Source: Antedon mediterranea
Lineage: Eukaryota > Animalia > Echinodermata
Length of the DNA: 64,000 nt
Assembly (NCBI RefSeq): GCF_964355755.1
Contig: NC_092675.1
Span: forward strand, 30,414,912-30,478,911
Direction of reading: 5' to 3'
In this document: positions 1 through 64,000 of the stretch, piece after piece
How the letters are laid out: each line of letters starts with the position of its first letter
Position numbering within the stretch: position 1 is the first letter of the stretch
Position numbers and translations under genes: made by a program
Notes under the pieces: generated by a model
The model's input: the letters and a program-made list of their open reading frames with translations, nothing else
Databases searched by the model: none
What the model was told of the DNA's origin: nothing

Positions 1-935
1 TAAATCAGTTTTATTTTATTTTATTTTATTTTATTAATTAGTTAAGTATTACTCTGGACGCACCTTCACTCAAAAAGTGTGCCACTGTTTCAAAAGTGTG
101 CCACTGTTTCAAAAGTGTAGCTTCCAAATCAATTTTTATTAGTTTATATAGATAACTATATAAGCACCAATACACGGTATCAACAGAGTATTTTAATTAT
201 TTGCAGCGGTTCTCATTAAACAGTGGTAGCATTAGCATTTGTACAATAACATTAATTCAACCACTTTGAAATTTTAACCTGACTGTAGGAAACATTGCTA
301 GAGGATAAAAAGTCTAACGAATAACTCCCAATGTTGACGCATAGGGCCTAGTTGTTGTCACATAGTCGAATTGCTTACAATCCAATTATAAATAATCTAA
401 ACGCATTTATAGGCCTATCCATATTTTAGACAGACACGGATGTCATCTTTCTCATTTGCGCCTAGTCTGCATTATGTGCACATAAAAAAAAGTAATTTCC
501 TGCTACGGGTCTTTGGAGTCAAGTTGTTTATTCAAGTGTCTATATAAGTGTAAAATAACATGGTAACTGTCATCCGATAACCAGGAAATAATAAACCAAT
601 TTTAGATTTACTGAACTAATAACAAATATATAAAAAACGACATGTTAATGTTGTGTAAGATTATGTAAAAGTATATTCCATTTTTTAAAAACTGTCATAT
701 GAGGTTTCAAAAGTGTAATTGCGTTAATTATGAACAGTAATATTACCAGTACTGTCAGTACAAACAATAGGGAGCTAAAATGCATTACAACCCCAAACAT
801 GATTGTGCCATCGTTTCCCGCATCGTTCCTATCATTGCAACATGGAAACATTCTACCGATAATTTGAATGATCTAATTCGAACATGTTTGTTTATTTTAA
901 CTAGTTTTTTTAGAATTATTGCGATAATTACTTAC

Positions 936-1002
936 CTGATCGTACTGTACAAAGCAAGACAAGGATTAAAAGGTTCACATGAATAACTTCTAAAGTTGAC
1001 AT
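936..1002 (-). CDS. First (signal peptide) exon of a fourth RPTP paralog, gene D; remainder lies left of the window
   Basis: Reads MSTLEVIHVNLLILVLLCTVRS + G, then a GTAAG donor. It is 67 nt and phase 1, and aligns codon for codon with gene A exon 1 (15240-15306, MLTLDVIRVNMFILVLFCKVQS). The upstream sequence is also homologous. Confidence 0.8.
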
Positions 1003-1124
1003 GTTTGTCGATTGCTTACACTTTGATTTTGAATTTCTTGGTTTGCAGTATATTGTAGGCTATTTTTGCATCTTTAAATGTTTGACATGGTTACAGTAGA
1101 GCTAAGTACCGAACTTATACGTAT

Positions 1125-1145
1125 GAAATGAAACACGGAAATGAT
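1125..1145. promoter_or_regulatory. Conserved proximal promoter motif GAAATGAAACACGGAAATGAT (IRF/ETS composite-like), gene D
   Basis: Identical 21-mer occurs at 15397-15417 upstream of gene A. Contains GAAA-NNN-GGAA and AAATGAAAC. Confidence 0.5.
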
Positions 1146-1334
1146 GAATGATCTTAAGTTTCAGACTTTTGAACCAAGTGATTGGCACAGACAATTTAAG
1201 GATGCGATAATACCATCAATTATGATGTGACATGATAGGGGAATAATGAACAATGGAAGAGTGAAAGTAATTTAACTCTTCCTGAATAGACCATAGACAC
1301 CAGAAAGCATTTTGGTTTTATTTTAGGCGGAAAT

Positions 1335-1605
1335 CAGAGAGCAACGGCATTTCGGCTACACTGGTGGTAGTCAATTGTGGGCTACACCGTGAAATAACAT
1401 TTTATTTGGTTCACCACGGTTCGAATCCCATCGTTTTTCTAACTGCTGGTGGATTGGAATACGTGTTCTTACGTTAAGCCGTTGGTCCCGTGTGGGATTG
1501 TCTCCCGGTGTACTGCCAAATTCACCATCAGGAGGACACCACTGGAAACAAGTCTAAGGACTAAATAGAGGGTCACATGTACAACACCAAATCATTCATT
1601 CATTT
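1335..1605 (+). mobile_element. Degenerate tRNA-derived SINE upstream of gene D
   Basis: B-box-like GGTTCGAATCCC near 1418, (CATT)n tail near 1593, homologous to 15505-15705 plus 16080-16220. Confidence 0.55.
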
Positions 1606-2170
1606 TATTTGGTCAAAATCATTGTCAACATATATATAGGCAACAAAAAATATACATAAAATTGAGTTAAAATGGTATAAAACTGCAACAAAACAATAAA
1701 AAGCAGAAAGCATGAGTTAAAATATTAAAAAGATTATAGAAAGATATGTTTAAAAAGGTATGAAAGTACATTAAAAATTGAATGTTTACAATATTATAGT
1801 AAAAATACGTTTAAAAGATATCAAATTACATTACAGATTGAATGTATAAAATACACTAAAATAATAAAAGTGGTTTGAAAATTGATTTGGTAAATATAAG
1901 ATTTTGACCAGGATAGTCAAAATATCTCTCCATAGATAGATAAAAAAAAACATATTACTCGGGTTTATTTCCGTTGGGGTCCTGAAAATAAACAGTAATA
2001 CAAATTATAATAATAACTTGAGTTAGTGTTTACCGACCGACCGACCGACCGACATAGTGAGCTGTAGAGTCGCGTTTGCACGTGACTAAAACATCGTTAA
2101 CTTTCCTTAATGTTTCGTTGTGTCGCTAAAATGCTGTTTAAAATTACCCAAATGTTTTATTACTCTATAG

Positions 2171-2884
2171 GGCCTGTTCGTAGGGGTTGAAAATACCAGC
2201 TTATTCCCGATTTCCGTTCGCGTGATCCAATTAACTTTTGCCTCAGGCTACAAAAAATTCGAGGTAAATTGTTCACCAAATTTGCAGGTTTTTTCAGCGA
2301 TAATCCAATTATACTCGGCCTTCGAGGATAATAAATCTCCGATAGAGGCAATGTGTCAAATTTTGACAAACGTTCGCTGCCTAGGCCCGTCATTTCTCCT
2401 ACGAAGCTCTTCCATACACGCTTCGAGAGCGATCGTCAGCTGGTGCTGTCCTTGTTGGTGTAGACCGCTTAGTAGGCCTAGCTGGTCGGGGAGCCGCTGG
2501 TCGGTGGTGTTTCCGTCGTGTAACATTGGGCTCAAATTCTTCGTCAATGAGTAAAATAATGGTCGTCAGGAGAAGGCATATTTCGGCAGGATTATCGGCG
2601 TTAAGAGGCATAAGGTTTGTCGCAAGGATAAGCAGTGTAAAAGGTAGCAAGTAATTGTTATTGTAAAGAAAGATCGCGAGTAAAAAATATACAACACGAA
2701 ACTAGCGTGCGAAAATGGGGTCGTAGGTTGTAAAGACAACTGACCTTAAAACGTAATTTCCGGTTTGTGATTCGTCGATTAAGCATTTAAGCGGTTAAAT
2801 ATTTCAAGTACGAACAACGCTCAATTTATAACCCGAGGCATGGGTGAAATTAAGCGCTTATTTTAACCACCGTACGAACACGAC
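2171..2884. mobile_element. Non-autonomous DNA transposon (PIF/Harbinger-like), GC-richer interior
   Basis: Imperfect terminal inverted repeats GGCCTGTTCGTAGGGGTTGAAAATA and TATTTTAACCACCGTACGAACACGAC, flanked by TAG on both sides. Internal ORFs show no recognisable domain. Confidence 0.45.
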
Positions 2885-3223
2885 TAGGTTCTTAAGTGTA
2901 ATTTCTTTCTGTCGAGTTTTTAAATTTTGCCAAGTTTTTTTATTGTATATATACAAATAATTTTGTAACTCTAAATATTGTCTGAACTCCTTTACTTGTT
3001 TCAACATTGTTGTTAAATTGCAGAATACCATGAACATGCGTAATCAAAATGATGTTAAATAAAAGCAAAACATCATCAGTTTTCTAGCGTATTTCATTAA
3101 ATGATGCTTGTCTGATACAATAAATGTTGTCCTACACACATTTTTTAAACAATTGTACTAAAAACATTTTCACTATTTAACGACTGATCACGGGATAAAC
3201 CTATGTAATTTATACAGGTGTTA

Positions 3224-3420
3224 CAACCGCTAATGTAGAAAACCCCAGCTAATATCTAAACAACCGCTAATGTAGAACAATCCACCGCTAATGCAGTAAA
3301 ACCTCCAGCTAATGTAGAAATACCAACAGCTTATGTAGTAAATACAAAATCAACACCAGCTAATGTAGAACGGTCAACAGCTAATGTAGAACCAAAAGTT
3401 GCCTCCCACAGCTAATGCAG
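3224..3420. repeat. Degenerate array of about 9 (A/C)GCTAATGTAG(A/T)A cores
   Basis: Core motif recurs every ~18-30 bp with short variable spacers; resembles subterminal repeats of a DNA transposon remnant. Confidence 0.7.
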
Positions 3421-3674
3421 TTACTAAAATGGATTTATTCGCATATATTCCTAAAAATATATAGCTTGGTCTATGAGCAGCTGTTTGTAGACCGTTTGCC
3501 GCAAGCTGATTTAAATAGGATAATTATATTAAAACAAATATTATGACAAATTTGGACATGAACATTAGTGGTAATACGAAAGCGACAAAAACTCCTCTAA
3601 TAAACAATAATAATTATTTAGTTCAAGGCACATGGCCTACATTACACTCATTTAAATTTAAGTTTTGTTCAAGT

Positions 3675-6600
3675 TTACTGAACACTTTCATAAATGTCGC
3701 ATGATCCAGCAGCGCAGACGTTTGCCATTTCATAACACAACTCGTAATGCTTCTGTGGGAAAAAAACAACATTAGTTAACTAACAGATATCGAAATCTGC
3801 TTTTAAGGCCTTGTCAATCAATCAAAATTAGATAAATATTACGAAATGGAAAAAAGTTTAATATATAGTAACACTTTTTAGTAGTAAGTTTTAAATTCAA
3901 TGGTCTGGTTTCATATTTGTTTCCACCTCATAAGACCATACGCAAGCACGAAGACAATATTGGGGTTTTTTTTTTGGAATACACGCGATTTGATATTTTG
4001 AATGTTATCTCATTTTATATTTATATATTATATAAACCCCAATATTGTCTCCGTGCTTGCGTATGATCTTTTGAGATGGAATTACGTGGTATTATAAATG
4101 CTAAGGTTGCTTAATTATGAATAAAGTATAACGTAACTTGTGTGTATACATAACCTAGTTTATCAATACCGTGACAATCTACAATAAAACGTTACCTTTG
4201 TATCAAATAACGATGGAGAAACGCGTTTGATACGTTTCACTGTGTGGTAGACATCAACCAACGCGTCTTCATTCATCTTACGAACGATTATGTCCACTGC
4301 ACAGAAAAATCCACTTCGACTCTCGTCCCTTGAGTTACAATAAAAACAAAATATAACAGAATTACCCATTAAGATTGTTTTACTTAGGAAGAATCGTTGA
4401 CAAACAGAGAATGTGGATAATATTCATATATGAAGTATCGTGAATTTAGTTGTTCAGTTAACAACTTCTTCTTATACCTGTGTTGGATTAGTAATATCCA
4501 CTTGTATGCATTGTTGTTATGATTGAATTGTGCAATTGCAATTTACAGACAATTTTAAATAAAAAAGAAATCATCAAATGAAATTATTATAGCCTAGTCA
4601 TGTGTTATGTTGTAATCTGGATTATTGACGATATGTGAGTTTATGTGGTATAGTCTATTATTATGTTTTCGACATAAAAGTTTAATCAGTTTAAGTTTGT
4701 TAACTAGATTAGTCAAAACTAAGAAATTCATGCTTATCAAAATTAGAGTGGATTTCAACGATCATGTGACCGAATTACAAGCAGAATAGTTACTTACAAA
4801 CTAAAAACTGTAACATAGTCATCTCGATTATTAGTTCGTTGAACTTCTCTGACATCGTCACAGAATTGTTTAAAGTATCCAAGAGATGAAGGTTTCTGTG
4901 ATTCTTTAGGCCAGTCCAGAAATGTCAGGTGACATATCTCACGTGGTTTTGCATGATTCTGATTATTAAGTAATGTACAATAAAGTAGTGTTTTATCATA
5001 GGAAAATCTATTACTATAATATTATTAATAATTCTTTTTTTGCATTAAAAATAGACAGGATTGTATGCATTTTTCATATAAACTGGCCAATGCGAGAATT
5101 ACCTCATACTAATATATTATTTATTTCACTATGATGCAATCTTTTACAGCTTGACCAGTATTTTACATAGGTTTGAATAGTGTTATGATATTCTTCTTTT
5201 ACCTACTTACTTTAGTCAATTTTAGTGTTCGTTTTAAAACATAATCGTGCTTCTCAGAAGATAGAACTTCAACTGCAAATTGACCTTGTGTCATCTTACG
5301 TTCAGGAACAAGTGTAGCAATTCTCTAAATTGGAAATATCATAACTTGTATTTATTATGAAAAACCCTATTATAGATTAATAATGTTTAACAGTCAGTCA
5401 AGGAAAAGAAAAAATCCATCCATGAAGATTTAACAATTTAATCTGTATTTTAAATTTTATAAAAATCTAAATTAAATAATCACACTAATCTTATCATACA
5501 ATTTACTTTACCTTATAAACCTGCTCTTCGTCATCTAACATCACCACTGTATATGACTTGTAGTCATAAATCATCTCCCAGAAATTGGAAAATTCACTTA
5601 GCATTGATTCTCTTGGCACAAGATATTCATGCTGTGACTAACACAAAGAACATTACATTACTTATAAAATGCCCAACATGGAGTTAATAAATATATAATA
5701 GTAATCCTAACGACAATTTGAATTTAAGTTAGGCCTATGTATTATATTAAATTTCACCTTACCTTGGTACTCTTCGTATTGGAATATACAACATCTTCTG
5801 ACTCAACACCAATCAATAGAGGTTCTGCAACATTCACTATCAAATACAAAATCAACTTGAAAGAACATATATAAAACTATCTTAAACGGTTAATATCAAT
5901 TATAGAGTTAGTTTACTTATATAGTGACCATTTACCACTTACATTGCAGTGTTTTATCACTTTGTGTTTGCTTTGGAAGAAGAGCTTCAATGTTCTGTAA
6001 AAGACATAATAAATAAATAATGAAATTGTAGTAATCACTCTTAGCATGTTATATATATCATTGTAGTTTCATTTAACATGTACACATTAAAAATACTTTT
6101 TCTCAAGTAATGTCCAACCCCTAAAAAGTTTGTGTGATAAATCATGGTTTTAGTACAATCAATTAGATTCCTCTATGTATGCATGTAATCTTTCAAATGT
6201 AAAGTTTAATAGAATAAGCATAAGTTATGTCACCATACATTTATCTGTTCTTGAATAACTGGTCTTCCAAGTAAACTGTTTGTGTTTTTTATTTCTTTGT
6301 ATCGTTCAGAAATATCTGTTGATGGTATGCATGTTGCTTCACAAAATAAACACTCCAAAATCATCTCGTAGATAAACACATACTGGTTCTGAAAAAACAA
6401 AAACCATTGGCATGCAATTTACCCAAATAAAACTGTGAAAATGGAACATACTGGTTCTAAAAATTTAATACGACAATTAACGTCTTCATAACTTTTTTTA
6501 ACTGTTTAAAATGATAACAAGCTACATACCTCTTTCAAACGAATATGAGGGCAGCTACTAAGTGTATCTTTTACAAAGTTGAAAACATCAATCTCACTGC

Positions 6601-9600
6601 TTTCTTTAGCCAAATCTAGCATTGCGTTTACGGCGATGACAGTTCCAATTTTGTGGCAATCGGTACTTTGTAAGAGATAATAAATAGTTGATATTTATGT
6701 CGACCATATTATTACAAACTAAAATCGACTCATTAGATTTCCTTTTATGACATGACAACATACAGAGAAATAATGCAAAGTAAATGAACTTTTAATACCT
6801 ATAGACAAGTATTGGTCCAACTCCAAAGTCTTTCTTAGCTTTCCTTAAACTGTGTGTAAACTCAATAAGATGTGCAGACGTGTCCATAACATCTCCAGGC
6901 CATGCAGTGCAGTTATATTGATGGACAACACGAGGCGGCGATTCACGATTTTCCTGCGTAAAGAAGGTTAGTTATTGGCACTTTTTTTTTTCATAAATCA
7001 CGTTTGAATAATCATTTCTGATATATGTATATATCTATTAATTATAATAATAAATAAATAAATATTTCTTAACATTACCGTCAGAATTTCGAACTTGCTG
7101 GTTGTAAAACCATTGTCTTTTAATTGATCTTCAAGTTTTCTAACAGACACCTTTCCATATTTGGTGTTCATGTATCCAGTTCCTTTTTGCCAAAATGAAT
7201 TAACTTTGGTCTTTAAGGAGGAAATAGAACAAATGCTGGTCAGTGGATCCAATAAGAGAATTATAACAGAAGGCACTACTGTAACAATTACTCTGGAAAG
7301 AACTAATACTAACCAGTCTCCGTAGGAGTGGAGTGGAGCTGTGGCTTGGTGGTTATGATGCTTGGCTACCAATCTAAGGGTCCTGGGTTCAAGTCCTGTC
7401 ATATGTCAGGGTTTTTTTTCTCATGACAATTTACAACTCCACTCCACTCCCAAAGACTTAATAATAAGTCTTTGTTTATGTAGAGCATCTTGTGTATATG
7501 TTTGTCTTGTGAAATTTTAAATAGTTTATCCTGTAATTGGCGTGTTACTCGCTGTTGGATGAGTATGATATAAAAAAAAAAAAAAAAAAAAAAAATAGCG
7601 AGTGAGTGGCTAAGCGGTTAAGACAGTGGAACCGTAATACCAATAGCCATAACATCGGCAAGGTTACGAACCTCACTCGCTCCATGATACCGGTGGTAGA
7701 ACGTGTCTTAGATACGACTATAAACCGTAGTTCCAGATCTGTACACATCTAGCTCATGTGTACTTCACCTTGTACATCTTTCTAGACGAGTAGGGGGTTA
7801 CCCCGGTGTACTAGTATACACTCAGACACTGTCACACACATCCATTCATTGCCATTGTCATTGTCAACTCTTATTATATGTGTAGTTACTGTTTATTCCC
7901 AACTATATATCTATATTATTTGGAAAGCTTTTGACTACACACATACCTTGTCACCATCAAATGTACTATTAATTATTATATCGATGTTTTCTTTAATAAT
8001 AATTTCTAATAACTGTTTTCCTTGTCCATTACCTGTTAAGAAATTGAGTGCATGGTGTGCATATTTAATATATTCAATGAATAATAATTGACATACAGAA
8101 ATGAATTATCGCAGATTTAGATAAATATCGTTAAATATTTCATAATTATTTTATTCTAGTAATAATTATTTGTTGTAAAACATTATAATTTTAGCTAGAA
8201 TACAGTATAATAATGTTCTCACCATGAAAAGCAATATATGCATTCGATTTGTTCTAAGCATAAAAAGATAATTATCAATTATAATCGATTTAAATTGAAA
8301 ATGAATAAAAAAATATTTCAAATAATATATACATTTTGTGAAATTTAGATACAGAGGTGGTTTTACACATACACTGTTGATAATAATGTTATAACCTACA
8401 TTAATGTAGCAGGCGTTTGAACTGTGAGATTCACCATCTAGACGGAGACGAGCATACTCACTCTGGAGTTCCTATTTCAAATAAAAGTAAACGTTTTCTT
8501 TATGTTCTTCAGTTTATGTTACTTCTTAAGTTAGTTATATCTATGTTGTATTTGTTAACGCACTGTAATACAATTTCTGAATATCAGTTTTTTAAAATAA
8601 AAAACAAATGTTTTTATTTACTTTTCTAGATTTTAATGTGTTTCTTTTCTTGATTTACCTCAAACTCTGACCTAAACGTAAAGCTTGTTCCTTGTTTTCT
8701 GTTTCTGATGTACATGTGTAAATCCTTTATCTTGACAGGTCGATTGTAATCAATAAATTCCATAGCAACAGGATTCAATTGGTTTGCAATCACATAACCG
8801 TCTTGCATTTCTAATAGAAATAAATCACTTGACATTTATCAGTAATGACGAATTTATGTTAGTGAATTGTTGAGACATCGTGATATTTTTAGAAACATCA
8901 ATTCGCTAAATAAGCATTTCTTGTCTTCATCAAAAAATGTATTTATTTGTAAGTATAAAGATACCGTCATTAGTAACCAAGTAATCACATATATAGCTAA
9001 ATAATACTATATATTTGCATATATATACTGTATTAGTGCCAAATAGGGCCTATTGAAATTGAATAACTCAAATCAGAATCTAGGCCAAAAAACTTTTAGA
9101 GAAATGCAAGTGGTCATTAAGAAATACTTAAATTACTAGAATGAAATATATATATGTGTACACACCTATGTTATTGTCTATTTCATCTGTAATCTTCTTT
9201 GATCTTAATGTACTATAGTATTGAGAGAATGCTAAATTATTATATTAAAGAGATAACGTATTATAATGCCATATTCGTTAACAATGTATATAACTCAATC
9301 AATTAACCATAAATAACTTATCAACATTTTATTTGTTTGACATACACAGCTGATTGGTCGTATATACGTCGTATGTTTTTAAAGTTAATCAAAGGTGTGC
9401 TAGCTTACAACATTACTTACCTTTTTCTTTTGTAGTGCAACTTTTGTAAAACGACTACAATAATTAGGATGACGACACACGAGGTTAAAAGGCCAACTAT
9501 GCACCAAACGAAAACTTCTAAAGTCGTTTAAAATACAAAAATAGCTCCATAATTTTGTTAATAATAATATCCTGGATTTATATAGCGCTTAATGTTGTGA

Positions 9601-12600
9601 AACCTCTAAGCGCTCAACATTATTACCGGCCCCAGTCATTTTTTTTGGGATCAAACACGTAGGCCTATATATGGAGACATACTCCCATAATGCAGCTAGT
9701 AATCAGCGCAAAGTTGTGTCTTGATCAAACCGGGGTTCCCTGGGTGAAGAGAGGCAAACGTAAGTAAAGTATCTTCGCTAAGGATACAAGCAATGCGGTC
9801 AGAGTTGGATTCGAACCTCAAACGATCAGTAGTCGAACGTCCAACACACTGTGCCACACGCCCTTACGGCAGTCATTGTGGAGTTGAAAGTATGGTGTAA
9901 TTTCAAAAATACAAATACATTTAAAATAGAAATGGTTAAAACATGATAGTAATCACCTACTTGTATGTTTGAATGTAATCACAGTAAAGTCCTTTTTAGG
10001 ACCGATTCCTTTTGAAGTTCTTGCTTCAATCTCAAATGTATACATCTTAGTTGTGTCAATTCCATCTATGGTAGTTTGTGTTTCTGTATATCCCGTATTA
10101 TTCTCTTTAAGTTCCAATCCATCAAGAAACAGTTTATAATCGTAGGTTATTAAACCTTTTCTGTTGCCACATTTTGGAGGTTTCCATGATAAACTAATCG
10201 AGTTAATTGTTACAGACACAACTTGAAGTGATGTTGGAGATCCAGTTGGAACTAAATAAATAAAATAAATTTTCACAATAATTATTACCGCTATTACTCT
10301 AAATCTAAGTATTATTATGTTTTATCAAATACACTTTCGTAGGCCTAAGCTTCTAATACCGTAGACTAGAAGAGCACTAATAATCAATAAACTGTTCAAA
10401 ATTGTATTATGCCTACTTTAATCTATTTAATTTATCTACAAATTGTTTTATTTCGTATGCCGTAAGGTTTAAAATACTTACCACCTTCTTCTGTTTGTAC
10501 TGTATGAATATCTGATGGTTGTTTAGCTGAGTTGGATACTGAGATTACATGGATTTCATATTTGGAATATGCACTCAGATTTGAAATGATATACGAAGAA
10601 ATGTCGAAAGGACCTTCTTCTACGGCGTTCACATGTACGTCCTCGCACATATCAGCTTGTATTAGTTGGTAAGTGACATTGTACATGACAGGACAGTCTC
10701 CATTTTCCACTTCATTCCAAGTCAGGGAAATATTATTTGTCCCAGTAGTAACATTTATTTCATCAATTTTGCTTGGAACTAATAATGCATATTTTAAAAA
10801 TCAATTATAAAAAGTAAAGTTTAATTTATTGAGTAGAGAGTAGGCCTAGTTACAAAATAATCAGTTTACAACATTCTTATATAGCTATTATTTTTAACAG
10901 TCTGAGAGTAATGTTGAAAAAAATGGAGGTGGGTGGGTGATGAGATCGATAGGTCCAATCTTACTGAATCTAAATGGTAATACGGGTACACAGAATGTTT
11001 AACTTCCAAAACAGCATACGATTGAAAATTACGGCTATTAGTTTAAAAGAGATTTGTTTGACGTGTGTGTAAAGCAGTAGAGGCTACTGTCGTCTGTTTC
11101 CCACTGTGAGGGATGAAAAAACTTTTAGTTTTGAGAATTCATAAACTAATTAATACTAGGTATAATGCTAGATATGAAGAATTTTCATAAAAATAATGTG
11201 AATAAAATAAAAAATTATTACGCTTAAAGTTCGATTAGCGACAAAATGAATTGGTTTACCATTCGCGTGAGTTTCAACTGTTTCAATATTACTCCATGGT
11301 CCTTTGAATCCACCGTTGTTCTCTATTCGTACTTTGCATGTATACAACGTGCACGTTGTTAATCCATCAATTGTAGTCGATGTAACATCACTAACAGTGA
11401 TAGTTCTAGATTCGGAATCTGACTCACAATATACATCGTAATGAAAAATGTTGCACTGTATTTTCTCTGGATCATTATCAATTTTCTGCGTAAAAAAAAA
11501 CACACACATAACATATTCAATATCAATTAATAAAAGGCTGTAATTTATGATAACATAAACATGTGTACATTTGGGGGACATCAATTTCAATGTAATATAT
11601 TGATAATGATAAAGTATTTAAAATAATTTCTAATATCATACATTTTAATACTAAACAAAATTACAGAATTATCAACTCACCTTCCATGTTATGATTAATG
11701 AAGAAGAACTATCTGCCGAAACTGTAATATGTGGAGATACCAATGGACCTATAAACAAAATGTACCAATGTTAACCACAATGTTCACATATTTCTATTTT
11801 AATACGTACTCTTTTCCTGTTTATATTATGAAGGTTATAATTGATTTTTCTCACTTGAACATATAGTTGTTTCTGTCACAACTTGACTGTCTGGTCCACA
11901 CACATCTTGTCCGCCGATGTTCTTACAGACATGAACTTTGACCTCAATTGTTCGATTTGGCGGTAACCCAGTGATTGTAAAGACGTCATCAGTTGTTGTG
12001 ATTGTTGTAAATGTTGATTCTTCTTCACTTTTATATAACACTTGATAAGATGAAGCTGGTCCAGTTCCATAATCCTCACCAAAAGTCCAATTATATGAGA
12101 TGATCATATTGGTGGCTGTGACGTCAATGAATTTAATTTGTTTGAACAAGTAGGGCAAAGCTATGGGAATGAACGTTCAGATTTTATTTACCGTCAGCAA
12201 ATACTGATAATATTAGAGTTAGCACACACAGATCAATTCAAGTACGGTTATTTATTCTTTTAACAGTAAACCGTACATGTGTTCTGTTTTCATGACACTC
12301 CTTATCATGTAAATTGCGCATGTTTATAGTACGACTTCTCTTTCTAGATTGAAACATGTGAGAAGGAATATTATTTACAGAATGTATACTGGTAGAATTT
12401 AGAATTAGATAAAATGTTGATAGGGCGCATTATACTTACCACACACTGTATTATCTTTATAGTATTATTTTGTTTCTTTTTCTTACTATTTAGTATTTGT
12501 AATCAATGTGTGTGGTAAACAAATAAAAAATATTGCACATATAAAAAGGTTATCACATAAAAAGAACATCTTATATTAAAATGGAATTGGATAAAGTACA

Positions 12601-15306
12601 TAATATGAAAATGAGAAAAACATTGATTAATGCTCACCTATCTGGCAGTCGTTGCCACCCCATCCATCTTCACAGTTTCCACTATTACAGTAACCCGTAT
12701 TTTTATCACATGAGTATGACGTTGCACAGTGACAACTATACTGACAAAATTCACCAAACTTTCCATCAGGGCATGTCACGGGATCTGAAGAAAACAATTA
12801 TGAAAGATGTACTATGGATTTTATCAGTTCAGACTACTGGTTGGAAAGATGTTTTAACTGGCAAATTCAGGATCGAATGTTAAGAAATAAATATTTACCA
12901 AGACATTTGTTTCCCTCAAATGCGTTGATACATGTAGCAGCTCCACCTAAACATCCTCTTGAGTTGTCACAATTTGAACTGCAGCGACATTCTTGACTAC
13001 ACCCTGCACCGTATCTAGTCCCTGCACATGCTATTTTAAATAAATCAAAATAATAAGTAACTTTTATATCATGACTTGTAGCATTACTATTTAAAGTAAT
13101 ATTTTAAAGACAAACATACGACACACCTTGCTCACATGTATCACCATGGAAACCTGCATTACACGAACATCCAGCAGGATCTGGAGGACACAACATGTTT
13201 CCTGTGCATGATCCGCCGGTCGCGCACTTAATGCCGCATGTCCGGCCCCAGAGATTGTTTCCACATCCTGAAAAATAATAATGTTAGTTTACAACATTCA
13301 GTATTTTAAATGTAACTTATAAAAAAGTGCAATTCAGTTTAATAATAAAATGAAATTGGAATATGATTTTTTTATTTGGTTAGTCAGATTTTATACCAAA
13401 CGCTGACGCAAACATTTTGACAAATCGTGGACATATCGTATTTAACATTTTAATCTGAAACTTACTTTTTGTTGTCATAAGGTCAGTATCTGGCTTAGAA
13501 ATATTCCATTCATCAACCAAAAAAGTTTCAAATTGTTTCCATTTTGAAAGAAGGTAGGGGTGTGTGTAACTTGAGTTATTTTAGATTTGAGTGGTGCGTT
13601 TGGTTTAACAATTTATAAAATTATCCCTTCAAATACTCAATACAGTTTCCAGCAAAAATGTATAATAATTTTATCTGATTTAACTTCAATTCCATAATGA
13701 AATACTGGAATACTATAATATAGTGTAAATTCCAAATTCAAAATACCTTCAGAACAATCAGAACCTTTAAATCCTGGTGGACATACACATAATCCAGTCA
13801 CGTGATCACATATTCCTCCATTATAACAAACTGGACAATTGTCTTTACACTGTGGTCCATGTTTTCTTGTAGGACAACCTTCAGTAAAATAACACGACTT
13901 TATAATATGTTATAATATGTTCTGCTTTTTATACCAGTATCTTGAAAATAGTCTATTTACAAATTATAGAGATAGACGGATATTAAAACATATTTTTTAA
14001 CCCTAACCAATGCAATACAAATATCATTGACCCACCTCTGACAATCAATCTCATCATTGCATGTTTTCCGTTTCTTTCTTTGTAACATTCATATATTCCA
14101 GCATCACTTGTTCTGATATTATTAATAGTCAATGTATCTTTACCATTGCCTTCTGGTATGTCAACGTTGTTTAATTTCCATTTTAATTCTGATACACTGA
14201 TTGTGGTACGGACTTGTAAAGTCACGTGATCACCAATACTGGCTGTAATAAATCGTTGGATTGGAGTGACGTCAGCTAAAGAAATTTGATTTTAAAATTA
14301 AACAATTTGTATTAAAAGGTAAAGGTAAGAAACCCCAACCTTCTTCAGATCTATTGACCACGTTTAACCACTTTTCCCCGTTTTTTTTTTTGCAGATAAA
14401 AATCAGATAATTATCGTAGGCTGGTGTGGTGTAAAATAAAGATAATACTCTTCAAATCACAAATCTATAATGGTTATTAATGTGGTGTTTTCCTAACTTT
14501 ACTAAACATGTAAATATCAAAGTTGTAATGGTAATATCAAAATATCATTACTCAACATTGTTATGTTACTAAAGTAAAAATGGTGTATTAAAAAGAATGA
14601 CATCCAGAATTTCCCTTATTTAAATTGAGAAATACAACTTACCATTTTCAGGTAATATGATGATAGATATATCTTGTGATCTTGAATCTTTTGTAGCAGT
14701 CGCGAAGAAAGCGCCAACTTTTTCAGCACCCGATCCTGCATTGATTCTAACACGTAATGCGCTATATTCAGTTGTATCTTTTTGCTGTACTGTCGATCCT
14801 GTGGGGAACATGGTACCAGAAGGTACAGGTGCAGGCGTGTTTCCAGGTGCGTTAGCATCGTACCATGTTACAGGTCTTCCTTGTAACCCAGTGCCTGTGT
14901 CAACCTCTCTTCCAAGTGATATGTCTTGCGTTTTATCTGGTGTGCCAGCATAACCTCCAAATCTTGGTCCTATAGTTATTTCTTCAATGTCAACAGTTGG
15001 GTTGTCACACCACATAGTAAAATCAAGGATTTCATCTAAGTTAATTAAAGGAGATGATTATTGGTTGTGTGTGTGTGTGAATTATTTAGATTTACTGAAT
15101 ATAATAGATCGATATTCTATCAACAGAGGAAATAAAATACCATTTTGCAATTCATAACTTTACACTTTTAAAAATATTCTTTACACTATTAGGCTATTTG
15201 CTTGTCTAGCCTCTTTTATAATATAATTACATTGCTTACCTGATTGTACTTTACAAAACAAGACTAGGATAAACATGTTCACACGAATAACGTCTAACGT
15301 TAACAT
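3675..15306 (-). CDS. Gene A: multi-exon RPTP-like pseudophosphatase; SP, N-terminal Ig-like, Ig, 4 EGF-rich exons, 4 FN3, TM, degenerate PTP D1 and D2
   Basis: GT-AG exons spliced in frame: SP 15240-15306; N-domain 14643-15035; Ig 14036-14275; EGF 13747-13878, 13127-13267, 12899-13030, 12638-12784; FN3 11855-12160, 11681-11748+11260-11485, 10482-10778, 9961-10251; TM 9421-9517 (VFVWCIVGLLTSCVVILIIVVVLQKLHYKRKR); 9166-9203; 8659-8810; D1 8400-8471, 8223-8253, 7947-8032, 7079-7210, 6799-6953, 6530-6665, 6239-6388; D2 5943-5994, 5763-5837, 5521-5637, 5211-5324, 4798-4958, 4196-4328; last exon 3675-3752 ends SCDIYESVQ*. Confidence 0.88.
3923..4080. mobile_element. MITE-like inverted repeat in last intron of gene A
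   Basis: ~45-bp arms: CCACCTCATAAGACCATACGCAAGCACGAAGACAATATTGGGGTT and AACCCCAATATTGTCTCCGTGCTTGCGTATGATCTTTTGAGATGG. Confidence 0.65.
7329..7595 (+). mobile_element. tRNA-derived SINE with poly(A) tail
   Basis: A-box-like TGGCTTGGTGG, B-box GGTTCAAGTCC, unrelated body, A-run at ~7572-7595. Confidence 0.6.
7597..7865 (+). mobile_element. tRNA-derived SINE with Nin-domain-like core
   Basis: TGGCTAAGCGG A-box, degenerate B-box, core GACTATAAACCG...GAGTAGGGGGTTACCCCGGTG, CATT-type tail. Confidence 0.55.
9558..9865 (-). mobile_element. tRNA-derived SINE with Deu-domain-like core and L2-like 3' tail
   Basis: Minus strand: GTGGCACAGTG...GGTTCGAATCC head, GCCTCTCTTCACCCAGG core, tail AGCGCTTAGAG...AAGCGCTATATAAAT followed by (ATT)n. 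A related copy is at ~48700-48850. Confidence 0.65.
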
Positions 15307-15396
15307 GCTTGTCAATTGCTTACACTTCTAAATAAATAACTCCTTCGTTTCATAGACCAGATTTCATGGATTCAGTAGGCCTATTAGTAGAGCTAC

Positions 15397-15417
15397 GAAA
15401 TGAAACACGGAAATGAT
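15397..15417. promoter_or_regulatory. Conserved proximal promoter motif (IRF/ETS composite-like), gene A
   Basis: Identical to 1125-1145; about 90 bp upstream of the ATG at 15306. Confidence 0.5.
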
Positions 15418-15504
15418 TTCGGACTTTTGAACAAAGTGAATACCATTGTCAACAACATGACAAAAAAAAACAGGAAGCATTTTGGTTTTATTTTAGGCGG
15501 CAAT

Positions 15505-16220
15505 CAGAGAGCAACTGGTAGCGCAGTCGGTTATGTATTGTGCGCTAAACGGTGATGTACCATAGGTTTCATTTGGTTCACCGCTGTTCAAATTCCATCG
15601 TCGCTCTCTATGTGTTCGAACTGCTGGCGCGGATTGGAATACGTGTAGATATTCGCACAGTCTTTCTAATGAACGGCTCATGTGCATATTAAAGAACACA
15701 TTACAATCCTAAGCGTAGTTCCCACCGCGACGTATTGACGCAAAGTGTATTGCGTAATCCCAATTAAAGCTTGGTTCCCACTAGAACGTAACGCAAGGAC
15801 GTAAACGCAACGCAAACGTTTTAACCAATGACAAGCGAAGTCATAGACAGTTAGCAATCACAAGCGAATAAGCCATCGCTTGTGATTGGTCAATTCACTT
15901 GCGTTGCGTTACGTCCTTGCGTTGCGTCGCTCGTGGAAACCACGCTTAAGTGGGAACCGAAGACGCAAAAGTGCTGCAAAAATCGCTTTGATTTGAGGTT
16001 TGATTTCACGCAGGCGGGGGGCTTATGTTGCGTAGGTTGCGTTACGTTGCTTTGCTAGTGGGAACCAAGCTTTAAAAAATAGTAGGCATGGGATCATCTC
16101 CTGGTGTAATAATAATAAGGAAATCATATATTTGGTGTACTGCTCAATTCATCACAAGAAAAACTCGCAGGAAACAAGAAGTCTAAGGATTTGATGGGTC
16201 ATTCTTGATGTACAACAAAT
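15505..16220 (+). mobile_element. tRNA-derived SINE upstream of gene A, split by nested MITEs
   Basis: Head GGTAGCGCAGTCGG...GTTCAAATTCC; homology to 1335-1605 resumes after 16075 (GGGAT...CTCC.GGTGTA, AAGTCTAAGGA, ATGTACAACA). Confidence 0.55.
15712..16071. mobile_element. Nested PIF/Harbinger (Tourist-like) MITEs; inner element 15768-15946
   Basis: Terminal inverted repeats AGCTTGGTTCCCACTAG / GTGGGAACCAAGCT. Inner copy is flanked by TAA/TAA. Same family as 45468-45626. Confidence 0.75.
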
Positions 16221-16832
16221 CATATACGCTTCACAGGACAGACGCAATAAATAAAAAGAACGCTCGACTGTGAAGCTCACGGATTTCGAAGCATTGTAGA
16301 TAACTCGCATAATTTTCCCTGATACCCTCATTTATTTTAGTTCAACCTTAATGTCATCATAATCTGTCTTTGACCTGATTATTACAACTTATCCCTTTTA
16401 TTTCCGAACCCCTCTGCTACATTTTCAATCTTTGTTTTGTAAATGGCACCTTTCCTGACACCCTTAAACTAGCTAAAGTAACTCCTATTTTTAAAACTGG
16501 TGACAAATCTGATTCCAGTAATTACCGTCCTATATCAGTGCTACCGATCTTTTCCAAAATACTTGAACGCCTTATTTATGATCGAACATACAATTATCTT
16601 CAAAAAAATAGTATACTTTACAATAAACAATTTGGCTTTCGTAAGAACTATAATACATCCACCGCACTTCTTCAATTAACAAATGAAATTGTTGGGGCTT
16701 TCGAGAGGGGTGAATTTGCCATTGGTATTTTCATTGACCTCTCGAAGGCCTTTGATACAATTGATCACGATATTTTATTATATAAGTTACATACTTATGG
16801 AATCCGTGGCCCTGTATATAATTTATTCAAAA

Positions 16833-17080
16833 AAAAATCAAGATCAAATAAGTTAAAACTGCCTCAATATAGATTTATTTTAACGACATGTTTCGGGCAT
16901 AGCCCATCATCAGGTGAAAAGAATTGTAACAAAGGATAACATATATAAGTCACAAAATTACATAATAAAACAAATCAACCAATCAAAAATGTTAACAAAC
17001 AAAAGGCATAGTTATAAAGGCACGCCTCCAAAAGCTATGGTGTACAAAGCAGGAATGGTTGCTTATAAAGCAGGAAATTT
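16833..17080 (-). mobile_element. Penelope-like terminal-repeat fragment inserted in the LINE
   Basis: Flanked by direct repeat TAATTTATTCAAAA (16819 and 17081). Removing it rejoins ...GPVYNLFK|SYLSNRKQ. Contains a hammerhead motif followed by AATAAA. Confidence 0.65.
16878..16920 (-). ncRNA. Minimal type I hammerhead ribozyme-like motif
   Basis: Minus strand TTTTCAC-CTGATGA-T-GGGC-TAT-GCCC-GAAAC-AT-GTC-GTTAAAA: both conserved core boxes, stem II, palindromic ACATGT stem III, GUC cleavage triplet, imperfect stem I. Confidence 0.7.
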
Positions 17081-20000
17081 TAATTTATTCAAAAGCTACC
17101 TTTCAAACCGCAAGCAATGCACTAAATTTAAACACACCCTTTCTGATTTTCTTCCTATTATTTGTGGAGTCCCTCAAGGTTCCCTGCTTGGGCCTCTATT
17201 ATTTTTATTATACATAAATGATATCCATAATGCCTCAAATATGTTTTCTTTTCTGTTGTATGCTGATGACACAACCCTTATTTACACTGATAAAAATATA
17301 GATTCCCTTTTTAAAATATCAACCGAAAATCTACCCAAAATTTTAACATACTTTTCTGCAAACAAACTTTCTGTTAATCTAAAAAAGTGCTGTTGTATGG
17401 TGTTCAAAAATTCACAAATACCACTAAATACTAGTACTTTTAAACTAAAAATTAAAGATCAATTAATACCTATTGTTGAGAAAACTAAATTTCTTGGTGT
17501 TTATCTGGACTGTAAGCTAAATTGGAAACATCAGATTACTCAAGTCGAAAACAAAATATCCAAAAGTTCTGGTATCATATATAGATTATCATCTTTCATC
17601 CCTCAAAACATACTCCGGATTCTTTACTGTTCACTAATCCTCCCTTACCTCACTTACTGTAATATTATTTGGGGTAATACATACCCGTCCTACTTAAACA
17701 AACTGTTATTGATCCAAAAGAAAACCGTAAGATACATAGCAAATGCTCCTCCTTTATCCCATTCCAATCCTTTATTTTCTTCATTTGGTCTTCTTAAAAT
17801 TCAGGATATTAACCATCTTCAACAAAGTGTTTTCCTCTATTCATGGCTAAACTCGATCCTGCCATCACACTTTAATGATTTATTTAGTTTCAATCTTAAT
17901 TTTCATAACCACAGTACTCGGAGCGCAAATCAAATACGTATTCCTTTTTTTAAAACTACTTCTTTTAAACATAGCATTAAGTTCACTGGTCCTAAACTTT
18001 GGGATAACGTACCAGTTAATATAAAAAGTGCTTTGTCTAAGAAGAGTTTTTCTTTTAAATTGAAACGGCACCTCTTATCTAGTTATGTTTAATTATCCTT
18101 TCACTCATTGTAGTTTTGATATTTAGTCTTTTCGGTACCCTGAATCTAAAAGTCTTCATTACTGTTTTTGTCCTGTTTCCGGTTCCCGTTTTGTCCTGTT
18201 TTTTTTTTTTTCATTTTCTATGGGCTGCCTTATACAAGCTTTGCTTTTTAGGAATGTTGCCCCTCTTATTTCAATAATTTTTACTGCTAATTTTTATTTT
18301 CTATGAAAGACAAGAGAAATAAATGTTACTTTGATTGATATAGTTATACAGACATAGCAAATAAGGCTAAATTTATTCTCAAATATTAGGCAATCCAATT
18401 AGTTAATATTTATAATAACGAAATTATGTTTTCAATAATATTGATAATTGTAATTATAAGGACGAAAATACAACTGCATTTAACTATAGGCCTAAGGAAA
18501 ACTATTACTCAGAGTCGAATATGTTATAACTGTTGAAAGATCGAGGGCGTGTTTAATCATTCAATGATTATTCAACTTGCTCAAGAAATTTATTTTATTT
18601 CAGTGATAATGAAAGCCCATAGTCCAGATAATGATTGATTATCAGCCTTGTGACTAGACTACCATGTGTAAAAAAAGTTATTTAAAAAAAACATTTTAGG
18701 TACATATTACATGGAAAATATCTTGAGAAAATTGAGAAAATATCTAAGCTCAACCAGGAACTCGGGTGTTGAGCTTTGGGGCGGATTTATTTACATAATT
18801 AGGTCATTCATTGGTACGACGAGACATACTTTAACAAACAGTGTGAGATAGATAATAATAATATAAATATTTGTCCAACAATAACAGGAACTATTCGCTA
18901 ATAAACGAGTATTGGTTTCAGAATGCATATTTTTTTAATCGTAGGTTAGAGAGAGTTCCAGATTGGATCATGGATTCCGCGATATATGGAGATATAGAAG
19001 TGGAGTTGAAGTTGAATTAAATTTCACATTATTATTATTATATCTCATGTAACTCTTCAGGGTTACAACTTTTTTTAATGAAATGTTTCAGTAATTCAGA
19101 AAGCAATAATTCCGATGGCGAAGCGAAACAATTAAACCAACGACTAAAGCTACATTAATCTTACAACAGTGTATAGTAATTATCTAATTATTTTTTGTCA
19201 ATAAAACTTTAATTATGCTTTATTTTACTGATCAAATTAATTTACCTAAATATTGTTATGTCTTTGTGCCATGTGTCCTCACAAATCTTGTTTTACTGTT
19301 TAATTCCATTATATGTTATGTTGGGTTAACAGCTAAACTTGAACTTTAAATCTTTAAACGCAAATGTTATGTTGTCCTCCACGTAACCCCGACAAAAACA
19401 CTTCCTGGTACACTCCTTATCCGTTCTTATGTAATAATTGTTTTCAAGAATTGCAAGAACTAGATGGTACGCTCGCTTCGCTCGCGTACCATCTAGGTCG
19501 TGCCCACAGATGGTTCTCGAATACACAGTAATTTCAGCGTAACAAAACTGGCGATTTCAAATGTACGTACCGCAGGACTATATACATTGTCGTTTACAGA
19601 AACGAATAAATAGACACGATGATTTATGTAGTCAACTAAAATTAGCACCCTGGGAATTACTTCCGAAGGAGAAACTTATCACAAAATGAGTCAAAGTTTT
19701 TGATTTGGACTCATTTAAAGAAACCCAATTTGTGTTTTGTATGTAACATTAGGGTTCAGGGATGGGAAAGCGGATAGGTACAAAGAGGAACAATTTTTAA
19801 ATATATTCTTTATCCACTCAGTAACGAAATATTGTTTTAATGTTTTATAGGCCTATAAATAATACACAGTAAAGTAAGTATACAGTAAAACATTTGCGAT
19901 TTAATACTTTTTTTATTTTATTTATTTATTTATTTATTTCTTTTAAATAATCATTGTACACTAATTTTCCCCGTGTATGGCAAGAGATTCATAATTATAT

Positions 20001-21294
20001 TAGAGAACATTCTTTATTTAGTTTAGTTAAAACTGTCACTGTCATAATCGATTGAAATATTAAAGTACCATGTCACGATACACCACTACGACGTTTATAT
20101 TTGGTAATTATTAATTAATACAAACGTTGAGAAAGAACTGTCAGTATAAAGTTTATTTGTATATAATAATGTGTTTATATATCTAACAGTAGAGCCTATC
20201 CACAATCTCGCAAGTTTATTCTCAAAGGGCCCATATATTTACCTACCGTATGTGTTAAACCAAGGGCTCATAAATTTACCTACAGTACTTGTGTTAAACC
20301 AAACTCTGGCAGACTGAGAGATTGGGATGTTCCATTCATCGCAAATCAACAGATTTGTATAATCGTATATTAAATCTATCAAAATAGTATTTTTTAAAGA
20401 AAATCGGCCTGTCTTCAACATTATGATGGTGTACTCTAGCTGTTCAACCGGTTTTCAGCTATTAAAAACAATTATCGTAGGAGGAGATAGGAAAATGCGA
20501 AGCCTCCTCGCATTTTTGTGGCGGGTATTTTTCAAGATGGACATCCATTAGACAGTGTATACCACGGTCGGAAAACACCTCTATTTGGGGCAAATCGTTG
20601 AACCTAAATTCGTTTTAATCGTCAATAACTAATTATCTAACTTATATTAATTAGTAAACAGGGTTACATCAGGTGGTTAAAATCAGTACCGAAAGTACGA
20701 ACCAACTTTATATACCATCGAGTAAAAATTATAGAAGTAAGGCGCGATTTACCGAATTTTGCCCTTACGTAAATTTATATATAGATAAAGCGATATGCTC
20801 TGTGATTGGTCGTTTGATTCCAGAGATTATTTACGTATGATTCTTAATGTGTTGGTATTAGTGTATCCACCTTGTGCATTTGAGTAGTAGTAGTAAGTGT
20901 CATCAGTGTTTTGTGCAAAGTTATAATTCCCTTGTTTACTTTTTACCATAATGATCTTTCAGTTATTAAGTTATACTTCCTCATTCTTCCCTGGTGGTCT
21001 TAGTTAATTACAGTATGCCATATCATTCAATGTATGTACATAAATCCCATTAAATTATTATAAATTATTATGGAACATTTCTCCCGTCTCCATCCCCTCT
21101 CACGCAATCCCTGAGTCCAATCATTCCAATTCACACCAAACAATATCCTGCGTACGGGCTAGAATTGTATAATTGTAATGATCAATTCATTTCCAAATAA
21201 ACACTTTCCTATACATTATGTTATTACAAAATAAATATTCTTTATACCTGAAGATGAACACAAAGGCCTACAGTTTGAAATAAAGAATTCTCTA

Positions 21295-21372
21295 ATGGCT
21301 TGTCACCTTTTTGGAATTTTTTTTCATAATATCTTCATGTACTTTTTTGTTCTGGTCTATATAATCATACAA
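21295..21372 (+). CDS. Candidate first (signal peptide) exon of gene B
   Basis: MACHLFGIFFHNIFMYFFVLVYIIIQ followed by a perfect GTAAGT donor. It ends in phase 0 while exon 24107 needs phase 1, so an unseen small exon would be required. Confidence 0.3.
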
Positions 21373-22431
21373 GTAAGTTGTATTAATTAGTTTTATCATA
21401 TTTATAGTTTCATTATTCGAAATAAATATCATTATATATTGTTATTCATGCTGGTAATGGATTGAAATGATACATTTTACCCTGTTGAATTGTGGTGTAT
21501 TAGTTCCTGGTTATACTCTACATACTGATGTATGTCTATGCGCTTATCACACCCTTAACTATATTCACTGTTTGAATAGCCTTAACCTAACTCGGTTCAA
21601 AAGTCCGTAAACACAGACGAAGAGGAAATAATTGTGTTCCTTGTTTCATTTGTTAGTGGATAGATGCAATAGGAATGAGGATATCTATGTTTGTCTAAAA
21701 TGTATAGATACAAGTATATTTAATGAGTTTGAAAATAACGGATAGAATTGTGAGAAACTACAACTATCATGAGCCAAATGTCAATATTCAGGGATATTCG
21801 TGTGAACATTTCCATCCTAACTTTAATCGTGTTTGTTACGGTAAGATCAGGTAAGCAACTCGAGTAGTTATGTAATGGTTGTCAAATGTTGGCAAAGAAT
21901 ACTTTGTAATGACAATGTCAGTGAAATGTTGAATTGGTAGGAACGTATTAGCTTCAGGCTCTATATAATGCCGAATGCGCTCAATGGTCCTGGACAGTTT
22001 AAAGGAATATAGTTGTTTAGTTCCTTCTGATTTCCATATTTTAATCGATTGGATATTTGTTCTCCTTTCATACGTTTCTATGTACATGTACGCGTTTTAT
22101 GGATTAATTATTTGGTGTAAATTTACCCGTTTGTTTAAATCAGTTATAATAACACCATAGATTTACCCGAATAGTAGGTTAACGGGTATAGGCCCCACTC
22201 TATTATCCACGTAACGCACTTAAAGGAGCATAGTACCAATACTACAATTATTAACATTATTATAAAAATGCAACAAAATAGAGTGACAGTTGAAATTTAT
22301 CATTTTTAAAATATTATATAGAGAGTAGAGTATTTTGACATTTCAATAATTAAGGACTTGACAGAAAGTTTGCATTATCAATCCTAGTGGGACTCTATCT
22401 ATTTTATTAATAAAACAGGCCTATCATTTTT

Positions 22432-23470
22432 TACCTCCGCCAAGGAGGTATTGTAATCGATCGCGTGTGTTTGTCTGTCTGTCTGTCTGTTTGTTTTTTT
22501 TAGCAGGATTACTCAAAAAGTAATTACAAGATCTTTACCAAAATGAATGTACAGATAGATATGTGGTCAAGGACCACTCCATTAGGACCACGGTCCCAAT
22601 TCTGGACCACTTTTAGTATACTTTTCAGACCTGCTAGTGTTAAAAGATAGGACAGAATTTTTCAAAAGCCGGCGAGCAGTCTTAAAGGCCAGGTGCGGGC
22701 AAAAAATTTATATTGATCATACATTCCAATAATTATCGATCTATAGTTTCCCCTATGTTTCATAATTTTTGGGATTTTATTTGTGTTACAGGAGCTTTTT
22801 AAAAATTAGCACTTTCATATCAGTGGGGGGATGATAGTTCAAATTACACAGTAAAATCTCTATTCTTTTGTACACAAATTTTGAAAATAGAGAGGCATTT
22901 TAAAAAGCTATGAAAAATAAATGGTGTGGTAAAAAATGTTATCAGATGACTAAATATAGGTAATATAATTTGAATTTTACATTTCTGGTATTTTTATTCA
23001 CCCAACTTCAGAATTTTATTTTCATGCTATAGCAAAAATTATCCACCGTATATCCACCATCTTTTTTCACCTTCTAGGGAGTCACCAGACATGTTATTAC
23101 ATTATGTTAACTACCTAACTACTGAAAAAAAGTCTTTCTGTTTTTTTTTTGGCAGAATTTTGCCAAATTTTGTATTTGACCATATTAGGGGAAATTCATG
23201 GTTTTTCATCTTGATTTCTGTTACAAATATTTGATTTATGTACAATTAACAAGATTTTTATATTTAAAATTCATGCTAGTACCTGAGCTTTAAAGTAACA
23301 AGTAAATTGCATTTTCTCGAGAACTACATGTCCAAAAAACTTTATTTTTGTACAAGAGGCAGTTTGTTGTGATTTGTAATTTAAAAACATAATTTGATTA
23401 ATTTACAGGTTTTTTAATACGAGTAGTTTTAAAAAACCTATTTATTTTAAAATTCACCCGTTTGTTTTTG
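22432..23470. mobile_element. Helentron/DINE-like non-autonomous element start plus a second dispersed repeat
   Basis: TTTTACCTCCGCCAAGGAGG hairpin, (GTCT)n microsatellite, TTAGCAGGATTACTCAAAAAG. Segments ~22628-22676 and ~23310-23360 recur inverted at ~48960-49062. Confidence 0.5.
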
Positions 23471-24106
23471 GCTTTGCTGTTCTATTGTTAGTCAACTGAT
23501 ACCATTGTTAGTTGAAAGGGTGGTTACATAACATACTTTCCTTGTTATCACAATTTTTAAATGCCATGGTTCGCAACAACAAAAAACTGGATTTATTACC
23601 ATTTTCGGCGTGTGAAGTGAACACGCAATACAACAATACGCCAACACGATAGCAAATTGTATCATAATAAAGACACGAATAGAATAAAATGAAAGCAAGG
23701 ACAAATAAATATAGCAACAAAAATTAAATAATTGTATCAAATCATCGATCACACTTTTAACTAACCAAGCGCAATTAAACGTTATACAGACATTTCTAGA
23801 ATCATCTCTATCATCGGCTTGCATGGCTTGGCATATACTGTAGTTCAGCATATCTACCACCGAGTAACCTGTATGCAAATTATGCACGAAACAAAAATAC
23901 CACAAACTCGTTCCACAACATGCACCAGGGGCAAAATCACTAATTCCTTATGATTTGGCTTGACTATGGTGATATATGCATATAAATCCGATCACAATTA
24001 TTAATCTATAAATCATGTAGGCCTAATAACCCATCATATATTAATCATTATTCTCTTTTCTATACTTACAAAATAAATTAAGCTGATATGACATTTAACT
24101 TTTTAG

Positions 24107-27100
24107 ATGAAATCCTTGACCTCACAATATGGTGCCCAACTCCAACGGTTGACATTTCTAGTTCTAGCAGTGAAGTATCAACATTTGGAGGTTATGCTGG
24201 CTCTCCGGATATAACGGAGGATATAACACTTGGACGGAAGAGCGACACAGGCACTGGGCTACAAGGAAGAGCTGTAATGTGGAGTGATGGTGGACACACA
24301 CTAGATTCTGATGATAATACAATGTTTCCTCCAGGTTCTGGCGTAGTAACAAGAAAAGACAGCGCACGTAGCGCATTAATTGTTGATATCGATGCTGGAT
24401 CAGGTGCTAAAAAAGTTGGTGCTTTTTTCGCGACTGCTACAAAAGAGTCCATATCGCAAGATATATCTATCATCATATTGCCTGAAAATGGTGAGTTGTA
24501 TTTCTTTGAATATGGAACAAAGTATAGATACTGATTTACATCATTGTAGTACAGCTTTATACCTATATAAAGTGCGTCTTATTGAGAGTCCGTATACAAT
24601 TAAAATAAAATCTAGTTAACCGTTAGGCCTAGTTGAAATTTACATGAAACATTTTTTATTTAAAATAATATTAGGCCTAATTCGTTAATTCATTCATTCA
24701 ATCGTTTAATCTGTTAATCGTAATCTCTGGTCAATAGAAAGTAACATTATGTATAAATTAACAAAATTAAACAAACTGTATACTGACTAATTACAATAAT
24801 GCTCTACTATAATAATGGATTGATAATGTAACTATATAGTTTTAACTTTTATTATAATATAATTATATTATGGCAACGAATGATGAAATAACATTTTTCT
24901 GCATCCACCCAACTGTTATGTGATAGTTTGTTTAAAATTGTAGCCAGTGGTTTCCTGACCATGTAACACAATAGTTATTTCAATGAATATTTAATGAATT
25001 TGTATAGCTGAAGTCACTCCACTCCAACGGTCTATCACTGCCAGTATTGGTGACAACGTGACTTTACAAGTCAATACCACAATAAATACGTCCGATTTAA
25101 AATGGAAATTAAACAACGTTGACATATCAGAAGGCAATGGGAAAAATACATTGACTATTAATAATATCAGAACAAGTGATGCTGGAATATACGAATGTTA
25201 TAAAAATAGAAACGGAAAACATGCAATGATGAGATTGATTGTTAGAGGTAAGTTACACTAGGCCTATTTGTGGTGTGTTTGTAATTAAAGGATTTGATTC
25301 AGTTAAAGACTAAACTGTATAAAATGCAATTTCTTTGGAGGGTCCCCATCCGTTCTCGTTCTGTCGCGGTCCCCTACCTAGGTGACCAAACAAAGGAGCA
25401 GGATACACATTTGTCTTGCCACAGACGACTAGGTACTCAGAGACAACAACCAAGACAGAGGCACCCCACAGATAATGCTGGCCAGGAAAAAGTATACTAT
25501 ACAATTCTAAGTCTAGAGCGTAGAGAGTTAAGGAATATTGATCACAAGTTAATACTTTAAAACATGATTAAACAGTCTCTATAGCTTTAAACTAAAACCA
25601 ATAGACGGTGACTTATATAACTAATACAACAATGTAATTTAATTGTAAAACGATAATAGGGGCCTACGCAAATATCTTAGAATACTAATTAACAACTAAA
25701 TACTATTTGGAATCAGCGTTTGTCTCAAGATAACAGAACATGATTCTATAATAATTAATACATAATACAATTAATAACATTTAACTAAGGTTGCCCTACA
25801 AGAAAACATGGAAACAATTGTGATGAAAATTGTCCAGTTTGCTACAATGGAGGAATGTGTGACCACGTGACTGGATTATGTGTATGTCCACCAGGATTTG
25901 AAGGTGTTGATTGCTCACAAGGTAACGTTAAGAATTTTTCTCACTTAACTTTCAATTTTAAATTGCTTTCCTTTTATATATGTTTTCATGAAGTTGGCAA
26001 AGACTGTAATACTCATCTGACTCTTCCTCACACAATATTGAAATGATGTGTCTTTTCTGTTGGTATCATAATTATGTGTATCCATTATATGCACTGATAA
26101 ATTTGTAAACATAAATATGATTAAACTAAATTTGACACATTCATTCTATTATAGATATCTGAAAAAAGGGATTAAATTGTAAAATACTAGTTAAATTCAA
26201 TTTGAGTTATCACAGATTCCTGTAACTACTTTTAGGATGTGGAAACAATCACTGGGGTCGGAAATGCGGCATTTTTTGTACGGGTGGAGGATCATGCTCG
26301 GGAATCTTATTGTGTCCTCCAGATCCTGTTGGATGCTCTTGCAATGCAGGCTATCATGGTGATACATGTGATCAAGGTGAGTATATGTTGAAATTCAAAT
26401 TTTTTATTCTTATTCTTCTTATTTAATAATAACAACTAATAATTATTAACAACACTATAATGTCAGTTGCTTCAATAAAGCTATATTTATTTGTTTATTG
26501 AAACCAGCATGTACAGTTGGCTCTAACTATGGTGCAGGTTGTAATCAGGAATGTCACTGCAGTTCAAACTGTGACAACGCAAGAGGATGTTTAGGTGGAT
26601 CCGGTACATGTAGCAACGGATTTAACGGAGACAAATGTCTTGGTAAGATGTGTATACTTATTTTTATTGCATGAAACAGTTCATGATTAATGTTACTTTG
26701 TGATGTTTAGTAATTTATGCTCATCTATGTTTTATTATTTATTTACGTTAAAAAATTTAAAAAAACAATTCACATTTCATTTTATAATATTATTTATACT
26801 TTTTAAATTTGTTTTATATTCAATTTTACGATAACCACCAATCAAGTGTTAAGCTAGCTACCAGCTTAGTTATTAGATAATACATTGTACTGTATACTTA
26901 TTAATGTATAATGTCTAATGTCGTTATCTTGGTTTTTGTCTTTCAATGATTATTATTGTTTGATTCAATTATTTATTAATTAGTATTTAAGTTCCCGATT
27001 AGAATATAATCTATTATGGTTTATTATAATGGTTCATAATGAAATAATATTTTCGTTAGATCACGTGACATGTCTTGATGGAAAGTTTGGTGAATTTTGT

Positions 27101-28933
27101 CAGTATAGTTGTCATTGTGCCACCTCATCATCATGTAATAAAGATACGGGTTACTGCGATAGTGGAAACTGTGAAGATGGATGGGGTGGCAACGACTGCC
27201 AGATAGGTTGGTAAATTTTCCTATTCATCCACTACAGTATAACACACCTGAGTAGATTATTCTCATTATATTGGAGGATTATAGATCACAAAACATTCAA
27301 TAACTACTCCATTGAACTCTTACGTCATCATGTACGTTTCAAGATTCAAGATTCAAGAAATTTTATTTGTCCATAAAAATGGAAATTCACTTTGCTTGGT
27401 AGATTAAAACAACAATATTGCAACAATTTAAAAACGTGCAGTATTATAACAGATTAAAAATACAAGATAAAAAGTTAAAAATACTGTTAGAAATGTAAAA
27501 CTATTAAAAATGGCATTAACGTCTTACATTAGAATTAAAAATATGAATGCTATTTACAACGAAGGATTTTCTAGTTCTACAAAGATTTGCTCTTGGAGGT
27601 CGTAGCCTAATGCCTGATCTATTTAAGTTATAACAGTAATGTAACGGATGAGTGGGGTCTTTCATAATATTGTTTACTTTTTTTAGAATACTCTTTTCAT
27701 AGATAAATGAACAAGGCGTTAGATCAGCTTTAATAATACGTTGTGCAATTTTACGTGGTCTCTCAATATTTTTCTTATCATTTTCAGTAAAGTTACCATA
27801 AAAACATCCAATGCTAAAAGATAAAATACTTTGAATAATACTTTGATAAAATAGAATTAAAATAGTGTTATCAACTCTAATTTGCTTGAGTTTTCTGAGA
27901 AAGTAGAGCCTTTGAGATGCCTTCTTGGAAATCATGAGAGAGTTTGACTCCCATTTTAATTTGTTGTCAATTATAGTACCTAAGTATTTGTATTGGGTTA
28001 CTCTTTCAACCTCGGTTTCTTTAATAGTTATAACATTATGTTCAACTGCGGTTTTACGAAAATCTATTATCATCTCTTTGGTTTTAGTAATATTAAGTAT
28101 TAAGTTCATATCTTCACACCAATTAACAAATCTTCCAACTTCATTAACAAATTCATTTACATTATGCTTACTATCGCAAAGAAAAGCACTAATTACAGTA
28201 TCGTCAGCGTATTTTACAATATTGCAATCTTTACTTAAAATATTAAAACTACTAGAATAAAAAGAGAACAGAATTGGAGAGATAACACATCCTTGAGGAG
28301 CTCCAACACTGGTAGATTCTTTGTTGGATAGGATACCATTGCACTTAACCATCTGCGGTCTATTAATCAAAAAACTATATATAACTTTGGCGAGCTGAAG
28401 TGAGACATTAAAACTTAATAATCTATCAATTAAAACATGTGGTAAAATAGTATTAAAAGCACTGGAGAAATCAAAAAATATAGACCGTACATAATTACTT
28501 TTTGGTGATGATATGTATCATGGAGATAAGAATTAACAGCATCGTCAACCCCTCTATTTTTCTTGTATGCAAATTGATTCTTATCTGCATTACCAATATT
28601 TTCCTTAAGTCTAGAAACAATCAACTTTTCTAAGCATTTCATTAAATTTGAAGTAATTGCAATTGGTCTAAAATCTTTTGGTACACTAGGTTTATTAACT
28701 TTAGGCAATGGATTTATGATAGAAGTTTTCCATATGCGTGGAACAGTACCATTTCTAAAAATAATATTAAAAATATGAGTAAAAATTGGACATAGTTGGA
28801 TATTGCACGCTTTTAAAATTCTGTTTGAAATCCCATCTGGTCTAGTTGCCTTATTGAGTTTTACACGTGCAAATTCTCTTAAGACCGCGTCTTCATTAAC
28901 AAGAACATTATTATTATCATCATTAACAATATT

Positions 28934-28970
<37 letters not shown>

Positions 28971-31900
28971 TCATTATCTTTAAGATTGTTAAGTTTCTCA
29001 CTGGTAGCCAACATGTCTGTTTCATATTGACCATCATCAAATCTGCAGAAAAATTTGTTTAAGGAGTCCACAAACTTCTTGTCACATTCACCTACGTATT
29101 TTTTCGGTTTTTCTTTGTAGTCAGTGAGCATATACATTGCCTTCCAGGCCGAACGCGTGTCTTTATCCTTTAAATGTTTTTCCATTTTAGCTTTATATTT
29201 TTGTTTTGCTTTTAATATACTAGCATCAATCTCCTTCTGAATTCGCTTCGCTTCATCTTTCTTACCGGCTGCATATTCTTTTTTCTTTTTAACTATGAGA
29301 CATTTCGTTTCATGTAAAAACCATGGCTCGCAATTTGGGTACATTTTTGTCTTCCTTTTAGGTATAATGGTATCAGCACAATAGTTTATGTATGAACAAA
29401 CAGCATTCACTTCAACATCGATAGAATTTTCGGATTCTGAGAAAACACCCCAGTCCGTAGATTCAAAACAACCCTTTAGCATATCAATTGCCTCAGTGCT
29501 CCAGATCTGCCTTTCTTTGATTACAGGCTTCTGTCTTTTTAAGATTGGCTTGTAGAGTGGTCTTAGAATCACGATGTCGTGGTCAGAGTTTTCCAATGGG
29601 GCACATGTTTTAGCATTATAAGCCTTTGGGATGTTTGAATAACACAGATCCAGAATTGCATTTCCTCGTGTTGGTTGCTGTACAAATTGTTTAAACGTAG
29701 GGAGAACAGTGTTCAGGTTACATTGGTTAAAATCTCCCAGAATGATTTTTACAGCGTCTGGGGAATGCGATTCAATATTATTGACCTGCTCAGCAATGTG
29801 TTCACACGCGATAGTATAATTTGCACCTGGGTGAATATATACTATAAAAATAAAAATTTGTGGAAATTCGCGCGGTAAGTAGAAAGGTCTGATCCCAACA
29901 GTAAGTACTTCATAGTCGGGTGTACAGGCTTTCGACCAAACCTTCCAGTTGTTACAAAATTGTTGGTTAATATAAAGACAGACTCCACCACCTGTAGTTT
30001 TACCTGAATTTATGGTTCTATCACTTCTCAGGAATGTGAAATTTTCAAGCTCAATGGCTGAGTCAGCGATTTCATCTTTGAGCCATGTCTCCGTAAAACA
30101 TAGTAATGAAGCTTCTCTATATTCATGGAGAAATCGTATATTAGCTCGCAGTTCGTCCATTTTGTTCATCTTTCACATCATGAAATTATTTGTATCATTG
30201 CACTCATAAACATTTGTATAACATTATTTTACGCCATTTCCGGGTATTTCCCTAATCATAAGTATAGTCAACTGTTTGTACAGCAATTTATTTATTCTGG
30301 ACATCATGAAAAGTCAAACATAATAGACCAACATACAAAGTAAAAGTTATCTACCTTACTCCAAAAAGCCATTTCATTCATAGCAGACACGAGCATGCCA
30401 CTGGATCTATACGGTAGGCCTACTTTGGGTAATGCAACAACGCCTGAGTGAAATTATTATTATAACATGTAGGCCTATAGGGGTAGTTTTAAATTTTCAG
30501 CATACATTATTGCAATATACGCGTTCATTTGGAATTTTTTAAAAGGCAATATTTATTCAATACATACTGTAGATAGTATGTATAGTAATATTATGTGTAA
30601 TATTGTTTGCAGCTTTACCAATTCTGTCATCTGCACCAACTATATCGAATATAATGGATAACTCAATAACAGTAAACTGGCCTGCTTGGGATTATAACAA
30701 CGACTACGGAACCGGACCGATTCAGGAGTACGAAGTGCAGTACAGAAGTTCTATTAACTCAGATTTCATATCAGCAGGATCCGTGAATGGAAGCAAACCT
30801 GCGCCAGAATATGTAATAAATAATCTCAGTCCAGGGACCAATTATGAAATCAAAATAAAAGTAGTTAAAACGGCATCATCTACAGAGACCAATATATTTA
30901 CTTACACTCCTACAGCAGTAGCAAGTACAGATGAGGGTAAGATGCAAATATAACAATGGCAATTGTTCAAAAGTGTTTTACAACAGTTTTACAGAAATGT
31001 CCTAATACACATTTTCAAAATCAGGGTTTATGTGTTTATTTGTTTGAAACTACTAATTAAAATTATTTCTTCTTTATTTTAAAATTTAAAAAAATTAATG
31101 ATGGAAAAGGCAATTGTTTTGAATACCAGGCACTTGCAAATTAAAAAAAAGTGTTCCAGTATTTTTTTACCGTCAAATTATTGCTTAATTATTAATTTAA
31201 TGTTTTAGGTGAAATCCTCGACCTTACAATCTGGTGTCCAACTCCATTTGTTGATATTAGTTCTAATATAGTATCAACATTCGGAGGTTATACTGGCGGT
31301 TCAAATCAAACACAAAATATCTTTCTTGGAAGAGAAAGCGACACAGGTACTGGGTTACAAGGAAGAGCAGTAAAGTGGAGCGATGATAATACAGATGGAG
31401 ACACAACTGTACCACCTTCTGTTACAATGTTCCCCACAGGATCAACAGTAGAAGGATCAACGAAGAGTGGACGTACGGCCCTGGTTGTCGATATCTATGG
31501 TGATTCAGGCCTTCAAAAGGTCGGAGCATTTTTTGCAAACGCTACAAAGGACGGCATATCTCAGCATATACCTTTCATAATACTGCCTAAAACTGGTGAG
31601 ATATAATTACAAAACAAGTTTTAGGTTTGGCTTTTGTCAAGCTACTAACTAATGAGAGAGGTATGCCTTTCCATTATGGTCAGGTTGTAGACTGGCAAAG
31701 TAGCGTTAGAAGAAACACACATGTCCTAACCTGTCCTGTTAAATCTTTAAATCCGCAGGGATTGATTTATAAGCCAGTTCTATTAATTATACATTTCTGC
31801 CCGGCCAACTCGTATCTTCTACTTATACATAGTAGGCCTAATGATGCTAATAATTAAATTAATTTTGTCTTTACATTTTATTCAAGTGGAATGTCTATAT

Positions 31901-34900
31901 TGATAATTTATTCAACAAATCTTCTCGACCTTTATTAATACTATAGAACTGTCCGTACAATTGTTGTTTTTTATTTACATGCAAATCTACTGTTTTAGCT
32001 GACGTCACTCCATACCAACGTTCTATCACTGTCAGTATTGGTGATCACGTGACTTTACAAGTCAGTACCACAATAAATACGTCAGAATTAAAATGGAAAT
32101 TAAACAACGTTGACATACCACAAGGCAATGGTAAAGATACATTGACTATTAACAATATCAGAACAAGTGATGCTGGAATATACGAATGTTACAAAGAAAG
32201 AAACGGAAAAAATGCAATCATGAGATTGATTGTTAGAGGTTGGTCTGCAGTACATATTCTACTAGAGTACTTCTACTGCTACTACATAATTAATAATAAC
32301 GATATTAATTATTATATATTTATTTTACTACTACTGATCTAAGGTTGCCCTACAAGAAAATATGGACCAGTCTGTGATGTAAATTGTCGAGTCTGTTATA
32401 ATGGAGGAATATGTGACCACGTGACTGGATTATGTGTATGTCCAGCAGGATTTAAAGGCGTTGATTGTTCAGAAGGTACCATTTTTAAAATTTTATTGGG
32501 ATGGGGTGAAGGGTTTTGTTAACGATTGAAAAGGAATTCTAAGCATTTTGCTATGGACATATTATTATCATTGATTTCAAATAACCTATTTTATTAACTA
32601 ATTTAAATATTTGAAAATATTTAAATTAGTTAATAACAACATGTAATTTGAAGATAAGCGTATGAAATGTAGACTTACCGACGGCGCACCAGGAAAAATC
32701 TGTAACCTGAAATTACTCTAAATATTCTATAGACGTGGTCATGTAAATAAAAATTAAAATAGTAGTTATTGAAAATTGAAAATACTGTTTTAAATTTGTA
32801 TTTGTTTAGGGTGTGGAAACAATGGGTGGGGTCGGACATGTAGTACTGTTTGCGTTACAGATGGAACATGTTCTGGAGTCATGTTTTGTCCTCCAGATCC
32901 TGTTGGATGCGATTGTATTGCAGGTTTCCAAGGTAGTGATTGTGATGACGGTGAGTTACAATAAATTATAAAGTAAATGACATATTAACTGTTTTGGTTT
33001 TTTTTTGTGATTTCATAGTAGGCCTATTTATATTGTAATATGTAATTACTTATTCTAGAACACCATTACAGGATCACCAAAAATACAATATAAAATGTTA
33101 TTTACTTACAAAATATATAACAAAGTTAAAACTGTACGTTAGACATTAAGAATACAAACATATTTGATTTTATTTACGAATTAGTAGGCCTAACTGAATT
33201 TAAATTCATAGTAACCATCCACTATACTATTAATTTATAATTTTATATAGTATTTTTTAATGATTTTCTTATTTAAAATAGCATGTAGTTCTACAGGGAC
33301 AAACTATGGTGCAGGGTGCAGTCAAGAATGTCATTGTAGTTCAGCTGACTGTGACAAGGAAAGAGGATGTTCAAGTGGAGTTATATGTAGCAATGGATTT
33401 CAAGGAGACAAGTGTCTTGGTACGTAAATGCGATTTCTAATAATTGCATACCCTGCATTAAAAAATGTGAAACACCATAAAACAATGGTTCTTTCAATAA
33501 ATATAAAATAATATTCTTAGGATTAAGGGGCTGTCATAGGCAGATAAATAGAGGGTCGCATCAGTTCTCCCGGTTTTTTTTTTTCAATGAACACATAGCC
33601 TACTTGAGGTTTTCTGGCGCAGGACTTGCCGAGCACTCTTTCTCAAAATCCTGGATTTGCCCGTATCGGCTTCGTTTATCTGAATATCTTTACATTATAT
33701 CATATAATGGCCTACATCGGAGGAAAATTTAAGTAATCGTGAGATTGTTGGTCAATGATTAAATATATAGATATTTTTAAAATAATACAATAATAGATCG
33801 ATATTTAATTACGCCTGATTGATTTGATTTATTTTTATATTTATGAAAAACAAATAAAGACACAAATAATAAAAAAACGCATTAGTATGGAATCAGTGAT
33901 GCGACAAAACCCCCTCTCCCCAAATCCACATTGACATTTTTTCTACACATATTACTTTTCACAGACCATGCGACATGTCCCAATGGACAATTTGGTGAAT
34001 TTTGTCAGTATAGTTGTCATTGTGCGACGTCAGCATCATGTGATAACAATACGGGTTACTGCGATAGTGGAAATTGTGAAGATGGATGGGGTGGCACCGA
34101 TTGTCAGATAGGTTGGTAGTTTATTTTAAATTAATTTCAGAATATATTTCGCTTACATTCGAATTATCTAAGTACATGTCTAAGTTAATAGGCCAAATTA
34201 TGACCGAAATAAATGCCTCGAATTTTCTTTAGTTAGTTTTAAATTATCATTGATAAACTTATTTAATTTTGTATTTTAAAAATATAATATTTCATGTTTG
34301 ACCTTTTTCTAATTACATTACTAATTTTTAAAAAATAATTATTAATTATTAACACCTATAGGGTCTGTTTTTAGCATAAGGAGATTTGAATATCGCAAAC
34401 TCGATGTTTCATTCTTTAACCGTGTTACAACCCATCCACATCAAGGAAATAGATTGTCTTGATTTTATACACGAGTATGTATGTTTTAACCTCCATAGCT
34501 TTACCACAGTTATTCAAGCAAGTTAACATTGCTGACGTCACAGCCACTAATATGACTATCGCTTATGGTTGGATCTTTGGTGAGGATTATGGAACTGGAC
34601 CAGCTTCATCTTATAAAGTTGTATATAAAAGTGAAGAAGAATCAACATTTACAACAATCACAACAACTGATGACGTCTTTACAATTACTGGGTTACCGCC
34701 AAATCGAATAATTGAGGTGAAAGTTCGTGTTTGTAGGAATATCGGCGGACAAGATGTTTGTGGACCAGACAGTAAAGTTGAGACAGAAACAACTATATGT
34801 TCAAGTGAGAACACTCTGTTGGTTTATAAAAAAAACTCTGTATAGTAATAAGATATCAACATAGGAAAGTACCGATATCCATTGATATGTCATTGTATTA

Positions 34901-35747
34901 AAATCCGTAGTAAAAATCCCTCTTTTTCCTTCTTACTTTCTTTCTTCGTTCATTGTATTACAGTAGTTAAAATTGTTTTAAGGAGATAAATAATGAGTAA
35001 CTAGAATAATTATGTTGATTGTAGTGTCGTTATTTATGTAGTTCACACCCCAATAAAAGAAACTGCATTTCTTCATCATTCAGGTCCATTGGTATCTCCA
35101 CGTATTGCAGTTACGGCAGATAGTTGTTCTTCAATAACCATTACATGGCAGGTAGGTGTTTTTCAAATTACTCTTAATAATTAATTTTAGACAATCATAA
35201 AATGTCTTAATTAGCATGATTAATTTACAGTTCCTATCAAAGCTTTAGGCCTATTATAATTTTTTTTTTTTATTTGCAGCAAATAGATAATGATCAAGAG
35301 AAAATACAGTGCAACAGTTTTCATTACGGTGTATATTGTGAGTCAGATTCAGAATCTAGAACTATCACTGTCAGTGATGTTACATCAACTACTACAATTG
35401 ATGGGTTAACAGCGTGCACGTGGTATAGCTGTAAAGTACGAATAGAGAACAACGCTGGATTCAATGGCTCATGGAGTAACACTGAAACAGTTGAAACTCA
35501 CGCGAATGGTAAACTTATTTAAACAAATTTGGTCATTTGGTGTGTTTCCTCATTTCATACTATTTATTAATAACAATAATACCAAATAGCTTTTGTTATT
35601 GCTCAAATTACTTGGTAAGACTTTTGCATCATCTGCAGTCTTGTGCCAAAAATGATGAGCCCGTTTACGTTTACGACAGCAATGACACCAAGCCATTTGA
35701 ATGTCCTGATAACTATAGTATTCTTCCCTCTTTCTTCCCTCTTTCCT

Positions 35748-35779
<32 letters not shown>

Positions 35780-38700
35780 TCCTCTTTCTTTCTTTCTTGG
35801 CATTGTGTAAACAATATATATATTATATAGGTATAAATCCTTAGGATTTAATAAACGGGAAAGTTTTTGTAAAAAAAATATTTGTTGTTTGCGACGATCA
35901 TGAATAATGCGGAACAAAAATTATTCTTATGGATTTGTTCGTACATTTATTTTTATGTATTTCTTAGCTCCGTCCAAAGTTGGTGGGATTACTGATACTT
36001 CAGGGTCAGATTATATTTATTTATCTTGGAATGAAGTGGAAAATGGAAACTGTCCTGTTATGTATAACGTAACTTATCAACTAATACAATTTGATATGTG
36101 TGATAACACTAGTAATGAAGTCATCAATGAAGGTCCAGTTCAAACTGCTTCATACACCTTATCAAATCTGAGTGCGTATTCCCGATATCGAATCCAAGTT
36201 ACTGCGGTGTCTAATGATGTAGCTGGAGCAGTATCAGATGAGCATACAGTACAAACAGAAGAGAGTGGTAGGCAAACAAATATTAGTTTATTAAATAAAT
36301 CATTTTGTTTGACAAATCCAGTAAAGAAATTACTCACGTTCTTTAGCTTTCGCCATCTTGGCTGATGGCTTGATCACAAGTGATCCGGTCCACTGCTACT
36401 TCCTGAAAATCTGTTGTTATTGTTTCTAGGTGAAGTCATACTTTTTGTAGCAATGATGTGAATACGTGCTCGAGAAATACAGCCCCTTCGTCGCGGTTGA
36501 TTGCGTTAGCCCCCCCCCCCCCCTCTTTCTGATTTGGATTGCCTCTCTGAGTCTACGCTTGAATGCTGTCAAGAATTTTGGCCCCCTCCCAATCGATGAT
36601 GTGGTTTTCTTGAGCTGCATGGTCTGTGATGGCGGATTTTTTTTTTTTTCACATCATTGCTACTAAAAAGTATGACGTCACCTAGAAACAATAACAACAT
36701 ATTTCCAGGAAGTAGCCGTGGACCGGATCACTTGTGATCAAGCCATCAGCCAAGATGGCGAAAGCTAAAGAATGTGAGTAATTTCTTTACTGGATTTGTC
36801 AAACAACATGATTTATTTATTATCTACAAGTTCAAAAAAGTTCAAGCTCAAAAAACATTTATTTGTTCAACAATGGCATTATACAGTATAATATATAGAT
36901 GTGTACATAAATGAAAACATTAGTAATAAGCCATCATTTGGGGTCTTCTCTAGAAGAAATCAAGTTTCTTGTCTCGAGAAAGACCCCAGAAACAATACAC
37001 ATACATTTAAACTAATAAAATTTACTACATAAAATAAAAAAAAAAACGATGAAATAAAAATAGATACTTTCAGTGTACTACAATCATAATAATATTAAAA
37101 TTAGTATAAAGAAATAAGATATTTTTTTTAATTTTTACGAAAAGTATTTAGAGATTTAAAATGCTTTAGTTTGTTATCAAGATCATTCCAGATTCGCGGT
37201 CCTGAATGATTGGTGAAGAATTTATATACAACATGGATGAGATACAATAGGCCTACTTATTTAGATCTCTGTTGTAATTTGTAATCTTTGTTCTTATTAA
37301 TCTCAGAAAATAATGTCAGTGTTCATTACACTGTGAGCACTGGTAATTCGTAGTGTGTTTTAATTCTAAAATAATGTTTAAAAAATCCGATCTTGCTTTA
37401 GTTCCAACTGGTGCTCCAACATCTTTAGAAATATCGTCAACTGATTTTGATTATGTGTCATTGTCATGGGATCTGCCAGAATGTGGTCAGAGGAAAGGTG
37501 ATATAAGCTATGACTACAAGTTGTACTATAACGGATCAGAGGCTGTAGAAACAAGAACGTCTTTCACAGAAACTCAAACAATGATTAGAGATCTTGTTCA
37601 ATGTACATCTTATACGTTCGATATAAGTGCACGGACGTCTAAAGGAATCGGACCATCTTCAGTTATTATCGTCACAACTAACCATACGGGTATTTCTAGT
37701 CATTATCTTTGATAATCATTCATGCATGCTTTAAATTGTGTTACACAAAGTTTATGATGGCGTTAGTTAGTAACGATTATATGTTCATTAACGATGATTA
37801 TCTTCTGTATATTACTTAATTCGAGTCATAGTATAGTTTGCTGTTAAGCCAATTCTCAAAAAGTATCATGCAGTATCATCAATCATCATGTAGGCATATA
37901 CGCTGTACAGCATCCCATATGAGATGCAAGTTGAAGAACACACGATACTGCATGCTGTTTATTGTCGGTAGATATGTTACCGGTCGAATATCAACCTTTA
38001 ATCGTGATAGAAAAAATGCAAAACACTTTCATATCTGTAAATGTAGTGTAAACACTATGAACTTTTCTTTCAATGAATTGATCATATTCTATTACTGCAT
38101 TGATTTGTTGGGAGTGGCCAAGACACTGAAACGTCATTCATATCCGACTATGATATCGGCAAGAATGACGATAATCACGTATTGTTCTGGTGGTGTTTTT
38201 TTTCATTCTTAAACCAGTGTAAACAATAGTTAATTATGAGCCTGTTTTTAGTGGTATAGAGAATGAAACTGATTTTTTCAATTTTTAATTCAGTTCCAGA
38301 TCCCGTAGAAGACTACTCGGTGACGTCGACAGATGAGGATATAACTGTTATTTGGGACCGTGTTGAAAATGGAAATTGCTCTGTTGTATATGACGTAATT
38401 TACCGACTCACAAATCGTGATCAATGTCAAGAGTTGGATGAATCTGACTTCATAGACGCCACAAACTTTACCAATAATACATTTTGTAGTTTACATTATT
38501 TGGAGCCTCATTCTACGTATGAGATAGCGATTATACCTTCATCTGCAGAATATACTGGTAACTCTACTGTGATCAATGAAATCACAGCATCAATAGGTAC
38601 GCCAAACCAATGTTCAAATCATTTTATTTTCAGGTTATTTAAAGATGCTTTTTCTAAAACATTAACTCGTTTAGATATTTCACACACATATTCAAATATT

Positions 38701-41700
38701 GTCTAAAACATAGAATTTAATTGATACAATTAGTAATTTGTTTAATTTATGCTCAACGTAATATCCTTTGATACAATTGTATTTGTTTTTTTTTTCCTTA
38801 TCAAAAGCTCCTGATAAAGCGCCTGAGATAATGACAATGGTTGATCAAGAGCCGTATTCTTTAACTATATCGTGGTGGGAGATTCCGTGTGGTAGTCGTA
38901 ATGGTGACATGATATATGAATATTCATTGAAAGATAAGAATAATGTTATTATACAAGAAGCAAGTACAAAGTCTAACACAGTGAATTTAGATGAAGATAT
39001 AAAGCCATGTAATGAATATACTTTTGAAGTTAATGGAAAGAACGAAAATCTAGAAAAAGGACCAAAAACATCTGAACATATTCAAAGTGGCACTGAACGT
39101 AAGTGAATAATCGATCATGTTGTAATTATCTTCTATGTTAATATACTGTATAACACAATTATGTTATACAAATATATTATTTGTTTTAAAAATAGTATAT
39201 CTTTTTAGATAATGGTAGAAAGCCTATTACACACCATACTATTACTTTTCTAGCTCCGGGAGATCCTGAAAATATCAAAGTAACTCCCGGAAAGGATACA
39301 GTTGAAGTTGAATGGGAAGCTCCAACCAGTAATGATTGTACAGTAGATAATTATACAGTGACACTGACGTCATCAGGAGGTGGTAAAATTAGCAAAACCG
39401 TTAGTGGATCAGTAACGAGTACGACGTTTAAGAGTGATGATGGTATCAAGCCAAACACAGAGTATACAGTTGAGGTCAGTTATTATTATAAATGATAAAA
39501 AAGATAATTGGTAATACTATAAAATCTAAAACCTTAACAGTTGTCTCGATGTCCCACATCAGAATTTTCACCAATTTACATTAATTCATATTTGTATACG
39601 CTTTAAGACATTAACAATTGATAATAGACTGATTTCCTCTTCTTGTTTTGTGTTATGTAGGTAGTAGCGAGTAATTCTGCTGGTTCTGGCAATAATTCCC
39701 CAGAAAAAGAAACGATTAAAACCGATCCTAGAGGTACAATTTAATTTTTATATTCAAATGCTTTCATACTCACTACCTTGCATGCAATATACAACAATAA
39801 AGCTCACACAGAACCAAATACTTAAACTTATTACAAGTATGTTTAAACAAATGTGAACTTTAAAGTTACGTTACTTGTAATATTGTTTCATTCTGTTTTT
39901 TGTTTTGTTTTGTATACCGCACGGAAATGGAATTAAATGCGTTTAAATAAGTGAGCTTATAAAAGGTTGTCTTGAACTGGACAATTACAATTGTATACCT
40001 TTACAGAATATTTAGTGACCATATGTTTACTGTAATGTAGTCAATATAAATGTTGTTAACGTAAGATTCATCAATGTGTATATCATTTATTTCAGCTGGA
40101 TTGATTGCTGGACTCACTATTCCATTTGGTATTCTACTCTTTGTGTTGATTGTTTTTCTTGTGGTACTAAAGAAACGGTAAAAATCATCTAAATAATACG
40201 CGTTTCTAGGCTACATATCAGAACACTAGACACACAGTTTAGTCATATGAAACATCATCAAACTTATTATAATAAACATCTTAGATATTTTTCAGGAACT
40301 TACAGTAGTTCTTTTTCTAAATATATATTCAATTAATCAATAAAAAATCTATTAGTAATAATATATTTTTTTAAACATATTATAATAACAATAATATAAG
40401 TACAGAGAATATTTACAATTTAGCCAATAATGATAAAATATAACAATAACTATTATAAATAAATTATATTAAACAAGTAAAGTAATAAGCGAATTACATT
40501 ATATTTGTATATTTGTTATATTTTAACTAGATTCTCAGATGAGAAGTAATACTTCGTCTTTGATATTTTGACCTCTCTGTCTATTTTAGGCAATCTAAAG
40601 ACAATGATCAAGGAGTTGGTGGGATAGAAAATCCGAACCCCAGCCACCCTATGGGTAAGTTAAATTAAGCTAATTAAGTCAACTTAACATTTTGACAACG
40701 ATTTTCACCAAATAGAAATTTCGTTTTGGATATTGTCTGTATCGTTTAGAAAGAAAATTATTACAGGCCAATTGAATTCCAATGAAAATATTCGTACTAA
40801 ATCATTCTTTTATAATAATTTTATACAAATTTCAAATATGCATGATGATAATGATCTCCATGCATTTAAGCAAAAAGAAAGAAAACTGTATAGCAGTACT
40901 ATTATAAAGGTTATGGTACAATAATGTAATAATCAAGGCCATCTACATGGCTGCAGTCGCGTGCGCAAGTTTGAGTTTGTGTCTACGGACCGACCGACCA
41001 ACCGACCGACATAGTGAGCTAAAATGAATACGGTATAACATTTCCGTTTTTGTTGATAATTAATTATTACTTTAGTTGATTGATTCATATTTAGATCACA
41101 TTATACCGGGACATGTTTCGCCAAGACCTACTCCAAAATCAACTTCCTACCAATATGTACGTCTGCGCGACCTTCAGAATTACGTCCGGAAAAGACAAGG
41201 CCATGAAACAGAAACTTTTAAAAAGGAGTTTAGTGTGAGTTTATATATACTTTTTAATTTACAAACAAATACCATAAAAATAGGTAATAACAATCACGAT
41301 CAAGTTTGTTTTCTAACTCATATACCCTATTTATCATTATTGGCTAAGAATACTGAGATTTAACACGTTCTGCCAATTGAACGCACTTAACAACATCTTG
41401 GTACATTGGTCATATTATGTTTGGCGCTTTCCTCGTTGTAGGCCTACTTAATAAAGTGCATATTGAGAATGCCACTGATTATCAGTGTAACCCTAACCCT
41501 AACCCTTCATATTATTAGCGTTTATACGCCGATGGTTAGGGTTGGTACTGATTCGGCAGGTACTGCAACGGCAAAAACATTCAGTTCACTGTACATCAAA
41601 CATAAACCAATCCACAACATAAATGCATTGTATTTTTTATTTAGGACATTGGATGCAGCATGTTACATCCTTGTATCGAGGCTAAGAAATCCATTAACAG

Positions 41701-44700
41701 GATTAAGAATAGATATGCCAACATTTTAACATGTAAGTTCTGGTGATGTTACTACTATGTCAATATATTTATTTATAAAATATATATATATAAATAAAAA
41801 GCTTCATAGTATTTATTTATACCGTTATGGTTGTTGCTATAAGTGGTATATAGTAAAAAATGTGTTTTTAACATTTATAATTATGTTAACATTATTTTCT
41901 AGATGACCACTCACGTGTGGTTCTTAAGGAAACCGATGACGATGAATCTGATTATATTAACGCTTCATATATCAAGGTACAATTTAGAAAACTGCACACT
42001 CTCAACGTACAATAATATACAATTTATAAATGATAAAGACACACAAATATATAACTTATTACTATATTCCAAGCTTTTATCACCTCTAAATATATGTACA
42101 TAGGCCTAAGGAAAATGTGGATTAAAAACGGTCTGTACGCGAAGAAGGTGCTTTTATACTAAATAGTATTGATTTATTTCATATGCATACCGTTAAATGT
42201 ATCATCATTAATAAGCAAAGTTTATGTTATTTCATTTTTATCTTAAAGTTCAATGGCAATTCTAAAGCGTACATTGCATCTCAAGGTATTTAATTATATT
42301 ATTTTTCACCTGTTATACTACTAGGAATGTTTGTATAAAAGATGTTTAGTACTACAATGGTCATACAACTATTACTGTATATTATGTCTAGGTCCAAATG
42401 AAGCAAGTTTAAACGATATTTGGAGAATGGTTTGGAAAGAAAACAGCAGTATTATTATTATGGTTACAAATCTAGTTGAAAAAAATAAGGTGGGAAATTG
42501 AATATTATTTGACATCTTGCATTTTAAAACGACATGAAACGATATAATAATAAGTTAATATTAAAAACATCACTATCAGAATCATCCGCATTATGCTCGG
42601 AATTATAAACGTACATTACATTGTTATCGAATCTTTTTTTCCAATCGGGCACATTATTATTTCCATGGTACAGTTTGAAGACCATAACGGATTACGTATA
42701 CAATCAGAATCGCTTATTATTTTAGCACAATCCAACGATTATATTATTATAGATTAAATGTAAACAATATTGGCCAGATGTTGGTGAAGCAGTAGCGTAT
42801 GGACGTCTTACTGTTACAAATGTTGACGAAAAGATCACTTCATATTTCACTATTAGAAAATTTGAAATTAAAATGGTAAGTTAAGAAAATAATACAATTA
42901 TTATTATGTAAATGGGGTGAAACAGTAATTTTATTTTAATTTTAGTATTTTTTAAAGTGTTATTTATAATTTTAAAAACCTTACAGTAAAGAAAGCACAT
43001 AATTAATTAATTTATATGTTAGATATTTTCACAGGAATACTATACTACATAATATTTCGGATGATTTTGTTTTTGTTTTTTCTATTTATGGTTCAGTAAA
43101 TAAGGTTTTCTTTTTCTTTAATTTAGGAAGGCCATTCAGAAACACGTTCTGTGCTTCAATACCATTTCACTGCATGGCCTGACATGGATGTTCCTGCCTC
43201 CCCAGCACCATTACTTGAGTTTGTCTACCAAATTAAAGAGGTTAAGAGGTCTCTTCCAGCCGACACTGGCCCAGCAATTGTTCATTGCAGGTAAACAAGT
43301 TTTTTCAACGTATTCTGTTTATAGCCTACGTCAAAGATTCTGTATGGTAAATGCATAAAATGGCATAATGTATGATTTATTTACTAGGTAGTGAATAATA
43401 ATAATATTTAAGATACGTTAAACTTTATGAGAAAATAAATTGACGAATCAAAATAGGAAAACCTTACTAAAGATTTTGTTTGAATAGTAGAAAGAAATAC
43501 TACGTATGGCAAAAAAAAGGATGATTCATTGGTTTTTTTAAAGAAGTTTAATTTTGTTTCTAAAAGAATAATAAGAATTTTGATGCTTTTTTTGCAATAA
43601 AAAACCTACTTATATTTATATGTTTATATAAGCAGTATACTGTAATGTGTATTTGTCATTTTTAAGTGCTGGCGTTGGACGGACTGGTACAGTAATAACC
43701 ATTGATGCTATGTTGGACATGGCTGAAGAAAAGGATAAAATCGATGTATACAACTTTGTGAAAGAAATGAGAGAAAACAGATTTAATATGGTACAAACAC
43801 AGGTAATAATTTGACGCATTCGTTATTAGTAAAATTGCCAAGTTTCACATTTAAAAAAAAATTGGAATTACTCATGGTTAGATAAATAACAAGATTTGAC
43901 AGACTTTAAGTTTGAAGTAAGCAACTTAGAACGGTCTAAATAAGATTGCAAAATAAATGATAATGTTAGATTGGACTATCTTTATCTATCACTGTAGTTA
44001 AAGCAATATCATTGGAGTATGTGAAAGTAAAGCAAAGCTTAATGTTACTTTTAGTTAAACTTAGTGTCAACATTATTTAGCCATGGAAGCCCGAACCAAC
44101 ACAAGGTTGTTCTTCTCGGAGTCGTACACTCGTATTACAATCATGAAATACTAAGACGAAATGGAAACCTACAATAATATTAATACAATAATTGCAACAC
44201 ATAAAACAAATTTAAATCGTATTTAAATTGTATTTATTTCTCAGGGGCAATATATGTTTATATACGAGACTCTTCTGCAAAGTCTGTTTTGTGAGTCGAC
44301 TCATATAACGACAGAAGCTTTTACAGCGTCGTTTAGAAAGTTAAAAGAAACCAACAGTCGACACGGAACGAAATTTATACACGAACAGTACAATGTAAGT
44401 GAAGCACACTTTATAAATGTCAATTTAGATAAACGTGAAAGTACATTTAACCTTATTATTCCTTGAGAAATGTCCTCAATTTACGTTTTTCTATTGGTTT
44501 ATACAGGTTCTGATGGCGCTATTGCCACTTCCGTTGTCTGATAAAACAAGAGCAGGAAAAGATCCTGCAAACGTTGACAAAAATAGATATCCAAGTATAA
44601 TACCAAGTAAGGCTTCAAATGTATCGTAAATAGTATCATTAGTATCATCTTCATAAAAATCAACGCATTGTTGTGTTCAAAGATAAGCTAATAATGATTA

Positions 44701-47633
44701 CGATAATGCCAGGTTAAGATTTAAGTATGACAACTGGGGTAATGGTAACAATTAATAATGGTTGGCAGTATGTGGATTGATGATCGTAGTAGGCTTAATG
44801 ACAGATGGCGTTAACTGTGATCGTGAGAATGATGGTGTAGTGTTGACTGGTGGTGATAGTGGTGATAGAGATGATAGGCCTAGTTAGGGAACGTCCGTGA
44901 TATACATTATACTGACCTGTTAATTTGGTTACATTTCAGTCGACAGAGCAAGACCATTCCTAATGACTAAAGATGGAGATCGAAACAATTATATCAATGC
45001 ATCTTTTTGTAAGGTAAGTATAGTGTCCATGATGTCTTCTTCTGCTAAACTGCTGAACTACAATGCGTCACTCGTAGTGTATATTGTCTCATTTAAATAC
45101 CTTTTATATCTAATATATTCTTAAATTAATATCCTTAATATCTAAAGAAATGTTTTAAAGTAGGCCTAAAATTTAATTATTATTATGTAGGGCTATGGAC
45201 AACGAGAAGATAAGTACGTAGTGACGCAAGCACCGATGCCAAACACGGTGTCAGACTTTTGGAGATTGATCTATGATTATAGTTTGTATATCATTGTGAT
45301 GTTGAATGACGAAAATGCCAAGGATGAGGTAATATATATTCATATCCGCCCCCCCCCACCCCCCAACTTAAAGATGCCAAGGATGAGGTAACATATCTTA
45401 TTCATAACTAGAAAAATCAAACTACAACCCAAAAAATGTATGTATAATATTGTAGGTTGTTATGTTAAGCTTGGTTCCCACTAGAACGCAACGCAAGGAC
45501 GTAAGCCGTAACGCAAGCGAATTGACCAATCACAAGGAACGGTTCGAATAATCCATCGCTTGGATCGGTCAATTCGCTTGCGTTGCGGCTTACGTCCTTG
45601 CGTTGCGTTCTAGTGGGAACCAAGCTTTACTAGGATGGACCACCCTGGTCAGTGATAAATGCTTCACCAAAACTGTTTAAATGAAAAGGTTATAATATCC
45701 GTGTATTGTAATCCACACCCGTTGTTTGTATGCTTGTCGGTCACTAACTTACTAATTTAATTTGTAGTCTATTGGTACATACATTCCACTTGAACTTAAT
45801 GTTCAAACAAAAATGGGTCCCTTTCTTGTTGAACTTGCTGCAATTGAAGATTACGGTTGTGCTATCAAACGAACATTGCAGTTATCAAAAGTAAGTAGGC
45901 ATAATTCTTTTATATGTATATTTGAATATGTTATAGCTCCTATATCAGGGGGATTATCACCTATCGGATACAGTGATTAATTTACTATTGATAATCTTTG
46001 GTCACATGGGTTTAAATCAAAATGTTCGTTAAAAATGATTCCTTTATTTTCAGTTCATGATGTAGGATGTTTCATGAGGCATGGCATTCCACAACTTTTG
46101 TTAGTCAAGTTAATGTAATTGCTTACTAGTTGGAGTCTAGCAGACGTAATTGCATACTAGTTAGAGTCTAGCAGACGTAGTTGCATACTGGTTGGAGTCT
46201 ACCAAACAATTGCTAAACTATTAGTGTGAAAACTCATCTGTGTTGGTGTATAAGTAGAAATCAACATTGTTATTGTGTTGTGATCATTAAAAATATATAT
46301 ATTTTTTTTTTCAAGGAGAATGAAAATCCCCGTGAAATACATCAATTTCAATATCGTGATTGGCCAAATGGTTCGGCGAAGCCTGCTTCGGCCGATTCTT
46401 TCTTTCAACTACGATCAGAAGTCGATAAATCTAAACGAGCAACTCAACAGAACATTGTTGCAGTACACTGTCTGTATGTATAACATAACTTTTGATTATA
46501 CATCAACAGTTTGTTTCCAGATTTTTATTATAACGAGTATTAAGTACATTAAATTACCTTGACGATTAAAAATCCTATCGCGAAAAGTACAATAGCTTAT
46601 TGTTCTTTGTTCACCCACAGAGATGGCAGGAGTCGATGTGGATACTTCTGCGCAGTAGACTCGATCATTCAGATGATTAATGAAGAAGCCATCGTTGACG
46701 TCTTTCAAAATGTCAAACGGATTAAAAGTACTTGTCCGTCTTTGATAAAGACTAAGGTAAATAAAAAGAATTGAACTTTTAAATCAAACCAACAAACACC
46801 ATAATAATTTAGTGGTTCAAAGATAATTATTTGAACTGGTAAAATATGATGATGATTAGTATGGTTATTTGTAAAATGACGACTGAGATACGACATTGAT
46901 TGAATGAATGATGATAGTAATTTATACCGGCACCTCTTTTGCCATGCCTTCAAACTATAGACCGGCTAAACTGCGCTTGTCTGTTTCCTCTATCTTCATC
47001 GGATCCACACGCGCGACACACTAAACTATCTTTGGCCGGCCTAGCCTGCGATGGTTAACTTTTGTTCATGGAGCTAACTTGGAGGGTTTAGTAATTTTAG
47101 CGGTTAGTTAAAATATGATGAATGAATATTTCGAAGCGACAAATTACCAAATGCATGCCTTTTTGTTGATGTTTACTTATTCGCAGCGAAACTATTTACT
47201 TGTCCTACTTCAACCAAGTCCATAGGTCCATAACTATATTATCTCTCGACTTCGCCTCGAGATATAGTATAGTCTCCAGTCACCTTGGGCTATAATATTA
47301 TCCCACGACTTTGCCTCTTGATATAGTATAGTCTCCAGTCACCTTGGGCTATATTTTTAACCATGCCCCTCAGCCCAGTAAATATTACTACTGTATTATG
47401 ATAGTATATGCAGTGGCACAGTGTGATGACGTGGTAAAATGATGATACTGATACCTTTGTTTTAGGAGTTGTTATGACATCGAATTATTTAAATTAAGTT
47501 TATTGTTTTATTAAATTTATGAACTGCATAACTGTTACATCTGCATTTTAATTCACAGGAACAATACACATTATGCTACGAGACGGCACAGTGTTATCTG
47601 GATTCATTCGACATCTACGGAAATTTTAAATAA
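24107..47633 (+). CDS. Gene B: multi-exon receptor-type protein tyrosine phosphatase, catalytically intact D1; [N-Ig-like, Ig, 4 EGF exons], FN3, [N-Ig-like, Ig, 4 EGF exons], 7 FN3, TM, PTP D1, PTP D2 (first exon uncertain)
   Basis: Module 1: 24107-24490, 25008-25247, 25790-25921, 26236-26376, 26508-26642, 27060-27206; FN3 30613-30936; module 2: 31209-31595, 31999-32238, 32344-32475, 32810-32950, 33282-33419, 33965-34111; FN3 34499-34804, 35084-35151+35280-35508, 35968-36267, 37402-37689, 38294-38596, 38808-39098, 39254-39474+39661-39733; TM 40096-40177; D1 KNRYANI (41645-41732), DYINAS (41903-41976), YIASQGP, IWRMVW, KCKQYWP, WPD (43127-43290), VHCS|AGVGRTG and MVQTQ (43667-43802); D2 KNRYPSI, FWRLIYD, WPNG, VHCLDGRSRCG; last exon 47559-47633 ends FDIYGNFK*. 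Confidence 0.92.
25320..25515. repeat. Dispersed ~195-bp repeat matching the 3' region of the L2-like element at 52634-52832
   Basis: Near-identical AAAATGCAATTTCTTTGGAGGGTCCCCATCCG...ACAATTCTAAGTCTA at both loci. Confidence 0.8.
27339..30170 (-). mobile_element. Rex1/Babar-like non-LTR retrotransposon (APE endonuclease + RT), frameshifted, in a gene B intron
   Basis: KMDELR...[25 protein letters not shown] (APE); [31 protein letters not shown] (RT); frame break near 28380-28500; (TCTTGAA)n 3' tail at 27339-27358. Confidence 0.9.
36293..36820. mobile_element. Penelope-like fragment with ~170-bp inverted terminal repeats in a gene B intron
   Basis: 36293-36462 is the reverse complement of ~36647-36820. 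The centre encodes on the minus strand [13 protein letters not shown] then, after a poly-G frameshift, [10 protein letters not shown], the C-terminus typical of GIY-YIG endonucleases. Each arm has a hammerhead-like motif. Confidence 0.75.
36828..37232 (-). mobile_element. 3' end of a CR1/L2-group LINE
   Basis: Minus strand [22 protein letters not shown]...KKYLISLY*, then 3' UTR, AATAAA and TTGAAC-type tail repeats. Confidence 0.65.
45468..45626. mobile_element. PIF/Harbinger (Tourist-like) MITE, near-perfect palindrome
   Basis: ~60-bp arms starting AGCTTGGTTCCCACTAGAACGCAACGCAAGGACGTAAGCCG; TTA target-site duplication. Confidence 0.85.
46125..46203. repeat. 30-bp tandem repeat, about 2.5 copies
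   Basis: TACTAGTTGGAGTCTAGCAGACGTAATTGCA-like unit repeated. Confidence 0.75.
47234..47354. repeat. ~59-bp tandem duplication
   Basis: ...CGACTT.GCCTC..GATATAGTATAGTCTCCAGTCACCTTGGGCTATA occurs twice. Confidence 0.75.
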
Positions 47634-48699
47634 AATATGGAAATTATAGGCCTATAGATATAATATGTTTTATAAAAAAGAGAGTTTATTATTATAATTT
47701 TTATCGATTTTACTGTTTTACTATATTTTACTACGTTTATATTTGATGAAAGATAGTGTTTTGTGATAAGTTGCTATTTTTGTATTTGTTTGTATTTCTC
47801 GTATCAATTATTTCTTTTATGGTAAATGCACTGAAAACGGTGAAATGAAACCCTTTTTAAAAAAGTTTAAGATGTATCTGGATTGTAATGGTAAACAAAT
47901 AATTTATAAATTTGCCATAAGTCACAAAATACAAAAAAGATGACATATTTTGTTTCATATATTATTTTAGTAAATGTCGTACCAAATAGATAGCGTCAAT
48001 CCATATCAAGAAAACAACCGTAGTTTAAAGTTTCATCAATACCTACAGTAAAACATTCAAACTAAAAACTGGATTAAATCTTAGCAAACATTTAATTTAA
48101 AGTAATAGTTCATTGTTCTTCAATTCAGAGGTCTACTTTACTTATGTATATGTTTTGGGGTGTTTTTTGTTTTGTTTTTTTTTTTTTGCAAACCTGTGTA
48201 TAGGCTAGTGCGAGTTAGGAAAATAATTACGCATCATAATTTTTTTTTTGGAAAACATTATAAGTTAATCCATGACCATTTTGTGATAAATTAATTCCAT
48301 TAGTATTGCTTATTTGAAATAAATTGTATAGAAACTGCAATGTCATTTATCGTTGAAATAAATGGCATCATATTATTGAGTAAAATCTGTTCCACTTAAC
48401 GTGTCGTTTCTAAATAAATTTAGACAAAAAGTAAGACTCTAAGTAATTTAATTGCTTGGTGGTTTTACTATACTTTTGAATGTTCCTGTATTGTATTTCT
48501 TGTGTAAATTGCCTCCTTTTTTATATATAATTATCATTGGTTTTATACTTTTATACACATTTTAATATTGAGAAAATGTAAATATCTTTGTAATTCAGCT
48601 AAGGCTGCGATGATGATATTGAAATAAATGAAATGAAATGAAAAAAAAAAAGTGGTTGGTTTTATTCATAAATATTAGTAAAATTAAAACAAAACTACA

Positions 48700-48850
48700 C
48701 TGTGTTGGTTCAAATCTGACACTCCTCGCAAGACACTGACGTTTGCCTCTCTCCACCCAGGTGTATAAATGGGTATTTTGTTTCGTCAATACCCAACTTT
48801 GCGCTTAGCTGCATATAGTATGTTTCCATATATGTTTGATCCAAAAATCC
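48700..48850 (+). mobile_element. Degenerate Deu-domain-like SINE
   Basis: GGTTCAAATC, TTGCCTCTCTCCACCCAGGTGTATAAATGGGTA, CAACTTTGCGCT; homologous to 9558-9865. Confidence 0.55.
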
Positions 48851-49759
48851 CCAACAAGCGGTTAAATTTGAAAAAGAAAAAATCTAAAACTACTCGTACT
48901 ACCTGTACATTAAATCAAATTATGTTTTGAAATTACAAAATCAAATATGATAACTCTTTTGTCCTTTTGTACAAAAATTAAGTTTTTTCGGACAAGTAGT
49001 TATCGAAAAATGCTTCATATCGCCGGCTTTTGAAAATCGTCTCCTATCTTTTAACGCAGGTCATCTGCATACTTACAAATGTTCTATAGCATATTATTTG
49101 TTCCTAATTTTCTGAAATTATAACGCTGGTGTTCCTAAAATTGAGGGTGCTAAAAAACATTTACGAGATCGAAGCAGGTTGTGCAACCACGGAAAAAAAT
49201 GTTAAGGCCCTGTCACAGCCTTGGGGTCGTTTTCACGACAACAGATGCATTGATGTTGTCGCCTCATGTAATGATGTGGTGGAAAAGGAGAGGTATACAA
49301 AATGATTTTTTGACGTGAAATAGTTTATTTATCATCACCGATGTCTTAAAACAACTCTTTAGCATTACATAAGATATGGTATATTACTGTTGTTATTTGG
49401 GTACAACTACTGTTAGGTAAGTACTGGATTTAAGTTACATTAAATCAATACATATTATTACGAAAACATAAATAATACTTAAATTAACACGTCAACAGTT
49501 TTCTTTGAGTTTAAAAATTAATACTTTTATTTTAACAATAGTAATATCTTAACTACACATATTCGAGAATTGGTATTAGGATATAACTACTGATAGATTA
49601 AGTTAAGCTGGATTAAAGTTATTGTCTTTAATAACCATAAATAGTATAAAAGCAGGACAGAACACGTCAGCAGTTTCTTCGTATTTACAGATTTATGATT
49701 TCATAAATGTCACACATGAAGCGTCGGCGCAAATATTAAAACACGTCAGCAGTTTGTAT

Positions 49760-52700
49760 TTACAGATTTATGCTTTCATAAATGTCACATGAATCGTCGG
49801 CGCAAATATTTGCAATTTCATAACACAACTTGTAATGATTCTGAGGGAAATAAAGAAGAACAATTGTACATAAAAAAATGATGAAAAGAAAATATTATGT
49901 TTTTACTCATGTGTAATGTAGTGTCTAATATTAGCTTTATATGAAGTGATCATTAATTTAATTTCAGTTATCTCCTTCAACAAAAAATAGACTGAGCCCA
50001 ACGTGTCCAAATTATATTTACTTAATTATGAATAAAGTAATAACTTGTGAAATCTGCAAAAATCTTTAAACGTTACCTCTGTGTCAAGCAGCGATGAAGA
50101 AACGCGTTTGATACGTTTCACTGTGTGGTAGACATCAACCAACGCGTTTGCATTCATCTTACGAACGATTATGTCCACTGCACAGAAAAATCCACTTCGG
50201 CTCTCGTCCCTAGAGTAACAAGATCAATAAAAATATTGTTGTGGCGATGGTTTAATAATTAGTAAAATCGTTGAAGAACATGTTAATATTCTGTTTGTTT
50301 ATACAACATTAAAATCTTTTTCTGAATTATGGGATGGGTATTTGTGCAGTTTCGTCAGTGTTTTTCCTATGTTATCTTACGTTCAAGTTATATTGGTCAT
50401 ACATTCAAATAATTAACGATATGATGCGCATAGGCACCGTAAGTGGGCCTATAGACTCTACACCCATATTTCCTCAAAATATAATCTGCCCTAGTAAGTG
50501 TTTACCATATTTACCAATAATTTAGTTTAACTTCAGTCCATAACAAATTTAGACGTCTTTAGACATTGTCCATTTCCCTCTATTCAAGTTTGGTAAGATC
50601 GTTTATGTATGACGTATATGCAGATTGGAGTAATACTTACAAACTACAAACTGTAACATAGTCATCTCGGTTATTAGTTCGTTGAACTTCTCTGACATCG
50701 TCACAGAATTGTTTAAAGTATCCAAGATATGAAGGTTTCTGTGATTCTTTAGGCCAGTCCAGAAATGTCAGGTGACATATCTCACGTGGAATTTCCTTGC
50801 CCTAATAATAAATAAATCCCAGTAAAACCTGTGTATTTACGGAAATCTACGAGAGTAGGTAACAGGTGTACGAGCTAACCAAATATAAACTCTTATATTT
50901 TTAAAGTTTTTCTTCTTAATTTTAATTAAGGGTTTAGTTTTGAACCTTCCAAACATGAAAATCTGCTTAGTTGGCAGCTACCTTTTGTTTCTCAATTAGT
51001 GCATATACACTTTGTATTCGCTATTATTCAATTTAATGAATTATCATTTAAAAAAAAATTAGACTATGTTTAATTATTTGGTACAATTTTCACAATAGGC
51101 CTACTTACCTTAGTCAATTTAAGTATTCGTTTTAAAACGCAATCAATCTTCTCAGAGGATAAAACTTCAACTGTGAATTGACCTTTTGTCATCTTACGTT
51201 TAGGAACAAGTGAACCAATTCTCTAAATTAATAAAAACAGTAATCTTAGCATTGACTTATTATCATTCCAACTTGATAAGGTTGTTACTTAAATCGCATT
51301 GAAAAATAAAATCAACCAATTAATGTTAATAATTAAATAATTAATAAACTTTATTTTTGACTCAATAGCAAGTTTATAGTGTTTAATTTACTTTTAAAAT
51401 GTGTGATGCAGCTGATAAATGTACCGATGGGTTTATACATTAGGACCAGTGTACTCTGGAAATGTGTGGAATAAAAATAATGTGTAATCCTTATGTGTGC
51501 ATTATGATCAGTATATTCACTTAAATTGTAAGTGGACAGATTTGAAAAAAAAGATTTGAGACTAATCTAAAAGCATAATGGATGACTAGAGCACTCAATT
51601 ACATTAATACGTTACCTCATCTTCTGCATCTAACATCACCACTGTATATGACTTGTATTTATAAATCATCTCCCAGAAATTATAAAAATCAGTTAGTGTT
51701 GATTCCCGTGGTACAAGATATGACTAAACAAAGAAATATTATAATAATCATTATTATATCATTACGTTGGTAAGAACAGTTTTCACAGTTTTGCAGATCA
51801 TACAACAAAGTTTAAAGATAAACATAGGATATTACAGCATCAATATAATTCCATTTCGGAAATTAGATACAGTTGAATGTATTCGTGTTTACGTTAAAGT
51901 ATCTTACGTTGGTACTTTTAGTATTGGAATATACAACGTCTTCTTCAATATCCATACCAATCAATAGAGGTTCAGAAACCTTAGCTATTAATTAAATAAA
52001 AACAAACATGTGAAACGTTTAAACAAACAAACTAATCAAACTCCTAAAAACGATCCAACGTTAATTTAAATGCATTTTTGATCTAAATTAGTACATATAT
52101 CTCTACAAAAATGTACTTTCATCGCGAAACCAGTCATAACAATAACTTTTGCGACGAAATTACAAAATAGCTGGCGTTGTTGTATTTCAAAAGCAATAGT
52201 ATAAACAAATATTTTCCGAACGCGAACAGATATTTTTTCGTACACGATTTTCGTACACGAAAAAAAGTACTATTAAACGATCGTTTAATAGTGCGAACTA
52301 TTGCACGCCATATGACATACAATCGTCCAATCAAATTTCAGGAATTTATATAGGCGTTATATAAAATGTTAATAAATAATAACGCCATTATACTCTTGAA
52401 ACTGGAGCTAATTTTAGTGGGACTAAAAGAGTGAACACTTACCTCGCAATGTGTAATCATTTTGTGTTTGGATTGATAGAAGAGCTTCAATGTTCTGTTA
52501 AAAACCATCGATAAATATCAAACATGATAATAATAGTAATAATAAGATTTTTATAGCGCACATACCACTCCAGAGTGCTCAAGGCGCATTTAAAAATAAA
52601 AAAGAAATAAATCATACAAATTCCTGACAAATAAAATGCAATTTCTTTGGAGGGTCCCCATCCGTTGTCGTTCTGTCGCGGTCCCGGACCCCTACCTAGG

Positions 52701-55700
52701 TGACCAAACAAAGGAGCAGGATACACATTTGCCTTGCCACAGACGACCGGGTGCTCAGAGACAACAACCAAGACAGAGGCACCCCAAAGATAATGCTGGC
52801 CAGGAAAAGGTATACAAAACAATTCTAAGTCTAAAAAACTTTAAGAAACCTCATGATTTCCATATGCCTTAATAATAAATGTGTTTTTAATAATTTTTTA
52901 AAAGTATCAACAGTTTTGCAAAATCTTATAGAGCTCGGTAGAGCATTCCACAGACGAGGAGCAGTAACGGAGAATGCTCTTTCACCCCATGAGTGGTGAG
53001 ACTTAGGCTGATGTAGAAGCAGCGAGTCACTAGAACGCAGATTACGTCCGGGAACATACAGCCTAAGCATGTCAGAAATATATTCAGGAGCCATGCCATT
53101 TATAGACTTAAAAACAAAGAGTAATATTTTAAAAACAATGCGGTACCTAACAGGGAGCCAATGCAATATTTCCAAAGTATTTGATATGTGTCCATATCTT
53201 GGTAATTTTTTAACAACTCGTGCCGCTGTATTTTGAATCAGTTGGAGCCTGTGGAGTTGTTTTTGTGGTAGCCCGTATAGCAAAGAGTTTCCCATATCTA
53301 GTCGTGAAGTGACAAAAGCATGAACAAGTTGTTTAGCTGCTGTCTCATTCATAAACTTGCGAATCCTTCGAATGTTTCGCAAGTGAAAAGACGACGCAGA
53401 AATAGTTTTGGAGATATGAGAAATCATAGTCATACCCACATCCATTTCAACCTGCCTAGCCGGGTCAATTTGGGTTTCACCAATGTGAATAAAGCTTGGT
53501 GGCAGTTTTTCCAACTGCTGTTTTGATCCAAAGAAAACAAATTCTGTTTTTTCATCATTTAATTTAAGAAAGTTGTTTTTCATCCAGACACGCAATTCAT
53601 AGATACAATGTTGGAGCAATTCCAAAGAAATGATCAATGTTGTATATTAATCAGACTGTTGTTTTTTTACTTTAAAAATTACATTTTAAGTACTTCATCC
53701 AAATATACACATTTAAAATTGTTAGGCCTAAAATTGTTATTATAGGTTTTGATCGACCTAATTAAGAGGGAGCTTTTCATTTGCGACGATTTACAACCTA
53801 TCAAGAAATCAAGCGAAGAAGCACGTCCTAATACTTTCACATACTAACTATTCACTAGTTTTTATGTCGTCACAAATCAAAAACTCCATAATATTTATTC
53901 ATAATATGCACAACACAAATATTATTTCGATAGTACTTCTATTAGATTCTTCATTCTTATATTTTACTTATTAACATAATTTGATGATATAAGACATTTT
54001 ATTCATAGCAATGTTATGTTACCGTACATTTATCTCTTCTTGAATAACAGGTCTTCCTAGTATACTTCTTTTGATTTGTATTTCCTTGTACCGGTCAGGG
54101 AAGTGTGCCAATGATATGTTTGTTGCTCCGCAAAACAAACACTCCAAAATCATCTCATAGATAAATGCATACTGGTTCTGGAAAAAAATATAAACAATCA
54201 TTTTCTTCCATGCAGTACATGATTAAAACTGAATAAAATAATAACGATACATACCTCTTTCAAACGAATATGAGGACAGCTACTAAGTGTTTCTTTGACA
54301 AAGTTGAAAACATCAATCTCACTGCTTTCTTCTGCCATATCGAGAATTGCGTTTACGACGATGACAGTTCCGGTTCTCTGGCAATCGGTACTTTGTCACA
54401 AAAAGAGAAATATGGAAGTTTTAACAGGTTCAATTCACTAAGAAATAATGTAAAATAAATGGATGTTTAAAATACCTATACACAAGTGTTGGTCCAACTC
54501 CAAATTCTTTCTTAGCTTTCCTTAAACTGTGTGTAAACTCAATAAGATGTGCAGACGTGTCTATAACATCTCCAGGCCATGCAGTGCAGTTATATTGATG
54601 GACAACACGACGCTCTGAATCACTTTCATTTTTCTGCAAAGTAATAAACAAAATGGATTTAGTGAGTACATTGTGATATTGAAGTAAATCAAGATAGCGG
54701 TAATGAAATCAGTAACATTAGTTATGTTGCTAACTAGAAAAATATTGTAATATATACTAAATATTTATCAAAAATTACCAGCATAATTTCGAACATTTTG
54801 ATTGTAAAACCATTGTCATTCTGTTTATCTTCCAGTTTTCGAACAGACATCTTTCCATATTTGGTCTTTACGTATCCAGTTTCATCATGCAAAAAAATGA
54901 CCTTTGAAATGCGTAAACAATATTTTAATAGTTCATTATTAATATTTTTAAAAATGTATTAATTATATTAAAATTTAAAAAATTTTGTCTTCTAAATTCC
55001 TTCAAAACACTTCGAGAGAATCAACACCATTACTATACTGTGGGAAGTATTGGATAACAAAACTTCATACCTTGTCGCCATCACATGCAATATTAACTAT
55101 TACATTCAGGTTTTCTTGCCAAAAAATTTCCAATAATTTTTTTTCATTGCCTGTTAAAAGCAATAAAGCAGAACAAGCATTAAATAAGCCCATTTTTTAA
55201 ACTGGTGCTACAGGACTTTTTTATTTTATAAGATGATATTTAATAACTTATAAGTGCTGACCGGGTAACTATTTATTAAATAGTATTTTCTTGTTTTGTA
55301 AAATTGTTCTTTCTATTATATATTCTTTTTGTTCTAAGAATAATAATATTGTTCTCACCATGATAAGCAATGTATGCATTCGGTTTTCCCTGAGAATTAG
55401 AATATGTTGGAAATACAATTAAAAGTGAATAGAAAATAATAGTAAAAAGTTAATAGTGAAAAGAAAATTGTCAACAATGTACATTACTGAAGATTACAGA
55501 TTGTACATATGATGATATGATATACTTACATTGATGTAGCAGGCGTTTGGATTGTCACATTTACCATCTGCACGGCAACATGCATATTGACTATGGAGAT
55601 CCTATAGCAAAAACACAACAACATACAGATATTGCCTGCTTAGAGGTGAAATATAAGATTTGGTAATGAGGTAATGATATTTTGCTCAAGGAAAAATATA

Positions 55701-58700
55701 TTTTCCAAAGTGCAAGCTGAGGAAAATATATTATTCTCGAGAGCAAAATATCATTCTCAAGGGTATGTCAAATCTTATATTTCACCGATATAAAAGGGGA
55801 TATATGTTATATTATATAGCCAAGAACCAGTAGAATATCTGCTGGGTCGGCTAGTTAGTCCTATGTAATTTTAAATAAGCCTACCTAGTTAGGCTACCTT
55901 GCGAAAAATAAACTCAAATAAAATATTCATTCGGGAGGACCACGCGTTGTACATTAACAAAATAATTTCCATAAATAATTCTACACTTTACAGTAATAAT
56001 ATTATTACTTTACAGTAAACATTGTACTTTTGTTCTGTGCAGAAATGCCAATGACGGGCTACTGTTTTAGTCCACATCAAAGAATGGTCAACTGTGTTTA
56101 TAGCCTCAACTATGTAATACTAATGATGGGCAACTGTTAGTTTTGCATGATTCTATTCCTTTTACCATGTTCTATATTATTATTATATTAGATTGAAGCC
56201 ATCAAACAAATTCATCTTCATTTCTGTTGTTGTGTAACATTAAACATTTTTAAACAATTATAACCGTTACATTCTTTATATTTAGTACCCAGCTGTGATT
56301 CATGAATGTTAAGACGTTCCTTTTTTAAAATTATACCTTTCAGTAATATTCTTAATTCAGTTATTTTGTATTACCTCAAACTCTGATTTAAAAGTAAAGA
56401 TTCTTCCTTGTTTTCTATTTTTGATGTACGTGTGCAGATCTTTCAGCTTGACAGGTTGATTGTGATCAGTCACAGTTGACTCCATGGCAACTGCTTGAAA
56501 GTCATTCGCAACCATATTTAAACCGTCTTGCATTTCTGATAAAATTGGAAAAAGTGTAATATAAAAATAAATAAAACTAATATAAAAATATATTTTAACA
56601 TGCTGTAAATTTTTATTTTATCTAACAAATTAATTTTTGTTAAGTCAATTAAATACCAACCTTATAGACAATAAAGACAGAAAAGAATGTATCACTGTGT
56701 ATAAGTATAAGTGAATTTCAAAAGCAACAATGTTGAACTGACTGTTATGTTGGTTGGGATTTAAGAATTGATTTAAGATTATTAAGCATTATTATCAATA
56801 TTTTTGTTGTAAGAAAGACGAATTGTGTAAAAAGGTTCTATCTCGTAGTACTTATACATCGGTACGTTTTACTTACCTATGTTGCCATCTACTTCTGTTT
56901 TCTTCTTCGATTTTATTGTAGCAACGATAACAAAGACACCGATAACGAAGACACCAACTAAAATGATAACTACCAACAAACCTGTTACAAACGAAAAACA
57001 GAAAGCATACAAAAACAAAAACAAAAATAAGGGATTAGTTTTATAGATTATTGTAGAACAGAACGAATCAAAGTGCTGTGGAAAATACAAATAATATAAT
57101 AGAAGTTTATTTTATTAATCATTAATAGGCATACCCGGCACAAGGGATTATGCCTTCCTCCATAGCCTTTTTTTTTTTTAAATTCTATTTTCTTTTGTCC
57201 ATCCAACAATCATCATAATTTTAATTATTTTACCTTATCATTTCTGTATACTATTTTGTATTGTATTGCTATGGAGGAAAATAAATGTCTTTTGAAAATA
57301 AATGAAATGAAATAGCCTACTTGTATGTTTGAATGCAGTCACAGTAATGGATGTTTTAGGACCGATTCCCTTTGATGTTCTTGCTTCAATCTCAAATGTA
57401 TAAACTTTGGTTGTGTCAATTCCATCTATGGTTGTTTGTGTTTCTGTATATCCCGTCTTAGACTCTTTAAGTTCCAATCCATCAAGAAACAGTTTATACT
57501 CATAGGTTATTGAACCTTTTCTGTTGCCACATTTTGGAGGTTTCCATGATAAACTAATCGATTTAGATTTTGCAGACACAACTTGAAGTGATGCTGGAGA
57601 TCCAATTGGAACTATAAATATATACAATAATGTCATGTAGAAATACCGATTACTCTAAATGTTTAAGATCAGTAAACTTATACAATACTTATAATAATGA
57701 TGTTATTTCTGTGACAAGAGGCAGAACATAATATTTTAAAGGGAAAACATCATAGATTTTGTTAAATGATATACTGACTGTCTTCTCCAGTTTGAACGAC
57801 AAGCTTATCTGCTGATGGCTGTCTTGCTCCATCTTCATTGGATAACGATGTGACCTGGATTTCATATTTGGAATATGCACTCAGATTGGAAATGATATAC
57901 GAAGAAGTGTCGAAAGGGCCTTCTTCTACGGCGTCCACATGTACGTCCTCACACATATCAGCTTGTATTAGTTGGTAAGTGACGTTGTACGTAACAGGAC
58001 AGTCTCCATTTTCCACTTCGTTCCAAGTCAACGAAATATTATTTGTCCCAGTAGTAACATCTATCCCATCAATTTTGTTTGGAACTATATAAATGCATAA
58101 CATTAATTAGTAAATATTTTGTGTATAATTAACGTTTCATTGGTTGGATCTAGAAAAATGGTAAAAGTTAAAAATCATCTATGTTAGTTACGTTACTTTG
58201 GTTTAATAAATATTATTATAACATTCATACAGTGATTATTTACAATAATGATCATAATACAGAAAAATGATTTAAAACGTTCTCTACGAGGAAAGATTAA
58301 TTTAAATCTTCCCTATTTCTACTACACCTTATCATCATTAACATCGTATCCTTACCCGGACATTGTGTTGGGAATCGTGTTTTAACTTGACTGTCCGGTC
58401 CACAAACATCTCGTCCGACGATGTTCTTACACACACGAACTTTCACCTCAATTGTTTGATTTGGCGGTAACCCAGTAATTGTAAAGACGTAATCAGTTGT
58501 TGTGATTGTTGTAAATGTTGATTCTTCTTCACTTTTATATAACACTTTATAAGATGACGCTGGTCCAGTTCCATAATCTTCACCAAAAGTCCAATTATAC
58601 GAGATAGTCATATTGGTGGCGGTAACATCAATAATTTTAACTTGCTTAAATAAATACGGTAAAGCTATGTAAATGAATAAAGATTACAGTTAACATGCAT

Positions 58701-61700
58701 TTGAAAAGACCAATACAAAATAGGGTGTGTGTTGTTCAGTTAACATGCATTGAAAAGACCAATACAAAATAGGGTGTGTGTTGTACAGTTAACATGCATT
58801 TGAAAAGACCAATACAAAATAGGGTGTGTGTTGTTCAGTTAACATGCATTGAAAAGACCAATACAAAATAGGGTGTGTGTTGTTCAGTTAACATGCATTT
58901 AAAAAGACCAATACAAAATAGGGTGTGTGTTGTTCAGTTAACATGCATTGAAAAGACCAATACAAAATAGGGTGTGTGTTGTACAGTTAACATGCATTTG
59001 AAAAGACCAATACAAAATAGGGTGTGTGTTGTTCAGTTAACATGCATTGAAAAGACCAATACAAAATAGGGTGTGTGTTGTTCAGTTAACATGCATTTAA
59101 AAAGACCAATACAAAATAGGGTGTGTGTTGTTCAGTTAACATGCATGGAAAAGACCAATACAAAATAGGGTGTGTGTTGTACAGTTAACATGCATTTGAA
59201 AAGACCAATACAAAATAGGATGTGTGTTGTTCAGTTAACATGCATTGAAAAGACCAATACAAAATAGGGTGTGTGTTGTTTTGAGAAGAGGCTTATATTT
59301 TTTGTTCTTACATGACTCTTATTTAATGCTTTTTGGCTAATATCCTAGATGTCTGGATTTGTAAAGAAATTTTATTTATTATACTAATGCTCACCTATCT
59401 GGCAGTCGATACCAGCCCATCCATCTTCACAATCCCAGCAGTAACCCGTATCTTTATCACATGACGATGACGTTTTACAATGACAACTATACTGACAAAA
59501 TTCACCAAACTTTCCATCAGGGCATGTCACATGATCTTCGGAAAAACAGAAAGAAAATGTAAAACAGTATGCAACAAAGAAACCTTGCATACGACGTCGG
59601 CATATAGAATTGCTGTTTATATTGTACAATGATAGAGTAACGCAAATTGCCAGTTAGTGATAACTGGACGTGAATTAAGTGTAATAATACATTTAATTTA
59701 CCAAGACATTTGTTTCCTTCAAATCCATTGTTACATGTAGCTCCTTCTCGACATCCTTTTTCTTTGTCACAATCAGTTGAACTACAGTGACATTCTTGAC
59801 TACAACCTGCACCATACGTAGATCCTGTACATGCTATTTTGTGAAAGTATAATTTTAATAAACGTGTATGTAAATCCTGTCTCCATTTCTGTAGAAATGC
59901 CTGCTTGAGATGAAAACAGGTTATTAATAATTATATTGAAATTATAATTGTAACCTACCTTCATCACATGTAGTACCATGGAATCCTGTCGCACACGCAC
60001 AGCCAACTGGATCTGGAGGACACAGTAAACTCTGACAAGGAGAGGAGCAATAAATACTACATGACCGACCATAATATCCGGTACTACATCCTATAACATG
60101 ATAATATTAAAATGTCACTAATGTAAAAAAACACTAAATATAGCATAACTAGAAAACAATACTTTTGTACTTAATTACCTTCTGAGCAATCAGCACCTTT
60201 AAATCCTGCTGGACAGATACATAATCCAGTCACGTGGTCACATAATCCTCCATTATAACAAACCGGACAATTGTCATTACACTCTGCTCCATGTTTTCTT
60301 GTGGGACAACCTGATTTTTAGTAAATATATTATATTTTTTTTTTACTTTTTGAATCGTTTTCAATTATAACTAAATTTACCTGGTGTAAAAAATGAACAC
60401 ATGTATACTTGGTTCTGTATCAACCAACTGAAGATTTAAAAAAATGTCAAAAACTAACCTCTGACAATCATTCTCATCAGCGCATGTTTTCCGTTTCTGT
60501 CTTTGTAACATTCGTATATTCCAGCATCACTTGTTCTGATATTATTAATAGTCAATGTATCTTTACCATTGCCTTTTGGTATGTCAACGTTGTTTAATTT
60601 CCATTTTAATTCTGATGCATTGATTGTGGTACTGACTTCTAACGTCACGTGATCACCAATACTAACGGTAATAGATCGACGTTGGGGAGTGACGTCAGCT
60701 GGAAATATAATATAATAAGTTGTCGAAGTTACAAGATAATAAAATTCGGAGCTGGAAAATATCAACAAATGTTGCGAGTAGTTAATTATATTATACCCAC
60801 CTGCCTCCACTCATTTATATTTCTACTAATCTATTACAAAAACATATCTCACCATTTTTAGACAATATGATGAAAGGTATGTGTTGAGATATTGAATCTT
60901 TAGTTGCAGTGGCAAAGAAAGCACCGACTTTTTCAGCGTCTGACACAAGAATATCAATTGTTATGGAATGTACACTTGACGTAACTCGTGTTCTTACAGT
61001 TGATTGGTCCGGGAACATCGTTCCAGAAGGAACCAAGCCACCATCATTCCAATTTACTGCTCTTCCATATAACCCAGTTCCTGTATCGCTTTCTCTTCCA
61101 AGTACGATATCAGTAGTTTTGTCAGGAAAAGTGGTATAACCACCAAACATGGTTGATTCCATCGTAGAATCAATGTCCACGGTTGGATCTGGACACATAA
61201 CGGTTAGATCAAGGATTCCATCTAAAAAGTAATTTATTTTTAAGTTATTTTGTTTGTTTTAACATTAGCATATTATTTTCGGGTTTTTTTTTCTTTTAAA
61301 AGGAAGTAAAATATTTTTAAAAAGTATCATAGTCATAGTTTGTCATTGGATTAGTGTTATTTGTGCGTGCCATGGTCTTCAGAAGCATAATTTTGTAAAA
61401 ATAATATATTTAATAAATTGTGAAAATAATTAATACTATGGCAAAATACACCCTAATGATATATTTACCATGCAAAGAACATCGAACACCAGCTTCACTA
61501 TTAGGGTCGCAGTCGTGAATTCCAATACCATTTGATGGACATTGATTCAGACCAGTCTCTGTACCAACACATGCAACATTATCCAGCAAAATATCACCAG
61601 ATCCCTGCCCAGATTCCTGCCCAAAATCTGTACCAATTAGTGCTTCGCTGAGGCCTGTGTACAACAAAGAATTGCAGACAACGGTGGCATCTTGAACACC

Positions 61701-64000
61701 CCATGAATCATCACAGATTGTCCCCCATTTACCCTGGTAAAATATCTCGACACGGCCCTCTAAAGCTGTGGTACTTCCAGCAAGACGAACTACAAGATAT
61801 TAATTAACAGTTAACACTTGATTAAACAAAAACTGTCCACGTAAACAACTTAACATTCCACTGTATTCAGTATTTTGTTTCATTATTTTATGTTTACTGT
61901 CGTTTAATAGTGAGTCTGTTACATTCCTAAATGTATAGTTTTACCAACACAGAGAGGGAATTTCTTCCGTTCACTAAGGCCTTTAATATTTTGAAAATAG
62001 TGTAAAACATTAATTTATTTCTAATCTCCTGATTTGTTTGTGGATTTTGAGATCAAACAACGATTACCTATAATTATGTAGACATAGACAACGTATCGTA
62101 AATTATGTCAAAACAGCTTCAGTAAACTAATTGTTAAAATTGAGCATTTATTATTTCATTTTTTAAAAGAAAAAAAACCCATTATGATCATGCTTGATGT
62201 TGTCGAAAGCGACCTCATTTAAACGAGAAAAATATAAAATATTTACTTGATTGGAAGAATGATTGGAATCAATAGCATTAATACATACAATTTGAGCAAG
62301 GTGTTACAAACCTTTTGGCATACAGCGGACTCCAGCATCATTTTGGTGTCCGCACGATGACGTCAGAACACTATGGCCACACAGATGTAATCGTGGCTCA
62401 GTACCAGTACATTGAACACTAGTGAAGTGGATCGGACCGACTCCTTCACCAAATTTAGATCCAGTCACGGCAGAAAGAGCATCCGGGTAGTCTAATTGAC
62501 GACAGACGACTTTTGCATCTTTCTGGTCCCATTCGTTATCGCAAACCGTACCCCATTGACCGTCCTTAAATACTTCAATACGGCCCTCGCTTTCCAGGGT
62601 GCCTCCTCTAAATCGAAGGGTAGCTGTAGGAAAAAACAAACATTGTAAATGTATTATGTGGCAATCATTGGATGAATAGGTCTATACGAATACATGTCGG
62701 AACATTATTATCTGTTTTGCCCTACATCTATATTATAAGTGAGAGAGTTTGTTTGTTTGTTTGTTTGTTTTTTCGTTATACAAATTTGTGTTACTGCACG
62801 TAACCTTACATATTGAGCATCAAAATTACCGCAATTGTACCGGGAAGGTTCTAAACTACATTTGAACATCATCCACCATCTTGGATCCAAGTTAGGGGCT
62901 GAAATGTGGTCAAAATGGCCCACTTTTGATGTTTGTTCGTTATACAAATTTCTGTTCCTGCATGTAACCATACATATGGGTTATCAAAATGATCGCAATT
63001 GTACTGGGAAGGTTTTAAACTTCATTAAAAAAAAGTCCGGGGATTTGGTTGGAGAGGGGGTGGAGGGTTGGGAGATAGGGTGTGAGAGTTGGGGTTCAGG
63101 GTATAGTGGGATTTTGCTTAGGCTAGGGGTAGTAGGCTATCAAATTGACCAGAAATGTGGTAGGAAATTATTAAAGTATTTTAATTATCACTGGGAAGGG
63201 GATGGGAGTTTGGGGTGGGGATGTAGGCCTATCACCATGACTGAAACTGTACTGGAACGGAATGTTTTGATTATGGGTTGGGAGTGATGGCTAACATTAT
63301 TTGTACTGGAACTATCTTAAACACATCACCCAGTATCTGGGGTGTGTTGGGAGGGGGAGGAGGAGCGAAAATACTGGCGTAATGAAGTAGCCTATGATTT
63401 TAATTGTACTAGGAAGATTACTACATTTGAACTCTTCAGGAGAGGAGTTTGTTGATTGTGGCTGGGATGGTAAAAGAAGAAAGAAGGCTGGGGGACCGCA
63501 GTATCAAAATGAGATATTTTAATTATCAGCCAATATGACACCTATTCATTTACACAGATTACAACGTACTTAAACCATAGGCCTATCAGACCCCACTCAT
63601 TTTGAAGCTAACGTTTAATTGAATTTGTTTGTTTTTTTTTCAAAAAGAGTGTGGGGTGTTATTGAAGAAAGATGGAGGTTGATGAGTATATAGTGCATCG
63701 GGCTTTATGTACTGAGAAGGCTTCTCAACACTAATTTTGAAACCCGCCCTGGGGCGGGTATTATTGCTAGTATATCTATATTTATAAAAAGATTTTCTTA
63801 CAAATTCCGCAAACCACGCCAGCGTCTTCTTTATGACTACAATCATGTACATTCAAACCATTGTTGTCACAATCAAGGATATTGCTCTCTGATCCAGAAC
63901 ACGCTACATTATCAAGCAGGATGGGTGAGCCAGCATTCCCTTCACCATATGTGGCACCATTTGGAGCCTGAGTAGCATCTACATACCCTAGCTGACGGCA
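49760..64000 (-). CDS. Gene C (5' end beyond window): SRCR x3 or more, N-terminal Ig-like, Ig, 4 EGF exons, 3 FN3, TM, degenerate PTP D1 and D2 pseudophosphatase
   Basis: SRCR exons 63802-64000 (partial), 62312-62623, 61469-61789 (GRVE..WGTICDD.W); N-domain 60853-61221; Ig 60459-60698; EGF 60179-60310, 59959-60090, 59702-59833, 59395-59535; FN3 58356-58664, 57779-58084, 57321-57611; TM 56877-56981; 56375-56535; D1 55530-55601, 55359-55389, 55071-55150, 54779-54901, 54476-54633, 54255-54390, ~54028-54177; D2 52443-52494, 51908-51984, 51616-51723, 51109-51222, 50641-50801, ~50077-50209; last exon 49760-49840 ends SCDIYESINL*. Confidence 0.87.
52525..53640 (-). mobile_element. 5'-truncated L2-like LINE (RT C-terminal region and 3' tail) in a gene C intron
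   Basis: WMKNNFLKLNDEKTE, AFVTSRLD, LQLIQNTAAR, LHWLPV, RAFSVTAPRLWN; L2-type 3' end GCGCCTTGAGCAC...GTGCGCTATAAAAAT followed by (TTA)n. Confidence 0.88.
55643..55787. mobile_element. Short MITE-like inverted repeat
   Basis: GGTGAAATATAAGATTTG...ATGATATTTTGCTC mirrored by GAGCAAAATATCAT...CAAATCTTATATTTCACC. Confidence 0.55.
58687..59280. repeat. Minisatellite, about 12 copies of a 49-50 bp unit
   Basis: CAGTTAACATGCATT(T)GAAAAGACCAATACAAAATAGGGTGTGTGTTGT(T/A), near-identical copies with no spacers. Confidence 0.95.

What the first reader, a model, noticed from the sequence alone, without database searches (positions are those of the whole stretch)
3675..64000. Candidate paired-receptor system: one active Tie-like-ectodomain RPTP flanked by double-dead pseudophosphatase paralogs
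Seen: three co-located genes share the same ectodomain cassette (N-terminal Ig-like, Ig, EGF-rich, FN3), a layout known from Tie receptor kinases but here joined to tandem PTP domains. B has a canonical D1. A (head-to-head with B) and C (tail-to-tail with B) have lost catalytic motifs in both domains, yet I found no stop or frameshift in their spliced exons. Known: RPTPs normally keep an active D1, and paired immune receptors (e.g. Siglec-11/16, KIR, Ly49) combine similar ectodomains with opposite signalling tails. Inference: the cluster may be an active-versus-decoy/adaptor receptor set for immune or self/non-self recognition.
Basis: partly seen in the sequence, partly recalled or inferred. 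Interest (0 to 1): 0.9.

Follow-up and report, generated by a model that had tools for sequence, protein, structure and literature searches.

The report
Tie-type phosphatase receptor with dead twins
In a feather star, a receptor phosphatase with a Tie2-like outer part sits between intact copies that have lost their catalytic residues but whose outer exons stay very close to its own, likely through gene conversion, so the copies likely act as decoys that dampen it; an immune role is untested.

Summary
My spliced models of A (1407 aa), B (2269 aa) and C (at least 1541 aa) are open, and B and C match NCBI Antedon mediterranea (crinoid) proteins letter for letter. The ectodomain is homologous to human Tie2 (E 7e-31). 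B has a canonical D1. A and C lack the KNRY exon, the WPD Asp, the D1 cysteine and the Q-loop. One RNA run shows spliced dead-type transcripts. A-versus-C cytoplasmic dN/dS is 0.52-0.67 (D1 alone not below 1). New here: Ig2 to FN3b is 83% or about 80% identical between A and B, against 52-69% between B and its Anneissia orthologue, while flanking domains are old. This looks like a bounded gene-conversion tract covering the equivalent of Tie2's ligand-binding domain. B has two cassettes, C carries SRCR domains, and further dead paralogues exist. Active Tie-ectodomain phosphatases also occur in starfish, urchin, amphioxus and scorpion. No conserved ITIM/ITAM or charged membrane residue was found, so these are not classical paired immune receptors. 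Best reading: PTPRU-like decoy pseudophosphatases sharing B's ligand (0.5); ligand, cell type and immune role untested.

The parts
936..1002 (-). First (signal-peptide) exon of a fourth paralogue that runs off the left end of the window
   Evidence: 86% DNA match to A exon 1; translates to a 22-aa signal-like peptide with a GTAAGT donor
3675..15306 (-). Gene A: signal peptide, Ig1-like, Ig2, 4 EGF exons, 4 FN3, TM, dead D1, dead D2; 29 exons, 1407 aa
11260..14275 (-). A side of the inferred conversion tract (Ig2, EGF1-4, FN3a, FN3b exons)
9421..9514 (-). A transmembrane exon, no charged residue in the helix
6239..8471 (-). A D1: KNRY exon missing, WPG, no P-loop cysteine, Q-loop lost
3675..5994 (-). 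A D2 and C-terminal DIYESV tail; introns spliced in run X1
21769..47633 (+). Gene B: signal peptide, two Tie cassettes, 8 FN3, TM, canonical D1, ordinary D2; 41 exons, 2269 aa
24107..27206 (+). B Tie cassette 1 (Ig1-like, Ig2, EGF1-4)
31209..34111 (+). B Tie cassette 2
31999..35508 (+). B side of the inferred conversion tract (Ig2 to FN3b of cassette 2)
41645..41732 (+). B exon with the KNRY phosphotyrosine-recognition loop; no counterpart in A or C
41645..44394 (+). B D1 with all catalytic motifs
44507..47633 (+). B D2 (no WPD Asp) and DIYGNFK tail
49760..64000 (-). Gene C (5' end beyond the window): at least 3 SRCR, Tie cassette, 3 FN3, TM, dead D1, D2; at least 28 exons
61469..64000 (-). 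Three SRCR exons, in phase with C's Ig1 exon; joining inferred, not seen in RNA
   Evidence: Pfam SRCR E 1e-26, 5e-30, 3e-15; no signal-peptide exon between them and Ig1
54028..55601 (-). C D1 with the same lesions as A
49760..52494 (-). C D2 (C-x5-R register kept, KNRY and general acid lost) and DIYESI tail

Best explanation
B has all the sequence motifs of an active receptor tyrosine phosphatase, A and C are intact paralogues that have lost them, and because gene conversion has likely kept their Tie2-like Ig2-to-FN3b exons alike to B's, they likely bind the same outside partner without dephosphorylating anything and so would dampen B as decoys. Shown: homology, motif loss, open frames, splicing of dead-type transcripts, dN/dS below 1, a bounded region of excess A-B similarity. 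Inferred: that the region arose by conversion; that Ig2 binds the ligand as in Tie2; that the still-folded D2 and the shared C-terminal YES(V/I) tyrosine serve as docking surfaces that compete for B's substrates or recruit SH2 proteins. Untested: the ligand, co-expression with B, and loss of activity at the bench.
For: Tie2 homology: phmmer E 7e-31 and 2e-42 to 2gy5, Foldseek top hit Tie2, E 7e-28. Both angiopoietins bind Tie2 Ig2 (PMC8294587 passage), and Ig2 is the most alike exon among A, B1, B2 and C (87-92% DNA). Tract: A-B four-fold sites differ at 23 of 155 in Ig2..FN3b against 56 of 123 in FN3c,d plus cytoplasm (Fisher p 2e-8) and 17 of 40 in Ig1 (p 3e-4). FN3a,b: A-B 83%, B-Anneissia 52%; cytoplasm: A-B 40%, B-Anneissia 68%. 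An ectodomain tree that holds the active cassettes of both species together is rejected (p-AU 0.004). Splicing: run X1 joins 6 of the 9 A introns in the laid stretch among the rows shown, DNA run X2 none of these. Selection on A-C cytoplasm: 0.57, 0.52, 0.60, 0.67 by four methods, all intervals or tests excluding 1. The C cytoplasmic piece is modelled as a tandem PTP fold (pLDDT 86; LAR E 6e-22). Precedent: inactive PTPRU binds substrates of active PTPRK (PMC7320164 Discussion).
Against: Homogenisation is not special to the active-dead pair: B's two cassettes are also alike, as are the two cassettes of the Anneissia gene (86%), so it may be a by-product of tandem repeats. Holding only B2 with the Anneissia cassettes is not rejected (p-AU 0.31). 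Ig1 is not homogenised and C has extra SRCR domains, so ligands may differ. D1 dN/dS (0.66-0.77) does not differ from 1 and the upper bound for the whole cytoplasm reaches 0.91. Open frames could be kept only because a premature stop would destroy the message. No dead-type orthologue was found outside Antedon (weak negatives). The fold model used an alignment of active phosphatases and lacks the first half of D1.
Confidence: 0.5

Rival explanations
1. Paired immune receptors: B inhibits immune cells, a pathogen exploits B's ectodomain, and A/C are counter-receptors with the same ectodomain and a null or activating tail.
For: Head-to-head A/B 6.5 kb apart with an ectodomain-limited tract, as for SIGLEC11/16 (PMC5701461 passages). 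SRCR domains on C. Several paralogues in one cluster. Starfish coelomocytes carry a Tie-2-like kinase and an 'RPTP F-like' protein (PMC13409769 passages); two names fit Tie-ectodomain starfish proteins, but the accession could not be checked.
Against: No ITIM, ITSM or ITAM shared by the dead genes, no charged residue in their membrane helices. Ectodomain dN/dS 0.3-0.5, Ig1 included. No expression data by cell type.
Confidence: 0.2
2. A and C are independent adhesion or scaffold receptors with their own ligands; exon homogenisation is a passive result of tandem arrangement and has no bearing on B.
For: Within-gene cassettes are homogenised too, in both crinoids. Ig1 is only about 60% identical among copies, C has SRCRs and lacks FN3b, and the dead genes share a changed tail, YES(V/I) against YGNF.
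Against: The tract covers the Tie2 ligand-binding equivalent and is under purifying selection (dN/dS 0.34-0.50), which is what shared binding would predict.
Confidence: 0.18
3. Birth-and-death duplicates in slow decay: only the ectodomain and membrane anchor matter, or nothing does, and the cytoplasmic domains are drifting.
For: D1 N-half dN/dS about 1.0; D1 overall not below 1; long stem branch of the dead clade (1.2-1.45 changes per site); P0004 ends and P0007 begins in the same exon, which may mark a broken copy; no orthologue found elsewhere.
Against: D2 dN/dS 0.43-0.62, below 1 by all methods; all 7 exon length differences are in frame; the lesions are shared by all dead copies, whose introns no longer align (2 of 53 intron pairs with z above 2), so the dead state is old; transcripts are spliced.
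Confidence: 0.12

Closest known systems
Human PTPRU (R2B family double pseudophosphatase; PMC7320164, abstract and Discussion read)
   Same: Receptor with tandem PTP domains, both inactive, beside active paralogues; proposed decoy that binds the paralogue's substrates.
   Different: PTPRU keeps the catalytic cysteine and 69% D1 identity to its paralogues; A/C have lost the cysteine and a whole exon and are about 40% identical to B. Different ectodomain (R2B MAM-Ig-FN3, recalled), independent origin in crinoids, several dead copies, and a conversion tract with the active gene.
[quoted passage not shown]
   Same: Head-to-head neighbours a few kb apart; N-terminal ectodomain exons kept alike by gene conversion; unlike cytoplasmic parts.
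   Different: The contrast here is enzyme versus dead enzyme, not ITIM versus adaptor-coupled activation; introns in the tract do not align; shared ligand and co-expression are not shown.
Tie1/Tie2 receptor tyrosine kinases
   Same: Homologous end of Ig1, Ig2 and three EGF repeats, followed later by FN3 repeats.
   Different: Tandem PTP domains instead of a kinase; a fourth EGF exon and no third Ig domain seen (Tie2 Ig3 recalled); cassette doubled in B.
Unnamed Tie-ectodomain RPTPs in databases (Anneissia P0006, Patiria P0088/P0090/P0041/P0143, Asterias P0023/P0024/P0036, Diadema P0028, Branchiostoma P0050, Centruroides P0100)
   Same: Same Ig-EGF-FN3 ectodomain plus tandem PTP; some with extra N-terminal modules (F5/8, PAN).
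   Different: 12 of the 13 Tie-ectodomain hits among 150 have a canonical D1; the only dead one is Antedon P0004. They carry automatic names such as 'RPTP T-like' or 'F-like'.

Membership tests
Classical tandem-domain RPTP (gene B) | Signal peptide, ectodomain, one TM helix, two PTP domains | tested here: met
Classical tandem-domain RPTP (gene B) | D1 with KNRY, WPD, HC-x5-R and Q-loop | tested here: met
Classical tandem-domain RPTP (gene B) | Measured phosphotyrosine phosphatase activity | not testable with these tools
   needs recombinant assay
Double-pseudophosphatase RPTP (PTPRU-like; genes A, C) | Catalytic machinery missing in D1 | tested here: met
   KNRY exon absent, WPG, no nucleophile Cys, LKE for QTQ
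Double-pseudophosphatase RPTP (PTPRU-like; genes A, C) | Catalytic machinery missing in D2 | tested here: met
   no KNRY, WPK for WPD; A has Phe at the Cys place; C keeps C-x5-R only
Double-pseudophosphatase RPTP (PTPRU-like; genes A, C) | Expressed gene rather than pseudogene | tested here: met
   spliced A-like and P0007-like contigs in run X1; open frames and dN/dS below 1.
Double-pseudophosphatase RPTP (PTPRU-like; genes A, C) | PTP fold retained | tested here: inconclusive
   model of C's D1 C-half plus D2 is confident and matches LAR, but leans on an alignment of active enzymes and lacks the D1 N-half
Double-pseudophosphatase RPTP (PTPRU-like; genes A, C) | No activity at the bench; binds the active paralogue's substrates | not testable with these tools
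   needs assays
R2B family / PTPRU orthologue | MAM-Ig-FN3 ectodomain and grouping with R2B PTP domains | tested here: not met
   Tie-type ectodomain; dead clade nests with crinoid B-type domains, 99-100 support
Paired immune receptors (Siglec-11/16 type) | Highly similar ectodomains, kept alike by gene conversion between neighbours | tested here: met
   (one of two AU tests significant)
Paired immune receptors (Siglec-11/16 type) | Opposite signalling motifs: ITIM on one, ITAM or charged TM residue on the other | tested here: not met
Paired immune receptors (Siglec-11/16 type) | Co-expression in the same immune cells and shared ligand | not testable with these tools
   one RNA run of unknown tissue
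Tie receptor tyrosine kinases | Ig-Ig-EGF ectodomain homologous to Tie2 | tested here: met
   the first ~100 residues of Ig1 have no Pfam or PDB sequence match
Tie receptor tyrosine kinases | Cytoplasmic tyrosine kinase domain | tested here: not met
   PTP domains instead

The most novel reading that the evidence does not exclude
An old, undescribed bilaterian family of Tie-ectodomain phosphatases reads the same kind of ligand as the Tie kinase, so one ligand drives a kinase and a phosphatase; in feather stars conversion-locked dead copies add a third, decoy arm that sets the phosphotyrosine threshold in coelomocytes: a paired-receptor system built from an enzyme and its pseudoenzyme instead of ITIM and ITAM.
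Probability: 0.15. Interest if true: 0.85.

Novelty: new variant of a known kind. Interest (0 to 1): 0.62.

Why it matters
PTPRU has been described as the only human RPTP with two dead domains. This is an independent and more drastic case (exon loss, cysteine loss), in several copies, next to its active parent. If the decoy reading is right, it joins two ideas not so far linked in my searches: pseudoenzyme competition and ectodomain matching by gene conversion. It also points to a widespread Tie-ectodomain phosphatase family hidden under automatic names, which bears on the origin of Tie signalling and its control by phosphatases.

Tried and rejected
Pseudogene or annotation artefact: rejected by open frames, matching NCBI models and RNA joints. 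Missed KNRY exon in A/C introns: none found. B as two genes: cassettes splice in phase and Anneissia P0006 has the same doubled layout. Recent whole-gene duplication as the cause of A-B similarity: rejected, since flanking domains and cytoplasm are old and introns do not align while simulated introns at similar divergence do. Search for dead-type orthologues outside Antedon: none; these searches are weak negatives (word-limited, clustered at 50 or 90%). In the D1 tree the P0007 row was mis-cut (D2 taken) and is ignored; the ectodomain tree was poorly resolved and was redone. No whole genome is held, so the flanks and the cluster size were not read. The run search listed no holder on record as RNA; X1 was shown to be RNA only by its joints. 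X1 gave no cover of the fourth gene's first exon, which shows nothing. Literature searches that found no description of this family or cluster. A 2006 survey of sea-urchin phosphatases (Byrum et al., recalled) may list such architectures; it is not held. The supplement of PMC13409769 could not be read and bears on whether a Tie-ectodomain phosphatase is in coelomocytes. Earlier scan notes: nothing.
Full report
Setting. The window is AT-rich eukaryotic DNA; no genome is held. One B exon is 100% identical to an NCBI protein of the crinoid Antedon mediterranea and 80% to one of Anneissia japonica.

Gene models. I read the sequence and built GT-AG models. A: minus strand 15306..3675, 29 exons, 1407 aa. 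B: plus strand 21769..47633, 41 exons, 2269 aa. C: minus strand, beyond 64000 to 49760, at least 28 exons and 1541 aa. None has an internal stop. A and B are head to head, 6.5 kb apart; B and C tail to tail. NCBI P0001 and P0003 equal the ends of B and C; NCBI has these genes only in pieces.

Ectodomain. The cassette is an N-terminal all-beta domain, an Ig domain, four EGF exons and FN3 repeats. It is homologous to human Tie2 from the end of Ig1 through EGF3 (E 7e-31 for P0004; 2e-42 for Anneissia P0005), and a model of P0005 has Tie2 as top fold match. The first 100 or so residues of Ig1 match nothing in Pfam or PDB by sequence. B has two cassettes, as does Anneissia P0006. C has three SRCR exons in front, in phase and with no signal-peptide exon between; the join is inferred.

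Catalytic motifs. B D1 is canonical. A and C share these lesions: the KNRY exon is gone, WPD is WPG, the P-loop is one residue short with Tyr where Cys should be, QTQ is LKE. D2 also lacks KNRY; C and P0007 keep a C-x5-R register, A has Phe. Of the 150 listed HMMER hits, 133 have WPD plus HC-x5-R in the first domain. All dead copies end in DIYES(V/I), the active ones in YGNF; that such a change alters SH2 preference rests on recalled consensus motifs.

More copies. A fourth signal-peptide exon and A-like upstream DNA lie at the left end. P0004 and P0007 are dead-type pieces, neither A nor C, and P0008 is a B-like gene with WVD, all on a contig of the same length as P0001's. In trees the dead copies form one clade on a long stem inside the crinoid B group; its exact place is unresolved.

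Are A and C real genes? Run X1, laid on 1-7030, covers exons, drops to depth about 2 in two intron-only bins, and joins 6 of the 9 A introns there among the rows shown (19 rows were not shown); four joints have exact splice ends, two differ by a few letters; DNA run X2 shows none of them. Two transcripts are seen, one about 98% like A and one like P0007. A-C cytoplasmic dN/dS is 0.57 (0.44-0.76), 0.52 and 0.60 (p 6e-5 and 0.001), 0.67 (0.50-0.91). D2 is 0.43-0.62; D1 is 0.66-0.77 and not different from 1. Neutral simulation leaves 0 of 500 frames open at 0.13 changes per site. So the genes are maintained, with D1 relaxed.

Conversion tract. A-B similarity is patchy. Four-fold sites differ at 23 of 155 in Ig2..FN3b, 17 of 40 in Ig1, and 56 of 123 in FN3c,d plus cytoplasm. 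FN3a,b is 83% identical between A and B but 52% between B and Anneissia; FN3c,d 56% and 52%; cytoplasm 40% and 68%; Ig2-EGF4 79-82% and 68-69%. Introns do not align (2 of 53 pairs with z above 2) although simulated introns of similar divergence do (11 of 11 with z 8 or more). An ectodomain tree holding B1, B2 and the Anneissia cassettes together is rejected (p-AU 0.004); holding only B2 with them is not (0.31). I infer exon-limited conversion after the two crinoid lineages split. The tract starts with Ig2, the angiopoietin-binding domain in Tie2 (PMC8294587, passages). Caveat: cassettes within one gene are homogenised too, in both species.

Wider family. 13 of the 150 hits have a Tie ectodomain, 12 with canonical D1. 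Ten were named: starfish (7), sea urchin, amphioxus, scorpion. The architecture is therefore old and not special to this locus. No dead-type orthologue turned up outside Antedon (weak negatives).

Mechanism. Best reading (0.5): A and C are decoys that share B's outside partner, cannot dephosphorylate, and keep a folded D2 and a tail tyrosine as docking sites, thus dampening B. Rivals: immune paired receptors (0.2), independent scaffolds with passive conversion (0.18), slow decay (0.12).

Known systems. PTPRU is a double pseudophosphatase proposed to sequester substrates of PTPRK (PMC7320164; abstract and Discussion read): the same logic, another family. SIGLEC11/16 lie head to head about 9 kb apart with converted ectodomain exons (PMC5701461; passages): the same genomic signature, but A/C have no shared ITIM/ITAM or charged membrane residue and fail that membership test. 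Sea-urchin Tie is expressed in coelomocytes and axial organ (PMC6494969; passages), and starfish coelomocytes carry a Tie-2-like kinase and an RPTP F-like protein (PMC13409769; passages and section 2.3; supplement not readable): circumstantial only. Searches found no description of this family or cluster; a 2006 sea-urchin phosphatase survey (recalled, not seen) may cover the architecture.

Verdict. The immune role is open. Interest 0.62.

Noticed in passing
window 936-1002 and 1301-1466 (-): First exon and A-like upstream DNA of a fourth paralogue; the cluster continues left of the window.
   Followed up: partly
window 16379-18092 (+), 27519-30172 (-), 52834-53646 (-): LINE-type fragments: reverse-transcriptase hits in the first two (one between A and B, one inside B intron 7, both with a frame break); the third, in a C intron, looks like a LINE end but has no Pfam hit.
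   Followed up: partly
window 58685-59279: Tandem repeat in a C intron, 99-base period, 6 copies, 97% alike.
   Followed up: no
window 4798-4958 versus 50641-50801: One D2 exon is 95-98% identical between A and C while neighbours are 81-93%: a likely recent local conversion between the dead genes.
   Followed up: partly
window 15765-15955 and 45465-45635; 36289-36822: Short palindromic elements (MITE-like) near A's start and in a B intron, and an inverted pair of about 175 bases in another B intron.
   Followed up: no
window 1881-3525: High-copy repeat, deep in both runs X1 and X2; ORFs there have no Pfam hit.
   Followed up: no
P0004, P0007, P0008 (database proteins): P0004 ends and P0007 starts in the same P-loop exon, so they may be one split or broken dead gene; P0008 is a B-like paralogue with WVD and HCSDGVGR, perhaps partly disabled.
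   Followed up: partly
window 61413-61469 (-): Read-through past the last SRCR exon gives a short hydrophobic stretch and a stop, so a separate anchored SRCR product is possible.
   Followed up: no
P0041, P0050 (starfish, amphioxus): Other Tie-ectodomain phosphatases carry different N-terminal add-ons (F5/8, PAN), as C carries SRCRs.
   Followed up: no

Follow-up and report, generated by a model that had tools for sequence, protein, structure and literature searches.

Receptor tyrosine phosphatase genes with apparently inactive domains beside an intact paralog with a matched ectodomain in Antedon mediterranea

Siglecs and KIRs are paired immune receptors, and in such receptors an ITIM-bearing tail is set against adaptor coupling through a charged helix. 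Among the receptor-type protein tyrosine phosphatases (PTPs), PTPRU has the MAM-type ectodomain of the R2B receptors. CD300A and CD300C are described as paired immune receptors in the cited excerpt (PMC12447643). In the cited portion of PMC7320164, PTPRU is presented as an R2B receptor with two pseudophosphatase domains, and its proposed role as a decoy for PTPRK is a precedent for the reading developed here.

The window analyzed is a stretch of 64,000 nucleotides of DNA from the feather star A. mediterranea in which gene B lies between its two paralogs, genes A and C (Table 1). Both A and C have the layout of a tandem-domain receptor PTP, in which the ectodomain is followed in a single frame by one transmembrane helix and the D1 and D2 domains, and their exon chains are phase-consistent, GT-AG, and stop-free. 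No signal-peptide exon was located for the ectodomain of gene A. Gene C has one FN3 domain fewer, and the SRCR exons on its 5′ side likely belong to it. A third dead copy is present in RefSeq, which brings the number to at least three. The RefSeq models of the dead receptors are labeled as ordinary phosphatases or "uncharacterized" and are split. A full-length dead receptor is absent from RefSeq, the models of A and C begin within the tail, that of the third copy reads into the P-loop intron and then a stop, although P0004 joins an ectodomain to D1. In D2 of gene A, 282/282 aligned residues match XP_071953135.1.

Table 1. Features of genes A, B, and C in the window
Feature	Positions	Strand	Remarks
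Gene A ectodomain, 11 exons: unnamed N-domain, Ig, four EGF-like, four FN3	9961..15035	-	
Gene A transmembrane exon and short juxtamembrane exon	9166..9517	-	helix without charged residue
Gene A juxtamembrane and D1 N-half exons (8810-8659, 8471-8400, 8253-8223, 8032-7947, 7210-7079)	7079..8810	-	without KNRY exon
Gene A D1 exon, rewritten WPD loop (WPG-DV), end GPILVY-S	6799..6953	-	Pfam Y_phosphatase positions 129-174, E 0.004; D1 core
Gene A P-loop intron, 133 nt, phase 2, GT...AAG like B and C	6666..6798	-	
Gene A D1 exon: P-loop STDCHKIG, helix, Q-loop rewritten to PHIRLKE	6530..6665	-	D1 core
Gene A exon: retained second Q-loop Gln (NQY) and D1-D2 linker	6239..6388	-	
Gene A D2 exons, without KNRY, P-loop VFSL-DESRSG, C-terminal DIYESVQ	3675..5994	-	
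Gene B, all D1 catalytic motifs kept, ectodomain module x2, tail DIYGNFK	24107..47633	+	RefSeq XP_071952916.1; D1 core exons 43127-43290 and 43667-43802
Gene C, ectodomain module through stop, frame open, tail DIYESINL	49760..61221	-	
Gene C D1 core: WPG-DV, LVY-STDCQRTG, IRLKE	54255..54633	-	RefSeq XP_071953853.1, 413/413 residues identical; exons 54633-54476 and 54390-54255
Three SRCR exons 5′ of gene C module	61469..64000	-	Pfam SRCR E 2e-26, 1e-29, 5e-15; splice sites

The D1 catalytic core is rewritten in the same way in genes A and C. With the exon junction marked by a slash, D1 of gene A reads WPGDV, GPILVYS/TDCHKIG, and IRLKE, and that of gene C reads WPGDV, GPTLVYS/TDCQRTG, and IRLKE. 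The counterpart in gene B is [24 protein letters not shown], and B retains [16 protein letters not shown] and MVQTQ. WPGDV and IRLKE had been named in the preliminary description and are confirmed, and the positions given there (6530..6953 and 54255-54633) coincide exactly with the exon ends. All three genes have a 136-nt exon 3′ of the P-loop intron, which places the codon that is missing from A and C farther upstream, at the His-Cys pair. The exon end at this pair is CAT TGC AG in B and TAT AG in A and C, so that His-Cys is replaced by one Tyr. The simplest reading is that TAT AG would have arisen by one transition and the loss of the Cys codon. Cx5R is kept in 146 of the 147 relatives that cover the site, and a deletion of the A/C type occurs in none of them (0/147); therefore, the change in A and C is not due to chance.

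The HCx5R signature with its nucleophilic Cys is absent from D1 of both genes (LVY-STDCHKIG and LVY-STDCQRTG). The general acid of the WPD loop is also lost (WPG-DV), with one Asp one place later in a loop that is one residue shorter. The Q-loop Gln that positions water is lost (IRLKE versus MVQTQ), whereas the second Gln (NQY) is kept. The earlier statement that the general-acid Asp, the nucleophilic Cys position, and the Q-loop Gln are all gone thus holds for the Asp, the Cys, and the first Gln, but not for the second Gln. Its one-residue shortening of the P-loop is seen in both genes, to which the shorter WPD loop and the degeneracy of D2 are to be added. The pTyr-recognition loop KNRY is gone from both D1 and D2. 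No remnant of the KNRY exon was found in A or C, where exon 41645-41732 of gene B has no counterpart, and the Tyr in SEYA/SQYA is ambiguous as a remnant. These changes support the view that D1 of A and C would be catalytically dead. An alternative splice form restoring HCx5R, which had been considered capable of overturning this view, was rejected because no His-Cys codons occur close to the donor, and splicing to the next-closest acceptor would run into a stop. Copying of the D1 Q-loop from D2 was also considered and rejected (15/36 versus 13/36 matches; 60/136 versus 73/136 over the whole exon).

In the tree, all dead copies fall into a single clade (100/100) with a long stem, placed inside the crinoid Ig-EGF-FN3 receptor PTP group (100/99). 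The proposal that the shared changes reflect a single inactivation is borne out by this clade, and a single origin is supported. On the age of the inactivation, a topology test gave a p-AU of 0.078 for an Antedon-only dead clade. Word-based and HMMER searches, which short or unannotated genes could escape, found no dead orthologs outside Antedon and no dead copy in Anneissia. Nothing on these genes was found in the literature searched.

Of the columns with a conservation of 85% or more across 54 relatives, gene C keeps 13/28 in D1 and 16/31 in D2, and gene B keeps 60/61 and 31/31. The Pfam alignment and structure prediction proposed in the preliminary description both returned the PTP fold: PF00102 matched in two stretches, covering both domains (E 6e-44), and an AlphaFold model of the 413-residue C fragment, which excludes the D1 N-half (pLDDT 85.6, pTM 0.85), was structurally most similar to LAR D1-D2 (TM 0.70). 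The dead tail is therefore predicted to fold still as a tandem PTP unit.

The ectodomains are much closer to gene B than the tails are. Fourfold-site differences between A and B amount to 18/122 (15%) in the ectodomain and 39/75 (52%) in the tail (p=4e-8), and those between C and B to 27/115 and 38/67 (p=1e-5). The protein identity between A and B1 is 215/263 in the ectodomain and 208/533 (39%) in the tail. In successive segments towards the membrane, fourfold differences are 15%, 16%, 36%, 48%, and 52%; the exchange with B is limited to the region from Ig to the second FN3, weakening towards the membrane. The exchanged exons are under strong selection (dN/dS 0.27-0.32). In the ectodomain tree, the modules from Antedon cluster separately from those of Anneissia (80/87, unstarred), with A as the partner of B1 (88/95). 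We infer that A and C carry an Ig-EGF-FN3 ectodomain that was probably exchanged recently with the active gene B.

Since the catalytic residues are lost and the outer parts are matched to those of the intact gene B, a decoy or paired receptor is likely. Our preferred reading, to which we assign a probability of roughly 0.55, is that A and C are dead twins of B that may act as decoy partners, binding the ligands of B without dephosphorylation. Recombination or gene conversion would keep their ectodomains matched to B, and the dead receptors would compete with or dilute B. The YESV/YESI motif of their tails may recruit a different SH2 partner from YGNF in B.

Several points run against a decoy role. 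The match could be a by-product of exchange among clustered genes. In addition, divergence is greatest in the N-terminal-most domain (58-65% identity), where a ligand might bind, and gene C is one FN3 short and probably bears SRCR domains. The split RefSeq models and the nonsignificant selection on the D1 N-half also weigh against this reading.

Selection on the tails bears both on this reading and on a different function. As a whole, the A-C tail is under moderate purifying selection (ML dN/dS 0.52, p=6e-5), and a neutral tail stayed free of stops in <2% of 2000 simulations (0.05 changes per site). The earlier claim that the rewritten core was then conserved applies to this whole tail but not to the two D1 exons on which it was made (dN/dS 0.62, p=0.32), nor to the rewritten sites. 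Special conservation of the rewritten motifs or the new Cys was rejected, because 10/13 motif sites and 68/76 other sites are shared between A and C (p=0.20). It is possible, though unlikely, that A and C serve as scaffold receptors in a function of their own and that the likeness of the ectodomains is only a by-product of recombination. Such a function is suggested by the purifying selection, which acts on D2 (0.43) more than on D1 (0.58), by the slower change (tips 0.06-0.18) after the long stem (1.05), by the change of the tail motif to YESV in A and YESI in C where YxN occurs in 88/149 relatives, and by the ability of D2 domains to recruit partners, as stated in the cited part of PMC9640194. 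However, the restriction of the exchange with B to strongly selected exons fits shared ligands, without proving them.

The tails could also be slowly decaying remnants, the useful product being an ectodomain that is truncated or anchored in the membrane. Deletions have removed about 29 residues of the D1 N-half as well as the KNRY segment of D2, neither the D1 N-half (dN/dS 0.67, p=0.17) nor the core is significantly below neutral, and the RefSeq models are split or truncated. However, from the membrane to the end, neither the 17 exons of A nor the 16 exons of C contain a stop or frameshift, while for 4/6 intron pairs of A and C the alignment does not exceed that of shuffled sequences. Transcript reads also bear on the tail of gene A. 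They come from one study, in the run X1, which is probably RNA, and were examined over 3600-7030 of gene A. In X1, the D2 exons are joined where introns had been predicted, and these joints were unseen in two DNA runs. Loose ends in X1 match the P-loop junction with overhangs of 16 and 12 letters, under the 31-letter bar of the tool, and the junction contigs differ from gene A at 6/138 and 11/138 letters; the YS/TDC junction is also supported by the RefSeq model of C. The X1 depth beside the P-loop intron equals that expected for exon-only cover (71.8 versus 71.8). Decaying remnants are therefore improbable.

It is very unlikely that the dead D1 traps phosphotyrosine as STYX or EGG-4/5 do: gene C retains the P-loop Arg, and pseudophosphatases can serve as competitors and anchors according to the cited part of PMC8269279, but KNRY is missing, other residues (in one case Asp) take the place of two P-loop glycines, Lys stands for the Arg in A, and both conserved Arg before the Q-loop are lost. 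Equally remote is a redox switch or relocated nucleophile at the STDC Cys, which is common to A and C, is also found in the X1 junction read, and recalls PTPRU D1, described as a redox-sensitive pseudophosphatase (PMC7320164, cited part), because PTPRU relies on a retained catalytic Cys that A and C lack, the STDC Cys is followed by x-K or x-R rather than x5-R, it opens helix 80-99 in the predicted model, and its sharing between A and C is at the background level. It occupies the Val position of HCSAGVGR, where Cys occurs in 3/147 relatives, active ones among them. The redox role suggested for it earlier is thus unsupported, and it is likely a bystander substitution.

Among the closest known systems are the crinoid Ig-EGF-FN3 receptor PTPs (B, XP_071952916.1; Antedon XP_071954377.1; Anneissia XP_033120974.1 and XP_033099347.1), which share the exon structure and ectodomain module of A and C. 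However, B and XP_033120974.1 retain KNRY, WPD, HCSAGVGR, and MVQT, and A and C do not. The D2 pseudophosphatase domains of receptor PTPs likewise keep the fold with altered catalytic motifs, but in A and C the membrane-proximal D1 is more damaged, and no intact active site is left.

The three genes resemble paired receptors in being clustered, with matched ectodomains, unlike signaling tails, and signs of sequence exchange. The contrast, however, is between an active and a dead enzyme rather than between ITIM and adaptor coupling. No charged residue is present in the transmembrane helix of A, B, or C, and the tails of A and C have just one YxxV/I motif, which lacks the -2 residue of an ITIM, canonical ITIM/ITAM being absent. 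A paired-receptor design by enzyme loss instead of ITIM/ITAM swapping is possible. As a tentative and rather doubtful extension, this invertebrate deuterostome may have built paired receptors from phosphatases, in which an active PTP and its dead twins have ectodomains matched by gene conversion and a ligand that leads to dephosphorylation through the active form would, through the dead forms, elicit a phosphotyrosine signal via YESV/YESI, possibly in immunity or self-recognition.

By analogy, A and C likely work like human PTPRU, with an independent origin. In both cases a tandem D1-D2 receptor has a non-catalytic D1, a close active paralog, and a proposed decoy role, and the pTyr loop, WPD loop, and P-loop are disrupted, as far as the cited part of PMC7320164 describes PTPRU. 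According to the same part, PTPRU keeps its catalytic Cys, which is able to form a backdoor disulfide, and 69% D1 identity to its paralogs (PMC7320164), whereas this Cys is gone in A and C. The latter also differ in having deletions in three loops, 39% tail identity to B, and at least three copies, their inactivity being read from sequence only. Pfam finds Ig, EGF, FN3, and SRCR in their ectodomain and no MAM, and this ectodomain has probably undergone exchange with that of active B. Among the receptor PTPs of humans, PTPRU is described as the only one with two dead domains. The Antedon cluster would be a further case, of independent origin, more extreme, and in several copies. It includes an intact twin that shares the probably exchanged ectodomain and provides a natural active/dead pair on which the decoy model can be tested.

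The D1 core of two receptor tyrosine phosphatase genes, A and C, is rewritten (D1 and D2 are the membrane-proximal and membrane-distal phosphatase domains), and our exon and motif reading agreed with the preliminary description, including its coordinates. That description held the catalytic residues to be lost; the first Q-loop Gln is indeed gone, but the second is kept. The P-loop is shorter by one residue, as had been described. A phase-2 intron interrupts it in A, C, and the intact gene B alike, and the downstream exon has 136 nt in all three genes; therefore, the missing codon is placed at His-Cys. One transition plus loss of the Cys codon would be the simplest path to this P-loop. The WPD loop is also one residue short, and a search of A and C for a counterpart of the KNRY exon of B found none. 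D2 of A and C is without KNRY, and its P-loop, one residue short, retains Cys in C (VCSL) and has it substituted in A (VFSL). Among the best 150 matches in a representative library, 147 covered the D1 P-loop; 146 of these retain Cx5R, and none has the A/C-type deletion. At columns at least 85% conserved among 54 relatives, B keeps 60/61 in D1 and 31/31 in D2, and C, over the stretch its protein covers, keeps 13/28 and 16/31. XP_071954377.1, an Antedon paralog closely related to B with WVD, HCSDGVGR, and KNRF, is possibly a second, independent drift from activity.

Features of the three receptor genes and their surroundings
Feature	Position	Strand	Remark
Gene A	15035-3675	-	receptor tyrosine phosphatase, hand-built exon chain
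Gene B	24107-47633	+	receptor tyrosine phosphatase, hand-built exon chain
Gene C	at least 61221-49760	-	receptor tyrosine phosphatase, hand-built exon chain
Three SRCR exons	61469-64000	-	upstream of C's module
Tandem modules of B	24107-34804	+	two N-domain/Ig/EGF/FN3 copies, mutually 63% identical
Transmembrane and first juxtamembrane segments, A	9166-9517	-	two exons
Transmembrane and first juxtamembrane segments, C	56877-56981	-	one exon
D2 exon of A	5512-5521, 5631-5637	-	two in-frame donor/acceptor choices; longer acceptor used by RefSeq and X1
Long frame	16379-18089	+	presumed LINE reverse transcriptase fragment, by resemblance
Long frame	52834-53646	-	presumed LINE reverse transcriptase fragment, by resemblance; within C intron

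The hand-assembled chains of all three genes are stop-free, with GT-AG ends and agreeing phases. RefSeq XP_071953853.1 (Antedon mediterranea) is identical to the final 413 residues of C, XP_071953135.1 matches the D2 half of A, and XP_071952916.1 matches B. The ectodomains comprise an unnamed N-domain, an Ig domain, EGF-like exons, and FN3 repeats. A split FN3 exon pair is common to A and B and absent from C. A module repeat like that of B is present, in partial form, in the Anneissia relative XP_033099347.1. Gene C likely continues past the window end, beyond the SRCR exons.

No splice form restoring the active P-loop was found, and the surroundings of the donor contain nothing that could provide His-Cys under any splicing pattern. 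Contigs of X1, a read run taken as RNA by guess only, cover exons and bridge five introns on the D2 side, with boundaries that coincide with the predicted ones or lie a few letters off; these joints were not seen in two DNA runs. At the P-loop intron, X1 has loose ends at the YS|TDC junction with overhangs of 16 letters (two contigs) and 12 (one contig), where the tool's bar is 31, and the read depth flanking this intron is what exon-only coverage predicts. Relative to A, the contigs carry 6 and 11 differences in 138 letters and are therefore alleles or paralogs. The RefSeq model of C also uses YS|TDC. However, XP_071953134.1, the RefSeq model of another copy, runs into the intron and then stops, and the model of A begins downstream of it. 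The acceptor is an uncommon AAG in all three genes (6666, 43666, 54391), which may be why the RefSeq models are split.

A and B share 39% identity in the intracellular tail and 79-82% in the Ig-EGF modules, where A and C share 77%; A is thus as close to B as to C. Fourfold sites at conserved residues differ between A and B at 18/122 in the ectodomain versus 39/75 in the tail (p=4e-8), and between C and B at 27/115 versus 38/67 (p=1e-5). The A-B difference climbs toward the membrane (15%, 16%, 36%, 48%, then 52%). In a module tree, the Antedon modules cluster by species (moderate support), and A is placed together with the first module of B. Therefore, the ectodomain exchange is much later than the divergence of the active and dead tails. 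The C-terminal motif is YESV or YESI in the dead copies and YGNF in B; YxN occurs near the C-terminal end in 88 of 149 relatives. We favor, with a probability of roughly 0.55, decoy or paired receptors: A and C would bind B's ligand class, perform no catalysis, and compete with B, and their tail, predicted to fold, would serve as a scaffold with a different tyrosine motif. The N-domain is the most diverged portion of the module, which counts against a simple same-ligand reading. A role as independent scaffolds is a distinctly less probable alternative, and decay of the tails is quite unlikely.

In a 24-row tree picked among top matches, A, C, and XP_071953450.1 form one clade (support 100/100, stem 1.05 changes per site), nested within a crinoid group that also contains B and genes from Anneissia. 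For loss before versus after the Antedon-Anneissia split, an Antedon-only dead clade gave p-AU 0.078; database searches for dead copies outside Antedon found none. Beyond the window, XP_071953134.1 and XP_071953450.1 represent one more dead copy; these two models may each cover half of a single gene, divided at the P-loop intron. Additional copies are hinted at by DNA contigs whose P-loop exon reads differently. The maximum-likelihood dN/dS between A and C is 0.52 over the whole tail (p=6e-5), 0.58 in D1 (p=0.011), and 0.43 in D2 (p=0.001). The proposal of a single inactivation that was then conserved agrees with the one clade and the tail value, but not with 0.62 (p=0.32) in the two core exons or with A-C sharing at 10/13 rewritten versus 68/76 nearby sites; the D1 N-half gave 0.67 (p=0.17). 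The changes common to A and C thus show shared descent or conversion; they do not show special selection on the new motifs. For four of six A-C intron pairs, the alignment does not beat that of shuffled sequence, while the core exons are 91% identical, which suggests A-C exchange too.

The STDC Cys aligns with the Val of HCSAGVGR, a position at which Cys is also found in 3 of 147 relatives. PTPN12, PTPN18, and PTPN22 likewise have Cys there. In an AlphaFold model of a C fragment without the D1 N-half (57-sequence alignment; pLDDT 85.6, pTM 0.85), helix 80-99 begins with this Cys, and the best structural match is tandem LAR (TM 0.70). A redox switch at this Cys is highly improbable, and a phosphotyrosine trap equally so.

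No published work on these genes was found in the literature searched, which included few subscription papers. According to PMC7320164, PTPRU is a pseudophosphatase in both domains and a proposed decoy for PTPRK. By analogy, A and C may act like PTPRU. They lie outside its family, and PTPRU, according to the same paper, retains the catalytic Cys that they have lost.

Follow-up and report, generated by a model that had tools for sequence, protein, structure and literature searches.

Four exons in a 64-kb stretch of the genome of the crinoid Antedon mediterranea, here called the window, encode an immunoglobulin-like domain (Ig1) in which a conserved framework carries sharply differing segments. 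The initial annotation saw in these exons a domain without the canonical Ig disulfide and, in the variable segments, a resemblance to a diversified ligand-binding tip. The locus raises three questions: what the domain is, whether the loss of its disulfide is peculiar to this locus, and whether the variable segments carry specificity or are ordinary surface loops that drift neutrally. Crinoids are, to our knowledge, the echinoderm class with the least studied immunity.

Results

Four Ig1 exons in a cluster of receptor genes

All four copies lie exactly where they had been placed: copy A, a Tie-type Ig1 exon without the B–F disulfide, at 14643..15035 (minus strand), copy B1 at 24107..24490 (plus), copy B2 at 31209..31595 (plus) and copy C at 60853..61221 (minus). 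Each has AG/GT ends, phase 1-1 and an open frame, each contains all the motifs quoted for the set, and each has a single Cys, at residue 9. The family HMM detects these four and no others in the 64-kb window (next match E 0.77). The four copies are 57–65% identical in amino acids, far beyond chance. The B, C, TMFP and F blocks average 81–95% identity; the averages fall to 16% for loop 1, 30% for loop 2 and 26% for the D-DE segment.

Three receptor genes lie in the window and a fourth probably begins there; exons and splicing were modelled from the DNA and from annotated relatives. Gene A (minus strand) starts with a likely signal-peptide exon (15240..15306), followed by Ig1 (copy A), Ig2 (14036..14275, with one Cys), four EGF exons (12638..13878), four FN3 domains (9961..12160), a TM segment (approximately 9420..9515) and two PTP-like cytoplasmic domains (3680..8810). 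Gene B (plus strand) runs from a likely signal-peptide exon (21778..21850) through an Ig1, Ig2, four-EGF and FN3 module that occurs twice, further FN3 domains and a TM segment (approximately 40095..40178) to two PTP domains (41600..47630). Copy B1 is its first domain and copy B2 opens the second, internal module; both probably belong to one gene B transcript, and the relatives P0036–P0038 likewise have two Ig1-type domains each. In gene C (minus strand), copy C stands behind SRCR exons (61469..64000; two whole, the third cut by the window edge), after which the layout is that of gene A, ending in a TM segment and tandem PTP-like exons (49770..56985); the start of the gene lies beyond the window. 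The further Ig2 exons are at 25008–25247, 31999–32238 and 60459–60698. A homologous signal-peptide exon at 936..1002 (minus) would belong to the fourth gene, which runs off the left edge. LINE-like insertions are present in and between the receptor genes. Ig1 was described as N-terminal, which is correct for copies A and B1, preceded by signal-peptide exons, and incorrect for B2, preceded by an FN3 exon, and for C, preceded by SRCR exons.

With a signal peptide, a single TM segment and two PTP domains, the window genes match the tandem receptor-PTP layout. None of genes A, B and C encodes a cytoplasmic tyrosine kinase; all end in PTP-like domains. The catalytic D1 motifs (KNRY, WPD and HCSAGxGR) are present in gene B, whose D1 is, judged by these intact motifs, of the active type; its D2 is degenerate. 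WPD and the P-loop are degenerate in genes A and C, where D1 has WPG and LVY|STDCHK without a Cys-x5-Arg (gene A) or WPG and LVY|STDCQR (gene C). These two genes are likely to encode pseudophosphatases.

Ig1 is a Tie-type domain that has lost its disulfide

The AlphaFold model of copy A (pLDDT 93.5) is a two-sheet β-sandwich with the order A-A'-B-C-D-E-F-G and strands at residues 5–9, 24–30, 38–44, 81–86, 90–96, 107–115 and 118–128. Nearly all of its top structure matches are Ig domains (Z up to 9.8 among the matches listed). Many of these are tied, and Tie2 is absent among the 50 listed for the isolated domain. Profile alignment places the second Gly of FGGY at the B-strand Cys of Tie2 and the last Ala of GAFFA at the F-strand Cys, as had been proposed; these are C44 and C102, given the offset implied by the superposition of P0018 described below. 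Gly and Ala occupy the two positions in all four copies, and the lone Cys lies on strand A. Model confidence, Ig structure matches and alignment to Tie2 all support an Ig-like fold without the canonical disulfide.

The relationship to Tie receptors emerges when Ig1 is considered with its neighbors. A 65-sequence family profile (A4) aligns to Tie2 (4k0v) from chain residue 3, in the first strand, with a whole-profile E of 2.4e-87 that is mostly contributed by domains downstream of Ig1. The Ig1-Ig2-EGF model of the Antedon relative P0018, a natural protein that stands in for the window's own spliced module, superposes on the ligand-binding region of Tie2 (2gy5) with Z 30.3 and an rmsd of 2.2 Å over 268 aligned residues. 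It covers Tie2 residues 23–302 (Foldseek E 5e-20), and the next structure matches have Z of about 10. Since AlphaFold may have learned Tie2, this packing is a prediction only. The first EGF exon of gene A has Tie2 EGF1 as its best match (E 4.6e-11). Single-domain searches are less informative: Ig1 sequence queries give nothing significant against Pfam and the PDB, none of the four window copies matches the Pfam family PF10430 (Ig_Tie2_1), and one of the 13 members of A3 matches it below the cut-off (E 0.0029, 18.4 bits vs. 25). A word-based search among longer proteins returned 0 of 384 candidates and was too insensitive, as other searches did find relatives. Matches in the ESM Atlas were only to phage clusters, with scores under 0.9, and were treated as chance. 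We conclude that the window domain is a homologue of the Tie-receptor Ig1, set in an Ig1-Ig2-EGF head, that has lost the B–F disulfide. The Ig1 family defines a domain that Pfam misses.

Loss of the disulfide is old and accompanies a C-D insertion

An iterated HMM search over the fetched proteins gave 86 Ig1 domains, of which four were dropped as incomplete at a Cys site, leaving 82 copies from outside the window. Both the B and F Cys are kept in 12 of these (10 from amphioxus, one from Ciona and one from a sea urchin); 12 have A and F, F stands alone in eight, and the F Cys is missing from 50. With the pair missing in 70 of 82 complete domains, a loss peculiar to this locus is ruled out, and the known sequences show the loss in Ig1 to be ancient and widespread. 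A long C-D insertion, the region in which loop 2 sits, occurs in 43 domains, each of which lacks both canonical Cys; it is absent from all 32 domains with an F Cys.

The window copies form a clade with P0014 of Anneissia (support 96/98) inside a crinoid group, in a tree built on few columns and weak at its deep forks. The closest full-length relatives are proteins of the crinoids Anneissia japonica and Antedon mediterranea. Across the relatives the domain is coupled to a kinase, a PTP or no enzyme.

A single tip formed by the variable segments is doubtful

Three sharply differing, length-variable loops had been proposed. In copy A, loop 1 is the A'-B turn (residues 17–24; 14962..14985, minus strand) and loop 2 lies in the C-D insertion (residues 58–73; 14815..14862, minus). 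Both vary in length among the copies, from 7 to 9 and from 9 to 16 residues, respectively. The third segment (residues 78–104; 14722..14802, minus) differs as sharply as claimed, but its length is 26–27 residues throughout, and in the model it is mostly strands D and E, together with the D-E turn and the E-F helix. A fourth variable stretch, the B-C segment (40–42% identity), must be added. The segments are not disordered: the copy A model orders the loops, with block pLDDT of 85–96.

Standard Ig topology would place loop 1 at one pole of the domain and the D-E turn at the other. Diversified loops on a conserved framework are borne out (omega 0.95 vs. 0.15); a tip is not, as the domain is internal in two of the four copies and the Tie2 ligand binds Ig2. 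According to PMC8560823, angiopoietin is bound through Ig2 of Tie2, not Ig1. The picture of a single tip is therefore doubtful.

Ig2 and other exons appear to be homogenized

The adjacent Ig2 exon, called almost invariant, is actually 81–89% identical among the copies (86%), and EGF2 (58–59%) is as divergent as Ig1. Silent divergence differs in the same direction: pS is 0.54 [0.47–0.61] for Ig1 and 0.20 [0.12–0.28] for Ig2, with Ig1 higher in all six pairs. Base composition as the cause is ruled out by fourfold sites, where divergence is 0.42 for Ig1 and 0.20 for Ig2, and stronger constraint on Ig2 by the near-equal whole-exon omega (0.35 for Ig1, 0.37 for Ig2). The contrast between the two exons arises because silent-site divergence is lower in Ig2, not because constraint is stronger. 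On both sides of Ig2 the introns align no better than shuffles (12 of 12 comparisons), which rules out a recent whole-gene duplication; the copies are therefore old, and the Ig2 exon was probably homogenized separately.

Similar patchiness is seen elsewhere. For FN3d, pS is 0.11 between A and C and 0.76 between A and B2. The Antedon protein P0017 is a mosaic whose Ig1 half is closest to B2 (76%) and whose FN3c and FN3d are closest to A/C (81–90% vs. 53–62%). A rough copy number at 80% identity or above, from summed contig depth, is about 15–25 for Ig2-like and about 3–6 for Ig1-like sequences, and loose contig ends reveal further paralogs that follow the Ig1 framework and depart from it at loop 2. 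Outside this locus the comparison of Ig1 with Ig2 across clades is weak, as motif-based extraction gave 14–15 modules (3 of 10 from amphioxus; none from crinoid clade II, Ptychodera or Patiria).

Loop omega is near 1 between paralogs, and the copy A loops differ between two haplotypes

Among the four paralogs, omega for loops 1–3 taken together is 0.95, as given above, and is 1.56 for loops 1 and 2 and 3.3 for loop 1. They were obtained with fixed partitions, under an MG model in which kappa was set to 1, for loops chosen because they vary. Positive selection is not proven: no loop set has an omega significantly above 1 (2dL 0.19, 0.41 and 1.38; four paralogs, low power), and pN/pS for the loops is 1.02 [0.80–1.32]. 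Relative to silent divergence, the most variable 9-codon stretch reaches 1.27 in Ig1 and 0.59–1.16 in other exons, a modest excess. In every ectodomain exon compared, the frame is open, the splice sites are intact and omega = 1 is rejected (2dL 7.6–82.7).

The loop values fit the foremost alternative to a recognition role, which is possible although we would not call it probable: that Ig1 is a structural domain, a packing unit of a Tie-like head whose loops drift neutrally, that a shared ligand binds the conserved Ig2, and that homogenized or younger Ig2 exons make the contrast between the two apparent. An omega indistinguishable from 1 and the Ig2 ligand site of Tie2 are as expected from it, and so is the finding that the same segments are variable in other clades, like ordinary surface loops; EGF2 is equally divergent. 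The order of the loops in the copy A model argues against it. Because the similarity of the Ig2 copies reaches silent sites, it is alone no proof of a conserved binding site there.

Neutral loops should moreover be no more polymorphic than introns, and in copy A this is not the case. Contigs of sample S1, at single-locus depth, contain a second copy A haplotype that differs from the window by D15E just ahead of loop 1, E18G and I19N in loop 1, P32S, a silent change at G49, and G64E, N65D and a one-codon insertion near residue 70 in loop 2. In the 72 bp of loops 1 and 2 there are five substitutions, all amino-acid-changing, and one in-frame codon. The flanking intron has six substitutions in 698 bp, and the rest of the exon covered, 261 bp, has three. 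The loop rate is about eight times the intron rate (Fisher 0.002 vs. intron, 0.014 vs. other exon, and 0.03 with clusters as single events). The loops were defined before the polymorphism data were examined, and the data represent one sample, one gene and collapsed contigs, with short or paralog-like contigs near the 3' end of the exon left out. No allelic change is found in loop 3 in the S1 contigs. A third run of the same sample is identical to the window over 674 bases. Across exon and intron the two haplotypes are 98% alike, and their seven non-synonymous changes to one synonymous do not depart from neutral (p 0.39). We read the second haplotype as a second allele of copy A; it may be a very recent duplicate, and the clustered changes could be conversion tracts. 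The allelic excess in loops 1 and 2, from one individual and one gene, is the single result that neutral loops do not predict.

Discussion

We see about an even chance that the exposed Ig1 loops are the surface on which specificity resides and diversifies in an expanded family of receptor tyrosine phosphatases, with outputs like those of paired receptors. Under this reading, gene conversion limited to single exons would maintain the similarity of Ig2, EGF1, EGF4 and the first FN3 but not reach Ig1, through which each receptor would recognize a ligand or cell surface of its own. Gene B, to go by its motifs, would signal by means of an intact D1 phosphatase. A and C, whose PTP domains look dead, may act as modulators, scaffolds or competitors, by analogy with paired receptors. 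An immune or cell-recognition role for the family is a guess.

A self/non-self or cell-identity code, in which Ig1 domains of opposing cells bind each other with allele or paralog specificity and phosphatase B reports the match, is improbable. Dscam, the clustered protocadherins and Hydractinia Alr provide the analogies, and clustered paralogs, allelic loop changes and a phosphatase output of inhibitory type are in keeping with such a code. However, only two haplotypes are at hand, and their likeness is far greater than that of strongly balanced allorecognition alleles, which are much more divergent; Ig1 is also internal in B2 and C. Decay of redundant duplicates, with A and C losing function and the loops diverging under relaxed selection, would fit their lack of catalytic motifs and the LINE-like insertions and is very improbable, since the ectodomain exons compared stay open, spliceable and constrained, and the dead-PTP type also occurs in P0017 of Antedon mediterranea (89% identity, one PTP exon), which implies that the type is maintained.

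The known system closest to the proposed specificity-bearing receptors is Tie1/Tie2 (TEK). The likeness comprises the Ig1-Ig2-EGF-EGF order, the predicted packing, the equivalence of the Cys positions, the best match of EGF1 and an FN3 stalk. Unlike Tie2, the window Ig1 has no B–F disulfide and has a C-D insertion of 20–27 residues. The window receptors have four EGF exons and no Ig3 was found in them; the module is repeated in gene B and preceded by SRCRs in gene C, and the tail is a tandem PTP or pseudo-PTP instead of a kinase, in a multi-gene family. The same domain is found in database proteins of Anneissia, Antedon, a brittle star, acorn worms, amphioxus and sea stars that bear the automatic names "angiopoietin-1 receptor-like", "Tie-1-like" and "RPTP T/kappa/S-like". 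For the cytoplasmic part, the tandem receptor PTPs PTPRS, LAR, PTPRA and PTPRE are the best PDB matches of the PTP region of the relative P0044 (E about 1e-130). Gene B, like them, combines a D1 of the active type, by its motifs, with a degenerate D2. In A and C the D1 seems dead as well, and the ectodomain is of Tie type rather than Ig-FN3 or MAM-Ig-FN3. With paired receptor and diversified innate families, such as SIRP, Siglec-5/14, PIR and sea-urchin Sp185/333, the window genes share clustered paralogs, patchwork similarity and, by sequence arrangement, signaling-competent and signaling-incompetent members. They have no sequence relationship to these families, and their output would be a PTP domain rather than an ITIM or ITAM.

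Sea-urchin PTPs reportedly covered by Byrum et al. 2006 may include some of these proteins. For sea-urchin Sp185/333, PMC3342357 considers conversion tracts that span less than a whole gene; among its references, Stevens 2010 concerns, by its title, SpTie1/2 in coelomocytes. A TIE1-annotated transcript marks a coelomocyte cluster in a sea cucumber (PMC11925454), and vertebrates have two Tie kinases, with lineage-specific Tie duplications in sea squirt and/or amphioxus (PMC4898815). The accessible portion of bioRxiv 2025.07.21.665930 does not mention Tie; further background is in PMC13162719, PMC10855541 and PMC5336234. Among titles and the starts of abstracts, with most subscription papers outside coverage, no paper was found that describes Tie-ectodomain phosphatases, treats these proteins as a family or reports this Ig1 variant.

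What is new is a Tie Ig1 without its disulfide, carried by a receptor-phosphatase family that has been expanded and shuffled and for which a polymorphic recognition role is plausible and unproven. The Tie head appears as a shuffled module reused on phosphatases, pseudophosphatases and kinases across the invertebrate deuterostomes. Even if the loops are neutral, the Ig1 family records a graded loss of the Ig disulfide (B and F, A and F, F only, none) tied to the C-D insertion. If the loops set specificity, the family would be an undescribed one of diversified receptors that combine a variable Ig1, an interchangeable stalk and a live or dead phosphatase. A bolder proposal, which we consider unlikely as it stands, is that crinoids, and probably other echinoderms, have made the Tie head into a polymorphic recognition family of at least 12 genes, with allele- and paralog-specific loops on a disulfide-free Ig1, other domains that gene conversion leaves interchangeable, and live and dead phosphatase tails that work as paired receptors. 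Should it be true, this polymorphic Tie-head family would be a candidate for the molecular basis of immune or self/non-self recognition in echinoderms.

Gene arrangement, LINE-like ORFs and repeats

The window holds three genes for Tie-like receptor heads on tandem PTP tails, with A and B arranged head to head and B and C tail to tail. They are 80–90% alike in the exons for Ig2, EGF1, EGF4 and the first FN3 domain. A signal exon (936–1002, minus strand) and upstream sequence (1301–1466, minus strand) resemble 15231–15327 and 15471–15646 of gene A, and the exon probably marks a fourth receptor-family gene leaving the window. Judged by motifs, gene B appears to encode an active-type PTP (43127–43802), flanked by genes A and C, whose first PTP domains, D1, both appear to be of the dead type (6520–6970 and 54240–54650).

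Three reverse-transcriptase-like (LINE) ORFs were identified by eye from the translated sequence: between A and B (16379–18092, plus strand), in a gene B intron (27516–30172, minus) and in a gene C intron (52831–53646, minus). A gene C intron also carries about six copies of a tandem repeat with a period of ~99 bp and a 50-bp sub-period (58685–59280). Introns of B (25319–25515) and C (52631–52833) have in common a 200-bp element, 93% identical and probably a small repeat.

In amphioxus, a Tie-like head and a fibrinogen domain occur in one chain (P0071, P0076, P0080–P0083 and P0085); this domain has the fold of Tie2's ligand.

Cysteines lacking canonical partners and a divergent EGF domain

In each of the 14 modules compared, Ig2 contains just one Cys, on the F-strand (window copy 14036–14275 and its counterparts). 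Together with Cys9 of the disulfide-free Ig1, this leaves two cysteines per window module without a canonical partner, and these may form an inter-domain or inter-chain bond. Twelve relatives (P0009, P0010, P0012, P0013, P0020, P0025, P0027, P0028, P0032, P0040, P0089 and P0091) have A-strand and F-strand cysteines and lack the B-strand Cys, a pattern consistent with a possible relocated disulfide between these two cysteines.

EGF2 (13127–13267, 26236–26376, 32810–32950 and 59959–60090) lies between the well-conserved EGF1 and EGF4 and is only 58–59% identical among the window copies, a divergence equal to that of Ig1. EGF2 may be a second variable surface of these receptors.
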